Source: Scyliorhinus canicula (lineage: Eukaryota). From it: a stretch of DNA of 64,000 nucleotides. This document shows, piece after piece, positions 1 to 64,000 of this stretch; position 1 is the first letter of the stretch, and each line of letters begins with the position of its first letter. The translations under genes and the position numbers were made by a program. Under the pieces are notes generated by a model. The model was given only the letters and a program-made list of their open reading frames with translations. It was not told where the DNA came from and searched no databases. The stretch is taken from contig NW_024055453.1 of the NCBI RefSeq assembly GCF_902713615.1, forward strand, positions 124,001 to 188,000. The letters are read 5' to 3'.

Positions 1-540
1 TCCTGATCTACGGATACCTGGTGAGGAGGGGGGCGGGGAAGGCGGAGAACCTCCTTGTGAACCTGCTCCTGGGCCTGGCCAAACTTGCCATTAATAGGTC
101 CAAGCAGTGGGCGACTAAGGGGGTCATCCGACCTGACTGTTTGCCCCTCTTCCGCAGCCTTGTTCGCGGCCGGGTGACCCTAGAGTGTGCGGTGTCCACG
201 GGCTCACTCACTCGAGGCCTTCCGTGCTTGGTGGGAGCCGCAGGGTGTCCCTGGAGCATGCGGTGTCCATGGGCACATTCAAGGCCTTCCGTGCTCGGTG
301 GGAGCCGCAGGGTGTCCCTGGAGCGTGCGGTGTCCACGGGCACACTCGAGGCCTTCCGTGCTCAGTGGGAGCCGCAGGGGTTGGGCTGCCTTATAGACCC
401 TGATTTTCACACTTTGATTTGATGGGTTTTGTTAAGTTTCTGTTTCCTTTCCAGTTCCTTTTGGGCTGTGCTCCATTTGTTGTTTGGGAACAGCCCCCTT
501 TGTTTTGTCCATCTGTTAATGTTTGTTCCTTTACTTAGTT
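1..540 (+). mobile_element. 3' end of a Tx1/L1-clade LINE (ORF2 C-terminus plus T-rich 3' UTR)
   Basis: ORF 21-422 has LLVNLLLGLAKLAINRSK...FRSLVRGRVTLE...AFRAQW, resembling the Tx1-type ORF2 C-terminus, followed by a T-rich tail. Confidence 0.6.
172..376 (+). repeat. Three tandem copies of a ~67-bp unit inside the Tx1-like ORF end
   Basis: gggtgtccctggagc..gcggtgtcca.gggcaca.tcgaggccttccgtgct..gtgggagccgca at 172, 243 and 310. Confidence 0.9.
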
Positions 541-1418
541 TTCACACCGTGTATCACGCCAGACTAAGTGGCGGATGCAGAATATACTCCTGCTGTGGGG
601 AGATAAACATCGCAGGTCATCACTCACAAAACTCAAAACACAAAATAAAAAAGTTATAATTATCTGCCTTTATCATATGACAGTCGTTAAACCTTATAAA
701 ACCACAGGGTCTCAGACAATAACAGTGGAGATGGGGCCCAGAGGATAACCAGCAAAGGATTCACTCACTTTGAGAGTAACCAACACAGTGTCTGTTACAA
801 TAATAAGTCAGACACAGCCGGTTCTGTCCGGGAATGGAGACTCTGAACAGAAATAACCGGTTCATTTGTAAATGTCACCGCAAAGTGATCTGTGTGACTC
901 TGCCCTGACTCTGTGGACAGATATAGGCCGCACTGACAGATGTTCTCACCAGATTGTGGTCCCTGGATTTATTTTCTGCTCAGAAGTGAGATGTGCGGTT
1001 TGGAACCAGCAGCAGAGAAACAGGAAGTTGTGTTACCTGAGAATGAAACAGCAGGCGTCAGTTTCATGTTATCACCGTGAACAGTCTTCCTGCCTGTGAG
1101 GGTGAACTCACTCTGACAGCATCAAGAACACCCACACAGATTGCTGCCGGCCTCAGCATTACATTCACCTCCATTCCAATTTTAAACATCAAAATATGAG
1201 GTTATTTAGATTTTTAACACTTTCACTGAACTGGAAGATGGACTGAGGAAATCATTGGGAGAAATGAGGGGACATCACAGAAACTTAAATTTTCCTCAAA
1301 GAGGGTTATTAGAAAATAGGCGATTAAAAGTGAGTCAGGGCCAATCAGGGAGAGAGAGAAAGTGAGAGAAAGGATTGAGTCTCCAGAAATGAGATGTTCA
1401 CTCAGAAAGCAGAGAGGA

Positions 1419-1652
1419 GGGCAGCACGGTGGCTCAGTGGGTTAGCACTGCAGTCTCACGGCGCTGAGGTCCCAGGTTCGATCCCGGCTCTGGGTCACTG
1501 TTCGTGTGGAGTTTGCACATTCTCCCCGTGTTTGCATAGGTTTTGCCCCCACAACCCAAAAGATGTGCAAGGTGGGTGGATTGAACACGCTAAATTGCCC
1601 CTTAATTGGAAAAAATTAATTGGGTACTCTAAAATTTAAAAAAGAAAAAAAA
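1419..1652 (+). mobile_element. Short tRNA-headed SINE (HE1/V-SINE-like) with A-rich tail
   Basis: gggcagcacggtggctcagtgg head, B-box ggttcgatccc, tail aattgccccttaattggaaaaaa..gggtactctaaa; imperfect TSD agaaagcagagagg/agaaagcgcagagg. Confidence 0.85.
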
Positions 1653-2812
1653 GAAAGCGCAGAGGTTCAGTGTGTTCTTCAGAGAGAGATAATGAGAGAG
1701 AGAAAAGTTTAGTGAATTTAGGCGCTCTGTGAAATAGAAAGGTTAAAGGAGAGAGTGTCAGAGAGAAAGATAGAGAGAGGTGGGAGGTATGTGGAATGAG
1801 TGAGTGTGAGAGTGGAGAGAAGTGAGAAACTGAGAGAGAAGGGAGATGCCTAGTGAATGAGAGACAGGAGAGCAGGTTCACATACCCGAGGATCACTGAG
1901 AATGATCAGAATAAGGAGATCACCCAGAAAACGGCCAATAGGAATCTTCAGCTGAGCACATCACTCATTCTTAAAGGAATAGTCGGGGCTCTGACACTGC
2001 TCAGCTCCCAGTTAAAGGGGCAGACACAGCTCCGCCCTTTTCTCTGTTATTTTTCTGATTGTTAAAGGCCCGTAGGGGTTAGGTTTATTTAAAAGGACAG
2101 AATGTGGGAAGCACACATCAATAAAACTGGGCATTCTTGGACACAGATTGCAGCTCCTTCTTTATCCAGGAATGAAACTGTTGTCTAATTGTCCCAGCAG
2201 TTAACAGCTGCTATTTTAACGCAGACTTGTTGTAAAGGAGCTTCTGTTCCGTGTCTAGGGGTTCTGAGATATGGAAGAGAGCGGCTGGACCACATTTCTT
2301 AGATGCCTCAGGATTAACCCACATGGGGACTTTGCTGTCAGTGAAGAGAGATGAGAAAGACCCAAGTGTTGTTTGTCCCTCTCAGTGTGACCCTGAAGGA
2401 CTGTGTCCAGGCTGAAGTTCTGTTCCTGCCGTGTGATCCTCCCCCAGATTGTCCTTTCTGAGCTCCAGACAGGTGATGTTCAGTTCGGAAAGACAAAAAT
2501 CTGCAACAACGTTTCAAACACATTTATTCAGAATAATAAACCTCATCAGCAGATTAAGACTGTCAGAGTGAACATTACTCAGTCCTGTACATGAGTAACA
2601 GCATCAATAAGGGTATAATCTAAACCTTGTGGTTTCTTGTGAACTCGCTGGTGTGTTAGCAGGTGGGATGACTGAGTAAATCCCTTCCCACAGACATTAC
2701 AGTTGAATAGCCGCTCCCCAGTGTGAATGCGATGGTGTTTCAGAAGATAAGATAAATGAGAAAATTCCTTCCCACATTTGGAGCAAGTGAACGGCCTCTC
2801 CCCACTGTGAAC

Positions 2813-3643
2813 TCACTGGTGTGTCAGCAGGTTGGATGACTGACTGAATCCCTTCCCACACACTGAGCAAGTGAACGGCCTCCCCTCATTGTGAACCTGC
2901 TGATGTGTCAGAAGATTGTATGAACGTGTGAATCCCTTCCCACATTCAGGACAGGTGAACGGTCTATCCCCTGTATGAAGTTGCTGGTGTATCAGAAGGT
3001 TGGATGAATTAATGAATCCTTTCCCACAGTCAGAGCAGCTGAATGGCCTCTCCCCAGTGTGAATTCTCTGGTGGTTCAGTAGGGCAGATGGACGGCTGAA
3101 TCCTTTCCCACACACCGAGCAGGTGAATGGCCTCTCCCCAGTGTGAGCATATTGGTGTGTTAGTAAATCCTTTTTGTTTTTAAAGCTCTTCTCACAGTCA
3201 GGACAGTTAAAAAATTTGTTATCAGAATGAACAAGTTGATGTGTCTGCAGGTGGGATGACTGAATGAATCCTTTCCCACACACGAAGCAGGAGAACGGTC
3301 TCTCTCCAGTGTGAATACGTTGATGTGTCAGCAGATCCTTTTTACATTTAAAACTCTTCTCACAGTCAGGACATGTAAATGGTCTCTTATCAGTGTGAAC
3401 AAGCTGATGAGTCACACTGTGGGATGACCGAGTAAATCCCTTCCCACACACAGGGCAGGTGAATGGTCTCTCCTCAGTGTGAACTCGCTGGTGTGTCAGA
3501 AGGTTGTATGAATGGGTGAATCCCTTCCCACAAATGGAGCAGATGAACTGTCTCTCACCAGTGTGACTGCGATGATGAACTTCCAGTTGTGATGGGTAAC
3601 TGAATCCCTTCCCACAATCCGCACATTTCCAAGGTTTCTCCAT
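2813..3643 (-). CDS. C2H2 zinc-finger protein, 9 complete fingers, cut by an in-frame TGA in finger 10
   Basis: MEKPWKC start (ATG 3643), TGERP linkers; frame continues past the TGA at 2813-2815 with two more fingers to 2579; AATAAA at 2523-2528 (-). Confidence 0.85.
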   Translation of the reverse strand: MEKPWKCADCGKGFSYPSQLEVHHRSHTGERQFICSICGKGFTHSYNLLTHQRVHTEERPFTCPVCGKGFTRSSHSVTHQLVHTDKRPFTCPDCEKSFKCKKDLLTHQRIHTGERPFSCFVCGKGFIQSSHLQTHQLVHSDNKFFNCPDCEKSFKNKKDLLTHQYAHTGERPFTCSVCGKGFSRPSALLNHQRIHTGERPFSCSDCGKGFINSSNLLIHQQLHTGDRPFTCPECGKGFTRSYNLLTHQQVHNEGRPFTCSVCGKGFSQSSNLLTHQ

Positions 3644-4299
3644 GGTGAGCGTGTCCTTATGTCTCTCCCACTTAAAGCCTTGTCGACACACGCAGCAGGA
3701 GTATAGTTTCTCCCTGCTGTGAATGGTGTGATTTTCTTTTAGGCTGTGTAACTAGTTCAAGCTCTTTCCACAGTCAGTGCAATGAAACACTCTCATTCGA
3801 GTGTGTGTGTGTCTCGGTGCTTTTCCAGTCACACTGATCTTTGACATTTTTTTCCTTAAACGGAAGAGACAAATATTTCTCCTTCCAGTTTCAAAGACTG
3901 ATGATATTCAGCTCCTGATTAATCGAGTGGCTGTCAGATATCGATGTGATATTTGGTTCTGTCGGCCAATCCTCCACTTCCAATATCCTGTAAAAGGACT
4001 TTACAAAAGTCATCACTGTCAGTCCAGGATAGAAATTCTGAACAGACAATTCTAGTTTTCTCTGGAACATCTTTTCCTCTCTTGTTCCTCCAAAGCTGTA
4101 AATCCCCGTCCCACACACTCTCCCTCCTCCCTGGGCTGAAATCCAAACCTATCTCACTATCTGCATCATTTCTTTCCTCCACTCCCAGTTTTCTCACTCC
4201 CTCTCTTCTGCCTGGGTTCAGTTCTCCAGCTCCTGTCTGCAGACTGACAATAAAACCAATGGGTCTTATTGGGGGGTTTGGGTTCTCACCATTGTCCCC

Positions 4300-4740
4300 G
4301 CTCGCGGCGGCTCTCATTCAGCTTTTGGGAGCCGCACTCACTCTCACTGCGGCTGCGCTCAGGCCGGAGCTGCACCGCGCATGCTCCGCACAGAGAGGAG
4401 ACTTCCGGGGGCGGGGCAACTGGCGCCTGCGCGTTCTGACTCCTGAGATGGAGATAGGGTGTATTCGATCACGCCGGGCATTCCGGGTAGCATTATCCGC
4501 CATTATTCCATTTTGTTCCTCAGGGTGATAAATTGGTTCCAGCACTTTTGATTACGTTCGTTGTTTGTACCGCATGTGCCAGCCGCATCGGTGTTTTTCT
4601 CTCTGATCGGCCCCTGTTAACGGCTGTCATCTGTTTCGTGGGCGATATGCCGCAGGGCGCCTGCGCGGCCGCCATCTTTCTCAGCGGAAATGTGCAGCAA
4701 GGCGCATGCGCGGGCATCCATGAACCGGAAGCCGGAGGAG
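4300..4740. promoter_or_regulatory. CpG-island promoter, probably bidirectional
   Basis: CpG-rich; GCGCATGC (NRF1-like), CCGGAAG (ETS), GGGGCGGGG (Sp), GCCGCCATCTT (YY1), GCATTCCGGGTAG (ZNF143-like). Confidence 0.7.
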
Positions 4741-4744
4741 AGAA

Positions 4745-4950
4745 TCTTGTTAATTTCTCTCCTGGACTGAGAGTGAAATTCCTTTAGAAACAGGAGGATT
4801 TGCCAACGGGAACTTCAAACCAAACATCACATCATCATCATCTGATTGAGTTACTCGATTCATCAGGACCTGAATATCATTGGGAGGTAAAATGGTTTGT
4901 CTGTTCTGTCTGAGGACAAAGATTTCAGATATCAGAGTGACTGGAAAACT
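4745..4950 (+). pseudogene. Remnant of a divergently oriented ZNF last exon (acceptor module plus dead finger)
   Basis: aatttctctcctggactgagagtga..., caaaccaaacatcacatc, tttgtctgttctgtc..., gtgactggaaaa match the 5' part of the other ZNF exons. Confidence 0.6.
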
Positions 4951-5224
4951 TTTAATGACCATTCCAGGTTAAATTTGAGACTAATTACACCGATCACATT
5001 GGGGAAGTTAAATAATCTGCTGTTGTACTCTTATGTGTGAAGCTACATTTTAAAATTGCCACATTAGCATACTTGGCAGCTAAACTGGGCAAACTGCTGA
5101 CCTTGTTAGTAGTGAGAGTTACTATCCCGGATTTTATCAAAATTTATTGTTCCTGTTGCATTTCATTCAGCTCATTGTGGCTACAAAGTAGGTATTCAGC
5201 CTAATCTCAATTTCCAGATTGTGA

Positions 5225-5455
5225 GGGCAGCATGATGGCACAGTGGGTTAGACCTGCTGCCTCACGGTGCCGAAGTCGCAGGTTTGATCCTGGCTCTGGC
5301 TCACTGTTCGTATGGAGTTTGCACATTCTACCCATGTTTGCGTGGGCTTTTCCCCCACCACCCAAAGATGTGCAGGCTGGGTGGATTGGCCATACTAAAT
5401 TGACACTTAATTGGAAAAAAAATTGGGTACTCTGAATGTATATTAAAAAAAATAA
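5225..5455 (+). mobile_element. Short HE1-like SINE, A-tailed type
   Basis: Same head and tail as 1419-1652. Confidence 0.8.
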
Positions 5456-5694
5456 AATTCCAGATTATGGTCTGTAGCTTTTTAAGTTACATCAATTCAA
5501 ATGTCTTACCAAATTACTTTTTAAATATTACGAGGCTTTCTGCCATAATTTCAGGCAGCATATCACAGATCCTCACCACCCTCTAAACATCCTAGTCCTT
5601 CCCTTAATCTCTGCCCCCTTTTATATGTAGCCCTCAATCAAAGAGAATAGGACCTTCCTATCCAATCTATTTCAATTCCTCAGAATTTAAAAAA

Positions 5695-5890
5695 TATATA
5701 AATTTATGTTTTTTTCCAATCAAGGGGCAATTTAATTTGGCCAAGCCACCTAACCTGCATGTATTTGGGTGTGGGGGTGAAACTCACACAGACAATGGGA
5801 GAATGTGCAAACTCCTTGTAGACTGTGACCCGGGGCCAGGATGAAACCCGGATCCCCATCACACAGGCACACAGCCACTGTACCACCATG
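5695..5890 (-). mobile_element. Short HE1-like SINE, A-tailed type
   Basis: Reverse complement of the 1419 type, diverged. Confidence 0.7.
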
Positions 5891-5917
5891 ATCCCCCAGA
5901 ATTTTATACATTTAGAA

Positions 5918-6190
5918 TAATCTTCATTATTGTCACAAGTAGGCTTACCTTACTTTAACATTGCAATTGAGTCACTGTGAAAATCCCCTGGTAGTAACAC
6001 TTATTCAGGTACAGAAGGAGAATTCAGAATGTCCAATTCCCCTAACAAGCACGTCTTTCGGGACTTGTGGGAGGAAACCCATACAGACACTGGGAGAACG
6101 TGAAGACTCTGCGCAGATAGTGTCCCAAGTAGGAATTGAACCCGGGACCCTGGCGCTGTGATGCAGCAGTGCTAACCACTGTGCCACCCA
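5918..6190 (-). mobile_element. HE1-headed SINE with ...cttgtgacaataa tail
   Basis: ttattgtcacaagtaggcttac...gaattcagaatgtcc...gctaaccactgtgccacc. Confidence 0.8.
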
Positions 6191-6233
6191 TAAAACAGTT
6201 CAGCTCAATCTTCTCAGATTAAAGAAGCTGAAG

Positions 6234-6306
6234 CGCCCAACGTGGGTCTTGCACCCACGGCCCTGGGATTAAGACTCCCATGCTCTACCGACTGAGCTAG
6301 CCGGGC
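6234..6306 (-). tRNA. tRNA-Lys(CTT), probably a pseudogene
   Basis: Reverse complement GCCCGGCTAGCTCAGTCGGTAGAGCATGGGAGTCTTAATCCCAGGGCCGTGGGTGCAAGACCCACGTTGGGCG; T-loop/B-box GTTCGAGC changed to GTGCAAGA, position 32 C>G. Confidence 0.85.
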
Positions 6307-7214
6307 TGCTTTTCATAATTTCATTTTTGTCTCCCCTCAGTCTTTTCTGTTCCAAAAAAAACAGCCTCAGTTTATCCAAACTTTCCTCAGAGCAAACATT
6401 GTCAATTTCTGGCTGATGTTGTTAAATCTCCTCTGTACTCTCTTTAGTGCAGTCTTCCTGTGCAGAGGAATCTAGCTCTGGCCTAACTAGTCCTGTCCTG
6501 CCATTTATCATGTAATCCTTTGCCTTGTTTCCCCTCCAGCTTTCTTCCTCACTATCAAGTGTTTAATCATTTTTGTGTCACATGTAAACTTGTTATTCAT
6601 GTTCCTACATTTACTTTCAAATCAATGATGTAACCAGGAGTGAAGGGCCCAGTACTGATTCCTTCGAAACCGGCACTGGAAACAGCCCTTTGATTTTCTC
6701 TCTTCTTTATGGGATGTGAGTGTCACTGGCAGCCCAGCTTGGTTGCCCATTCCTAATTGCCCTTAAATTGAGTGGCTTGCTAGACAATTTCAGAGTGCAA
6801 TTCAGAATTAACCAGTTGAGTTGGCCAGATCAGGTAATACCGGTGCCGACTCGATGGGCTGAATGGTCCCCTTCTGCACTGCAGATTCTGTGACTAATTC
6901 CGACCTAGGGTCACTTTTGGAGTTTGTACATTCTTCCTGTCTATACATTGATTTCCTCCGGATGCACTGGTTTCCTCCTGCAGTCCACAGATGTGCCGGT
7001 TAGATGGATTGGCTGTGTTAAATTGTCACTGGAGGGGTTGTGGGGATAGGGTGGGGAATTCGCCAAGGTAGGATGCTCTTTCAGAGGGTTGTTGCAGACT
7101 CGATGGGCTAAATGGCCTCCTTCTGCATTGAGGGTATTCCATGATTCTACATTTGATCCAATGATGTGTTCACTCACACACACTGCAGCCTGACTCTTAT
7201 TAAGGGAACAGACA

Positions 7215-7500
7215 CTGTTTGTTACTCTCAAAGTGAGTGAATCCTTTGCTGTTTCCCCTCTGGGCCCCATCTCCACTATTATTGTCTGATTGTCCCACTG
7301 AGACTCTCACTTATTATTGGACAATCAGCGAGTCAGCCTGAGCCTGTGACCGCTCTCACCATCTGGTACCGTCACAATGCCCAGGTGATTGATGGCAGCT
7401 CACGACCAATAGGAAGAGGAGGGGTGGGACTGGAGGACTGACCTGGAGCTGCTGGTCCTCCAAGCAATTGGAGTGAATGAGGGGCGGGGTCCTCGAACAG
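7215..7500 (+). promoter_or_regulatory. ZNF promoter cassette type 1 (CCAAT, GGAGGAC/GTCCTCC inverted repeat, CAAT, GC box)
   Basis: Close match to 49730-50010; upstream of the + strand ZNF at 8910. Confidence 0.65.
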
Positions 7501-8169
7501 GCGCCGGAATGTGGCAACTAGGGGCTTTTCACAGTAACTTCATTAAAGCCTATTTGTGACAATAAGCGATTATTATTATTATTGTGCATTGCGAGCCTGG
7601 ACCGGATGCCAACTCTCCCGGATTGACTGACTGGAGTAACCAGGATTTTATTTGAATAATTTGTGGGTGTCACTGGCTGGGCCAACATTTATTACCCATC
7701 CCTGTGGATCTGGAGTCACATGTAGGCCAGACCAGGTAAGGATAAAATATTTCCTTCACTGAAGGACATGAGTGAACCAGATGGGTCTTTGCAACAATCA
7801 GCAATGGTTTCATGGTCATCAGTAAACTTTCAATGAATTCAAATTTTACCTTCTGCCTTGGTGAGATTCATACCTGGGTGTCGAGAAAATCATTGGGACA
7901 GTAAAAATTATTTGTGTGACTCTGGGACATGATTAGGACAGTAAAAATATTAATTGTAGGTCTCTGGAAAATCATTAGGACAGTAAAAAGGATGCTGTTT
8001 TGTAAGCTGTATGTTTTGAGATGACCTGAGGTTATGAGAATGTTGAAATCCTTCATTTAAAATGGGTAAAACTGGGGCTTAATATTTATCCTAAATAGCT
8101 ATCTTTTACCTATTAGGAGTGTTAGGAAATAGGTGACTTCTACACCCGAGCTTTATAAAGATTCACAGG

Positions 8170-8512
8170 ATAGAATTAGAACCATAGAATTCCTATAGTG
8201 CAGAAGGAGGCCATTCAGCCCATCGAGTCTGCACTGATTCTCTGAAAGGGCACCCTGCCTAGGCCCACACCCCTACCCTGTCCCTGTAACCCCATAGCCC
8301 CACCTAACCTACACATCCCTGGACACTAAGGGGCAATTTATCAAGGCCAATCCACCTAACTTGCCCTTCTTTGGGATGTTGGAGGAAACCTGAGCACCGG
8401 ATGTAAACCCACGCAGACACGGGGAGAAAATGCAAACTCCACACAGTCACCAAGGCCGGAATTGAACCCGGTCCCTGGCACTGTGAAGCAGCAGTGCTAA
8501 CCACCGTGCCAC
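8170..8512 (-). mobile_element. HE1-type SINE with CR1-like tail
   Basis: catagaattcc...tgcagaaggaggccattcagcccatcgagtc...gctaaccaccgtgccacc. Confidence 0.8.
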
Positions 8513-8909
8513 CAGGGGCATAGTTTCCTGTCAATATTACTCTTGATGAAGCTCAGATCGAATTTGCTTTGCGAACTACTCTCTTAATATGTCTTGTAGA
8601 TATACAAAATCCCTCTTCACCTCTTTCTCTCTCCTCCCAAAGAGGTCAGTTGGGTTTTTGTGACAATCCAGCAGTTTTCTTGGTCACTTTTTCCCAGTGT
8701 CGGCCCCACAAATGACCAGATTCATTCAGCTCAATTTCACAACCTGCCTTTGTGTTTTTGTGGGTTCTCTCTCACTCTCTAATTTTTCTTTTTAATCAGT
8801 TTCACAGGGTGTTCGAAGGGGAGGCTTCAAAGTCCGAAAACTCAAATCAAGCATCACATCAGGATCTGACAGATTCCTCAATTTATCATTTCCTGAATAT
8901 CAGCAGATT

Positions 8910-9756
<847 letters not shown>

Positions 9757-9924
9757 CCATAATGATTGGGTTTTGCTGTTCCTCACATTCAGGACTGAAC
9801 CATGTTCATTTAGGTCTCTTTCTGCTGATAACAATTCCAGCCCATTTACAGGGACTAATATTCTGGCTAAAAGTCAAATAAATTAGATTTGTGTTAAATA
9901 CGCAGTGTGTTGAAACTTTGTTTT

Positions 9925-12900
9925 TGAACAAACAATTTTAATGAGGTATTTTCCGGCATTGTAAACAGTAGAATTACAGAACATGAAAACAAAAGGACTG
10001 TACAGTAAACAAAGTACATAGTGCAATTGCCGTAGCCCACCCCACCCGGATCTGCCTAAATGACCCCCGATACCACATTCCCCTGCCCCCCCCCCCCTCC
10101 CCCCCCCGCCCCGCTGACGATTAAATCTCCCCAAAGAAGTCAATAAGCAGCTGCCACCCCCTCCGGGTGAACCCTACCAACGACCCTCTCAAGGCGAACT
10201 TGACTTTCTCCAAGCCAAGGAAACTCACCATGTCTGACAGCCAGGCTTCCGACTTCGGGGGCTTTGAGTCCCCTCCAAGCTAGAAGTATCCGTCTCCGGG
10301 CTACCAGGGAAGCAAAGGCCAAAACGTGGGCCTCTTTCTCCCCCTGGACTTCCAGGGCCACTGAAACCCCAAAAATCGCCACCTCTGGACTCATTGCCAC
10401 CCCTCGTGTTCAATACTCTGGACATGACGCCCTCGAATCCCTGCCAGTATCTCCTCAGTTTTGGACATGCCCAAAACATGTGGACATGGTCCTGCCGGTC
10501 CTCTCAGACACTTTATATATCTGTCCTCCACGCCGAAGAATCTGCTCATCTGGGACACTATCATGTGGACCCGGTGGATGACCTTAAATTGAATCAAGCC
10601 AGGCCTGGCACATGTTGCAGTCCAATTAACCCTGCTCAGCGCGTCGGCCCACAGGCCTTCCTCAATTTCCCCTCCTAACAACCTCCCATTTATGCCTCAG
10701 CTCCTCGGTCTGCGTCTCCTCTGTCCCCATGAGCTTCTTGTAAAATATCCGAGACACTTCCCTCCCCCAACCATCCTCTCGACACAACTCTATCTTGGAT
10801 CCCCCTCAGTGGCACAAGTGGAAAAGATAGCACCTGCCTGCGCCCCCAGACTGGTACCCCTAGCCCTACATGAGGTTGCCTCCACCCGCTCCCAAGCTGA
10901 CCCTCCTCCCACCACCCACATTCCTTATCATGGCTACGTGAGTCGCCCAATAATAGTTGCTGAAATTCGGCAGTGCAAGCCCCCCTTCCCTCTGGTTCCG
11001 CTCGAGCATCACCCTCTTCACTCGCAGGGACTTGCCCGCCCACACAAAGCCCAAAATGATCTTGCTTACCCTCTTAAAAAAGGAACGTGGAATGAAAATG
11101 GGGAGACACGAACACGAATAAGAACCTCGGGAGGACCATCATTTTAACTGTCTGAACTCTCCCAGCTAACGACAGCGGGAGCGCATCCCACCTCCGGAAC
11201 TCCCCTCGCATTTGATCTACCAGCCAGGACAGGTTCAGCTTGTGCAGTCGACCCCAATCCCGCGCCACTTGTATTCCCAGGTACCTGAAACTTTCCCAAC
11301 TAACCGGAACAGCAGCTCCTTCAGCCGGTCCCCTTGGCCCCTCTGCTGAACTACAAATATTTCACTTTTGTCATATTCAATTTGTACCCCCGAAAACCGG
11401 CTGAATTCCCCCAGGTCGCCTGATTCCGTCCATCCCGCACCATCGGGTCCGAAACGTACAAGAGCAGGTCATCCGCGTACAATGAAACTCTGCTCCTCCT
11501 CCCCCCCCCCCCCCCCCTCGAACCAGCCCCTTCCAACCCTCTGAAGCCCTCAGAGCAATTGCCAGCGGCTCTATAGCGCAAACAGCAGTTTTAAATAGTC
11601 ACAAGTCGTCCTGTTTGTCCTCACACTCGCCTCTGGGGCCTGATATAGCAGCCTGACCCAGTCGATGAAACCCACCCCAAATCCAAACCGTCCCAGCACC
11701 TCCCATAAATAGTCCCACTCTGACCGGTCAAATGCCTTCTCCGCATCCATTGCCACCACTACCTCCACCTCCTTTCCCACTGGGGACATCACGATCACAT
11801 TGAGCAATCTTCTTATATTCGCCCCCAGTTGCCTACCTTTAACAAACCCGTTTGATCCTCCCTAATAACACTTGGCACACAATCCTCAATCCTGGTGGCC
11901 AAAAGCTTTGCCAGCAGTTTAGTGCCCACGTTAAGAAGGGAGATTGGCCTATAAGACCCACACAACTCTGGGTTCTTGTCCCGTTTTAAAATCAAGGAGA
12001 TGGTGGCCTGCGACATTGTCTGGGGCAGCACCCCTCTGTCCCTTGCCTCATTAAAAAACTTGACCAGCAGCGGCCCCAATATCCTGGAGAACCTTTTATA
12101 AATTTCTACCGGGTACCCATCCGGCCCCGGGGCCTTACCTGACTGTATGGCCTTTAAGTCCTCAAATATCTCCTCAGCTCCGATCGGGGCGCCCAGCCCT
12201 TCTACTAGCTCCTTACCCACTTTTGGGAATGTCAGGCCATCTAAGAAGCGTCTCATCCTCTTTGGCCCTGCGGGGGGCTCCGAGCTATAGAGTTTGCTAT
12301 AAAAGTCCTTGAAAGCCCTGTTTACACCCGCCGCATCCCCCACCAAGTTACTGCCTCCATCCACCACTTTACCTATTGCCCTCGCCACCTCCCTCTTTCT
12401 GAGCTACTAGGCCAGCATCCTGCTGGCTTTCTCTCCATGTTCATATACCGTACCCCTCACCTTTCTGAGCTGCTGGGCCAGCATCCTGCTGCCTTTCTCT
12501 CCATGTTCATATACTGCACCCCTTGCCTTTCTGAGCTGCTCCCCTGCCTTACCCGTGGACACCACCCCAAACTCCGGCTGCAGCCTCCTCTGTTCCCTCC
12601 AGAGCTCCGCACTCGGTGTCCCCGCATACCTCCCGTCAATCTGCAGGATCTCCGCTAACAGTCGGTCCGTCTCTGCCCTGTCCGTCTTGTCCCTGTGAGC
12701 CCGGATTGAAATCAGCTCCCCTCTCACCACTGCCTTGAGCACCTCCCACACCACCGCTGCTGAGACTTACCCCGTATCGTTGACCTGCAGGTAGTTTTGT
12801 ATACACTTCCTCACCCTCTCGCACACCCCTTCGCCAGCAATCCCACATCCAGCCTCCACTGCGACGCTGGAACCTCTCTCCACTCACCTGCAGCTCGACC

Positions 12901-13850
12901 CAATGTGGGGCATGGTCGGAAATGGCGATTGCCGAATACTGCGCATCCACCACCCCTGTCAATAGATCCCTACTCAGTATTTTAAAAAATCGATCCGAGA
13001 GAATACCCGATGGACGTGCGAGAAAAGGAGAACTCCTTCCCTGTCAGCCTTCCAAACCTCCACGGACCGAACCCCACACCCCCTCCCCCCGTCCGAAACG
13101 ATACTACCCCACCTCAAACTGCACCCGCTTGTTCACCAGAATCGCGACCCCCCCCCTGGCCTTAGTATCTAGCCCTGAGTGGAATACCTGACTAACCCAG
13201 CTCTTCCTCAACCTAAGCTGGTCCGCTACCTTCAGGTGCGTCTCCTGCAACATTATCACATCCGCCTTTAGAGCCCTAAGATGCGCAAACACCTTTGCCC
13301 TCTTCACCGGCCCGTTTAGCCCCCTAACGTCCCACGTGACCAGCCTATTTGTGGGGCACCCCCCCCCCCCCCCCCCTTGCCGGTCAGCCATCCCCTTTCC
13401 TGGGCCTGCCCCCAGCCCCTGTCCCGTGCCTCTGTAGCCCCGCCGCCTGGCAGCGCCCATCCCTGACCTCTTCTCCGCTTCTGAAATCAAGTCCCTCCCT
13501 TGTCAGCCGAACAACCCCCCCCCCCCCCCCTCCCAGCAACAACACTCTGTAACCTAACCCCATCCCTAATCTGATTATAATGATGTTGGTCCTCATGCGT
13601 AACCGGCCATCTTGTCCGCTGCTGCAGCCAACACCCAGCTCGAGCCTGTCTTTTTGTTTGTTCCTTTTCAATCCCTTCGGGCTCTCTGTTCCAGAAACCA
13701 ATATAGATAACAACAGACCCTTGTTCGCTGTTTCTTCAAGTCCAGCACTGAAAAACGCAAAAAAAGTTGGGGGGGGGAAGGTCCGAATGTCTAGTCAGAG
13801 CGAGAGCCACCAAATGTGGGACCTACTCCCACATAGCCGCCACCGGAAGT
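9925..13850 (-). mobile_element. L1-clade LINE with degraded ORF2, ORF1 deleted
   Basis: APE endonuclease TWDVRGLNGPVKR..LQETHL; SDHAP; GKAPGPDGYP; YRPISLLN; DAEKAFDR; YADD; HMFWACPKL; 5' end cttccggtggcggc near 13848. Confidence 0.9.
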
Positions 13851-13889
13851 TTTCGAAAAGGTTTTTTTTTTCAGAAACATCAAATTAAT

Positions 13890-13961
13890 CACCCAACACG
13901 CAACTCAAAATGATGATCCTGAGATTAAAGCCTCATTATCTACCCGTTCAACTCCATGGAC
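13890..13961 (-). pseudogene. Highly decayed tRNA-Lys-like relic
   Basis: Reverse complement GTCCATGGAGTTGAACGGGTAGATAATGAGGCTTTAATCTCAGGATCATCATTTTGAGTTGCGTGTTGGGTG aligns end-to-end with tRNA-Lys. Confidence 0.55.
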
Positions 13962-14499
13962 TGTGACAAATCTCCCTCCACAGACGCTTACCTCACTATA
14001 TCCAGCCTAAGGAGCTGGACACAAATAAAGTCTCATTGAGATTTCAGCCCTATCACAGTTGGGATTTGGGAAAATTGTTGTCATAGAATCATAGAATCAG
14101 AATTTACAGTGCAGAAGGAGGTCATTTGGCCCATCAAGTCTTCACTGGCCCTTGTAAGGAGCACCCCACTTAAGCCCACGCTGTCGATGAATTATGTTTC
14201 TTTCTGTATGTTACAGTGCCACACTGAAATGCTTCGGAGAAATTTCGATCACATTACCACTTGCTGTGTTCCAGGCAACATTCAGACATGTTAAATGTTG
14301 CATTTTAGCATTGGAACGCCCAAGGGAAATGCAGGTTCCAATGCAGTATGTGAGACCACAGAGCTTTTGTTAGATTTAAACTCCCTGACCACAAAATCTT
14401 GAAGAATAGTTGTACATATGTGGGTTAAGTACATATGCACAATTGCTTTCCAATTGGTTGTCGGGGTTCCAATGGGCAAATATTAACTGATTGCACATA

Positions 14500-14900
14500 T
14501 CCATGGTGGGTCATTTACCCAGCATTCCTGGCAGTGGAGAAAGCCCCCTATCTACAATACAGGGGACCGGGATGCGTGCGCAGTCTCACACAGTTTGGAG
14601 CATGCACAGAGTGAGGGATGACGCTGAACAGAGGTTGGTTTGTTGCTCGGCCGCCGGTGAGAGGTGGCGGAGGGGAAGCGGCGGGTGGGTGGAGACGGTT
14701 CATTAACACTCAGTGTGGGCCACAAACCCCGAATAACAACCTGCAGGTCCCGCGGTTCCAGCTCCCAGACTTTCCCCCGGAAATAGGCCCAGGTTAAAGG
14801 CCACCATCTTCATTCCGTGGCGAACATGGTGTCTGAGGGGCCATGGTGGTGACGCAGAGAGTGGGCGGGGCTTCTGGGTCCTAGTGACCAGGAGAGAAAA
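14500..14900 (+). promoter_or_regulatory. ZNF promoter cassette type 2 / first exon
   Basis: tttacccagcattcc (ZNF143-like), tgcgtgcgca, gccatggtgg, gggcgggg; homologous to the reverse complement of 44330-44450. Confidence 0.6.
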
Positions 14901-15540
14901 TGATTGTATCGCTGATTTTGTTCTCGCTCTGCCCAGAACTGCATCCAGGCAGAGGCGAGGAAGTGGGGGGTAGGGTGGGGGATCTTGGAGTTGATGAAAT
15001 AAAGGGTGAGATGGGTTTGAATTCAGCCCAGGGAGGAGAGAATGTGTGCGGACAGGGATTTACAGCTTTTGGGGAAAAAAGACAGGAAAAATATTCCATA
15101 GAAACTAGACTTGGCTTTTCTGTGTTTCTGTGCTCCACACTTGTTGTGGAAAATTTTGTAATCTGCATTTCCAGGCTATTGGAAGGGGAGGATGACTGGA
15201 AGGAACATCATTGCAAGATCTGACAAGATTTATCCAGATCTGAATATTTTTTTAAGAAAGAAGGATCTGAATATCATTGGCCTTTGAATGTGGAAGGAGA
15301 AACGTTTGGTTGTTCTGTCCGTGGGAGAAGATTTCAAACACCAGTGTGTTTGGAAAAGAACCGACGCACGTACACCTGAGAGACAGTGTTCCAGTGAACT
15401 GACTGTGGAAAGAGCTTTAACCAGTTCACAGTCTCTAAAAAATCACACCATTCACAGTGAGGAGAAACTGTACATGTGTTCTCTGTTGATAAGATTTCAA
15501 TCGATCATCTAACCTGCAAAGACAGGAAGATACAGGCACC

Positions 15541-16017
15541 GTGGAGAAACTGTGGAAATGTGATGACTATGGGAAGGGATACAATTATCCATCCCGGCTG
15601 GAATACCATCGACGCTCTCACACTGGGGAGAAGCCGTGGAACTGTGGGGATTGTGGTAAACTATTCAATTCTCAATACCAGCTGGCAAACCATCAACGCA
15701 GTCATAGTGGGGAGAGGCCATTCACCTGTTCTCTGTGTGGGAAGGGATTTACCCAATCAGCCTGTCTCATGTCACACCAGCGAGTTCACACTGAGGAGAG
15801 GCCGTTCACCTGGTCTTCCTGTGGAAAGAGGTTCAGGCATTCGGGCAACCTCAAAGCACACCAGCGGGTTCACACAGGAGAGAGACCGTTCACCTGCTGC
15901 GTGTGTGGCAAAGGGTTCCATTGGCTATCCAGCCTGCTGACACATCAGCGAGTTCATAAACAACTGCAGGGGTTGGGTTCTGCTGTTATTTCTGCTGTTA
16001 ATCACATCCAGGATTGA
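15541..16017 (+). CDS. ZNF paralog A: ATG>GTG start, four fingers deleted, two fingers with Cys loss; possibly a pseudogene
   Basis: gtggagaaactgtggaaatgt versus atg in copy B; 335 bp shorter than copy B; ends [20 protein letters not shown]. Confidence 0.65.
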   Translation: MEKLWKCDDYGKGYNYPSRLEYHRRSHTGEKPWNCGDCGKLFNSQYQLANHQRSHSGERPFTCSLCGKGFTQSACLMSHQRVHTEERPFTWSSCGKRFRHSGNLKAHQRVHTGERPFTCCVCGKGFHWLSSLLTHQRVHKQLQGLGSAVISAVNHIQD

Positions 16018-16559
16018 TAGTCTGACAATACTGTGTTTGTTTTTGCTGATGTTAACAACCCTAAAACAAGCTGGAGTTTCATATACTGGAGATGTTGTCA
16101 CTGGTTTTCGAGCCTTGCAGTGTCTCTTTTTAAAAACACCATCAGCGATCAGAGCTCTCAACAGGATCCTGTTTATAATAAAATTCTAAACTTTTACTTC
16201 AACCTTAATTGACCTCCAGGAAAAGCAGATTACAAAATGTTTGTAAAATCTACAAATCAACATCTGAAAGGCTCCACTGACCAACATCTCCAATTATAAA
16301 GTGCTGATTAATTCATGCCGACAGTTCTCACTGACTTACACATTGCACACATTTCTGTCATCAAATTAAATGATCGAGATATGGGAAACAAACCAGTAAC
16401 ATTTTTCACACACATCAATAAAAGTTTCAACTATCAACATTGATATTGATGAAGTTTGGAAGGTGCTGAGTTGAATAATTTCTGACACAGCAGCAGCAAC
16501 ATTTGGTAAAGGTGGAACCCACACACAAACTGGTTTGAGACCCACTCAGTACAGATGGA

Positions 16560-16950
16560 CAAGGGCTGCTTCATTATTTGAGGAGTTGCGAATGGTGCTG
16601 AACATTGTGCAGTCATCCACAAACATTCCCACTTCTGACCTTCTGATGAAGGCAGATCATTGATGAAGCAGCTGAAAATGGTTGGGCTGAGGACACTACC
16701 CTGAGGAATGCCTGCAGTGATGTCCTGGAGCTGAAATGGTTGGCCTCCAACCACCACAACCATCGTCCTTTGTGCCAGGTACGACTCCAACCAGCGGAGA
16801 GTGTTCCCCCTGATTCCCATTGAGTCCAGATTAGCTGGGGCTCCTTGATGCCAGACTCGGTCAAATGTTGCCTTGATGTCAAGGGCAGACACTCTCACCT
16901 CACCTCTGGCATTCAGCTCTTTTATCCATGTTTGAACCAAGGCTGTAATG
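16560..16950 (-). mobile_element. CR1/L2-group reverse transcriptase fragment (duplicated at ~23305-23695)
   Basis: LDIKATFDRVWH...PQGSVLSPTIFSCFINDLP. Confidence 0.8.
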
Positions 16951-17130
16951 CCTGCAGGAAGACATCAATAGACTGATCAGTGGGCCAGAAAAGTAGCAAA
17001 CTGAGGTCAATCCAGAGAAGCGTGGGATAATAAATACATTTGGGGAGGACAAACACGGCAAAGGGAAAGAATATGAATTGTATGACAGTGAGGTGTAGAG
17101 GGACAGAACGGCATTAGAGTGCATGTCTAC

Positions 17131-18430
17131 AGGGACTTCCGGTGACGTCGGGCGGGAGGCAGCCGCACGTTGGAGGGCTCCCGTTCAGGTACGGTATTGT
17201 CGGGGTGTAACGCCCGGTCCTAAGGAAAGTGGAGGCAGCAAAAGTCAGGAGACAACACAGGAAGGGGAAATGTCAAAAGGTCAGCAAAATAACAGCCGTG
17301 AAAAAAGCGGCTGAAAGTCGGTCAGGGAGTGGAAAGGTCAACGTGGGGTCATAAAAGAAAATGGAGGCTGGAGTACCAGGGGAGGCCGCATTGGTTACGG
17401 CTGAAGAAATAACTAAGGTGATGGCCGTGGAAGTCAAAAGGCAGTTTACAAAACACGTGGAGGCAACGAGGAAGGAGATGGGGGCGGTTTTGAAAGTGCA
17501 GGTGGAGTAGATTTCCCCGGTGAGGACGGCGGTGGCGAGCGCAGTGGCAGAGGTGAGGGAGCAAGGCGAGGCGCTGAAGATAGTGTAAGAGACATTACTG
17601 CAGCAGGGTGATCAACTTACCTCGATGGGGAAGGAGATGCGGAAGGTGACGGAAATCAACAAGGATCTGTGAGGCAAAATGGAAGACCTGGAAAACAGTT
17701 CCAGGCAACAGAATTTGAGGATTGTGGGGCTGCCCGAAGGAGTGGAAAGACCGAGGCTGACTGAGTATTTTGCCACGATGTTGGCAAAGCTATTGGTGAG
17801 GGGGAGGATCCCTCCCGATGTGAGCTGGATCAGGCTCATCAGTCGTTCAGGCCTGTACCAAAGGCGAGTGAGCCGCCAAGAGTACCGACTCTGTGCTTCC
17901 GTAGGTACAGTGTAAAGGAGACGATCCTGTGCTGGGCCAAGCAGAAGCAGATGGTGCAGTGGGCTGGAGCTGGTATACACATATACCAGGACTTTACAGC
18001 GGAGCTGGCGAGGAGACGGGCTGCCTTCAAGCGGGTGAAGAGGGCACTGTACATTAGCAAGGTGCAGTGCGGCTTTGTGTATCCAGCGAAGCTGAGGGTG
18101 ACCTACAAGTTCAAGGACTTTTATTTTGGGACGGCGGAAGCAGCGGAGGAGTTTGCGAAGGCAGAAGGACTGTGGCAGAATTGAGAAATGGTCATGTACC
18201 GATGTAGCCTCATGACTGTATTCTTCTTTTATTTTGTTTCACTGCGTGCTGGTGTATGGGCTATAGGAGCCAACGTTGTATATATTTGGACAAGGGAAGA
18301 AATGGGACTTTCAGTCGTAATGTGGGTTCTTTGGGGTGTGGGTGTGTATGCGGGGTTTGTGTGCTAAAGGGGATCGTTGTTGATGTTAAGGGGATTGACT
18401 TTGTATTTGTTACCGTTTACTGCTTGTTGG
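17131..18430 (+). mobile_element. L1-clade 5' UTR plus degraded ORF1, no ORF2
   Basis: DLENSSRQQNLRIVGLPEG, IYQDFTAELARRRAAF, YPAKLRVT (L1 ORF1p motifs). Confidence 0.85.
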
Positions 18431-18515
18431 TGGGTCCCAAATTTGCTGGTCTGGGGCTTTTTCCCGGGAACCGTCGCAGGCTAATGGCTGCCATCTTGAT
18501 TCAAGGAGTACAGGG

Positions 18516-18778
18516 AGAAGTCTTACACCAGGTTAAAGTCCAACAGGTTTGTTTGGAATCACTAACTTTCGGAACACTGCTCCTTCCTCAGGTGAATGAA
18601 GAGGTAGGTTCCTGAAACATATAAAGAAAGTCAAAGATGCAAGGCGATACTTTGAATGTGAGTCTTTGCAGGTAATGAAGCCTTTACAGATCCTGTAATT
18701 ATCTGCAAAGGCTCACATTCAAAGTCAGACTTCTTACTGTGCTCACCCCAGTCCAACGCCGGCATCTCCGCATCATGG
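18516..18778 (-). mobile_element. Penelope-like element terminal fragment with inverted segment
   Basis: Matches the terminal region of the PLE at 37780-38500; 18650-18680 is inverted relative to 18695-18725. Confidence 0.7.
18559..18595 (-). ncRNA. Minimal hammerhead ribozyme motif (PLE-associated)
   Basis: Reverse complement tcac-CTGAGGA-a-ggagc-agt-gttcc-GAAA-gt-TA-gtga. Confidence 0.6.
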
Positions 18779-18809
18779 TTCAGGGAGTAGCAGAGCTCAT
18801 GTACGGCCA

Positions 18810-19510
18810 TCATGGTGAGGCAACAGGAAGTGGGTGGGGCTTCAGTGACCAGAAGAGAAAATGATTGAGTCGTTAACTTCACTCTGTCTGTACAAAGGTT
18901 AGAATTGAACCAAACCAGAGTAGAGGATGGGAGAAAACTGGGAGTGGAGGAACAGAATGGTGGAGATGGGTCAATGAGTCAATAATAATCTTTATTAGAG
19001 CCACAAGTAGGCTTACATGAACACTGCAATGAAGTTACTGTGAAAAGCTCCACCTCACCACATTCCAGTGCCTTTCCGGGTACACAGAGGGAGAATTCAG
19101 AATGCCAATTAACCTAACAAGCGCGTCTTTTGGGACTTGTGGGAGGAAACTGGAGCGCCCGGAGGAAACCTACGCAGACATGGGGAGAACATGCAGACTC
19201 CGCACAGACATTGACCCAAGTGGGAATCAAACACGGGATCCTGGCGCTGTGAAGCAACAGTGCTACCCACTGTGCTACCGTGTGCCTTCACGGCTAACAG
19301 TTATTCGATTCATTAGGATCAGAATGTTACAGACATTGAATATGGAAGGAGGAATGTAAAGTCGATTCTGCCCACGGGAAAAGATTTCAAGCATTATTGT
19401 GACTGGAAAAGTGCCGATACACACACAATCAAGTGAGTGTTCCAGTGAACTGACTGTGAAAAGAGCTTCACCCAGTTACAGAAACAGCCTGCAGAAAGAT
19501 CATACATAGG
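18810..19510 (+). pseudogene. Truncated ZNF remnant (5' module plus dead finger) with SINE at 18980-19285; duplicated at ~26020-26705
   Basis: agagaaaatgattg, gggagaaaactgggagtggagga, atggaaggag.., gtgactggaaaagtgccgatacacac, gtgttccagtgaactgactgtg. Confidence 0.6.
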
Positions 19511-21950
19511 GTAAGTCAGCGGGAGATATTTGGCAGATAAAGTATAATTTGGGGAAAGAGTGAAGTTGTCCCATGTTGGGAATAATAATAATAATTTAAA
19601 TCGAGAGACTGCAGAATACCACAGTAGAGAAAGTTCTGTGTGTCCTTGTACATGGACCACAAGTGTATTTATTACCTCACACTCCTCCAGATTGATCTCC
19701 ATTTGCTTCTTTGCTGCCCAGCTGATCAGTCTACTGATATCTTCCTGTAGTCTCCAACTTTATTCCTCACTGTCAACCACAAGACTGCAAATGTTTCAAC
19801 CATGTCCCTTTGTTAAAGTCTAAATCATTCATATATAACACACAAAGCAGGGAATCTTGTCCTGAACAATTCAGAACTCCGCTTGAAACAGTCTTCTGAT
19901 CACAAAAATACCTCTGGACCAATCCCCTTTGCTTCCTGCTGCTCCAGCTGATGACATTCCAGCATAATGGAAGTGCCCTGGTTTTCCCACGTGGAACTGG
20001 ATGTGTATTCCACAGGGCTGGGATGTGCTGTCATGTCTTTATTTATTTCATTATTAACTGACTGAAGTAAATAAACTTCAGAATAAAACAAATATTCAGC
20101 AGATACGCACCAATCATTATCCTGAAGTCACCGTATTTTTATAGGAAGTTAACTGTTTGCCAAACCTCATTATCTAAATGCCTCAGATTTTTATTTACTG
20201 AAAAATTCAGATTAGGTCACTGTTCAGTCACTTGTTATTTAGCTTCCTCTTCACCCCTAGATTTGATTTATTAAACACAGACTGTAATTAAAAGATTAAT
20301 TTCAGTTTTAAGCTATTTAACGAATTTGGTTTTCATTTATAGTTGATTCCAGCAGTAACCAGAACTGTGTTCAGTCCTCTAGCTGTGCACGAACAAGTAT
20401 TTTATGAAGTTTTAACATTATCTCCCTGCTCTTATATTCTGGTCCTGCGACAAGAAAGGCAAGTGTCCCAAATGCCTTCTGGACCACCTGATCTACCTGT
20501 CCAGCCACCTTCAGGGATCTGTGGATATGTTCTCCAAGGTCTCTCTGTTTCCCAACACTTCTCAGCATCATCCCATTTATTGGTCATTATTGGTCATATG
20601 AATTATGTTTCTTTCTGTATGTTACAGTGCCACACTGAAATGCTTCGGAGAAATTTCGATCACATTACCACTTGCTGTGTTCCAGGCTACATTCAGACAT
20701 GTTAAATGTTGCATTTTAGCATTGGAACGCCCAAGGGAAATGCACGTTCCAATGCAGTATGTGAGACCACAGAGCTTTTGTTAGATTTAAACTCCCTGAC
20801 CACAAAATCTTGAAGAATAGTTGTACATATGTGGGTTAAGTACATATGCACAATTGCTTTCCAATTGGTTGTCGGGGTTCCAATGGGCAAATATTAACTG
20901 ATTGCACATATCCATGGTGGGTCATTTACCCAGCATTCCTGGCAATGGAGAAAGCCCCCTATCTACAATACAGGGGACCGGGATGCGTGCGCAGTCTCAC
21001 ACAGTTTGGAGCATGCACAGAGTGAGGGATGACGCTGAACAGAGGTTGGTTTGTTGCTCGGCCGCCGGTGAGAGGCGGCGGAGGGGAAGCGGCGGGTGGG
21101 TGGAGAGGGTTCATTAACACTCAGTGTGGGCCACAAACCCCGAATAACAACCTGCAGGTCCCGCGGTTCCAGCTCCCAGACTTTCCCCCGGAAATAGGCC
21201 CAGGTTAAAGGCCACCATCTTCATTCCGTGGCGAACATGGTGTCTGAGGGGCCATGGTGGTGACGCAGAGAGTGGGCGGGGCTTCTGGGTCCTAGTGACC
21301 AGGAGAGAAAATGATTGTATCGCTGATTTTGTTCTCGCTCTGCCCAGAACTGCATCCAGGCAGAGGCGAGGAAGTGGGGGGTAGGGTGGGGGATCTTGGA
21401 GTTGATGAAATAAAGGGTGAGATGGGTTTGAATTCAGCCCAGGGAGGAGAGAATGTGTGCGGGCAGGGATTTACAGCTTTTGGGGAAAAAAGACAGGAAA
21501 AATATTCCATAGAAACTAGACTTGGCTTTTCTGTGTTTCTGTGCTCCACACTTGTTGTGGAAAATTTTGTAATCTGCATTTCCAGGCTATTGGAAGGGGA
21601 GGATGACTGGAAGGAACATCATTGCAAGATCTGACAAGATTTATCCAGATCTGAATATTTTTTTAAGAAAGAAGGATCTGAATATCATTGGCCTTTGAAT
21701 GTGGAAGGAGAAACGTTTGGTTGTTCTGTCCGTGGGAGAAGATTTCAAACACCAGTGTGTTTGGAAATGAACCGACACACGTACACCTGAGAGACAGTGT
21801 TCCAGTGAACTGACTGTGGAAAGAGCTTTAACCAGTTCACAGTCTCTAAAAATCACACCATTCACAGTGAGGAGAAACTGTACATGTGTTCTCTGTTGAT
21901 AAGATTTCAATCGATCATCTAACCTGCAAAGACAGGAAGATACAGGCACC

Positions 21951-22762
21951 ATGGAGAAACTGTGGAAATGTGATGACTATGGGAAGGGATACAATTATCC
22001 ATCCCGGCTGGAATACCATCGACGCTCTCACACTGGGGAGAAGCCGTGGAACTGTGGGGATTGTGGTAAACTATTCAATTCTCAATACCAGCTGGCAAAC
22101 CATCAACGCAGTCATACTGGGGAGAGGCCATTCACCTGTTCTCTGTGTGGGAAGGGATTTACCCAGTCAGCCTGTCTCATGTCACACCAGCGATTTCACA
22201 CGGAGGAGAGGCCCTTCAGCTGCACCGACTGTGGAAAGAGGTTCAGGCATTCATCCCATTCAGTAAACACCAACGTGTTCACACAGGGGAGAGACTGTTC
22301 ACCTGTTCAGATTGTGGGAAGGGATTCACTCAGTCAGCCAACCTGGTGGTACACAAGCGAATTCATACTGGGGAAAGGCCATTTAGCTGCACTTCCTGTG
22401 GAAAGAGGTTAAGGTCGTCATCTGAACTCACTGAACATCAGCGAGTTCACACAGGGGAGAAACCATTCACTTGCTCTGTGTGCGGGAAGAGATTCGCTCA
22501 GTCATCCCACTGCCTGACACACCAGCGAGTTCACACTGAGGAGAGGCCGTTCACCTGCTCTTCCTGTGGAAAGAGGTTCAGGCATTCGGGCAACTTCAAA
22601 GCACACCAGCGGGTTCACACTGGAGAGAGACCGTTCACCTGCTGTGTGTGTGGCAAAGGGTTCCATTGGCTATCCAGCCTGCTGACACATCAGCGAGTTC
22701 ATAAACAACTGCAGGGGTTGGGTTCTGCAGTTATTTCTGCTGTTAATCACATCCAGGATTGA
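21951..22762 (+). pseudogene. ZNF paralog B, 9 fingers with a 1-bp frameshift in finger 4
   Basis: ATG intact; frame switches near 22260 (tcatcccattcagtaaacac) between ORFs 21951-22412 and 22145-22762; could be an assembly indel. Confidence 0.7.
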
Positions 22763-23876
22763 TAGTCTGACAATACTGTGTTTGTTTTTGCTGATGTTAA
22801 CAACCCTAAAACAAGCTGGAGTTTCATATACTGGAGATGTTGTCACTGGTTTTCGAGCCTTGCAGTGTCTCTTTTTAAAAACACCATCAGCGATCAGAGC
22901 TCTCAACAGGATCCTGTTTATAATAAAATTCTAAACTTTTACTTCAACCTTAACTGACCTCCAGGAAAAGCAGATTACAAAATGTTTGTAAAATCTACAA
23001 ATCAACATCTGAAAGGCTCCACTGACCAACATCTCCAATTATAAAGTGCTGATTAATTCATGCCGACAGTTCTCACTGACTTACACATTGCACACATTTC
23101 TGTCATCAAATTAAATGATCGAGATATGGGAAACAAACCAGTAACGTTTTTCACACACATCAATAAAAGCTTCAACTATCAACATTGATATTGATGAAGT
23201 TTGGAAGGTGCTGAGTTGAATAATTTCTGACACAGCAGCAGCAACATTTGGTAAAGGTGGAACCCACACACAAACTGGTTTGAGACCCACTCAGTACAGA
23301 TGGACAAGGGCTGCTTCATTATTTGAGGAGTTGCGAATGGTGCTGAACATTGTGCAGTCATCCACAAACATCCCCACTTCTGACCTTCTGATGAAGGCAG
23401 ATCATTGATGAAGCAGCTGAAAATGGTTGGGCTGAGGACACTACCCTAAGGAATGCCTGCAGTGATGTCCTGGAGCTGAAATGGTTGGCCTCCAACCACC
23501 ACAACCATCGTCCTTTGTGCCAGGTACGACTCCAACCAGCGGAGAGTGTTCCCCCTGATTCCCATTGAGTCCAGATTAGCTGGGGCTCCTTGATGCCATA
23601 CTCGGTCAAGTACTGCCTTGATGTCAAGGGCAGACACGCTCACCTCACCTCTGGCATTCAGCGCTTTTCTCCATGTTTGAACCAAGGCTGTAATGCCTGC
23701 AGGAAGACATCAATAAACTGATCAGTGGGCCAGAAAAGTAGCAAACTGAGGTCAATCCAGAGAAGCGCGGGATAATAAATACATTTGGGGAGGACAAACA
23801 CGGCAAAGGGAAAGAATATGAATTGTATGACAGTGAGGTGTAGAGGGACAGAACGGCATTAGAGTGCATGTCTACA

Positions 23877-25635
23877 GGGACTTCCGGTGACGTTGGGCGG
23901 GAGGCAGCTGCACGTTGGAGGGCTCCCGTTCGGGTACGACATTGTCGGGGTGTAACGCCCGGTCCTAAGGGAAGCGGAGGCAGCAAAAGTCAGGAGACAA
24001 CACAGGAAGGGGAAATGTCAAAAGATCAGCAAAATAACAGCCGCGAAAAAAGCGGCTGAAAGTCGGTCAGGGAGTGGAAAGGTCAACGCGGGGTCATAAA
24101 AGAAAATGGAGGCTGGAGTACCAGGGGAGGCCGCATTGGTTACGGCTGAAGAAATAACTAAGGTGATGGCCGTGGAAGTCAAAAGGCAGTTTACAAAACA
24201 CATGGAGGCAATGAGGAAGGAGATGGGGGCGGTTTTGAAAGTGCTGGTGGAGTAGATTTCCCCGGTGAGGACGGCGGTGGCGAGCGCAGTGGCAGAGGTG
24301 AGGGAGCAAGGCGAGGCGCTGAAGATAGTGTAAGAGACATTACTGCAGCATGGTGATCAACTTACCTCGATGGGGAAGGAGATGCGGAAGGTGACGGAAA
24401 TCAACAAGGATCTGTGAGGCAAAATGGAAGACCTGGAAAACAGTTCCAGGCGACAGAATTTGAGGATTGTGGGGCTGCCTGAAGGAGTGGAAAGACCCAG
24501 GCCGACTGAGTATTTTGCCACGATGTTGGCAAAGCTATTGGTGAGGGGGAGGATCCCTCCCGATGTGAGCTGGATCGGGCTCATCAGTCGTTCAGGCCTG
24601 TACCAAAGGCGAGTGAGCCGCCAAGAGTATTGACTCTGTGCTTCCGTAGGTACAGTGTAAAGGAGACAATCCTGTGCTGGGCTAAGCAGAAGCAGATGGT
24701 GCAGTGGGCTGGAGCTGGTATACACATATACCAGGACTTTACAGTGGAGCTGGCGAGGAGTCGGGCTGCCTTCAAGCGGGTGAAGAGGGCACTGTACATT
24801 AGCAAGGTGCAGTGCGACTTTGTGTATCCAGCGAAGCTGAGGGTGACCTACAAGTTCAAGGACTTTTATTTTGGGATGGCGGAAGCAGCGGAGGAGTTTG
24901 CGAAGGCAGAAGGACTGTGGCAGAATTGAGAAATGGTCATGTACCGATGTAGCCTCATGACTGTATTCTTCTTTTATTTTGTTTCACTGCGTGCTGGTGT
25001 ATGGGCTATAGGAGCCAACGTTGTATATATTTGGACAAGGGAAGAAATGGGACTTTCAGTCGTAATGTGGGTTCTTTGGGGTGTGGGTGTGTATGCGGGG
25101 TTTGTGTGCTAAAGGGGATTTCTGGGTTTTTCCTGGGGCTGGGCAAGGGGGAAAGAGACCCGGGCGGGGGCCTCCACGCTGGCCGGTTTAAGCAGGCCAG
25201 TGAACGGGGGTGAGGTGGGGGGAGGGGCTGCGGCCATCGGAGCCTGGCAGAACAGGGTCCGAGTGGTCTAGCCAGGGTGGATAGTTGGGGGGGGGAAGGA
25301 ACCGAGGTGGGGGGGAGGATTTTTACAAGAGAAAGTGGAGGGGCGGAGTTGTGGGGGGAGGGGGGGTTTACAACTCTTGGGTGTCATTTACAGTACTCTT
25401 TTGGAGGTTGGATGGCATTGAGTGTCATTGGAGGGAGGGGGGGGGGGCTCTATAGTGGTGACCATGGGAGATTCCGGACTCCTTTCTCTTCTTTGTTTTT
25501 TTTCCCACCGTGAGAGAGTTTGTTTTATTTGATGCAGATATTGACAGGTGGGCCGTTGGTTGGGGTGGTGGGAGGATGGGATCATTGTTGATGTTAAGGG
25601 TATTGACTTTGTATTTGTTACCGTTTACTGCTTGT
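23877..25635 (+). mobile_element. L1-clade 5' UTR, ORF1 and G-rich inter-ORF spacer (copy B)
   Basis: Same as 17131-18430 but keeps ~460 bp that copy A lacks between gggat microhomologies. Confidence 0.85.
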
Positions 25636-25766
25636 TGGTGGGTCCCAAATTTGCTGGTCTGGGGCTTTTTCCCAGGAACAGTCGCAGGCTAATGCCTGCC
25701 GTCTTGATTCAAGGAGTACAGGGAGAAGTCTTACACCAGGTTAAAGTCCAACAGGTTTGTTTGGAA

Positions 25767-25803
25767 TCACTAACTTTCGGAACACTGCTCCTTCCTCAGG
25801 TGA
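25767..25803 (-). ncRNA. Minimal hammerhead ribozyme motif (duplicate copy, in PLE fragment ~25724-25985)
   Basis: Identical to 18559-18595. Confidence 0.6.
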
Positions 25804-26898
25804 ATGAAGAGGTAGGTTCCTGAAACATATATACAAAGTCAAAGATGCAAGGCGATACTTTGAATGTGAGTCTTTGCCGGTAATTAAGCCTTTACAGATC
25901 CTGTAATTATCTGCAAAGGCTCACATTCAAAGTCAGACTTCTTACTGTGCTCACCCCAGTCCAACGCCGGCATCTCCACATCATGGTTCAGGGAGTAGCA
26001 GAGCTCATGTACGGCCATCATGGTGAGGCAACAGGAAGTGGGTGGGGCTTCAGTGACCAGGAGAGAAAATGATTGAGTCGTTAACTTCACTCTGTCTGTA
26101 CAAAGGTTAGAATTGAACCAAACCAGAGTAGAGGATGGGAGAAAACTGGGAGTGGAGGAACAGAATGGTGGAGATGGGTCAATGAGTTAATAATAATCTG
26201 TATTAGTGCCACAAGTAGGCTTACATGAACACTGCAATTAAGTTACTGTGAAAAGCTCCACATCACCACATTCCGGGTACACAGAGGGAGAATTCAGAAT
26301 GCCAATTAACCTAACAAGCACGTCTTTTGGGACTTGTGGGAGGAAACCGGAAAGCCCGGAGGAAACCTACACAGACACGGGGAGAACATGCAGACGCCAC
26401 ACAGACATTGACCCAAGCGGGAATCAAACACGGGATCCTGGCGCTGTGAAGCAACAGTGCTACCCACTGTGCTACCGTGTGCCTTCACGGCTAAGTTATT
26501 CGATTCATTAGGATCAGAATGTTACAGACATTGAATGTGGAAGGAGGAATGTTAAGTCTATTCTGGCCATGGGAAAAGATTTCAAGTATTATTGTGACTG
26601 GAAAAGTGCCGATACACACACAATCAAGTGAGTGTTCCAGTGAACTGACTGTGAAAAGAGCTTCACCCAGTTACAGAAACAGCCTACAGAAAGATCATAC
26701 ATAGGGTAAGTCAGCGGGAGATATTTGGCAGATAAAGTATAATTTGGGGAAAAAGTGAAGTTGTCCCATGTTGGGAATAATAATAATAATTTAAATCGAG
26801 AGACTGCAGAATACCACAGTAGAGAAAGTTCTGTGTGTCCTTGTACACAGACCACAAGTGTATTTATTCCCTCACACTCCTCCAGATTGATCTCCATT

Positions 26899-27226
26899 TC
26901 ATAGAATTTACAGTACAGAAGGAGGCCATTCGGCCCATCAAGTCTGTACCGGCTCCTGTAAAGAGCACCCTACCCAAGGTTAACACCTCCACCCTATCCC
27001 CATAACCCAGTAACCCCACTCAACACTAAGGGCAATTTATCATGGCCAATCCACCTAACCTGCACATCATTGGACTGTGGGAGGAAACCGGAGCACCCGG
27101 AGGAAACCCACGCACACACGGGGAGGATGTGCAGACTCCACACAGACAGTGACCCAAGCCGGAATCGAACCTGGGACCCTGGAGCTGTGAAGCGATTGTG
27201 CTGACCACTATGCTACCGTGCTGCCC
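26899..27226 (-). mobile_element. HE1-type SINE inserted only in copy B
   Basis: Copy A reads ctccatttgcttctttgctgcccagctg without the SINE. Confidence 0.9.
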
Positions 27227-27331
27227 AGCTGATCAGTCTACTGATATCTTCTGTAGTCTCCAACTTTATTCCTCACTGTCAACCACAAGACTGCAAATGT
27301 TTCAACCATGTCCCTTTGTTAAAGTCTAAAT

Positions 27332-28514
27332 CAGTGGTTCTCAACCGGGGTCCACATGGACCCTGGGGGTCCATGTAACATTACTGGGGGTCCACACAAA
27401 CAAATACCGAATTGGGGGTCCACGGTGATATTTTAGTGGTCCATAGAGCAATTCTACTTCAGAACAATTGTTATTACTGAGAATTAAATTTTTACAGTAA
27501 TCTACGCCATATTAAAATACTAAAAGTAGAAATATTCATGTAGCTATGAATTTTTTATGGCAATCAAGAAGAAAAAAAACTTACATTTGACAGTGTCGTT
27601 AATTTAAAGTTACCTAGAACAAACGGAGGTGAAAATCACTCATCTTTTCTCAGGTAGCAGGCAGCGACCTTAGATGTTTGTTTTCATGATGAATATTCAC
27701 CTTTCTCTCTCTCTCTCTCGCACTGACAAAGGTCAAAGAGAGATTATAATCTATCTAATTTATGCTGAATATTTGGAAAATTTGCATTAAAATATGCAAG
27801 CTCGGTTTAGTGACCTACTCATGATGGATATACCAACTTGGGTGGCAATTCCTTTTGAAGTTAATGCTGCCGATGTAGACATTTCTTTACAGGAGACCCT
27901 CATTGAATTACAAAGTGATGAAATATTGCACGCAAAATTCAAAGATGGGAAGCATAATATATGGAAAACAAATGACACTGCTAAAAAGTACCCACTACTC
28001 TGGGATAAAGCACAGCTCTACGTTATAGCTTTTCCATCATCTTACCTTGTTGAATCAGGATTTAGTCGTGTTTTTCACTTATTATCAAAAGCTCGTAATA
28101 GACTCGACATTGTGAAAAAGGGTGATCTTCGGCTACCATTGACCGCGATGGAGCCGAATATAAAAAAACTCGCTGAGCAGCATCAACCACAGGGATCTCA
28201 TTGAATAAATCTGCATCTTTTTCTTAATTACTCACTTAGGCCTATCTTAAAATGGTTTATTATGAATTATTCACTAGTGTACATAATGCTCTATAGAATT
28301 TAATTGTTAAATATGTTTATTTGCAATAAATTAGTTTTCCTTCAAAATAAAGCATAATCATTTACTATTTCTTTAATATTTGATACAATTCCTTTACTTT
28401 TTTGTTAGTGAAAAATATAAGAAGCTTTTTTTTCTGTGGAATGGCTATGGGGGTCCACAAAACAAAATTAAGAGGAAAAGGGGTCAATGGGTTAAAAAAG
28501 GTTGAGAACCACTG
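27332..28514 (+). mobile_element. Non-autonomous hAT DNA transposon (Buster/Charlie type)
   Basis: 15-bp TIR CAGTGGTTCTCAACC, 8-bp TSD GTCTAAAT (27324-27331 and 28515-28522), subterminal GGGGTCCA repeats, empty site at ~19818. Confidence 0.95.
27794..28204 (+). CDS. C-terminal hAT transposase fragment (dimerisation domain; ZBED5/SCAND3/FAM200-like)
   Basis: YPLLWDKAQLYVIAFPSSYLVESGFS...KARNRLDI..GDLRL...EPNIKKL..HQPQGSH. Confidence 0.8.
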   Translation: MQARFSDLLMMDIPTWVAIPFEVNAADVDISLQETLIELQSDEILHAKFKDGKHNIWKTNDTAKKYPLLWDKAQLYVIAFPSSYLVESGFSRVFHLLSKARNRLDIVKKGDLRLPLTAMEPNIKKLAEQHQPQGSH

Positions 28515-29515
28515 GTCTAAATAATTCATATATAACACACAAAGCAGGGAATCTTGTCCTGAACAATCCAGAACTCCGCTGGAAACAGTCTTCTGATCAC
28601 AAAAATACCTCTGGACCAATCCCCTTTGCTTCCTGCTGCTCCAGCTGATGACATTCCAGCGTAATGGAAGTGCCCTGGTTTTCCCACGTGGAACTGGATG
28701 TGTATTCCACAGGGCTGGGATGTGCTGTCATGTCTTTATTTATTTCATTATTAACTGACTGAAGTAAATAAACTTCAGAATAAAACAAATATTCAGCAGA
28801 TACGCACCAATCATTATCCTGAAGTCACCGTATTTTTATAGGAAGTTAACTGTTTGCCAAACCTCATTATCTAAATGCCTCAGATTTTTATTTACTGAAA
28901 AATTCAGATTAGGTCACTGTTCAGTCACTTGTTATTTAGCTTCCTCTTCACCCCTAGATTTGATTTATTAAACACAGACTGTAATTAAAAGATTAATTTC
29001 AGTTTTAAGCTATTTAACGAATTTGGTTTTCATTTATAGTTGATTCCAGCAGTAACCAGAACTGTGCTCAGTCCTCTAGCTGTGCACGAACAAGTATTTT
29101 ATGAAGTTTTAACATTATCTCCCTGCTCTTATATTCTGGTCCTGCGACAAGAAAGGCAAGTGTCCCAAATGCCTTCTGGACCACCTGATCTACCTGTCCA
29201 GCCACCTTCAGGGATCTGTGGATATGTTCTCCAAGGTCTCTCTGTTTCCCAACACTTCTCAGCATCATCCCATTTATTGGTCATTCCCGTGCCTTCTTTA
29301 CCCTCCTGAATTCATTATCTCCACTGCCCCAGACTGAATTCCATTCACCATTTTTCTGTCCATCTGACCCAGTCCATGGCTTTCTCCCTCATTCACTAAA
29401 ACACATCAGCAACTTTTGTATAATCCTGGTGCATACATTTCATTCTAAATCATGGATATATCCCGGAAATCTGTGGAGCCCCACTGGAAACAGCCGTCCA
29501 GGCATCATTCAGTCC

Positions 29516-29660
29516 TGGATGTGACTAACAGCAGCAACAACAGCTGAATCCAAACCCTGCTGTTGCCTGTGAACTTGCTGATGTCTGTGCAGGTTGTTTG
29601 ACTGAGTGAATCTCCTCCCACACATGGAACAGTAAAAAAGCCTCTCCCCAGTACCACTCC
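29516..29660 (-). pseudogene. Orphaned last finger and conserved tail of the 29986-31344 gene
   Basis: Minus strand CSMCGRRFTQSNNLHRHQQVHRQQQGLDSAVVAAVSHIQD*, separated from the ORF by a SINE. Confidence 0.75.
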
Positions 29661-29667
29661 CACGTGT

Positions 29668-29995
29668 GGGCCACACGGTAGCACAGTGGTTCGCACTGTT
29701 GCTTCACAGCTCCAGGGGCCCAGGTTTGATTCCCGGTTTGGGTCACTGTCTGTGCGGAGTCTGCACGTTGTCCCAGTGTTTGTGTGGGTTTACTCCGGGT
29801 CTCCGGTTTCCACAGTCCAAAGATATGTAGATTAGGTGGATTGGCCATGCTAAATTGCAATTAAGTGTACAAAAAGGTGAGGTGGGGTTATGGATTAGGA
29901 TGGAGGTATGGGCTGAAGTCGGGAGCTTAAGTCCAAGGGCCGGTGCACTCGATGGGCCAAATGCCCTCCTTCTGAACTGTAAATTCTATGTTACT
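29668..29995 (+). mobile_element. HE1-type SINE inserted in the last ZNF linker
   Basis: cacggtagcacagtggttcgcactg head; tail ccttctgaactgtaaattctatg supplies the ORF stop. Confidence 0.85.
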
Positions 29996-31344
29996 GTTTC
30001 AGTGTGAACTCGCTGGTGTTTCAGCAAATTTGGTTTACTTTTAAATCTCTTTTCACAGTCAGAACATTTAAAAGGTTTCTGATCAATGTGAACAAGTTGG
30101 TGTCTAGTCAGGTGGGATGACTGAGTGAATTTCGTATCACACACGGGGCAAGTGTACGGTCTCTCCCCAGTGTGAACTCGCTGGTGTTTCAGAAGCTGGG
30201 ATGACCGAGTAAATCCCTTCCTACACACAGAGCAGGTGAACGGCCTCTCCCCAGTGTGAGCGCGTTGATGTAACAGCAAACAACTTTTACTTTTAAAGCT
30301 CTTCTCACAGTCAGAACATTTGAAAGGTCTCTGATCAGTGTGAACAAGTTGGTGTGTCATGAGATGAGATGACTGAGTGAATCCCTTCCCACACATGGAG
30401 CAGGTAAAAGGCCTCTCCCCAGTGTGAGTGCGTTGATGTGTCAGTAAATCATTTCTGCTTTTAAAGCTCTTCTCACAGTCAGCACATTTAAACAGTCTCT
30501 GATCAGAGTGGACCTGATGGTGAGTCTGGAGATTTGATGAAGCATTAAATCCCTTCCCACATTCCAGACAGGTGAACGGCCTCTCCCCAGTGTGAGTGCG
30601 TTGATGTCTCAGTAAATCCATTCTGCTTTTAAATCTCTTCTCACAGTCAGCACATATAAAAGGTCTCTGATCATTATGAACAAGTTGGTGTTTCAGAAGG
30701 TGGGAGGAACAAGTGAATCCCTTCCCACACACGGAGCAGGTGTACGGCCTCTCCCCAGTGTGAGTGCGTTGATGTATCAGTAAATCCTTTCTGCTTTTAA
30801 AGTCTTTCGCACAGTCAGCACATTTAAAAGGTCTCTGATCAGTGTGAACAAGTTGGTGTGTCAGGAGTTGTGATGACTGAGTGAATCCCTTCCCACACAC
30901 AGAGCAGATGAACGGCCTCTCCCCAGTGTGAGTGCGCTGATGTGTCAGTAAATTAATTCTGCTTTTAAAGCTCTTCTCACAGTCAGCACATTTGAAAGGT
31001 CTCTGATCAGTATGAACAAGTTGGTGTTTCAGGAGGTGTGATGACTGAGTGAATCCTTTCCCACATACAGAGCAGGTGAATGGCCTCTCCCCAGTGTGAG
31101 TGCGTTGATGTAACAGTAAATCATTTCTGCTTTTAAAGCTCTTCTCACAGTCAGCACATTTAAACGGTCTCTGATCAGTATGAACATGCTGGTGTGTAAT
31201 CAGATTGGATAGCTTAGTAAATCCCTTCCCACACACAAAGCAGGTGAATGGCCTTTCCCCAGTGTGAATACGTCGATGAGTTTCCAATTCAGACGGGTAA
31301 TTACATCTTATCTCACAGTCCCCACATTTCCACGGTTTCTCCAT
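29986..31344 (-). CDS. C2H2 zinc-finger protein, 16 fingers in alternating doublets
   Basis: Open 452-codon frame from MEKPWKC; alternating [11 protein letters not shown] and TDQRPFKCADC fingers. Confidence 0.9.
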   Translation of the reverse strand: MEKPWKCGDCEIRCNYPSELETHRRIHTGERPFTCFVCGKGFTKLSNLITHQHVHTDQRPFKCADCEKSFKSRNDLLLHQRTHTGERPFTCSVCGKGFTQSSHLLKHQLVHTDQRPFKCADCEKSFKSRINLLTHQRTHTGERPFICSVCGKGFTQSSQLLTHQLVHTDQRPFKCADCAKDFKSRKDLLIHQRTHTGERPYTCSVCGKGFTCSSHLLKHQLVHNDQRPFICADCEKRFKSRMDLLRHQRTHTGERPFTCLECGKGFNASSNLQTHHQVHSDQRLFKCADCEKSFKSRNDLLTHQRTHTGERPFTCSMCGKGFTQSSHLMTHQLVHTDQRPFKCSDCEKSFKSKSCLLLHQRAHTGERPFTCSVCRKGFTRSSQLLKHQRVHTGERPYTCPVCDTKFTQSSHLTRHQLVHIDQKPFKCSDCEKRFKSKPNLLKHQRVHTETVT

Positions 31345-32784
31345 AGTTATCGACAAGTTACCAGATACAGGTAGGATACAGATTTGACGTCACTGTCAGG
31401 TCAGCCGTGATGTTATTAAATGGTGGAACAGGCTCACGGGGCTGAATGTCCTATTGCTGCTTCTTGATTCTTATGGTGCGAATGTCCTTGTGTCTCTCCA
31501 ACTTGGATCATCAGTTGAAGCCTGAGTACCGTGTGTCCCTGATGTAAATGCTGCAATTTCTTTTCATGCTGTGTGATTGCTTAAAGCTCAGTTCCTGCTA
31601 ACTGTGGAAAATTACTTAGATGTCTGTGTCTCGGTGCTTTTCCAATCACAGCGATTTTTGAAATCTTTTCCGCAAAGACAAAACAGACAAATATTTCTCC
31701 TTCCACGTTGAAAGGCCGGTCCTGATGAATCAAGTGACTCTGGCAGATGTTGACATGATGTTTGCATCTGCAAATATTCTGTAAAAAGAGTTACATTGAA
31801 TTACTGTGAATATATAAACAGGCCATTCTGTCACAGATTCTGCTGCTGTCAATACTCAGCACACATCTCCAACTGTCCCCTGATCTTATCTCAGCCTTTC
31901 AGCTGATTTTCGATTCCATTTTCTCTCATGCGATTGTCCCGTTTCCTTATGAAAACATCTCAGCACTTTCTTCAGCTCATTTCCATGTAATGAATAACAC
32001 ATTCTAAATCTGTGATGAATACATTTGTCAGTATTGCCCCCTTTGATTTATTCGTAACTATCTTGTATTTATGACTCAATGTTTATTCCTTGTTTGCGAT
32101 AGAAAAAATGCCCATTTATTCCTTCCTGAGAGCTGTAATCTGTCGTTTTACAAAAGTTATCAGTCACTCGAGGACAGAAATCGCAACGGGACAAACCTTT
32201 CTGTTGGATTGAGTTTGTTGAGTGTAAATTCTCTCCTTCTAACCCCCTGTAAAAGGAGTTCACAAAAGCCATCACTGTCAGTCCAGGATAGAAATTCTGA
32301 ATAGGCAATTCAAGTTTCTCTGAAACATTTTCTCCTCTCTTGTTCCCCCAAATCTGTAAATCCCCGTCCCACACACTCTCCCTCCTCCCTGGGCTGAAAT
32401 CCAAACCCATCTCACCATCTCTTTCCTCCATGTTTTCTCCCTCCCTCTCCTCTGCCTGGGTTCAGTTCTCCAGCTCCTGTCTGCAGACTGACAATAAAAT
32501 CAATGGGTCTTATTGGGGGTTTGGGGCCTCCAGCGGGTGTTTGTGAATCCTCCCCGCCCACCTGCCAGGGTTTCCTTCCTTGGCAGAGAACAGAGTCCTC
32601 ATTGATTTGAGTGCAAAGTGTCAGCTCTTATATATTATCCCCCTCCCCCATCCTGTGATGGGAACCACCCTCCAGTGTGTGAAGCAGGATGGTGCCCGTT
32701 AACCTGGGCCTGTTCCCGGGAGGGAGGGAGAAGCTCTGCAGCTGCAAACCAGGGAGCTGACAATGATGGTGAAGGGTTTGCTCC

Positions 32785-33320
32785 AGCTCACAATGCCCGG
32801 GGACTGACTGACGGCGGGTTCGGACCAATAGGAAGCGGGGGCGGTGCTGGAGGACCGAACAAGAGCGGCTGGTCCTCCAGCCAATCAGAGTGAATGGGAG
32901 GCGGAACAAAGCCGGGGCTTCGCTCCCTCCGCTTGCTCCCGGCCCTGTCGAGGAGAAAAGCCCGAGCAGCTTTCGCCGGTTCAACCTTCGTATCCGAGCT
33001 TCATATCCGAGGCTTGGGGCCTACACCGAATGTTTATGAAGCCTCCCGACCCATCCATCGGCTCCATCCCTCCCTCATGACTCACCGAGCGGCATCTGAC
33101 GGCGTAGGATTTCCACCCTGCCGCCGGAATCCTGAGCAATCATCAGCACTGCGCATGCTCTACCTCACGTGGGAGACCGGGCTCAGTCCCGCCCCTTGTT
33201 CACTCCGATTGGTTGGAGGATCCGCTGGAACAACTCGGTCCTCCTGGTCCAACCCTCTCTTCCTATTGGTCCAGACCTGCCATCAATCACTCCGTAGGCA
33301 TTGTGAACTGGAGCATGCGC
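32785..33320. promoter_or_regulatory. CpG island with two convergent type-1 promoter cassettes; exon-1 donor at ~33087 (-)
   Basis: Cassette in + orientation at 32788-32905 and in - orientation at 33188-33306; tgcgcatgc; ctcg/gtgagt donor on minus strand. Confidence 0.7.
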
Positions 33321-33544
33321 AGTGCCGATGCTGGGCTCGGCCGGGAGGTAAACTCCAATAAGAAGTTTCCGGGCCCGGGTTTGCATCGAGCGGGGGGACA
33401 GCTGCGGCCTGGTCCCGGTGACAGGCCTGAGTGAACGGCCGCCGTCTTTATAGAGGCTGCAAACCCGCAGGGGGCAAAACATCAGAGATAGAGTTTGTTG
33501 TGAAACCAATGGGATATTGTAAAACAGGAGGTCACGGTTACAGT

Positions 33545-34130
33545 CAACAACAACAACTTCTATTTATATAACACCTTTAACATCATAAATCATCCCAGTC
33601 AACTTCACAGGAACATTATAAAACAAAGTGAGACACTCAGACACAAAAGGAGATATTAGGGCAGGTGACCAAAAACCTGGTCAAAGAGGTGAGTTTTGAA
33701 GAGTCTGAAAGGAGGTAAGTGAGGTGGAGACGGGGAGGTTAAGGGAGGGAATTCAGTGCGTGGGGCCGAGGGAACTTAAAACCATGGCGGAGTAATTAGA
33801 ATCGGGAGTGTGCACGAGTCGAGGATCAGAGCTGTGCACATTTCTCAAGAGGGTTATGGAGCTGAAGGAGATTGCAGAGATCGGGAGAGATGAGGCCATG
33901 GAGGGATTTGAAAACAAGGGTGAGAATTGACTGGGAGCGGATGTAAGTCTCGGAGCACAGGGATCGTAGGGGAAAGGAACTTGCTGTGAATTAAGACATG
34001 GGTAGCAGACTTTTGGATGGCCTTAAGTTTACAGAGGTAGTCTGTGGGAGAGCAGCCAGGTGTGCAATGGAATTGTCGAATCGGGAGGTGACAAAGCCAT
34101 GACTGAGGTTTCAGCCCTAGGCACACAGAC
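33545..34130 (-). mobile_element. L2 LINE 3' fragment
   Basis: LKAIQKSATHVL..SPTIPVLRDLH.LP; (gtt)n tail. Confidence 0.7.
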
Positions 34131-34521
34131 ACAGGAGAGAGGCCGCATAAGAACTGGGAGCAGGAGTAGGCCATCTGGCCCCTCGAGCCTGCTCCACCAT
34201 TCAATGAGATCATGGCTGATCTTTTGTGGACTCAGCTCCACTTTCCAGCCCGAACACCATAAGCCTTAATCCCTTTAATCTTAAAAAAAACTATCTATCT
34301 TTACCTTAAAAACATTTAATGAAGGAGCCTCAACTGCTTCACTGGGCAATAAATTCCATAGATTCACAACCCTTTGGGTGAAGAAGTTCCTCCTAAACTC
34401 AGTCCTAATTCTCCTGCCCCTTATTTTGAGGCTATGCCCCCTAGTTCTGCTGTCACCCGCCGGTGGAAACAACCTGCCCGCATCTATCCTATCTATTGCC
34501 TTCATAATTTTATATGTTTCT

Positions 34522-34746
34522 ATTTTTTTTAAATTTAGATTAGCCAATTATTTTTTCCAATTAAGGGGCAATTTAGCGTGGCCAATCCACCTACTCTGCA
34601 CATTTTTGAGTTGTGGGGGCGAAACCCACGCAGACATGGGGAGAACATGCAAACTCCACACGGACAGTGACCCAGAGCCGGGATCGAACCTGGGACCTCA
34701 GTGCTGTGAGGCGGTTGTGCTAACCACTAGGCCACCGTGCTGCCCT
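34522..34746 (-). mobile_element. Short A-tailed SINE with 12-bp TSD
   Basis: TSD tatatgtttcta on both sides. Confidence 0.9.
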
Positions 34747-35203
34747 ATATGTTTCTATAAGATCCCCCCTCATCCTTCTAAATTCCAACGAGTACAGTCC
34801 CAGTCTACTCAATCTCTCCTCGTAATCCAACCCCTTCAGCTCTGGGATTAACCTAGTGAATCTTCTCTGCACACCCTCCAGTGCCAGTACGTCATTTCTC
34901 AAGTAAGGAGACCAAAACTGAACACAATTCTCCAGTGTGGCCTCACTAACACCGTATACAATTGCAGCATAACCTCCCTAGTCTTAAACTCCATCCCTCT
35001 AGCAATGAAGGACAAAATTCCATTTGCCTTCTTAATCACCTGTTGCACCTGTAAACCAACTTTCTGTGACTCGTGCACTAGCACACCCAGGTCTCTCTGC
35101 GCAGCAGCGTGCTTTAATATTTTATCATTTAAATAATAATCCCGTTTGCTGTTATTCCTACCAAAATGGATAACCTCACATTTGTCAACATTGTATTCCA
35201 TCT

Positions 35204-35430
35204 AGGGCAGCACGGTGGCCTAGTGGTTAGCATAACCGCCTCACGGCGCTGAGGTCCCAGGTTCGATCCCGGCTCTGGGTCACTGTCCGTGTGGAGTTTG
35301 CACATTCTCCCCGTGTCTGCTTGGGTTTCGCCCCCACAACCCAAAAATGTGCAGAGTAGGTGGATTGGCCACGCTAAATTGCCCCTTAATTGGAAAAAAT
35401 AATTGGGTACTCTAAATTTATTTTAAAAAA
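35204..35430 (+). mobile_element. Short A-tailed SINE with ~16-bp TSD
   Basis: TSD acattgtattccatct on both sides. Confidence 0.9.
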
Positions 35431-35772
35431 ACATTGTATTCCATCTGCCAGACCCTAGCCCATTCACTTAACCTATCCAAATCCCTCTGCAGCCTTCCAG
35501 TATCCTCTGCACTTTTCACTTTACCACTCATCTTAGTGTCATCTGCAAACTTGACATTGCCGTTGGTCCCCAACTCCAAATCATTTATGTAAATTGTGAA
35601 TAATTGTGGGCCCAACAAGGATCCCTGAGGGACACCACAAGCTACTGATTGCCAACCAGAGAAACACCCATTAATCCCCACTCTTTGCTTTCTATTAATT
35701 AACCAATCCTCTATCCATGCTACTACTTTGCCCTTAATGAATTGCATCTTCATCTTGTGCAGCAACCTTTTG

Positions 35773-35963
35773 AAAATGTAAATCGCTTATTGTCACGAGT
35801 AGGCTTTAATGAAGTTACTGTGAAAAGCCCCTAGTCACCACATTCCGGCGCCTGTCTGGGGAGGCTGGTACAGGAATCAAACCGTGCTGCTGGCCTGCTT
35901 TAAAGGCCAGCGATTTAACGCAGTGAGCTAAACCAGCCCCTCCAGTGAGCTAAACCAGCCCCT
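35773..35963 (-). mobile_element. SINE with a different tRNA-like head (ggggctggtttagctcactg) and ...gtgacaataa tail; head duplicated
   Basis: cagtgagctaaaccagcccct occurs twice; tail shared with the 5918 type. Confidence 0.75.
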
Positions 35964-37779
35964 GTGTGGCACCTTGTCAAAGGCTTTCTGGAAATCCAGA
36001 TATACCACATCCATTGGCTCCCTGTTATCTACTGCACTGGTAATGTCCTCAAAAAATTCCACTAAACTAGTTAGGCACGACCTGCCCTTTATGAACCCAT
36101 GCTGTGTCTGCCCAATGGGACAATTGCTATCCAGATGCCTCGCTATTTAATAAGAACTAGGAGCAGGAGTAGGCCATCTGGCCCCTCGAGCCTGCTCCTC
36201 CATTCAATTAGATCATGGCTGATCTTTTGTGGACTCAGCTCCACTTTCCGGCCCGAACACCATAACCCTTAATCCCTTTATTCTTCAAAAAACTATCTAT
36301 CTTTACCTTAAAAACATGTAATGAAGGAGCCTCAACTGCTTCACTGGGCAAGGAATTCCATAGATTCACAACCCTTTGGGTGAAGAAGTTCCTCCTAAAC
36401 TCAGTTCTAAATCTACTTCCCCTTATTTTGAGGCTATGCCCCCTAGTTCTGCTGTCACCCGCCAGTGGAAACAACCTGCCCGCATCTATCCTATCTATTC
36501 CCTTCATAATTTTAAATGTTTCTATAAGATCCCCCTCATCCTTCTAAATTCCAATGAGTACAGTCCCAGTCTACTCAACCTCTCCTCATAATCCAACCCC
36601 TTCATCTCTGGGATTAACCTAGTGAATCTCCTCTGCACACCCTCCAGCGCCAGTACGTCCTTTCTCAAGTAAGGAGACCAAAACTGAACACAATACTCCA
36701 GGTGTGGCCGCACTAACACCTTATACAATTGCAACATAACCTCCCTAGTCTTAAACTCCATCCCTCTAGCAATGAAGGACAAAATTCATTTGCCTTCTTA
36801 ATCACCTGTTGCACTTGTAAACCAACCTTCTGTGACTCATGCACTAGCACACCCAAGTCTCTCTGAACAGCGGCATGCTTTAATATTTTATCGTTTAAAT
36901 AATAATCCCGTTTGCTGTTATTCCTACCAAAATGGATAACCTCACATTTGTCAACATTGTATTCCATCTGCCAGACCCGAGCCCATTCACTTAACCTATC
37001 CAAATCCCTCTGCAGACTTCCAGTATCCTCTGCACTTTTCGCTTTACCACTCATCTTAGTGTCATCTGCAAACTTGGACACATTGCCCTTGGTCCCCAAC
37101 TCCAAATCATCAATGTAAATTGTGAACAATTGTGGGCCCAACACGGATCCCTGAGGGACACCACTAGCTACTGATTGCCAACCAGAGAAACACCCATTTA
37201 TCCCAACTCTTTGCTTTCTATTAATTAACCAATCCTCTATCCATGCTACTACTTTACCCTTAATGCCATGCATCTTTATCTTATGCAGCAACCTTTTGTG
37301 TGGCACCTTGTCAAAGGCTTTCTGGAAATCCAGATATACTACATCCATCGGCTCCCCGTTATCTACTGCACTGGTAATGTCCTCACAAAATTCCACTAAA
37401 TTAGTTAGGCACGACCTGCCTTTTACGAACCCATGCTGCGTCTGCCCAATAGGTCTTCCTTGATGATAGATTCCAGCATTTTCCCTACTACTGAAGTTAA
37501 GCTCACTGGCCTATAATTTCCTGCTCTCTGCCTACCTCCTTTTTTAAACAGTGGTGTCACGTTTGCTAATTTCCAATCCATAGGGACTATCCCAGCGTCT
37601 AGTGAATTTTGGTATATTATCACTAGTGCATTTGCAATTTCCCTAGCCATCCCTTTTAGCACTCTGGGATGCATTCCATCAGGGCCAGGAGACTTACTAA
37701 TGTAACGTAAGTGGAAACAGGCAGTCTTAGTGATAGCACAGACAGAAGTCCAAAGATGTTCAGGTTAGGTGGATTGGCC

Positions 37780-38500
37780 AAGTTCCACACGCATGGGTAC
37801 GGCCTCAACCGGGACCTTAGATTAATGTTGCATTACGTTCATGCCCTCAACATCTGGCCTGGGCTTACAAAGTCCTACCAACTGTGCTGGCTTGAGGCAA
37901 TTCACATCTCTTTAACCTGTGATTAGCCCTCTCTCCAATTGCACCATCTGGACCTGTAAAGATTTAATTACCTGCAAAAACTCGCATTCAAAGTATCATC
38001 TTGCATCATTGAATTTGTCTATATATGTTTTTTTCATAGAATTTACAGTGCAGAAAGAGACCATTCGGCCCATCGAGTCTGCACCGGCTCTTGGAAAGAG
38101 CACCCTACCCAAGGTCAACACCTCCTCCTATCCCAATAACCCCACCCAACACTAAGGGCAATTTTGGACACGAAGGGCAATTTATCATGGCCAATCCACC
38201 TAACCTGCACATCTTTGGACTGTGGGAGGAAACCGGAGCACCCGGAGAAAATCCACGCAGACACGGGGAGGATGTGCAGACTCCCACAGACAGTGACCCG
38301 AGCCGGAATCGAACCTGGGACCCTGGAGCTGTGAAGCCATTGTGCTATCCACAATGCTACCGTGCTGCCCTCTTCATTCACCTGAGGAAGGAGTTGCGCT
38401 CCAAGAGCTAGTGATGTGACACAAACCTATTGGACTTGAACCTGGTGTTATAAGACTTCTTCTGTGCCCACCCCAGGCCAATGCCGGCATCTCCACATCT
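37780..38500 (+). mobile_element. Penelope-like element 3' end (GIY-YIG ORF end plus terminal repeat), interrupted by an HE1 SINE at ~38035-38370
   Basis: KFHTHGYGLNRDLRLMLHY* (GLN.D motif ending PLE ORFs); decayed hammerhead at 38378-38414. Confidence 0.75.
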
Positions 38501-38666
38501 AGACCAGTAAAGCAGAGAACCAGGCTGAAGCTCTGGGGATCGGGGTTCCACACGGCAGATCAACTGAGCAACCCAATTCAAGGGCAATTCGAGATGGGTG
38601 TAAATGAATAATGAAAATGTCAATCATGTAACTTTTCCACACACACAAATGAATGGGCTTTGATGA

Positions 38667-38731
38667 TGTTTCTGTGCGGGTTTAAACCAAGGGCCTTTGA
38701 GCAAACTTGATAATCACTACACTACAGAAAC
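38667..38731 (-). pseudogene. tRNA-Val pseudogene lacking the anticodon loop
   Basis: Reverse complement GTTTCTGTAGTGTAGTGATTATCAAGTTTGCTCAAAGGCCCTTGGTTTAAACCCGCACAGAAACA versus tRNA-Val GTTTCCGTAGTGTAGTGGTTATCACGTTCGC...GGAAACA. Confidence 0.75.
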
Positions 38732-39984
38732 AGGAAACATCGCTTAGTGCACTGAACGAGAATAGTAAACTATGCGTCCTTATTGCCTTGAAGAACCTGC
38801 TGTTGTGGGAGTACAATTTGTCTGAAAATTAGGCAACTGGCGGAGAAATTGATCTGACATTAGAATCATAAAATGCCACAGCACATTAGAAAACCATTCA
38901 CAACTAATACCTGTGAACTCTGAAAGCGATTCCTGCCATTCTCCATCACAGAGTATTTTGCAAGGTAATGCATTTGTTTAACTATTGAACAATAAATAAC
39001 AATGATACAACTTATCTGCAAATTTTAATGTGTAACGTCAATAATGTTTCGAATAATAATAATATGGGACATTTGGTGTGTGAGGGGAACGTGATAACCA
39101 GTACACTGAAAAAACAGCTGATTGGCAATGAGCCCATTGGACTGGTGTTTGGAAAATATGTTGTGTTATCTGTAAAAGTGATAAAAGTCGAATCAAAATA
39201 TAGATTGAAAAAGAGCAAATCGATTAGTCTCAATGTCTTTCTCTTTCTGTGATCGTGAGGATTCTCTATTCCAATTATTCTTCCAATTTGCTTTTGAAAA
39301 AGGAGTTTCTGCAGAATCCTTGCTCAGTTTGATTTAATGACAATGTTCCCCATGTCCAATGACCAGAAGATTTGGACATGAAGATGGTGTAGTTTACGAA
39401 ATAAACATTATGTAATCATGCAATTGGTTTCATATTGAATTTACAAAAGTGTATTTTTCTGCTGAAGCATCTTGTCATTATTTCTGAGTTGATAACAGAA
39501 TTTAATACATTTGATCTACATCCTGTTTACAGAGTCTGTCTATTAGAGAGGGATTTGTAAAGTGTAACAAAGCCTTCTAGAGATGACTTTGCTGAAGTAG
39601 TTTACTTTATTAGATTTCAAATTAACTATGAAATGTAGACATGACCGCCCAGCAAATATCTAAGGGCGAAATGATTTCCTCTCATTCAGTAATAATATCA
39701 TTCTTATGTTCCTTTGAAAAACATCAAACAATTTTGCTCATTACTCCAAACGTGATATTATTTGATATTTATGTCCTCATCCTAAAATGTGACTCTCTGA
39801 AATATACAACATTTAATTGCAAACATGACTGACAAAATAAATCGAGTCACTGGGTAATATAAGTTCTGTTGAGTTCATTTGAGATTGCCCATGTCAGTTT
39901 TTAAACACAATCAAATATCTTCACAGGTAGGAGATTAAAGAACGATAAGTTTATTATATTTGACCCTCTTTGTTCTGGGTATGA

Positions 39985-40240
39985 AATGAGATGAGGAGAA
40001 ATTTCTTCAACCAGATAGTGGTTAGTCTGTGGAAATTCTTATCGCAGGATATAGTTGAGGCCAATACGTTCTTTGCTTTCAAGAAGCAGTTAGATATAAC
40101 ACTGAGGGCGAAAGGGATCAAAGGATATGGAGGGGAAAGCGGGATTAGGCTATGGAGTTGGATGATAAGCCATGATCATAATGAATGTCAGAGCAGGTGC
40201 GAAGGGCCAAATGGTCTCTTCCTGCTCCTATTTTCTATGT
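39985..40240 (+). mobile_element. CR1 LINE 3' fragment abutting the truncated ZNF
   Basis: RRNFFNQ.VV.LW..L...VEA; tail cctgctcctattttctatg. Confidence 0.75.
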
Positions 40241-40254
40241 AATCCCTTCACTCA

Positions 40255-41205
40255 CTAAGAGCAGGTGAACGGTCTCTCCCCAGTGTGAACTCGCTGATGT
40301 TTCTGCAAACTGGATAAAGCACGGAATCTCTGTCCACACTGAGAGCAGGTGAATGGCCTCTCCCCAGTGTGAACTCGCTGGTGTGTCTGCAGATTGAATA
40401 ATTGTGTGAACCCCTTCCCACACTGAGAGCAGGTAAATGGCCTCTCGCCAGTGTGAACTCGCTGATGTCTCCGCAGACTGGATAAATCACTGAACCCCTT
40501 CCCACACTGAGAGCAGGTGAATGGCCTCTCTCCACTGTGGACTCGCTGGTGTGTCTGCAGACTGGATAACCAAGTGAATCCCTGCCCACACTGAGAGCAG
40601 ATGAATGGCCTCTCCCCAGTGTGAACTCGCTGGTGTCTCAGCAGATTGGATAAATCATTGAATCCCTTCCCACACTGAGAGCAGGTGAATGGCCTCTCCT
40701 CAGTGTGAACTCGCTGATGTCTCCGCAGACTGGATAAGTCACTGAATCCCTTCCCACACTGAGAGCAGGTGAATGGCCTCTCTCCAGTGTGAATTCGCTG
40801 GTGTGTCCGCAGATTGGATGAATCAATGAATCCCTTCCCACACTGAGAGCAGGTGAATGGCTTCTCCCCAGTGTGAGTTCGCTGGTGTGTCTGCAGATTG
40901 AATAATTGTGTGAATCCCTTCCCACACTGAGAGCAGGTGAATGGCCTCTCCCCAGTGTGAACTCGCTGGTGTGACTGCAGACTGGATAACTGTGTGAATC
41001 CCTTCCCACACTGAGAGCAGGTAAATGGTTTCTCCCCAGTGTGAACTCGCTGGTGTGCCTGAAGGTTAGATAACTGAGTGAATCCTTTCCCACATTTAGA
41101 GCATGTGAACGGCCTCTCCCCAGTGTGAATGCGTTGATGAATCTCTAGCTTAGACGGGACTCTGAATCCCTTCCCACAGTCCCCACATTTCCACGGTTTC
41201 TCCAT
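40255..41205 (-). CDS. C2H2 zinc-finger protein, 11 homogenised fingers, 3' truncated
   Basis: MEKPWKC start; near-identical [11 protein letters not shown] repeats; finger 12 ends in TAG at the LINE junction. Confidence 0.88.
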
Positions 41206-42177
41206 GTTTTAGGTCTCCTCGTGTCTCTCCAGATTGGACAATCAGTGGAAGCCTTGTCTACACACAGAACATGTGCACTGTCTCTCCTCACTGTGAATGG
41301 TGTGATGTTTTTTCAGACTGTGTATCTGGTTGAAGCTCTTTCCACAGTCAATTCACTGGAACTCTCTCATTCGGGTGTGTGTTGTGTGGGTCTCGGTGCT
41401 TTTCCAGTCACACTCATATTTAAAATCTTCTGAAGCCGATAGATCGGACAAACATTTCTCCTTCTCGCCGATGATATTCAGAGCCCGATGATATTCAGAT
41501 CAGAAGGAATCGAATTAGTTTGTCACATCACGTCATGATGTTTGAGATTATGTCTATAATTCCAGCTCTTCCAATATCCTTTAAAAACAATTAACAAAAG
41601 TTATCATTGTTCGTACAGGATAGAAATTCAGAACAGACAATTCTAGTTCCTATGGAATATTATTTCCCCTCTCGTTCTCCAAAAGCTGTAAATATCCATC
41701 CCACACAATCTCCCTCCATTCTCACTCTGCTGTATTTAATATTCACCCTCCCAATTCTCCTAAAGGTGCTGATTCATGTTGATTGACAGATCCAAGCTCA
41801 GCTCACTGCTTCCTGACCAGGACACAGAGATTAGAATAGGAGCAGGAGTAGGCCATTCAGCCCACCGATTCTGCTCAACCATTCAATGAGATCCTTGGCC
41901 GATCTACCTCAACACTATTTTCCCACACAATCCCCATATCCCTCAATATCTTCAACATCTAGAAACCTATCAATATTTGTCTTGAACATACTTGATGACT
42001 GAGGCTCCACATTCTTCTGGGACAGAGAATTCGAAAGCTTCACAACTTCCTGAGTGAAGAAATCCCTCCTCATCTCAGCTTTCTCTATTTTCCTGCCTGA
42101 ACCCCATAACCCTTAACTCCATTGTCCATCAAATATCTGTCGAACCCGTGTTTGAATATAATCAATGACCCCCAGAC

Positions 42178-43510
42178 TTGGAGAGGATTATAAGAGATAC
42201 GATTTATAATCATCTAGATAGGAATAATATGATTAGGGATAGTCAGCATGGTTTTGTGAAGGGTAGGTCATGCCTCACAAACCTTATCGAGTTCTTTGAG
42301 AAGGTGACTGAACAAGTAGACGAGGGTAGAGCAGTTAATGTGGTGTATATGGATTTCAGTAAAGCATTTGATAAGGTACCCCACGGTCGGCTATTGCAGA
42401 AAATACGGAGGCTGGGGATTGAGGGTGATTTAGAGATGTGGATCAGAAATTGGCTAGTTGAAAGAAGACAGAGGGTGGTAGTTGAAATGTTCAGAATAGA
42501 GTTTGGTTATGAGTGGCGTACCACAAGGATCTGTTCTGGGCCATTGCTGTTTGTCATTTTTATAAATGACCTAGAGGAGGGCACAGAAGGTTGGGTGAGT
42601 AAATTTGCAGACGACACTAAAGTCGGTGGAGTTGTAGACAGTGTGGAAGGATGTTGCAGGTTACAGAGGAACATAGATAAGCTGCAGAGCTGGGCTGAGA
42701 GGTGGCAAATGGAGTTTAATGTAGAGAAGTGTGAGGTGATTCACTTTGGAAAGAATAACAGGAATGCGGAATATTTCGCTAATGGTAAGATTCTTGGTAG
42801 TGTGGATGAGCAGAGGGATCTCGGTGTCCATGTACATAGATCCCTGAAAGTTGCCACCCAGGTTGATAGGGTTGTGAAGAAGGCCTATGGTGTGTTGGCC
42901 TTTATTGGTGGAGGGATTGAGTTCCGGAGCCATGAGGTCACGTTGCAGCTGTACAAAACTCTGGTACGGCCGCATTTGGAGTATTGCGTACAGTTCTGGT
43001 CGCCTCATTATAGGAAGGACGTGGAAGCTTTGGAACGGGTGCAGAGGAGATTTACCAGGATGTTGCCTGGTATGGAGGGAAAATCTTATGAGGAAAGACT
43101 GATGGACTTGAGGTTGTTTTCGTTAGAGAGAAGGAGGTTAAGAGGTGACTTAATAGAGGCATACAAAATGATCAGAGGGTTAGATAGGGTGGACAGTGAA
43201 AGCCTTCTCTCGCGGATGGAGGTGGCTAGCACGAGGGGACATAGCCTTAAATTGAGGGGTAATAGATATAGGACAGAGGTCAGAGGTAGGTTTTTTACGC
43301 AAAGAGTGGTGAGGCCGTGGAATGCCCTACCTGCAACAGTAGTGAACTCGCCAACATTGAGGGCATTTAAAAGGTTATTGGATAAGCATATGGATGATAA
43401 TGGCTTAGTGTAGGTTAGATGGCCTTTAGTTTTTGACTTCCCATGTCGGTGCAACATCGTGGGCCGAAGGGCCTGTACTGCGCTGTATCGTTCTATGTTC
43501 TTTGTTCTAC
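42178..43510 (+). mobile_element. Young 5'-truncated CR1 LINE (RT C-terminal half) in a ZNF intron, antisense
   Basis: 411-aa ORF with QHGFVKGRSCLTNL, YMDFSKAFDKVPH, FADD; (ttcta/tgttc)n tail. Confidence 0.92.
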
Positions 43511-44064
43511 TTGCTGCTCCCTGTGTAGAGAAAGCCAAAGACTAACCTTCAGAACATCATATTCTTTTTTACTGTCACAAGTAGGCTTACATTAACACTG
43601 CAATGAAGTTCGTGAAAAGCCCCGAGTCGCCAAATTCCGGCGCCTATTTGGGTACACAGGGAGAATTCTGAATCTCCAGATTACCAAACAGCACGTCTTT
43701 CAGGGCTTGTGTGAGGAACCGGAGCACCGGGAGGAAACCATGCAGACACGGGGAGAACGTGCAGACTCCGCACAGACAGTGACCCTAGTGGGAATCGAAC
43801 CCAGATCCCTGGCGATGTGAAGCAACAGTGCTAACCACTGTGCAACCATGCCGCTACATTAGGTATATCTCTGCCCAATGTTAATTTACTTTCCCTGAAA
43901 TGTCAACCATCTCCTGGGGAAATTAGGCCTTCAATTGGGAACATTGGGAAAGAGATCACCCTTTTAACTTGACAAACAAATGAATCAAGATGAGGGGCAC
44001 TGCAGCCTCGGTATTTTTGCAATTTCGGGCACTAGGACCTGGCCTGGAACAGACTATGAACTAT

Positions 44065-44460
44065 GAAGCGCCGCCCATTATTGACGTCACCGCAAACCCG
44101 CATGCGCACCGCTCCATCTGAATCAAGATGGCGGCCGTAAAACTAGGCCTGTTATCGGGGAAAAGACCCGAAGCTGCAAACGCAGGACCCACAGGTACGT
44201 GTTCCTGGTTTAGGGCCTTCACGCGGTGTTTAAAAACTCTCTCCCTCCAGAGCTGGTTTGATCGCTTCGTTCGGATTTCCACATCCTTACCCGCTGCCCA
44301 GGAGACAAAGAAGCGTCTCTTTCCCAGGCGCCATCACACCCCGAGCATGCTCTAACTACTCCCAGGCAATGCGCCTGCGCACTGCTGTCCTGCGGTGTCG
44401 ATAGGGGACATTCACCACCGCGGGGAATGCCGGGTAATGAATACGCCATTCATCATCCCA
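44065..44460 (-). promoter_or_regulatory. CpG-island promoter (type 2) for the 40255-41205 gene
   Basis: TGACGTCA (CRE), CGCATGCGCA (NRF1), AAGATGGCGGC (YY1), actactcccaggcaatgc and ggaatgccgggtaatg (ZNF143-like). Confidence 0.7.
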
Positions 44461-44612
44461 ATTAGTGATTAGTGATTTTTGTTTGCTATGATTTGAAGAT
44501 TGGATGGATGGGATGAAAATTATACATAAATCCAAGTGTGCAGGCAATCAATTATAAACCAGAACGAAGGGGAATATAAATTAATTTTCATTGAGGTACA
44601 ATGAAATGTGTT

Positions 44613-45237
44613 GGGCTGGACCAAGTTCCCACGCCAGCATGTAAGCGGTGGTGTTTAACGCGAGGAAAATTGGCACAAAACAGCCACCGATTCCCTGCTC
44701 CAGGGGAGGGGGAGGCGGGAGCTAGCAGGGAGGCAGCGTATAGCTCCCATCTCTAGCTTCTGATACAGCCTGGAGGATTGCCGGATCCGTGGCCACGCAT
44801 GCACAGGGTGAGACAAGCAGCGGCCTCGCTGTGCTTCAAGGCAGACTATGCCCGCAGACCCGGACCGCAAAAGTAGTATCCCCTTAGGCAGCTCGCATGC
44901 CCCGGACCTCCCCACTGCAGTACTCCCAATTGAAGCCCCCCCCCTGCTCGCGGATCGGCCCTTCCCCGACTGAATATGATGCAAGGTTGCTGAACGGCTG
45001 GGACCATGAGAATCCAACGTCGTCGCGAACTCGACCGGTCGGAGATGGAGCATTGCGGGGCGGTCCTCCGGCAATGGCTTCAGGCCATGCCGTGTGCGGC
45101 GTACTCCTCGAATACACCGATTTTCAGGGGGCAGAGCTTCCGAATACCGGTGCCAATCCCGATTTCGGCGTCAAAACAGATTCTCCGCCCCGTCACCGAA
45201 CACGATTTCCGTGTCGGGGATCGGAGAATCCAGCGCC
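44613..45237. mobile_element. GC-rich MITE-like repeat (possible PIF/Harbinger derivative)
   Basis: Ends gggctgga and tccagcgcc, internal gattctcc/ggagaatc inverted motifs, non-coding. Confidence 0.4.
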
Positions 45238-45299
45238 TTGTTCTGCGTACAATCCAGACAGATCATTCCTTAAATGAAAAACAGAGGATATACAACAGA

Positions 45300-45790
45300 T
45301 ACACAATGTAAATACATAGACACAAATATCGGATGAAGCATACGGAGTGCAGCATTATTCAGTCGAGAAGTTCATGGAGAGATCAGATCAGTCCATAAGA
45401 GGGTCATTCAGGAGTGTGATAACAGCGTTCAAGAAGCTGTTTTGGATCTGTTAATGCGTGATCTCAGACCTTTGTGTCTCCTGTCCGATGGGAGGAGTCT
45501 TTGATTAGCTGCCCACTTTCCCAAGACAGTGGGGGATGTAGACGGAATCAATGGATGGGAGGCGGGTTTGCGTGATTGACTGGGTTGTGTTCATGGATCT
45601 CTGTAGTTTCTGATGGTCTTGTGCTGAGCAGTTGTCACAGCAGGCTGTGACGCAGCCAGGAGGATGTTTTCTATGCAGCATCTGTAAAAACCGGTAAGAG
45701 TCAACATGGACATGCTGAATTTCCAGAGTTTCCTCAGAAAGTATAGGCGCTGTTATGCTTTCTTGGTCGTAGCATCGATGTAGGAAACCA
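45300..45790 (-). mobile_element. Rex1/Babar LINE fragment
   Basis: NCSAQDHQKLQRSMNTTQSIT..LPSI; homologous to 57100-57570. Confidence 0.65.
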
Positions 45791-45939
45791 TATCCATCTA
45801 ATATTGGAAAATAGATATCTAATGAGAGGGAAATCAATTTGTGTATCCTTTTAAGTGTAGCCAATCCACCTACCCTGCACATCTTTGGGTTGTGGCATCA
45901 GACCCACACAGACACGGGGAGAATAATTTATGTATCCTA

Positions 45940-46790
45940 AAATATAGATAGATTGGAGAGTTGGGCAGAGAAATGGCAGATGGAGTTCAATCCAGGCAAA
46001 TGCGAGGTGATGCATTTTGGAAGATCAAATTCAAGAGCGGACTATATGGTCAATGGAAGGATCTTGGGGAAAATTGATGTGCAGAAAGATCTGGGAGTTC
46101 AGGCCCATTGTCCCCTGAAGGTGGCAACGCAGGTTGATAGAGTGGTCAAGAAGGCATACAGCATGCTTGCCTTCATCGGACGGGGTATTGAGTACAAGAG
46201 TTGGCAGCTCATGTTACAGTTGTATAGGACTTTGGTTCGGCCACGTTTGGAATACTGCGTGCAGTTCTGGTCGCCACATTACCAGAAGGATGTGGATGCC
46301 TTGGAGAGGTTGCAGAGGAGGTTCACCAGGATGTTGCTTGGTATGGAGGGTGCTAGCTATGAAGAAAGGTTGAGTAGATTAGGATTGTTTTCGTTGGAAA
46401 GACGGAGGTTGAGGGGGGACCTGATTGAGGTCTACAAAATTATGAGAGGTATGGACAGGGTGGACAGAAACAAGCTTTTCCCAAGAGTCGGGGTGTCAGT
46501 TACAAGGGGTCACGATTTCAAGGTGAGAGGGGGAAAGTTTAAGGGAGATGTGCGTGGAAAGTTTTCTACGCAGAGGGTGGTGGGTGCCTGGAACGCTTTA
46601 CCAACGGAGGTGGTAGAGGCGGGCACGATATCATCATTTAAGAAGCGTCTAGACAGGTATATGAATGGGCGGGAACAGAGGGAAGTAGACCTTGGAAAAG
46701 AGGAGACAGGTTTAGATAAAGGATCTGGATCGGCGCAGACTGGGAGGGCCGAAGGGCCTGTTCCTGTGCTGTAATTTTCTTTGTTCTTTA
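45940..46790 (+). mobile_element. CR1 LINE 3' fragment
   Basis: WAEKWQMEFN..KCEVMHFG, RPRLEYCVQFWSP, TRGH; gggccgaagggcctgttcctgtgctgt tail. Confidence 0.9.
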
Positions 46791-49729
46791 ATGAACATCG
46801 ATATGCAGAGAGGCAGATGAAAGGCATTTAAACACCCCACTTGGCATAGAACTGTCAAAAACTCAAAACAGGAGCTTCAGGAAATCAAAGTACTAACCAA
46901 TAGCAAACTGCTCAGTTGTTGGAAGACATTTTTAAAATATAAATTGTTGGACCCCGGTTTGATTCCCATTTGGGTTACTGTCTGTGCTGAATCTGCATGT
47001 TCTCCACGTGTCTGTGTGGGTTTTCTCCAGGTGCTCAGGTTTCCTCCCACAGTCCACAGGTTAGGTGAATTGGACATTTTGAATTCTCCCTCAGTGTACC
47101 CGAACAGTAACTTTATTGCAGTGTAAGCCTACTTGTGACACTATTAAAAAAATTACATTCACTCGGGTTCCAGCCCTCAAGTCTGGTGACAGACCTCACG
47201 GCTCCCTTGCCCTTCTGGCCTCTGGGATCCTCTTGCTGTTGTTTCCCAGGACAATCAGAGTCCACTCTCCTACATTACTCTGTCTGATAGAGTTCAGAGG
47301 CTCAGAGGAGGAAAAAAATGAGGACATGAATCTGAATTCAGAAATACAGTTAAAGAAACATGATTCAATTGATAAACTTAAGGATTTAAGTCAAAGTACT
47401 TGATTGCAATGAATATATTAACTTTGGCTGATACTGATGGGGAATGGAAGCGAATTATGTTAGTTGTTTTATATCTTTCTTCTTTTCTATGATTTTGACA
47501 CATCATCTTTCTCCTTTCTTCCATTTAAATGGTGGACCATGCTACCCAGAATTCCCTGCATAGGCGAATTTTAGTTTAGTTTATGAACAACTCCATATTA
47601 CAAAAGAACAGAGCTGAATACAAAACAATCAGCAATACATAAAAATATCCACAATACACCAAAACTGGATATTCTGAATTCTCCCTCAGTGAACCAGAAC
47701 GGGGGCCGGAATGTGGCGACTAGGGGATTTTCAGAGTAACTTCATTGCAGTTAATGTAAGCCGACTTGTGAAAATAAAAGTTATTGTTATAAAATAGAAA
47801 CCAATGAATAATCAACAATAAAACAAAACCACCAGATTTCAAGCCACCACCACCACACCAGCAGAAATGCTCCCAAATGGGCAGCACAGACCACTGGTAA
47901 AGCACACACCGATATGGGGCACGGCGGAAGAGAGCGAGAAAGAAAGTACACCTCTCCCAAGGAGCACAGTTCAACCTAAAAAACAGTTGTGTGTGTGAAT
48001 ACATCTCTTAATCCAAAAGACTGAATGCACAGGTACAGAAAAGCTGGGCAGACCAATTAAGAGCAGGGTTCAATTAGAATGGGCATTGGATGCAAAGCAA
48101 TTTGGGCTGAAGTGGAGATGGAGGAGATACTGTTGGGTTTTACCCATTTGACTATGATTTAGGAGCAGAAACAGGCCATCCAGCCCTCCAAGACTGTTCC
48201 ACCATTCAATAAAATCAGGGCTGAATTGGTTGTGGTCTCGGTTCCCCTTGCCTGTCTGCACCACCAACCCCTGCACCCAGAACCCTTGTCTCCCTTGTCT
48301 ATCAAAAATCTGTCTATCCCTGCCTTAAATAAATTCAATGCCCCAGCCTCTACTGTTCTCTGGGAAGTGAATTCCACTAACTTCGGGGGGAAAAAATTAT
48401 CCTCATTTTAGCCTTCATGTTCTCCCCATCTCTCATTCTCTTTTTAAAATAAATTTCGAGTACCCAATTATTTCTTCCAATTAAGGGGCAATTTAGCATG
48501 GCCAATCCACCTAACTTGTACATCTTTGGGTTGTGGGGGTGAAACCCACGCAAACAAGGGGTGAATGTGCAAATTCCACACGGACAGTGACCCAGGGTCA
48601 GGATTCGAACCCAGGTCCTCAGTGCTGTAAGCAGCAATGCTAACCACTGTGCCACCGTGCTGCCCCCCCCCCCCTCCCCCCATGTTTAATTCTTAAAGTG
48701 TGTCACCTCGTTCTCGTCTTTCCCACGGGTCCAAACCACAGTGGTCTTGTTGGGTCTGCAAATTTCCAATGCGGGACACTAAAGGGAGGTAGGTTCCAGG
48801 AGAAATTGGTTGTTCAGCAGTCGTTGTTCCAACATTGCTATAGAATACAGCATTGTTTGATTAACAAGTATGTCCATTGAGTGTTTCAAGCTACCAAGGT
48901 GTTCCAAAATACATTTTGGTAGAATTGTAGAATTTCCATTCACTGACGATGGAGGAACAGGGATATATGTCCAACTCAGAATGATGTGTGACTGGAAGAG
49001 GATTTGTAGGTGATGGTGTTTGTCTGCACCGGTGCCCTCGTCTTTGTAGCTGGTGGAGTGACAGGTTCTGTTAATGTCCTGGCAAACTCTTGTGTAGGTT
49101 CAGAGCTGATGGCAGGTACCTTTCCCTGAAGGATATTAACATCGCAGTTGGGTTTTTACAATAATCCAGCAGTTTCATGATCTCCTTTTCTAATGCTGGT
49201 CCCATCGATTCTGCCCAATGTCACAACCTGTCTACTTGTTTTTGTGGCCTCTCTGTGATGCTCCCTTTTTGCTTTCTTAAGACCATATTAAGGAGGTAGA
49301 AAATTTAAGACAGACTTGAGGAGAAACTACTTCTCCCAAATGGTTGTGAATCTGTGGAATTCGCTACCCCAGAGTGCGGTGGATGCAGGGACAGTGAGTA
49401 AATTTAAGGAGAAGTTAGACAGATTTAATTGGTAATGGGGATAAAGGTTTATGGAGAACGGGCAGAACATTGGAGTTGAGGCCACGACGAGATCAGCCAT
49501 GATCAAAATTGAAGGTGTTTAGGCTCTGGATGCTAAATTGCCTACTCCTGCTCCTAGGTCATGTGTTCTAGGGAGGAGATGCTCTAGCTGATTTTGCAAT
49601 CCAGCTCCTGCTCTGCAGATGAGGTGACAGATGAGGAACAGCCATGATAGAATGGCGGATCAGACTCACTTATAATAATAATGGACCAAATGGCCTAATT
49701 CTGCTCCTATATCTTATGAACTTATGAAC

Positions 49730-50300
49730 TGTTTCTTACTCTCAAATTGAGTGAATCCTTTGCTGTTTCTCCTCTGGGCCCCATCTCCACTATTATTGTC
49801 TGATTGTCCCACTGAGACTCTCACTTATTATTGGACAATCAGCCAGTCAGCCTGAGCCTGTGGCCGCTCTCACCATCTGGAACCGTCACAATGCCCGGGT
49901 GATTGACGACAGCTCTGGACCAATAGGAAGAGCATGGGTGGGGCTGGAGGACCGACCGAGCGCTGCTGGTCCTCCAACCAATCGGAGTGAATGAGGGGCG
50001 GGACTGGACTTGATTGAAGCATGCGCACTGTGGGTAATGGCGATGGACAGCAGCTCCTTGTTGAGATCTAAAATCGGAAGACGCAATTGACGGGGCGGAG
50101 GGAGCGAAGAAGCATGTGGTTAGGCGGAAAAGCTCCGTAAACATGTTGTGTGAGCTGCAAATCTGGGAAAAGAGCTTACCTGACCCAATTTGTACCGAGC
50201 GGGGCTGCAGATCCTCATGTTCGACCCGGGTGAACGGCCACCACTTTTATTGGGGTAAAGCGCATGTGGAGCCGCCATCTTTGTTGGAGGCAATGTTTTT
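49730..50300 (+). promoter_or_regulatory. Type-1 promoter cassette and first exon for the 52628 gene
   Basis: CCAAT-IR-CCAAT, GC box, gcatgcgcactgtgggtaatggcg (NRF1/ZNF143-like), gccgccatctt (YY1). Confidence 0.7.
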
Positions 50301-52627
50301 AAAAAAAGAATAATCCTTATCATCACAAGTAGGCATACATTAACACTGCAATGAAGTTACTGTGAAAATCCCCTATCGCCACATTTCAGCGCCTGTTGGG
50401 GTACACAGAGCGTGAATTCAGAATGTCCAAATTACCTAACAGCACATCTTCACACTCTGCACAGACAGTGACCCAAGCCAAGAATCGAACCTAGGACCCT
50501 GACGCTGTGAAGCAACAGTGTTAATCACTGTGCTACCGTAGATTGGCCAAGCTTAATTACTCCTTAATGTCCAGGGATGTGCAGGTTAGGTTCTTGGTTA
50601 TGGGGGATAAGGCGGATGGATGAGAGAATGTAAATGGGTAGAGCGCTCATTCAAAGGGTTGGTGCAGACTCAATGGGCCGAATGGCCTCCTTCTGCACTG
50701 TTCGGGTACACAGAGGGAGAATTCAGAATGTCCAACTCTCCTAACAGCATGTCTTTTGGGATGTGTTGAAGGAGGTGATTGTTTTGGGAGGTATTTGTTT
50801 CCCTACGTTCAGAATGAAGCCAACCATCAATCTACATTAGCCTTTGAGTCCCAACGTCTTATTGTTGAAGCAGAGCAGGAAAAGAAGAGAAAGACGTTCT
50901 GCTTTTCAGTTCTCACTACCTCTTGGGCTATTCTCCTCCATGTGTCCAAAGATCTACGACTGTGTCGAGTCACATGAAGAACCTGTCAAATCTCTCAACC
51001 TACCCTGAGTAAACATCATCCTCGAATAGAGGGACTGCTGATGACATGGAGGGGCAAAGTGTAGCAGGGAGTATGAGCGTTCATCCTGGACCAGGGAGCA
51101 GGAGGAGAGAATGTTGTGAATTTCTATCCTGGACTGCCAGTGATTAATTTTGGAAAATCCTTTTACAGGGGGTTAGAAAGGGAGGATTTACACAAAGCAA
51201 ACTCAAGCCAAGAATAGGTTTACTTTTTTCCTGAATTTCTTGTTTGGACTGACAAAGATGGCTTTTGTAACTTTCATTTTCAGGGTATTAGAAAAGGATT
51301 TGCAGGCAGGAAACACAAGCGAATCCTGACATCGAACTCCTGCAGCATCACTCAATTCATCAGGACCTGGATATTATTGCACTTTCAGTGTAAGCATTGA
51401 GTTCCAAGTCATTACCACTCACTGTAAAATTTCTGCCTCATATCACCCTGTAGATCTTGCTCCAAATCTTAAATCTGTGTCCTGAAATCCTTTTGCAATC
51501 AACTGGAAGGAGCAACGTTTCTTTAACTACTTTACAGAGATCAATCAGAAACTTGTACCTAAATCAATCTCCTTTCTTCCAAGGAGAACAACCGCAGTTT
51601 CTCCAACCTAACATTGCAACTAAAATCCCTCATTCCTGGAACTATTCTGGTAAGTCTCCCCTGCACTCTCTCAAGGACCGTCACATCCTCCATAATATGT
51701 GGTTTGCACAGATCCAGATGTTCTGTCTTCCTGTCTGTGATGTCATCACGCACCGACACTTGCACGGTGACATCACCCCCTGATATTTCCTCAACTAGGA
51801 ACCTTTTCCTCCGACTCCAGAGTTGCTGATATCTATCCAGCTGCAGGCTACAGTGGGACATTTTAATATTGAAAACAATGAAACTGCTTCACAGCTCAGT
51901 ATTTCTGAGCATTTATCAACAATTTTGAGCTTTTAGTGCTCTGCTGTGTTACCTGTGAGGGATTCCATGTCTCTGGAGCTGGTGTGACTCTCAAAAAACA
52001 ATGCAAAACGCCCGTGGAGGGTGAGGGCTACCAGCTTTCGACATATAAAATCCCTTCTTTATCTCTCTCGCTCGCTCTCCCTCCCTCAGAAAACTCAACC
52101 AAGATTCACTTCAAAATCTGACAGTCACTCAGTTCATGAGGACCTAAATGTAAGTGTTTCTGTTTGACCTGTGGTTAAAGATTTAAACATCTGTGCAGCT
52201 GAAAATAGGATAGAGCAAGATTTGCAAACAAGGATGGGAATGTTCCATTGAGATACTGCTTAACCAGGGCCCAATGTAGGTCAATGAGCACAGGGGTGAT
52301 GGGTAAGTGAGTGGGACTCAACTTTGGCAGATTCCCTTCCCTGAAGGACATTCGTGAACCAGTTGGGTTTTTACAACAATCCAGCAGTTTTCGTGGTCAC
52401 TTTTTCTTCGTGCCGGCCCCACAAATGACCAGATTCATTCAGCTCAATTTCACAACTTGCCTTTGTGTTTTTGTGGTTTCTCTCACTCCCTTTATTCTGT
52501 TTCAAATCAATTTCACAGGGTGTTAGAAGAGGAGGATTTGCAGTCAGGAAACTTTAATCGAAAATGATATCAGAATCTGATGGAGACGGCCAATTTATTG
52601 TAACCTAAACATCATCGTAATTTGAAC

Positions 52628-53329
52628 ATGGAAGAAAAAAGCACCGATCACAGTGGGGGGAAACCGTTGATGTGTTCTGTGTATGGACAAGACTTCAGCC
52701 AATCATCTGGCCTTTTGGAACATAATTGCAGTCAGGACAGGGAGATGCCATGGAAATGTGGGGACTGTGAGAAGGGATTCAATTACCCATCCCAGCTAGA
52801 AACTCATCGACGCAGCCACACTGGGGAGAGGCCATTCACCTGCTCTCAGTGTGGGAAGGGATTTACTCACACATCCACTCTGCTGAGACACCAGCGACTT
52901 CACACTCAGGAGAGGCCATTCACCTGCTCTCAGTGTGGGTTGGAATTCAATCGGTCATCCAACCTAGCATTACACCAACGGGTTCACACTGGGGAGAAGC
53001 CGTTCATCTGCTCCCAGTGTGGGAAGAGATTTGCTCACTCATACACCCTGCGGACACACGAGCGAGTTCACACTCTGGAGAGGCCATTCACCTGCTCCCA
53101 GTGTGGGAAGGGATTCACTCATTCAGCCAATCTGCTGAGACACCAACGAGTTCACACTGGGGAGAGACCGTTCACCTGCTCCCAGTGTGGGAAGGGATTC
53201 ACTCAATCATCCCACCTACTTGCACATCGGTATATTCACACTGGGGAGAGGCCATTCACCTGCTCCCTGTGTGGGAAGGGATTCAGTCAGTCATCCAACC
53301 TGCTGAAACACCAGCGAATTCATAAGTAA
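52628..53329 (+). CDS. C2H2 zinc-finger protein, 7 fingers plus one degenerate N-terminal finger
   Basis: Open frame from ATG 52628; acceptor tttcacag/G at ~52518. Confidence 0.88.
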
Positions 53330-53449
53330 CTGTTGTGATTGGAATTTGCTGGTGATCATATTCAGGACTGAACCATGTCCATCTGAGTCTGTTTCTGCTT
53401 AATTGAAAAATAACTCCAGCTCAGTTATAGGTGTTAATATAGTTGGTCT

Positions 53450-54170
53450 TTGAAAGAGAGGATTTGCAGTTAGGAAACACAAACCAAACATCATATCAGC
53501 ATCTAACACTTACCGAATTTATCGGAAACTGAATCAGATTTTGAACATAGCAGGAAAAAGCACCGTTCACAGTGGAGAGGAACCGCACGTGTCCTGTGTG
53601 TGGACAAGGCTTCAGCCAATCATCTAGCCTGCCAGTATATAAATGCAGTCACACTGGGAGAAACCATGGAAATGGCGAGACTGTGGGAAGGGATTTGATT
53701 ACCCATCCAAGTTGAAAATCCATCAGTGCACTCACACTGGGAGAGACCGTTCACCTGCTCCCAGTGTGGGAAAGGGCTGACACACTCACACCACTTGCAG
53801 CCACACCAACATTTCTCGCTGGAGAGAGGCTGTTCACCTGCTTCCACTGTGAGAAGGGATTTGCACATTCCTCCAATCTGCTGAGACATCAGTGAGTTCA
53901 CACTGGGGAGAGACCATTTAAATATCCAGACTGTGAGGAGTTTTAAAACAATTCTGGATAACTGATGTCCCCTTAACATGTTCACGCTGTAGAACTGGGT
54001 TCAGACTATCTTCTCGCCTCACTACAGCTGTGAGTTCACACAGGGGAGAAGCCGTTCACCTGCTCCGAGTGTCCGAGGGGATTCACTCGGTTATCCAAAC
54101 TGCTGATGCACCAGCAAGTTCACAAGTGACTTCAGTGATTGGATTTTTATGGTAATCACATCCTGGACTG
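53450..54170 (+). pseudogene. Decayed tandem copy of a ZNF last exon
   Basis: gagaaaccatggaaatgg.., several ggagagaccgttcacctgc linkers with stops and frameshifts, tail cacatcctggactga. Confidence 0.8.
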
Positions 54171-54952
54171 AAACACGTTAATTGGGGTCAGTTGCTGCCG
54201 ATGTTCATAAACTCCAACCTAGCTCTAAGAATTAAATTCTGAATAAAAATCAGTTTGTGTTAATTATAGTGTGTTAAGTCTTATTAATATCGCTAAAACA
54301 AGTTAGTTCCTTTTGAAGGGCTCTCCTCTCCGTCTCCTCCATCCTCATCTCCAACAACAAGCGTGAGGAGCTCGTGGAGTTTGTCACTAAGATTGAGACA
54401 GTCTGATCATCTGTCTCTGCTTTTCCCTCCTTCCACTCGCCCACCGGGCCAGACTGTCTCGGAAGTCCATTTTTATCCAAGGTCTTTGACTCCATCATCT
54501 TTGCAAGTGGACTTGTAATAGTTTTGATAAAGAAAGAAATTACAGGAAGTTTTAATGTCAGAATAAAGGACAAAAGAGTGTCCAGTTCAGGTTCAAAGAT
54601 GGGTAATATTAGCATTGAAACATTAACTCTGTTTCTCTCACCACAGATGCTGCCTGACCTGCTGAGATTTTCCAGAACTTTCTGTTTTGATGTCAGTGAG
54701 CTTTTAAAATAGCTTAATACACAGGTCAATAATTTTCTCCACAAAGCAGCGAGCGCCTCTGAAGCATCCAACTGCATCCATTAATCTCTCGGATTACTAC
54801 AGCAGATATTCATTGTTCTGGCTCAGCCAGCCTGACTGTGGAATTAATTGGATGGATGTTTCAAAGAGCCACCACTGGTATATTAGGCCGAATGGTTTCA
54901 ATCTGTGCTGTATCATTCTGTAAAACAATGAATATTCCATAGGAATAGGCTC

Positions 54953-55172
54953 GGGCAGCAGGGTGGCGTAGTGGTTAGCACTGCTGCCTCATGGCACCGA
55001 GGTCCCAGGTTTGATCCCGGCTCTGGGTCACTGTCCATGTGGAGTTTGAACATTCTCCCCATGTTTGCGTGGATCTTACCCCCACAACCTAAAGATGTGC
55101 CAGGTAGGTGGATTGCCATGGTAAATTGCCCCTTAATTAGAAAAATGAATTGGGTACTCTAAATTCATAAAA
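54953..55172 (+). mobile_element. Short A-tailed SINE
   Basis: Same head and tail as 1419. Confidence 0.8.
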
Positions 55173-55374
55173 AAGGAATAGAAGTCGGCCATTCATTTGA
55201 TTTATTGTCACATGCACTGAAGTACAGTGACAAGTATTTTTCTGCGGCCAATTATTTGTGTTAAATACTGTGTGTTGAGTCTTTTTAATATCTCTAACCT
55301 AAGTTCTCCCTCTGCCCTGTTCCTCCACCTTCACCCCTGTGGCTTCTCCTGTGGCTTCTTTGTCACTCAGATTG

Positions 55375-55597
55375 GGCAGGGTTTTCCGGTTCTCCTGTGG
55401 CTTCTTTGTCACTCAGATTGGGCAGGGTTTTTCGGTTCTCCTGTGGCTTCCCATTGGCCACAGGCAGGATCTTCCAGTCCTGTCAAAGTCTACGGCCTTT
55501 TGCATGGTTCACCCGTCCTGCCGCATGGGACCACGCCGCAAGGCGGTTGGTGAGTCTGGAAGATCCAACCAGCGGTAAGGGCTGGAAAATTCCACCC
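55375..55597. mobile_element. Small MITE with ~14-bp TIR and 3-bp TSD; left end duplicated (46-bp tandem)
   Basis: att-gggcagggttttcc ... ggaaaattccaccc-att. Confidence 0.5.
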
Positions 55598-55874
55598 ATT
55601 GAAACAATCGGATTCTGTTCATTCTAATAATCTTTATGACTGTCACAAGTAAGCTGACATTAACACTGCAATGAAGTTACTGTGAAAATCCCTGCTCCTC
55701 CTCTTCCACTAAACAACTCAGTAAAATTGCCTCAAGTCCTTTCTTGCCAAAGTTCTGAACTCACATCTTTCCCCTCTTTTCCTGCTGTCTCCCATCATGC
55801 TCTCTCAGAGCTCATCTTGTTTGTGAAACTCACCCATTGCTCCTTTGACCTGATTCGCACTAAACTGCCGAACA

Positions 55875-56620
55875 GCCACTGCCACAATCTCCATGTTTCC
55901 ATGGTATCTCCATGGAGTCAGTGTCTTTGTGCCTCTCCTCTTTTGACAATCAGTTGAAGCTCGGCCACACACAAAACACATGGATGGTTTCTCCCGGCAG
56001 TGAATGGTGTGATCTTTCCTTCAGGCTGTGTAACAGGTTAAAGCTCTTTCCACAGTCAGTTCACTGGAACTCTCTCACTCGGGTGTGTGTTGTATAGGTC
56101 TCGGTGCTTTTCCAGTCACAGTGATGTTTCCACAGTCAGTTCACTGGAACACACTCGCTTGGGTGCGTGTCTGTCTCGGTGATTTTCCAGTCACATTGAT
56201 GTTTCTACAGTCATTTCACTGGGACACTCTCACTCGGGTGTGTGTTGTGTGGGTCTCGGTGCTTTTCCAGTCACACTGATGTTTCCACAGTCAGTTCACT
56301 GGGACACTCTCACTCGGGTGCGCGTCTGTTTCAGTGTTTTTCCAGTCATGCTGATGCTTGAATATTTTCCCACAAAGGAAACTTTCTCATTCCACATTCA
56401 TAGTCTGAGGATATTCAGGTCCTGATTAACCGAATTACATTGTCGGTGCTTGATGTGATATTTGATTTGTGTTTCCAGTCTGAAAGTCCTCTCCTAATGC
56501 CCTGTAACTGAAATTCAGAGCAGACAATTCCAGTTTCTGGGTAACATTTTTCCTCTCTTCTTTCCCCAAAGCTGTAAATCCCTGTCCCGCACACTCCTCC
56601 CTCCTCCCTGGGGCTGAAAT
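55875..56620 (-). pseudogene. ZNF remnant: 5' modules, amplified dead finger, MEIPWKHGDCG, then truncated by an L2 fragment
   Basis: Matches 3650-4150 and 41200-41710. Confidence 0.75.
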
Positions 56621-56919
56621 CAAATACAATGTTCGATAATCCTTTCTGTACCTTTTTAACCACATTTATATAATCAGAGGTGAGAATATGCTTTATAATT
56701 CACTTCATTGATGACTTGTGAGAGACATTAATCTGAATGTGCAAACGTCACACAGTGACCTGGGGCTTGGATCGAACCCAGGTCCTTAGTGCCATGCAGT
56801 AATGCCTATTGAGGGATAAATATTAAGCACTAAACAAGGGAGAACTCCACTGCTCTTTGGAATAACATCATGGGAACTTTTATACCCAACTGAGAGGGCA
56901 GATGGGGCCAGAGTTTGAT

Positions 56920-58075
56920 TGATTGATTTATTGTCACGTACCAAAGTACAGTGAAAAATATTTTTCTACGGCCAAGGGAATGTACTCAGTACATACGCAG
57001 TAGACAAAAAGAATAATTGACAGAGTCACATTGACAAATGGTACGTTGACAAACAGTGATTGGTTGCAGTGCGGAACAATTGCCAAACAAAGAAAATACA
57101 TGAACAAGAGCAGCATAGGGCATTGTGAATAGTGTTCTTACAGGAAACAGATCAGTCTGAGGGAGCGTTGTTGAGAGTCTATTAGCTTTAGGGAAGACAT
57201 TGTTCCTATATCTGGATGTGCAGGTCTTCAGACTTCTGTATCTTCTGTCTGATGGAATGGTCTGGAAGAGGGCGAACCCTGGGTGGGTGTGGTCTCTGGC
57301 AATGCTGACTGCCTTCTTGAGGCAGCAGGAGGTGTAGACAGAATCAATGTGTGGGTGGCACGCTTATGTGATGCGTTGGGCTGAGTTCACCACACTATAT
57401 TTTCTTGTGATCTTGGACCGAGCGTTTGCCATACCCGGCTGTGATGCAGTCGGATAGGATGCTCTCTATCGCACATCTGTAGATGTTTGTGATAGTCGAT
57501 GCAGAAATGCCGAATTTCTTTAGCTTCCGTAGAAAGTAGAGACGTTGTTGGGCTTTCTTGACTGTTGCATCATCATGAGTGGACCTGGACAGACTTGGTG
57601 ATGGTGACCCCCAGGAACTTAAAGCTATCGACCATCTCCACTTCAAAGCCATTGATGTAGATGGGGGCATGTGTCGTATTACAATTCCTGAAGTCGATGA
57701 TCAGTTCCTTGGTCTTTCTGTCTTTTAGAGAGAGGTTGTTTTCGGTACACATGCAACCATGTGATCTATCTCCCTTCTGTTGACTGACCCGTCGTTATTT
57801 GAGATTAGTCTTGTCGGGATAATGGTGTTGAAGGCGGAGCTGTAGTCTATGAACACATCTGATGTAGGTGTCCTTGTTGTCAAGGTGCTGAGTGTTGATT
57901 GTAGGGCCAAAGAGATCGCATCTGCTGTCGACCGATTGCAGCGCTAGGGGAGCTGCAATGGATCAAGACCGTCTGGGAGGCTGGCATTGATCCGGCCCAT
58001 GACTAGACATTCGAAACATTTATTGATGTCAGATTATAGAGCCACCGGTCGGTAGTCATTGAGGCAGGCTGCCTT
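56920..58075 (-). mobile_element. Rex1/Babar LINE 3' portion
   Basis: NDYRPVAL, FIDYSSAFNTIIP, KKAQQRLYFLRKLKKFG, IESILS.CIT; tail gtgacaataaatcaatcaa. Confidence 0.85.
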
Positions 58076-58519
58076 ATTGAGGAACAGACTGGGAACAAGT
58101 TGTTTTAGATCGAGTATTATGTAATGATAAAGGGTTAATTGATAATGTTGCTGTAAAAGAACGTTTAGAGATGTGTGACCAGATTATGGTAGACTTACAT
58201 ATTTCAATCTGCAGCCAGGGTATTAAATTTGAACAAAGGAAATTATGAAGGTTTAAAGGACAAATTAGATGTGGTGGATTGGGGAAAATGCATTAAAAGG
58301 TGTGACGGTACACAGGCGATTGATCGACTCCATAATTATTACATTGTTTATATTCCTTCAATACACAAGAACCCAAAAAGGTCAGTCACCTGTGGCTACC
58401 AGAGGAAGTTCAGGGTTTAGTCACCAATTTGCCCCAGAATGAGAAGAGGAATGGAAAGGGGGAAACACTGATTTCCTCCCAGATGTTGCTGAGAGGCAAT
58501 TTCATTGTTCAACTTCCGT

Positions 58520-58885
58520 ATTGTGGCGTCACAATGGAATCCTGCCTGAATCAGCCAATAGAAATCACTCTGCTCCGTGGTGACGTCTTCAGGTTCCAAA
58601 GCGCAGGCCTAGCCCCGCCCCCACCCATCTCGGACACGACTTCACGCATCCGGCTGCCGCTACGGTGATCGCCCCTCCCCCCGTGACTTGCGACTGCGCA
58701 TGTCCAAGGGAGAGGGTAAGCTGCGGGTTATCCCCCGAGCTGCATGCTGAGACATTGGCCAATGGGAAGTGTTGGAGGACCGGAAGGACTCTGGTCCTCC
58801 AGTCAATCAGCGCGGTCTTTGTGTAAATGAAAATTGAGCTGGACAGACTGATACTTCCTCCTGTGAGCAACATCTGTGAGTAAAA
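58520..58885 (+). promoter_or_regulatory. CpG-island promoter / first exon for the 62042 gene, with a compact type-1 cassette
   Basis: CCAAT boxes, gtgacgtc, ccccgccccc, tgcgcatg, tggaggacc-N11-ggtcctcca, donor ct/gtgagt at ~58876. Confidence 0.65.
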
Positions 58886-59045
58886 CACTTTTCTCCCGCT
58901 TTCTATTTGTTTTCTCATTTTGGGCTTCAATTGTTAACTTGCAGGAATTGAAGGGAAAGGAATGACTCTGCACCGACTCTCAGAAAGAGCATCCTACCTC
59001 GGCCCATGCCCGCTCCCCTGTAAGCCCACCTAACCTTTTGGACAT

Positions 59046-61118
59046 TGTAAGGATCCTCTTCTTGATCCCTGTCTGCCCCTTTCTTTCCCTTTTAATTTCT
59101 GTTTTTCTATTTAGAAAGGCATGGCGGCACAATGGTTAGCACTGCAGCCTCACAGCACCAGGGACCCAGTTTCAATTCCGGCCTCCATGTGGAGTCCACA
59201 GATATGCAGGTTAGGTAATAATCTTTATTGTCACAAGTAAACTTACGTTAAGACTGCAATGAAGTTACTGTGAAAATCCCCTAGTCGCCACATTCTGGCA
59301 CCTGTTCGGGTGCACAGAGGGAGAATTCAGAATGTCCAAATTAACTAACAAGCACATCTTTCGGGACATGTGGGAGGAAGCCAGAGCACCCGGAGGAACC
59401 CCACGCAGCCATGGGGTGAACGTGCAGGCTCTGCATAGACAGTGACCTAAGCCGAGAATCGAACCTGGGACCCTGGAGCTATGAAGCAACAGTGCTACCC
59501 ACTGTGCCACCGTAGATTTGCCACATTAAATTGCCCTTTAATGTCCAGGGATGTGCAGGTTAGGTTCTCGGTTATGGGGTTAAGGCGAGTAGAAGAGAGA
59601 ATGTAAAAGGGTAGAGTGCTCATTCAAAGGGCTGGAGCAGACTCGATGGGCTGAATGGCCTCCTTCTGCACTGCAGGGATTCTATGATGTTTTTATGATT
59701 CTATTTAATTATTTGTATATGGACAACAATATGCCAATATCTTTAAGATGGACTTCACCTTTAATTGTAAAACAGGGATCTCCAGCAGGATATGCTATTT
59801 GGTCTGACATCAATGATGGCACATCTTAATGGACTTGGCTGTCGGCCAATGGACTGGTTCAGATTGCTGGGCCTTATCAATGGGTTGTGCTAATTGGTCA
59901 GGTTTTTCTCTGGAATGAGTTTCTTGGGCTGCCTTGGGCTTGAGTGCCTTGGGCAGCACGGTAGCATGGTGGTTAGCATAAATGCTTCACAGCTCCAGGG
60001 TCCCAGGTTTGGTTCCCGGCTGGGTCACTGTCTGTGCGGAGTCTGCACGTCCTCCCCGTGTGTGCGTGCGTTTCCTCTGGGTGCTCCGGTTTCCTCCCAC
60101 AGGCCAAAGATGTGCGGGTTAGGTGGATTGGCCATGCTAAATTGCCCGTAGTGTCCTAAAAAGTAAGGTGGGGGGGGGGGTTGTTGGGTTACGGATAAAG
60201 GGTGGATACGTGGGTTTGAGTAGGGTGATCATTGCTCGGCACAACATCAAGGGCCGAAGGGCCTGTTCTGTGCTGTACTGTTCTATGTTCTATGAAAGGG
60301 TAAAACTCTGTCAAACCTGGAGCTCACTCCAGGTAAATGGATCCGCCAACTTTCCCTTTCTAACTAGCCTGTGGGTGTTTAATCCTGAAGACAGAGCTGG
60401 AGGGAACTCTTTGAGTTTCACTCCCTGAAAGGTTACCACACCTTTCTAAGATGTTGTGGAAGATTCTTCTCTGATACTCCATTTTCCTCAGTTAAGCTCG
60501 GGGACATTCTGGTGAGTCTGGAAAGCAGTGCAGTTTCAATCACAAGTTGAAGCTGGGGAGAAAGTGAGACCAAGAGCTTAAGAATTACACAGCACTGAGG
60601 CTGTTCGTTTGGAGTGAAGGCCCAGGTTAACACAAGTTAAAGTGATTCCCCATTGGGAATCCTATAGCTGGGACTTCTGGCTGAATGCTACTGCCAAAAG
60701 ATCCTCGTTAGCGATCCAACCGGCGGTTACAATCACCCCTCGGCTTGGGAGGACAGCTTCTGCTGCAACAATATCAGCATCCGAAGCAAGAACACTCATC
60801 TTCCATTTCATATTCATCCTCTTATTATTTTTACCCCTTCTCCTCCCTTTGCGTGTCTCCGTCTTGTGTGTGTTTTGGTGGAGGGTCAGATGGTAAAAGG
60901 GGGGACTGATAGATTATCTGGCCATTATTCTATTATAATTATTGCTTGTTTTATTTCTATCTTTGTTATAAATAAACAGTTGTTGTGTTTCACTTACAAA
61001 TCTGATGCCTGTAAGTTATTGGAGTAGTCAAGGGCCAAAGATTTTGGATACTTTAGAATTCACTTGTGTTGGGACTCTGGGTCTGTGGGACTGGAATTGA
61101 CCGCAGGGTGATGTAACA
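59046..61118 (+). mobile_element. Solo LTR inserted in an HE1 SINE, itself carrying nested SINEs (59115-59690, 59951-60295)
   Basis: TGTAAG...GTAACA termini, AATAAA near 60971, flanks acat/atac (each one change from acac); host SINE resumes at 61119. Confidence 0.6.
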
Positions 61119-62041
61119 ATACCAAGAGGCAATTTAACATGGCAAATCCACCTAACCTTCAAATCTTTGAACTGTGGGAGGAAACCCACACAGACAGGGG
61201 AGAACGTACAAACTCCACACATCAAGTCAACGAAGATCAGAATCGAACCTGTGTCCCTGGCACTGTGAAGCAGCAGTGCTAACCACTATGCTACAGTGCA
61301 GCCCTCAAGGAGGCCACTTGGCCTATCGATCTCTTTGAGGGCAGCCACAGTGGTGTACTGCTGCCTCACAGCACCAGGAACCCGGGTTCAGTTCTATCCT
61401 TGGGCCAGGGACATACATCTGTCTGGCAGCCTGCATGATAGGAAGCTGTGAGCATAGATTTGTCAATCAGCCTGAATCAGAACCATCAGTAGAATTTGGA
61501 AGATGATTATCAGGTACAGCAGAATGAGAATGGAGGGAGAATGTGTTGGATGAAGATTTATAGCTTTTCAGTACACGAGTGAGGAAACAAATTTCACATC
61601 AACTAGAATTGTCTGTTCTGAATTTCTATCTTGTACTGGCAGTAATGACACTTGTAAATTCCTTTCACAGGATAATGGAAGGAGAGAATTTATGGAGGAA
61701 ACCAAACGCAAGTTGAGATCTGACCGAGTCACTCAGTTCATACTAACCTGAATATCATTGGCTTTTGAATCTAGAAGGAGATATGTTTGCCTATTCCTCC
61801 TGCTTCAAAAGATTTTAAAAATCAGTGTGACTGCCAAAGCACCGGGATACACAGACACACAGACACCCAATTTAGCGGGTTCCATTGTACAAACTGTGGA
61901 AAGAGCTTTAAACACTAACACAGTCTGAAAAAGACATTGCGCCACTCACAAAGCGGGGAGGGATCGTACTGTGTTCTATGTATTTGTGGACAAGGCTTCA
62001 AATCATCTTTCAACTGGGAGAGAGGCAGGGGCATCTGGAGC

Positions 62042-62632
62042 ATGGCGAAACCGTGGAAATGTGGAGAATGTGAGAGGGGATTTATTTGCCCGTCCCAGCT
62101 GGAAATCCATCGGCGTCGCCATACCGGGGAGAGGCCATTCACCTGCCCTGATTGTGGGCAGGCATTCACTGAATCATCTACGCTGCGGAGACATCTCCGA
62201 GTTCACACCGGGGAGAGGCCGTTCACCTGCTCCGATTGTGGGAAGAGATTCGCTGATTCGTCTACCCTGCTGAAACATGAGCGTGTTCACACTGGGGAGA
62301 GGCCGTTCCTCTGCTCAGTGTGTGAAAAGGGATTTAATCAGTCATCCGCCCTGCGGAAACACCAGCGAATTCACACCGGGGAGAGGCCATTCACCTGCTC
62401 TCAGTGTGAGAAGGGATTCAGTGATTCATCTAACCTGCAAAAGCACCAGCGAATTCACACTGGGGAAAGGCCGTTCACCTGCTCTGCCTGTGGGAAGGGA
62501 TTCAGTCGTTCGTCCACCCTGCTGTCACACCAACGACTTCACACCGGGGAGAGACCATTCATCTGCTCTGACTGTGAGAAGGGATTCACTCAGTCATCCA
62601 CACTCAAGAAACACCAGCAAATTCACAAATGA
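62042..62632 (+). CDS. C2H2 zinc-finger protein, 7 intact fingers
   Basis: MAKPWKC start, canonical TGERP linkers; acceptor ctttcacag/G at ~61670. Confidence 0.9.
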   Translation: MAKPWKCGECERGFICPSQLEIHRRRHTGERPFTCPDCGQAFTESSTLRRHLRVHTGERPFTCSDCGKRFADSSTLLKHERVHTGERPFLCSVCEKGFNQSSALRKHQRIHTGERPFTCSQCEKGFSDSSNLQKHQRIHTGERPFTCSACGKGFSRSSTLLSHQRLHTGERPFICSDCEKGFTQSSTLKKHQQIHK

Positions 62633-64000
62633 CAGGTTGATTTATGGGGTACAAGAAATTACCATTGCAAAATGAATGAAGTTTCACAAGCCTTAACCAT
62701 CCAGCCAGAATGGACACTTCAAATGGTCAATTCATAGGATTCATTAGCTGTTCAGAGGTAGGAAAGTAACAAGTTAAAAAGATTTTTTTAAACTTTCAAT
62801 GAAAAGTACGTCACCATCAAGACGGAAGATGAAACATATCTGTCAGCTGGGCTACTATATAAAGTATTTTTATTAATGATTTTCGGAAGGTACAATTGCT
62901 GAGCTGACAGGTTGGTTCCAGCAGGTCACATGCTGGGTTCTGGAAGTTTCTGAGTAGTTTCAAAGTGAACAAAGGCTAACACCCCAGATGTCCTGGAATG
63001 TAACACATCTTCCATCACATGAACATTCCAGCTAAGCCACACAGTGGCCCAGCAGACAGTGGGTCTGTCTGCCCCAACCAGTTACCAACAAAGCCATCTG
63101 GTTGCAAATCCTAATCTTCAATAATGGTAAGAAGTCTTACAACACCAGGTTACAATCCAACAGGTTTGTTTCAAACATCATGGCTACCCTCAATAATGGT
63201 GCCAATGGCCTCACATTAACTGTTCTGAAGCAAACGTTTGAACATGAAACCAGTGTCTCGAAGAATAAAAGGAACCCTGATTACAACTGAATGCCTCGAG
63301 CTTCCAGCCCTGGGAAAATTATCCTTTATTCAACATCGCGGAGGAATGGTGGAAGGCTTTCCCAAGCTGGTAGCACGTGTAATATTGTCCTGGGGAATTG
63401 AACGCGGGCAGTCTCTGCTGGATCTCCGGGAAACAGCTCCAGGCACGCAGCCTGCGCTGTCCACCATCTTACCTTCAACCCCCGGTGGGGGCAGTAAGAA
63501 CTCTGACCCTCATCGAACTGCAAAGCAAGGAAGGGGGTGGACATGTGAGCACAGGAAGCGGCTGCATTTTCTCGAGCTCTGGCACTTCTCATCTTTTAAT
63601 CCTTGTTTTTAATCTGGGTGGACATTACATAATTACTTGCTTTTGGAGTACGTGCCTCGTACTATGTCCCTGGAAGATCCTGGCTGGACTTTAGCGATGA
63701 GGATCCGAGTTGAGGACTCAGTGGTTGGGGTGGGCCCAGCTTGCAGTGGTGGTTTTGCTGGTGAGCAGGCCTACAACTCGGCTGTGATGTTGACATTGTG
63801 ATGGTGGCTGCCATTAGGAAGGATGTTGTGGCCGATAGTCTCTGCTCCGTGGTGCAGCTTGTTGCTGCTCACTTTGATGAACTGCGAAACATCCTTGAGA
63901 GAACAGTGGAATCGGAGATGAGAATCCGTTTGCTCGTTGGGGCAAACTACCCAGTGAGGGCTCGTATGAATACGAAATCCTGTTGCACGGGGTGTTGATT

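Follow-up and report, generated by a model that had tools for sequence, protein, structure and literature searches.

The 64-kb window, by which we mean the whole stretch of DNA that was analysed, contains arrays of C2H2 zinc fingers on both strands, located in a LINE-rich cluster (Table 1). A map made with a regular expression shows 72 stop-free C2H2 fingers, 8 leaders and 64 others. The arrays are built from repeated C-x2-C-x12-H-x3-H units with TGE(K/R)P linkers and match the Pfam families zf-C2H2 and zf-H2C2_2 with E values of 1e-45 to 1e-99, which places them in the C2H2 (Krueppel-type) class. All eight arrays and two relics share an architecture in which a constant finger (W/Y-K-C..C..F.YPS.LE.H.R.H), here called the leader, is the first or second finger. 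The eight fingers quoted in a preliminary description of this DNA were all present in the sequence where it had placed them. The leader HMM that it had proposed as a check separated the eight leaders, which scored 92-101 bits in the nucleotide version, from ordinary fingers (<49 bits) and added Unit I, and Unit J was obtained with a pre-leader HMM.

Table 1. Positions of the zinc finger units and associated features within the 64-kb window
Feature	Position	Strand	Remarks
Unit A	2639..3987	-	subfamily 2; exon start 3987 after ccttttacag
Unit A leader	3563-3631	-	Trp codon 3631; ATG 3643
CpG island	4201..4900	.	GC 0.54; CpG observed/expected 0.86 vs window mean 0.44
Unit B	8808..9750	+	subfamily 1; pseudogene; exon start 8808
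Unit B leader	9009-9077	+	Trp codon 9009
Unit C	15175..16017	+	short array
Unit C leader	15553-15621	+	Trp codon 15553; Cys2 lost (CDDY)
Unit D	21586..22762	+	segmental duplicate of Unit C, 99.3% identity
Unit D leader	21963-22031	+	Trp codon 21963; ATG 21951; Cys2 lost (CDDY)
Unit E	29986..31778	-	apparently intact; 16 fingers; stop 29986-29988
Unit E leader	31264-31332	-	Trp codon 31332; ATG 31344; Cys for core Phe
Unit F	40255..41578	-	11 fingers; abrupt array end inside finger at 40255
Unit F leader	41125-41193	-	Trp codon 41193; ATG 41205
Candidate Unit G upstream mini-exon	51284..51389	+	copy of pre-finger stretch; own acceptor (tttcattttcag), GTAAGC donor
Unit G	52519..53329	+	subfamily 1; apparently intact; 7 fingers; stop 53327
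Unit G leader	52751-52819	+	Trp codon 52751; ATG (MEEKS) 52628
Unit I	53448..54123	+	dead ninth copy; two finger relics after decayed leader; found with leader HMM
Unit I decayed leader	53657-53754	+	reads WKWRDCGKGFDYPSKLKIH; 74 bits (nucleotide leader HMM)
Unit J	55919..56545	-	truncated tenth copy; detected with pre-leader HMM
Unit H	61671..62632	+	apparently intact; 7 fingers
Unit H leader	62054-62122	+	Trp codon 62054; ATG (MAKPWKC) 62042

The units had been described as coding paralogs, and this applies to some of them only. Units E, G and H are apparently intact. Unit E is open for 448 codons from the Trp codon and its array is composed of 168-nt two-finger units. Unit H is identical in 140 of 142 residues (99%) to a Scyliorhinus canicula RefSeq protein with the same start Met, the RefSeq model having a spliced non-finger tail at its end. 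Finger -1 of Unit G is degenerate, with Cys2 and the last His gone. In Unit A, fingers -3 to -1 are decayed and an in-frame stop (2813-2815) closes the frame after 272 codons and 9 canonical fingers, with two further fingers following the stop down to 2639. Units B and D are frameshifted: Unit B shows a MEGKS-type start, a partly deleted finger -1 and an array disrupted by frameshifts and stops, and Unit D a frameshift within its array. Unit C has no ATG and presents a GTG at position -4 instead. In Unit F, a stop lies one codon ahead of NMEKP and therefore translation can begin only at the ATG at 41205. The leader of Unit I kept YPS and lost Cys1 and Glu+5, and Unit J consists of a pre-leader region with 80-nt tandem repeats followed by MEIPWKHGDCGSG, after which homology ends.

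The leader consensus is WKCxDCGKGFxYPSxLExHRRSH, and W(a-2), K(a-1), P(+1), S(+2), L(+4), E(+5) and R(+9) are present in 8/8 leaders, including the Trp before Cys1, the Pro-Ser and the Glu+5 previously reported as fixed. The signature PS.LE occurs in all eight leaders and in none of the 64 remaining fingers of the window that are free of stops (Fisher P = 8e-11). It appeared twice among 796 fingers of 120 generic ZNF matches, and the two matches concerned, one Scyliorhinus protein and one EukProt entry, both carry the constant finger. Later fingers in the window vary at DNA-contact positions, as had been noted, with 2.9-3.0 bits of variability at -1, +3 and +6. With Tandem Repeats Finder, each repeat array begins at or within ~15 nt of the leader end, indicating that at the array edge the leader forms an essentially unrepeated sequence. 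When Unit H was modelled with AlphaFold2, seven strand-strand-helix units were obtained and the leader had the same fold and pLDDT (75-82) as the other fingers. Its linker to finger 2 is the canonical TGERPF. According to the model, the leader is predicted to be an ordinary beta-beta-alpha finger with a canonical linker, as in DNA-docked fingers, and because of this resemblance its structure gives no specific pointer to protein binding. The leader residues Y(-1), S(+2) and T/I/V(+6) have little capacity for base reading, which is compatible with a non-DNA role as well as with a low-specificity DNA role. As the leaders of Units C and D are without Cys2 and that of Unit E is without the core Phe, an intact leader seems dispensable for keeping the open reading frame. 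A sequence search of the PDB returned generic fingers only, among them a ZFP568 chain whose first finger has TPSQL.

Among the window paralogs, leader plus linker displayed a dN of 0.20, a dS of 0.84 and an omega of 0.24, values that derive from 34 codons and from non-independent pairwise comparisons. Among intact copies the leader omega was 0.08-0.32, and in adjacent decayed fingers omega ranged from 0.2 to 1.2. At P+1, S+2, L+4, E+5 and R+9, 7 synonymous and 0 replacement changes were counted (P = 2.4e-4), and at leader positions -2, +3, +6, +8 and +10 the 5 synonymous and 15 replacement changes fit neutrality. These results support that the leader is constrained beyond adjacent sequence, as the preliminary description had anticipated, at residues outside the latter positions. 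Gene conversion as the source of the constancy is rejected in view of the dS of 0.84, and a nucleotide-level element such as a start context or a regulatory site is rejected because synonymous sites vary freely. Passive inheritance would require that the leader, without any special role, remained constant as unique sequence at the array edge, beyond the reach of unequal crossing-over, and through slow shark evolution. The repeat array borders would fit this explanation, as would a leader nucleotide identity (74%) little above that of neighbouring decayed fingers (70%) and the fact that upstream sequence, though decayed, can still be recognised from one genus to another. However, the paralog dS represents ample time, in which no replacement occurred at P, S, L, E and R9, dead Unit I did mutate Cys1 and Glu+5, and the signature persists in sharks and batoids, so that we consider passive inheritance distinctly unlikely. 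In the arrays of Units A, E, F, G and H the framework omega was 0.07-0.36 and the contact-residue omega 0.46-1.86, a pattern in which they resemble ZNF arrays that function.

A conserved 3' splice site is located 200-450 nt 5' of the leader, and its acceptor (pyrimidine tract and AG) is kept in Units A, C, D, E, F and H, implying the existence of upstream exons. The acceptor is followed by a pre-finger stretch and then by 1-3 homologous fingers that are decayed by stops or frameshifts. The earlier claim that every coding paralog starts with the leader is correct for the open reading frames, but in the DNA these decayed fingers precede it. In 7/8 units, translation from the conserved acceptor in the leader frame would meet a stop before it reached the leader. 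In Units A, D, E, F and H, the sole in-frame ATG lies four codons before the Trp, and RefSeq/Gnomon models starting with M(E/A)KPWKC exist in S. canicula, Cetorhinus, Pristiophorus and Mustelus; start codon and 5' exons are deduced here from sequence and from such automatic gene models. A further constant finger, CSVCGxGFSxSSGL..HK.SH, is intact in proteins of Cetorhinus, Carcharodon, Stegostoma and Mustelus and decayed in the window. Judging from these sequences, the leader is not the ancestral N-terminus, and the ancestral exon carried the pre-finger stretch together with one additional constant finger or more. An all-against-all comparison of the 7 kb upstream of each unit yielded mostly dispersed repeats and no common upstream coding exon. 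For the candidate mini-exon of Unit G, the junction position agrees with Cetorhinus and S. canicula protein models.

The acidic pre-finger stretch (..EGEDLQ..SSGPEYH..) was considered as a missing effector, which is not supported in the window as most copies carry stops. The same DNA is read in two frames by different models, as VFEGEDLQ.. or as GVRRGGFKV... In the S. torazame relative P0140, an acidic N-terminus of 230 residues is in frame with an intact pre-finger stretch, suggesting that an N-terminal module may exist in part of the family. If the functional form needed both the pre-finger stretch and finger -1, which are broken here, all window units would be dead and their open arrays relics. 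Every copy indeed has stops or frameshifts 5' of the leader, there is clear damage in Units B, C, D, I and J, Unit F ends within a finger, and finger -1 is intact in other species. Still, such an interpretation is very improbable in view of the 448 open codons of Unit E, of the low omega values for framework (0.07-0.36) and leader (0.08-0.32) among Units A, E, F, G and H, and of the models starting with MEKPWKC or MAKPWKC that are annotated in four genera.

When the six-frame translation of the window was searched with a local KRAB HMM, for which the positive control yielded 28 KRAB proteins, nothing was detected (best E 0.74), and a single BTB query had no match in the same translation (best E 2.7), in agreement with the previous remark that no KRAB or BTB exon is visible. 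The Pfam families KRAB (PF01352), SCAN and BTB are not listed for any retrieved elasmobranch relative. With no KRAB exon and with an in-frame stop between acceptor and leader in 7/8 units, the units fall outside the KRAB-ZNFs, and the reading frames of Units A, D, E, F and H, which end in a stop behind the last finger or inside the array, display a fingers-only (OZF-like) architecture. This supports the view that the window units would encode fingers only, without a known effector domain, KRAB and BTB being the domains searched. The term effector-less, coined beforehand, is consistent with the leader-frame stops, the ATG at -4 and the lack of a KRAB or BTB exon. When a profile of the pre-finger stretch was run with HMMER, 43 representatives were obtained among 1.84 billion proteins; ten of them were checked, all from sharks, and had no common N-terminal domain.

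Relatives were gathered by region-restricted searches, as the whole-protein query gave chiefly generic ZNFs. In 25 proteins the constant finger comes first or second in the order of fingers (third in one EukProt entry), and the named carriers together with a Leucoraja locus represent 12 genera, nine of them shark genera and the others Mobula, Rhinoraja and Leucoraja. Of the carrier proteins, 23/25 have P+1 and 22/25 have E+5; these frequencies are upper bounds because, for every protein, the finger that matched the motif best was chosen. The constant finger was seen in sharks, rays and skates only, in a set without chimaera sequence, and the range formerly given as chondrichthyan is too wide. 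A gene that is conserved from Mobula to Stegostoma, with its entire array fixed, has a version of the constant finger in second place, in which Tyr replaces Trp. The family is large and old, common to sharks and batoids.

On balance, the window is probably a birth-and-death cluster of at least ten units belonging to an old elasmobranch family of fingers-only C2H2 zinc finger proteins. Each unit is a terminal exon that opens with the conserved 3' splice site and continues with the pre-finger stretch, untranslatable here, and 1-3 decayed N-terminal fingers. The constant finger comes next, followed by a tandem array that grows and diversifies through duplications within it. Here the constant finger would be the first module to be translated, with the Met four codons ahead of the Trp, and selection fixes W, K, Y(-1), P(+1), S(+2), E(+5) and R(+9) while -2, +3, +6, +8 and +10 drift. 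Beyond the anatomy, the constraint and the taxonomic spread, which the sequences show, we infer that the variable fingers read DNA and that the constant finger, in the same register, docks at the 3' end of the site, where it would serve as an N-terminal cap or anchor that is invariant and of low specificity. A constant surface for a partner may be an additional feature of this finger.

It is established as an idea that a C2H2 finger can be conserved for a purpose different from reading bases, for example in the C-terminal dimerisation fingers of Ikaros, and protein-binding C2H2 fingers usually have non-canonical linkers and stand apart from the DNA-binding array. Compared by description with Ikaros-type fingers, the leader is different as it is contiguous with the array via a canonical linker. 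Dedicated protein-binding C2H2 fingers are reportedly the subject of a review by Brayer and Segal from 2008, which is cited in PMC8455134. The constant finger could be thought of as a protein-interaction module for a co-repressor or for dimerisation, which would replace KRAB in an elasmobranch transposon-silencing ZNF system targeted by the variable array. The constrained residues W, K, Y-1, P+1, S+2 and E+5 are mostly outside the classical base-reading set and +3 and +6 drift, the LINE-rich cluster contains framework-constrained, contact-variable arrays like those of KZFP and FiNZ families (PMC10547256), and the fingers-only human proteins ZNF146 and ZNF507 bind LINE-1 (PMC8896011). The canonical fold and the TGERPF linker to finger 2, typical of DNA-docked fingers, argue against such a module, as do the fact that the constant finger was not the ancestral N-terminus and the resemblance of the Mobula–Stegostoma gene with its fixed array to an ordinary DNA-binding factor; the proposal has a modest chance of being right. 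An invariant DNA-docking cap is at least as likely as cofactor recruitment or dimerisation. Smaller still is the chance that the constant finger is a module dedicated to recruiting a partner or to dimerising; elasmobranchs would then have a ZNF silencing system directed at transposons that is independent of KRAB and uses a zinc finger as its effector.

The KRAB-ZNFs of tetrapods and the FiNZ-ZNFs of cyprinids serve to silence transposons. No description of a counterpart in cartilaginous fishes was found in the literature. Like KRAB-ZNF clusters of tetrapods, the window contains clustered, tandem-duplicated poly-C2H2 genes with TGEKP-type linkers, many pseudogenes, interspersed LINE fragments, a constrained framework and variable contacts. 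In contrast to them, no KRAB A-box is present in the window or in retrieved relatives, the constant N-terminal element is a zinc finger, and the start of the open reading frames lies four codons ahead of this element. FiNZ-ZNFs of cyprinids are likewise a lineage-specific, KRAB-less expansion with a short conserved N-terminal sequence before a variable array (PMC10547256). However, FiNZ is a 28-residue, Glu-rich, non-finger peptide of cyprinids only (PMC10547256), whereas the element in the window is a complete C2H2 finger found in elasmobranchs, a distinction drawn by description and taxon. The acidic pre-finger stretch might resemble FiNZ, but it carries stops in the cluster and is read in two frames. 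Human ZNF146/OZF and ZNF507, fingers-only proteins that bind LINE-1 sequences (PMC8896011), are similar to the window units in having C2H2 fingers and no other recognisable domain. Unlike the large, fast-duplicating family in the window, they are single conserved mammalian genes for which no constant leader finger has been described.

The family evolves like a KZFP family, yet without a known effector, and a finger that is constant across shark and batoid lineages provides a concrete experimental handle. Even if the constant finger were a DNA cap only, the family would still show how fingers-only proteins are built and maintained. CpG islands at 4.2-4.9 kb and 43.9-45.3 kb are candidate sites of transcription start. 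The first of them lies between the head-to-head Units A and B and is a candidate for a promoter shared by both.

A six-frame scan of the window revealed 72 C2H2 fingers in eight arrays (units A to H), and in the resulting finger map all eight arrays open with the constant leader finger (WKC..YPSxLExH) where the preliminary description had placed it. Seven leader residues are invariant among the eight copies, W(a-2) and K(a-1) just before Cys1 and P(+1), S(+2), L(+4), E(+5) and R(+9), and there is variation at +3 and +6. The 64 remaining stop-free fingers of the window reach an entropy of 2.9-3.0 bits at -1, +3 and +6. The motif PS.LE is present in 8/8 leaders versus 0/64 other stop-free fingers (Fisher P = 8e-11), and it was encountered twice in 796 fingers of 120 generic ZNF hits, both times in proteins with a leader-type finger, one from Scyliorhinus and the other a EukProt entry of unknown species. 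When a nucleotide HMM was built from the leader, all eight copies scored 92-101 bits, ordinary fingers stayed below 49 bits, and a ninth, decayed leader (relic I) was detected at 53657-53754(+) with the sequence WKWRDCGKGFDYPSKLKIH. A tenth, truncated copy, unit J, was found at 55919-56545(-) with an HMM of the pre-leader region. Within unit J (56047-56348(-)), an 80-nt piece of the region of finger -3, the third decayed finger 5' of the leader, is present in 3.5 tandem copies.

Across seven independent copies, the 34 codons of leader plus linker displayed a mean dN of 0.20, a mean dS of 0.84 and an omega of 0.24, with values of 0.08-0.32 among A, E, F, G and H and of 0.18-0.65 for pairs including the broken B or C. 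For the decayed neighbouring fingers omega ranged from 0.2 to 1.2. As nucleotide identity is similar (70% for the decayed neighbours versus 74% for the leader) and omega differs, the contrast lies in the placement of changes and not in their number. At P+1, S+2, L+4, E+5 and R+9 no replacement change has occurred beside at least 7 synonymous ones (P = 2.4e-4 under neutrality), whereas positions -2, +3, +6, +8 and +10 accumulated 5 synonymous and 15 replacement changes, matching the expectation for no constraint. For this window, omega and the changes at the five fixed positions thus bear out the claim that the leader is constrained. In the dead copy I, Cys1 and Glu+5 are replaced. Recent gene conversion as the cause of leader constancy is excluded by the dS of 0.84, and a nucleotide-level element is excluded because synonymous sites are free to vary. 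Omega in the arrays of units A, E, F, G and H was 0.07-0.36 for framework codons and 0.46-1.86 for contact codons, the pattern of working poly-ZNF genes.

Analysis with Tandem Repeats Finder indicates that in every array the repeats start at the leader end or within about 15 nt of it. A 168-nt unit of two fingers, in which two finger types alternate, is repeated 6.6 times in the E array (30168-31278(-)), with 84% matches. In the F array (40241-41129(-)), 10.6 copies of an 84-nt unit share 86% identity, so this array has grown recently through internal duplication. Units C and D (15092-16017 and 21503-22412) belong to a segmental duplication of recent origin, about 6.41 kb in period. The two units share 99.3% identity over a stretch that takes in at least 1.4 kb of upstream DNA and reaches into the leader; beyond it their arrays diverge, with a frameshift in D. 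Two CpG-rich blocks, at 16950-17705 and 23695-24450, share 97.9% identity.

Alignment of the DNA upstream of A, C, D, E, F and H showed collinear homology over about 650 nt, including a conserved pyrimidine tract and AG (ccttttacag/G in A, tttcacag/G in H, and AAG in F). The table lists where the exon begins after this acceptor in each unit, together with other features.

Positions of predicted splice features and CpG islands in the window
Feature	Unit	Position	Strand	Remark
First exon base after acceptor	A	3987	(-)	
First exon base after acceptor	B	8808		
First exon base after acceptor	C	15175		
First exon base after acceptor	D	21586		
First exon base after acceptor	E	31778	(-)	
First exon base after acceptor	F	41578	(-)	
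First exon base after acceptor	G	52519		
First exon base after acceptor	H	61671		
106-nt pre-finger copy	G	51284-51389		own acceptor and GTAAGC donor; 1.1 kb upstream of G terminal exon
CpG island	A/B	4201-4900		between head-to-head pair
CpG island	F/G	43901-45300		between head-to-head pair
CpG island	F/G	49901-50300		between head-to-head pair
CpG island	E	32801-34000		upstream of E

The acceptor is followed by a pre-finger stretch and then by remnants of up to three fingers (..C.FCGK.FK.., ..C.DCGKSFNQ.HSLKKH..IHSGEK.. and ..CSVCGQGF..SS.LERH..), which carry stops, frameshifts or deletions in all copies. B, G and relic I constitute a second subfamily with a single upstream finger and an MEGKS-type start. 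In 7/8 units a stop closes the leader frame within the exon, 5-49 codons 5' of the leader Trp, and in A, D, E, F and H the sole in-frame ATG lies four codons 5' of this Trp (MEKPWKC or MAKPWKC); unit C has GTG at that position. An upstream coding exon therefore cannot join in frame via the acceptor in those units. The 106-nt pre-finger copy upstream of G possesses splice sites, and its junction agrees with the one implied by Cetorhinus and S. canicula models, so the genes are multi-exonic at the 5' end; their extra 5' exons are untranslatable in the window.

An effector-less state is supported for the units of this window: Pfam searches of ORFs returned zinc-finger families only, and neither a BTB query nor a locally built KRAB HMM, which recovered 28 KRAB proteins among fetched tetrapod hits, matched the six-frame translation. 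A profile of the pre-finger stretch collected 43 representatives among 1.84 billion proteins, and 10/10 of those looked up were from sharks. N-terminal of the stretch the matched proteins had nothing in common, several being intron-like DNA read through. Automatic gene models read the pre-finger DNA in two frames (VFEGEDLQ..SSGPEYH versus a different peptide), and stops interrupt it in the window, several of them at a single codon which elsewhere encodes Arg, His or Cys; the stretch is therefore not taken to be a demonstrated domain. Both readings, each a putative peptide (8808-8920, 52519-52630; proteins P0088, P0124, P0170), occur in more than one shark order, one being VFEGEDLQ..NSNQTS.QDL. 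In one S. torazame protein the stretch is in frame behind a 230-residue acidic N-terminus, so some family members may possess an N-terminal module.

Region-restricted searches retrieved relatives from elasmobranchs only, besides generic ZNFs; unit H and an S. canicula RefSeq protein starting MAKPWKC are identical at 140/142 positions, so the window belongs to this catshark or to a species very closely related to it. In 25 proteins a leader-type finger ranks first or second among the canonical fingers (third in one EukProt entry of unknown species); the genera are the sharks Scyliorhinus, Mustelus, Cetorhinus, Carcharodon, Stegostoma, Rhincodon, Heterodontus, Pristiophorus and Heptranchias and the batoids Mobula and Rhinoraja; at a Leucoraja locus the first array finger is YECDVCGKAWQKPSQLETH. 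With the best motif match taken per protein at any finger rank, upper bounds for residue frequencies were 23/25 for P+1, 24/25 for L+4, 22/25 for E+5, 20/25 for R+9, 19/25 for S+2, 18/25 for W and 17/25 for Y-1. Models of Cetorhinus, Pristiophorus and Mustelus also start with MEKPWKC. The preceding finger, where intact, is fairly constant too (Y.C.VCG.GFS.SSGL..HK.SH in Cetorhinus, Carcharodon, Stegostoma, Mustelus and Rhincodon), which argues that the ancestral constant region was longer than the leader alone. A gene conserved between Mobula and Stegostoma (P0141, P0143; also P0064) opens its array with GRSSNLARHRRSH and then NYPSELETH as the first two fingers; the remainder of the array is nearly identical between ray and shark. 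The leader finger type probably predates the family expansion, and the Mobula/Stegostoma gene may be the progenitor of the expanded family or a domesticated member. The proteins retrieved in these shallow searches included none from a chimaera or bony fish that bears the signature. The published literature searched describes no shark ZNF family, and cartilaginous fishes are unmentioned in Wells et al. 2023 (PMC10547256). The constant-finger family is apparently an undescribed variant of the well-known lineage-specific poly-ZNF expansions, and its leader offers a clear handle for experiments.

In a single-sequence AlphaFold2 model of H (mean pLDDT 81), the leader matches the other six fingers both in its strand-strand-helix unit and in confidence. 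In 7/8 copies TGERPF or TGEKP links it to finger 2, and in C2H2-DNA complexes the canonical linker accompanies joint docking of adjacent fingers in the major groove. The residues at -1 and +2 (fixed Y and S) and at +6 (T/I/V) read bases weakly, and an extra Arg at +8 (leader HRRSH versus array HQRxH) together with Lys a-1 could add backbone contacts. Given this fold, linker and residue set, the preferred reading is that the leader would serve as an invariant, low-specificity N-terminal DNA cap fixing the register of the variable fingers. It might also offer a constant partner-binding surface, which could coexist with the cap. The cofactor, dimerisation and transposon-control roles proposed in the preliminary description are hypotheses, and ordinary DNA docking is at least as likely; the hypothetical transposon link draws on the LINE-rich setting and on likeness to KZFP, FiNZ and ZNF146.

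A(-)/B(+) and F(-)/G(+) are head-to-head pairs. CpG observed/expected is 0.8-1.0 in the islands versus a window mean of 0.44. A block of 120-275 nt is common to the regions upstream of B (7214-7488) and G (49728-50002), and upstream of E it occurs as an inverted pair (32788-32904 / 33184-33306); islands and blocks may represent promoters or first exons. Among the ZNF units lie fragments of LINE reverse transcriptase (Pfam RVT_1), at 42178-43413(+), 45953-46774(+), 36713-37396(-) and 11813-13490(-). In the Mustelus model P0137 a family array is joined to a similar RT tail, a fusion that is probably an annotation artefact. A tRNA-Lys(CTT) above the Rfam gathering score and a tRNA-Phe-like sequence with anticodon AAA, called by ARAGORN alone (6233-6306(-), 35859-35939(-)), may be genes or SINE heads. 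At the window edge, a GC-rich 67-nt tandem repeat (172-379; three copies, 87% identity) lies within a 133-codon ORF.
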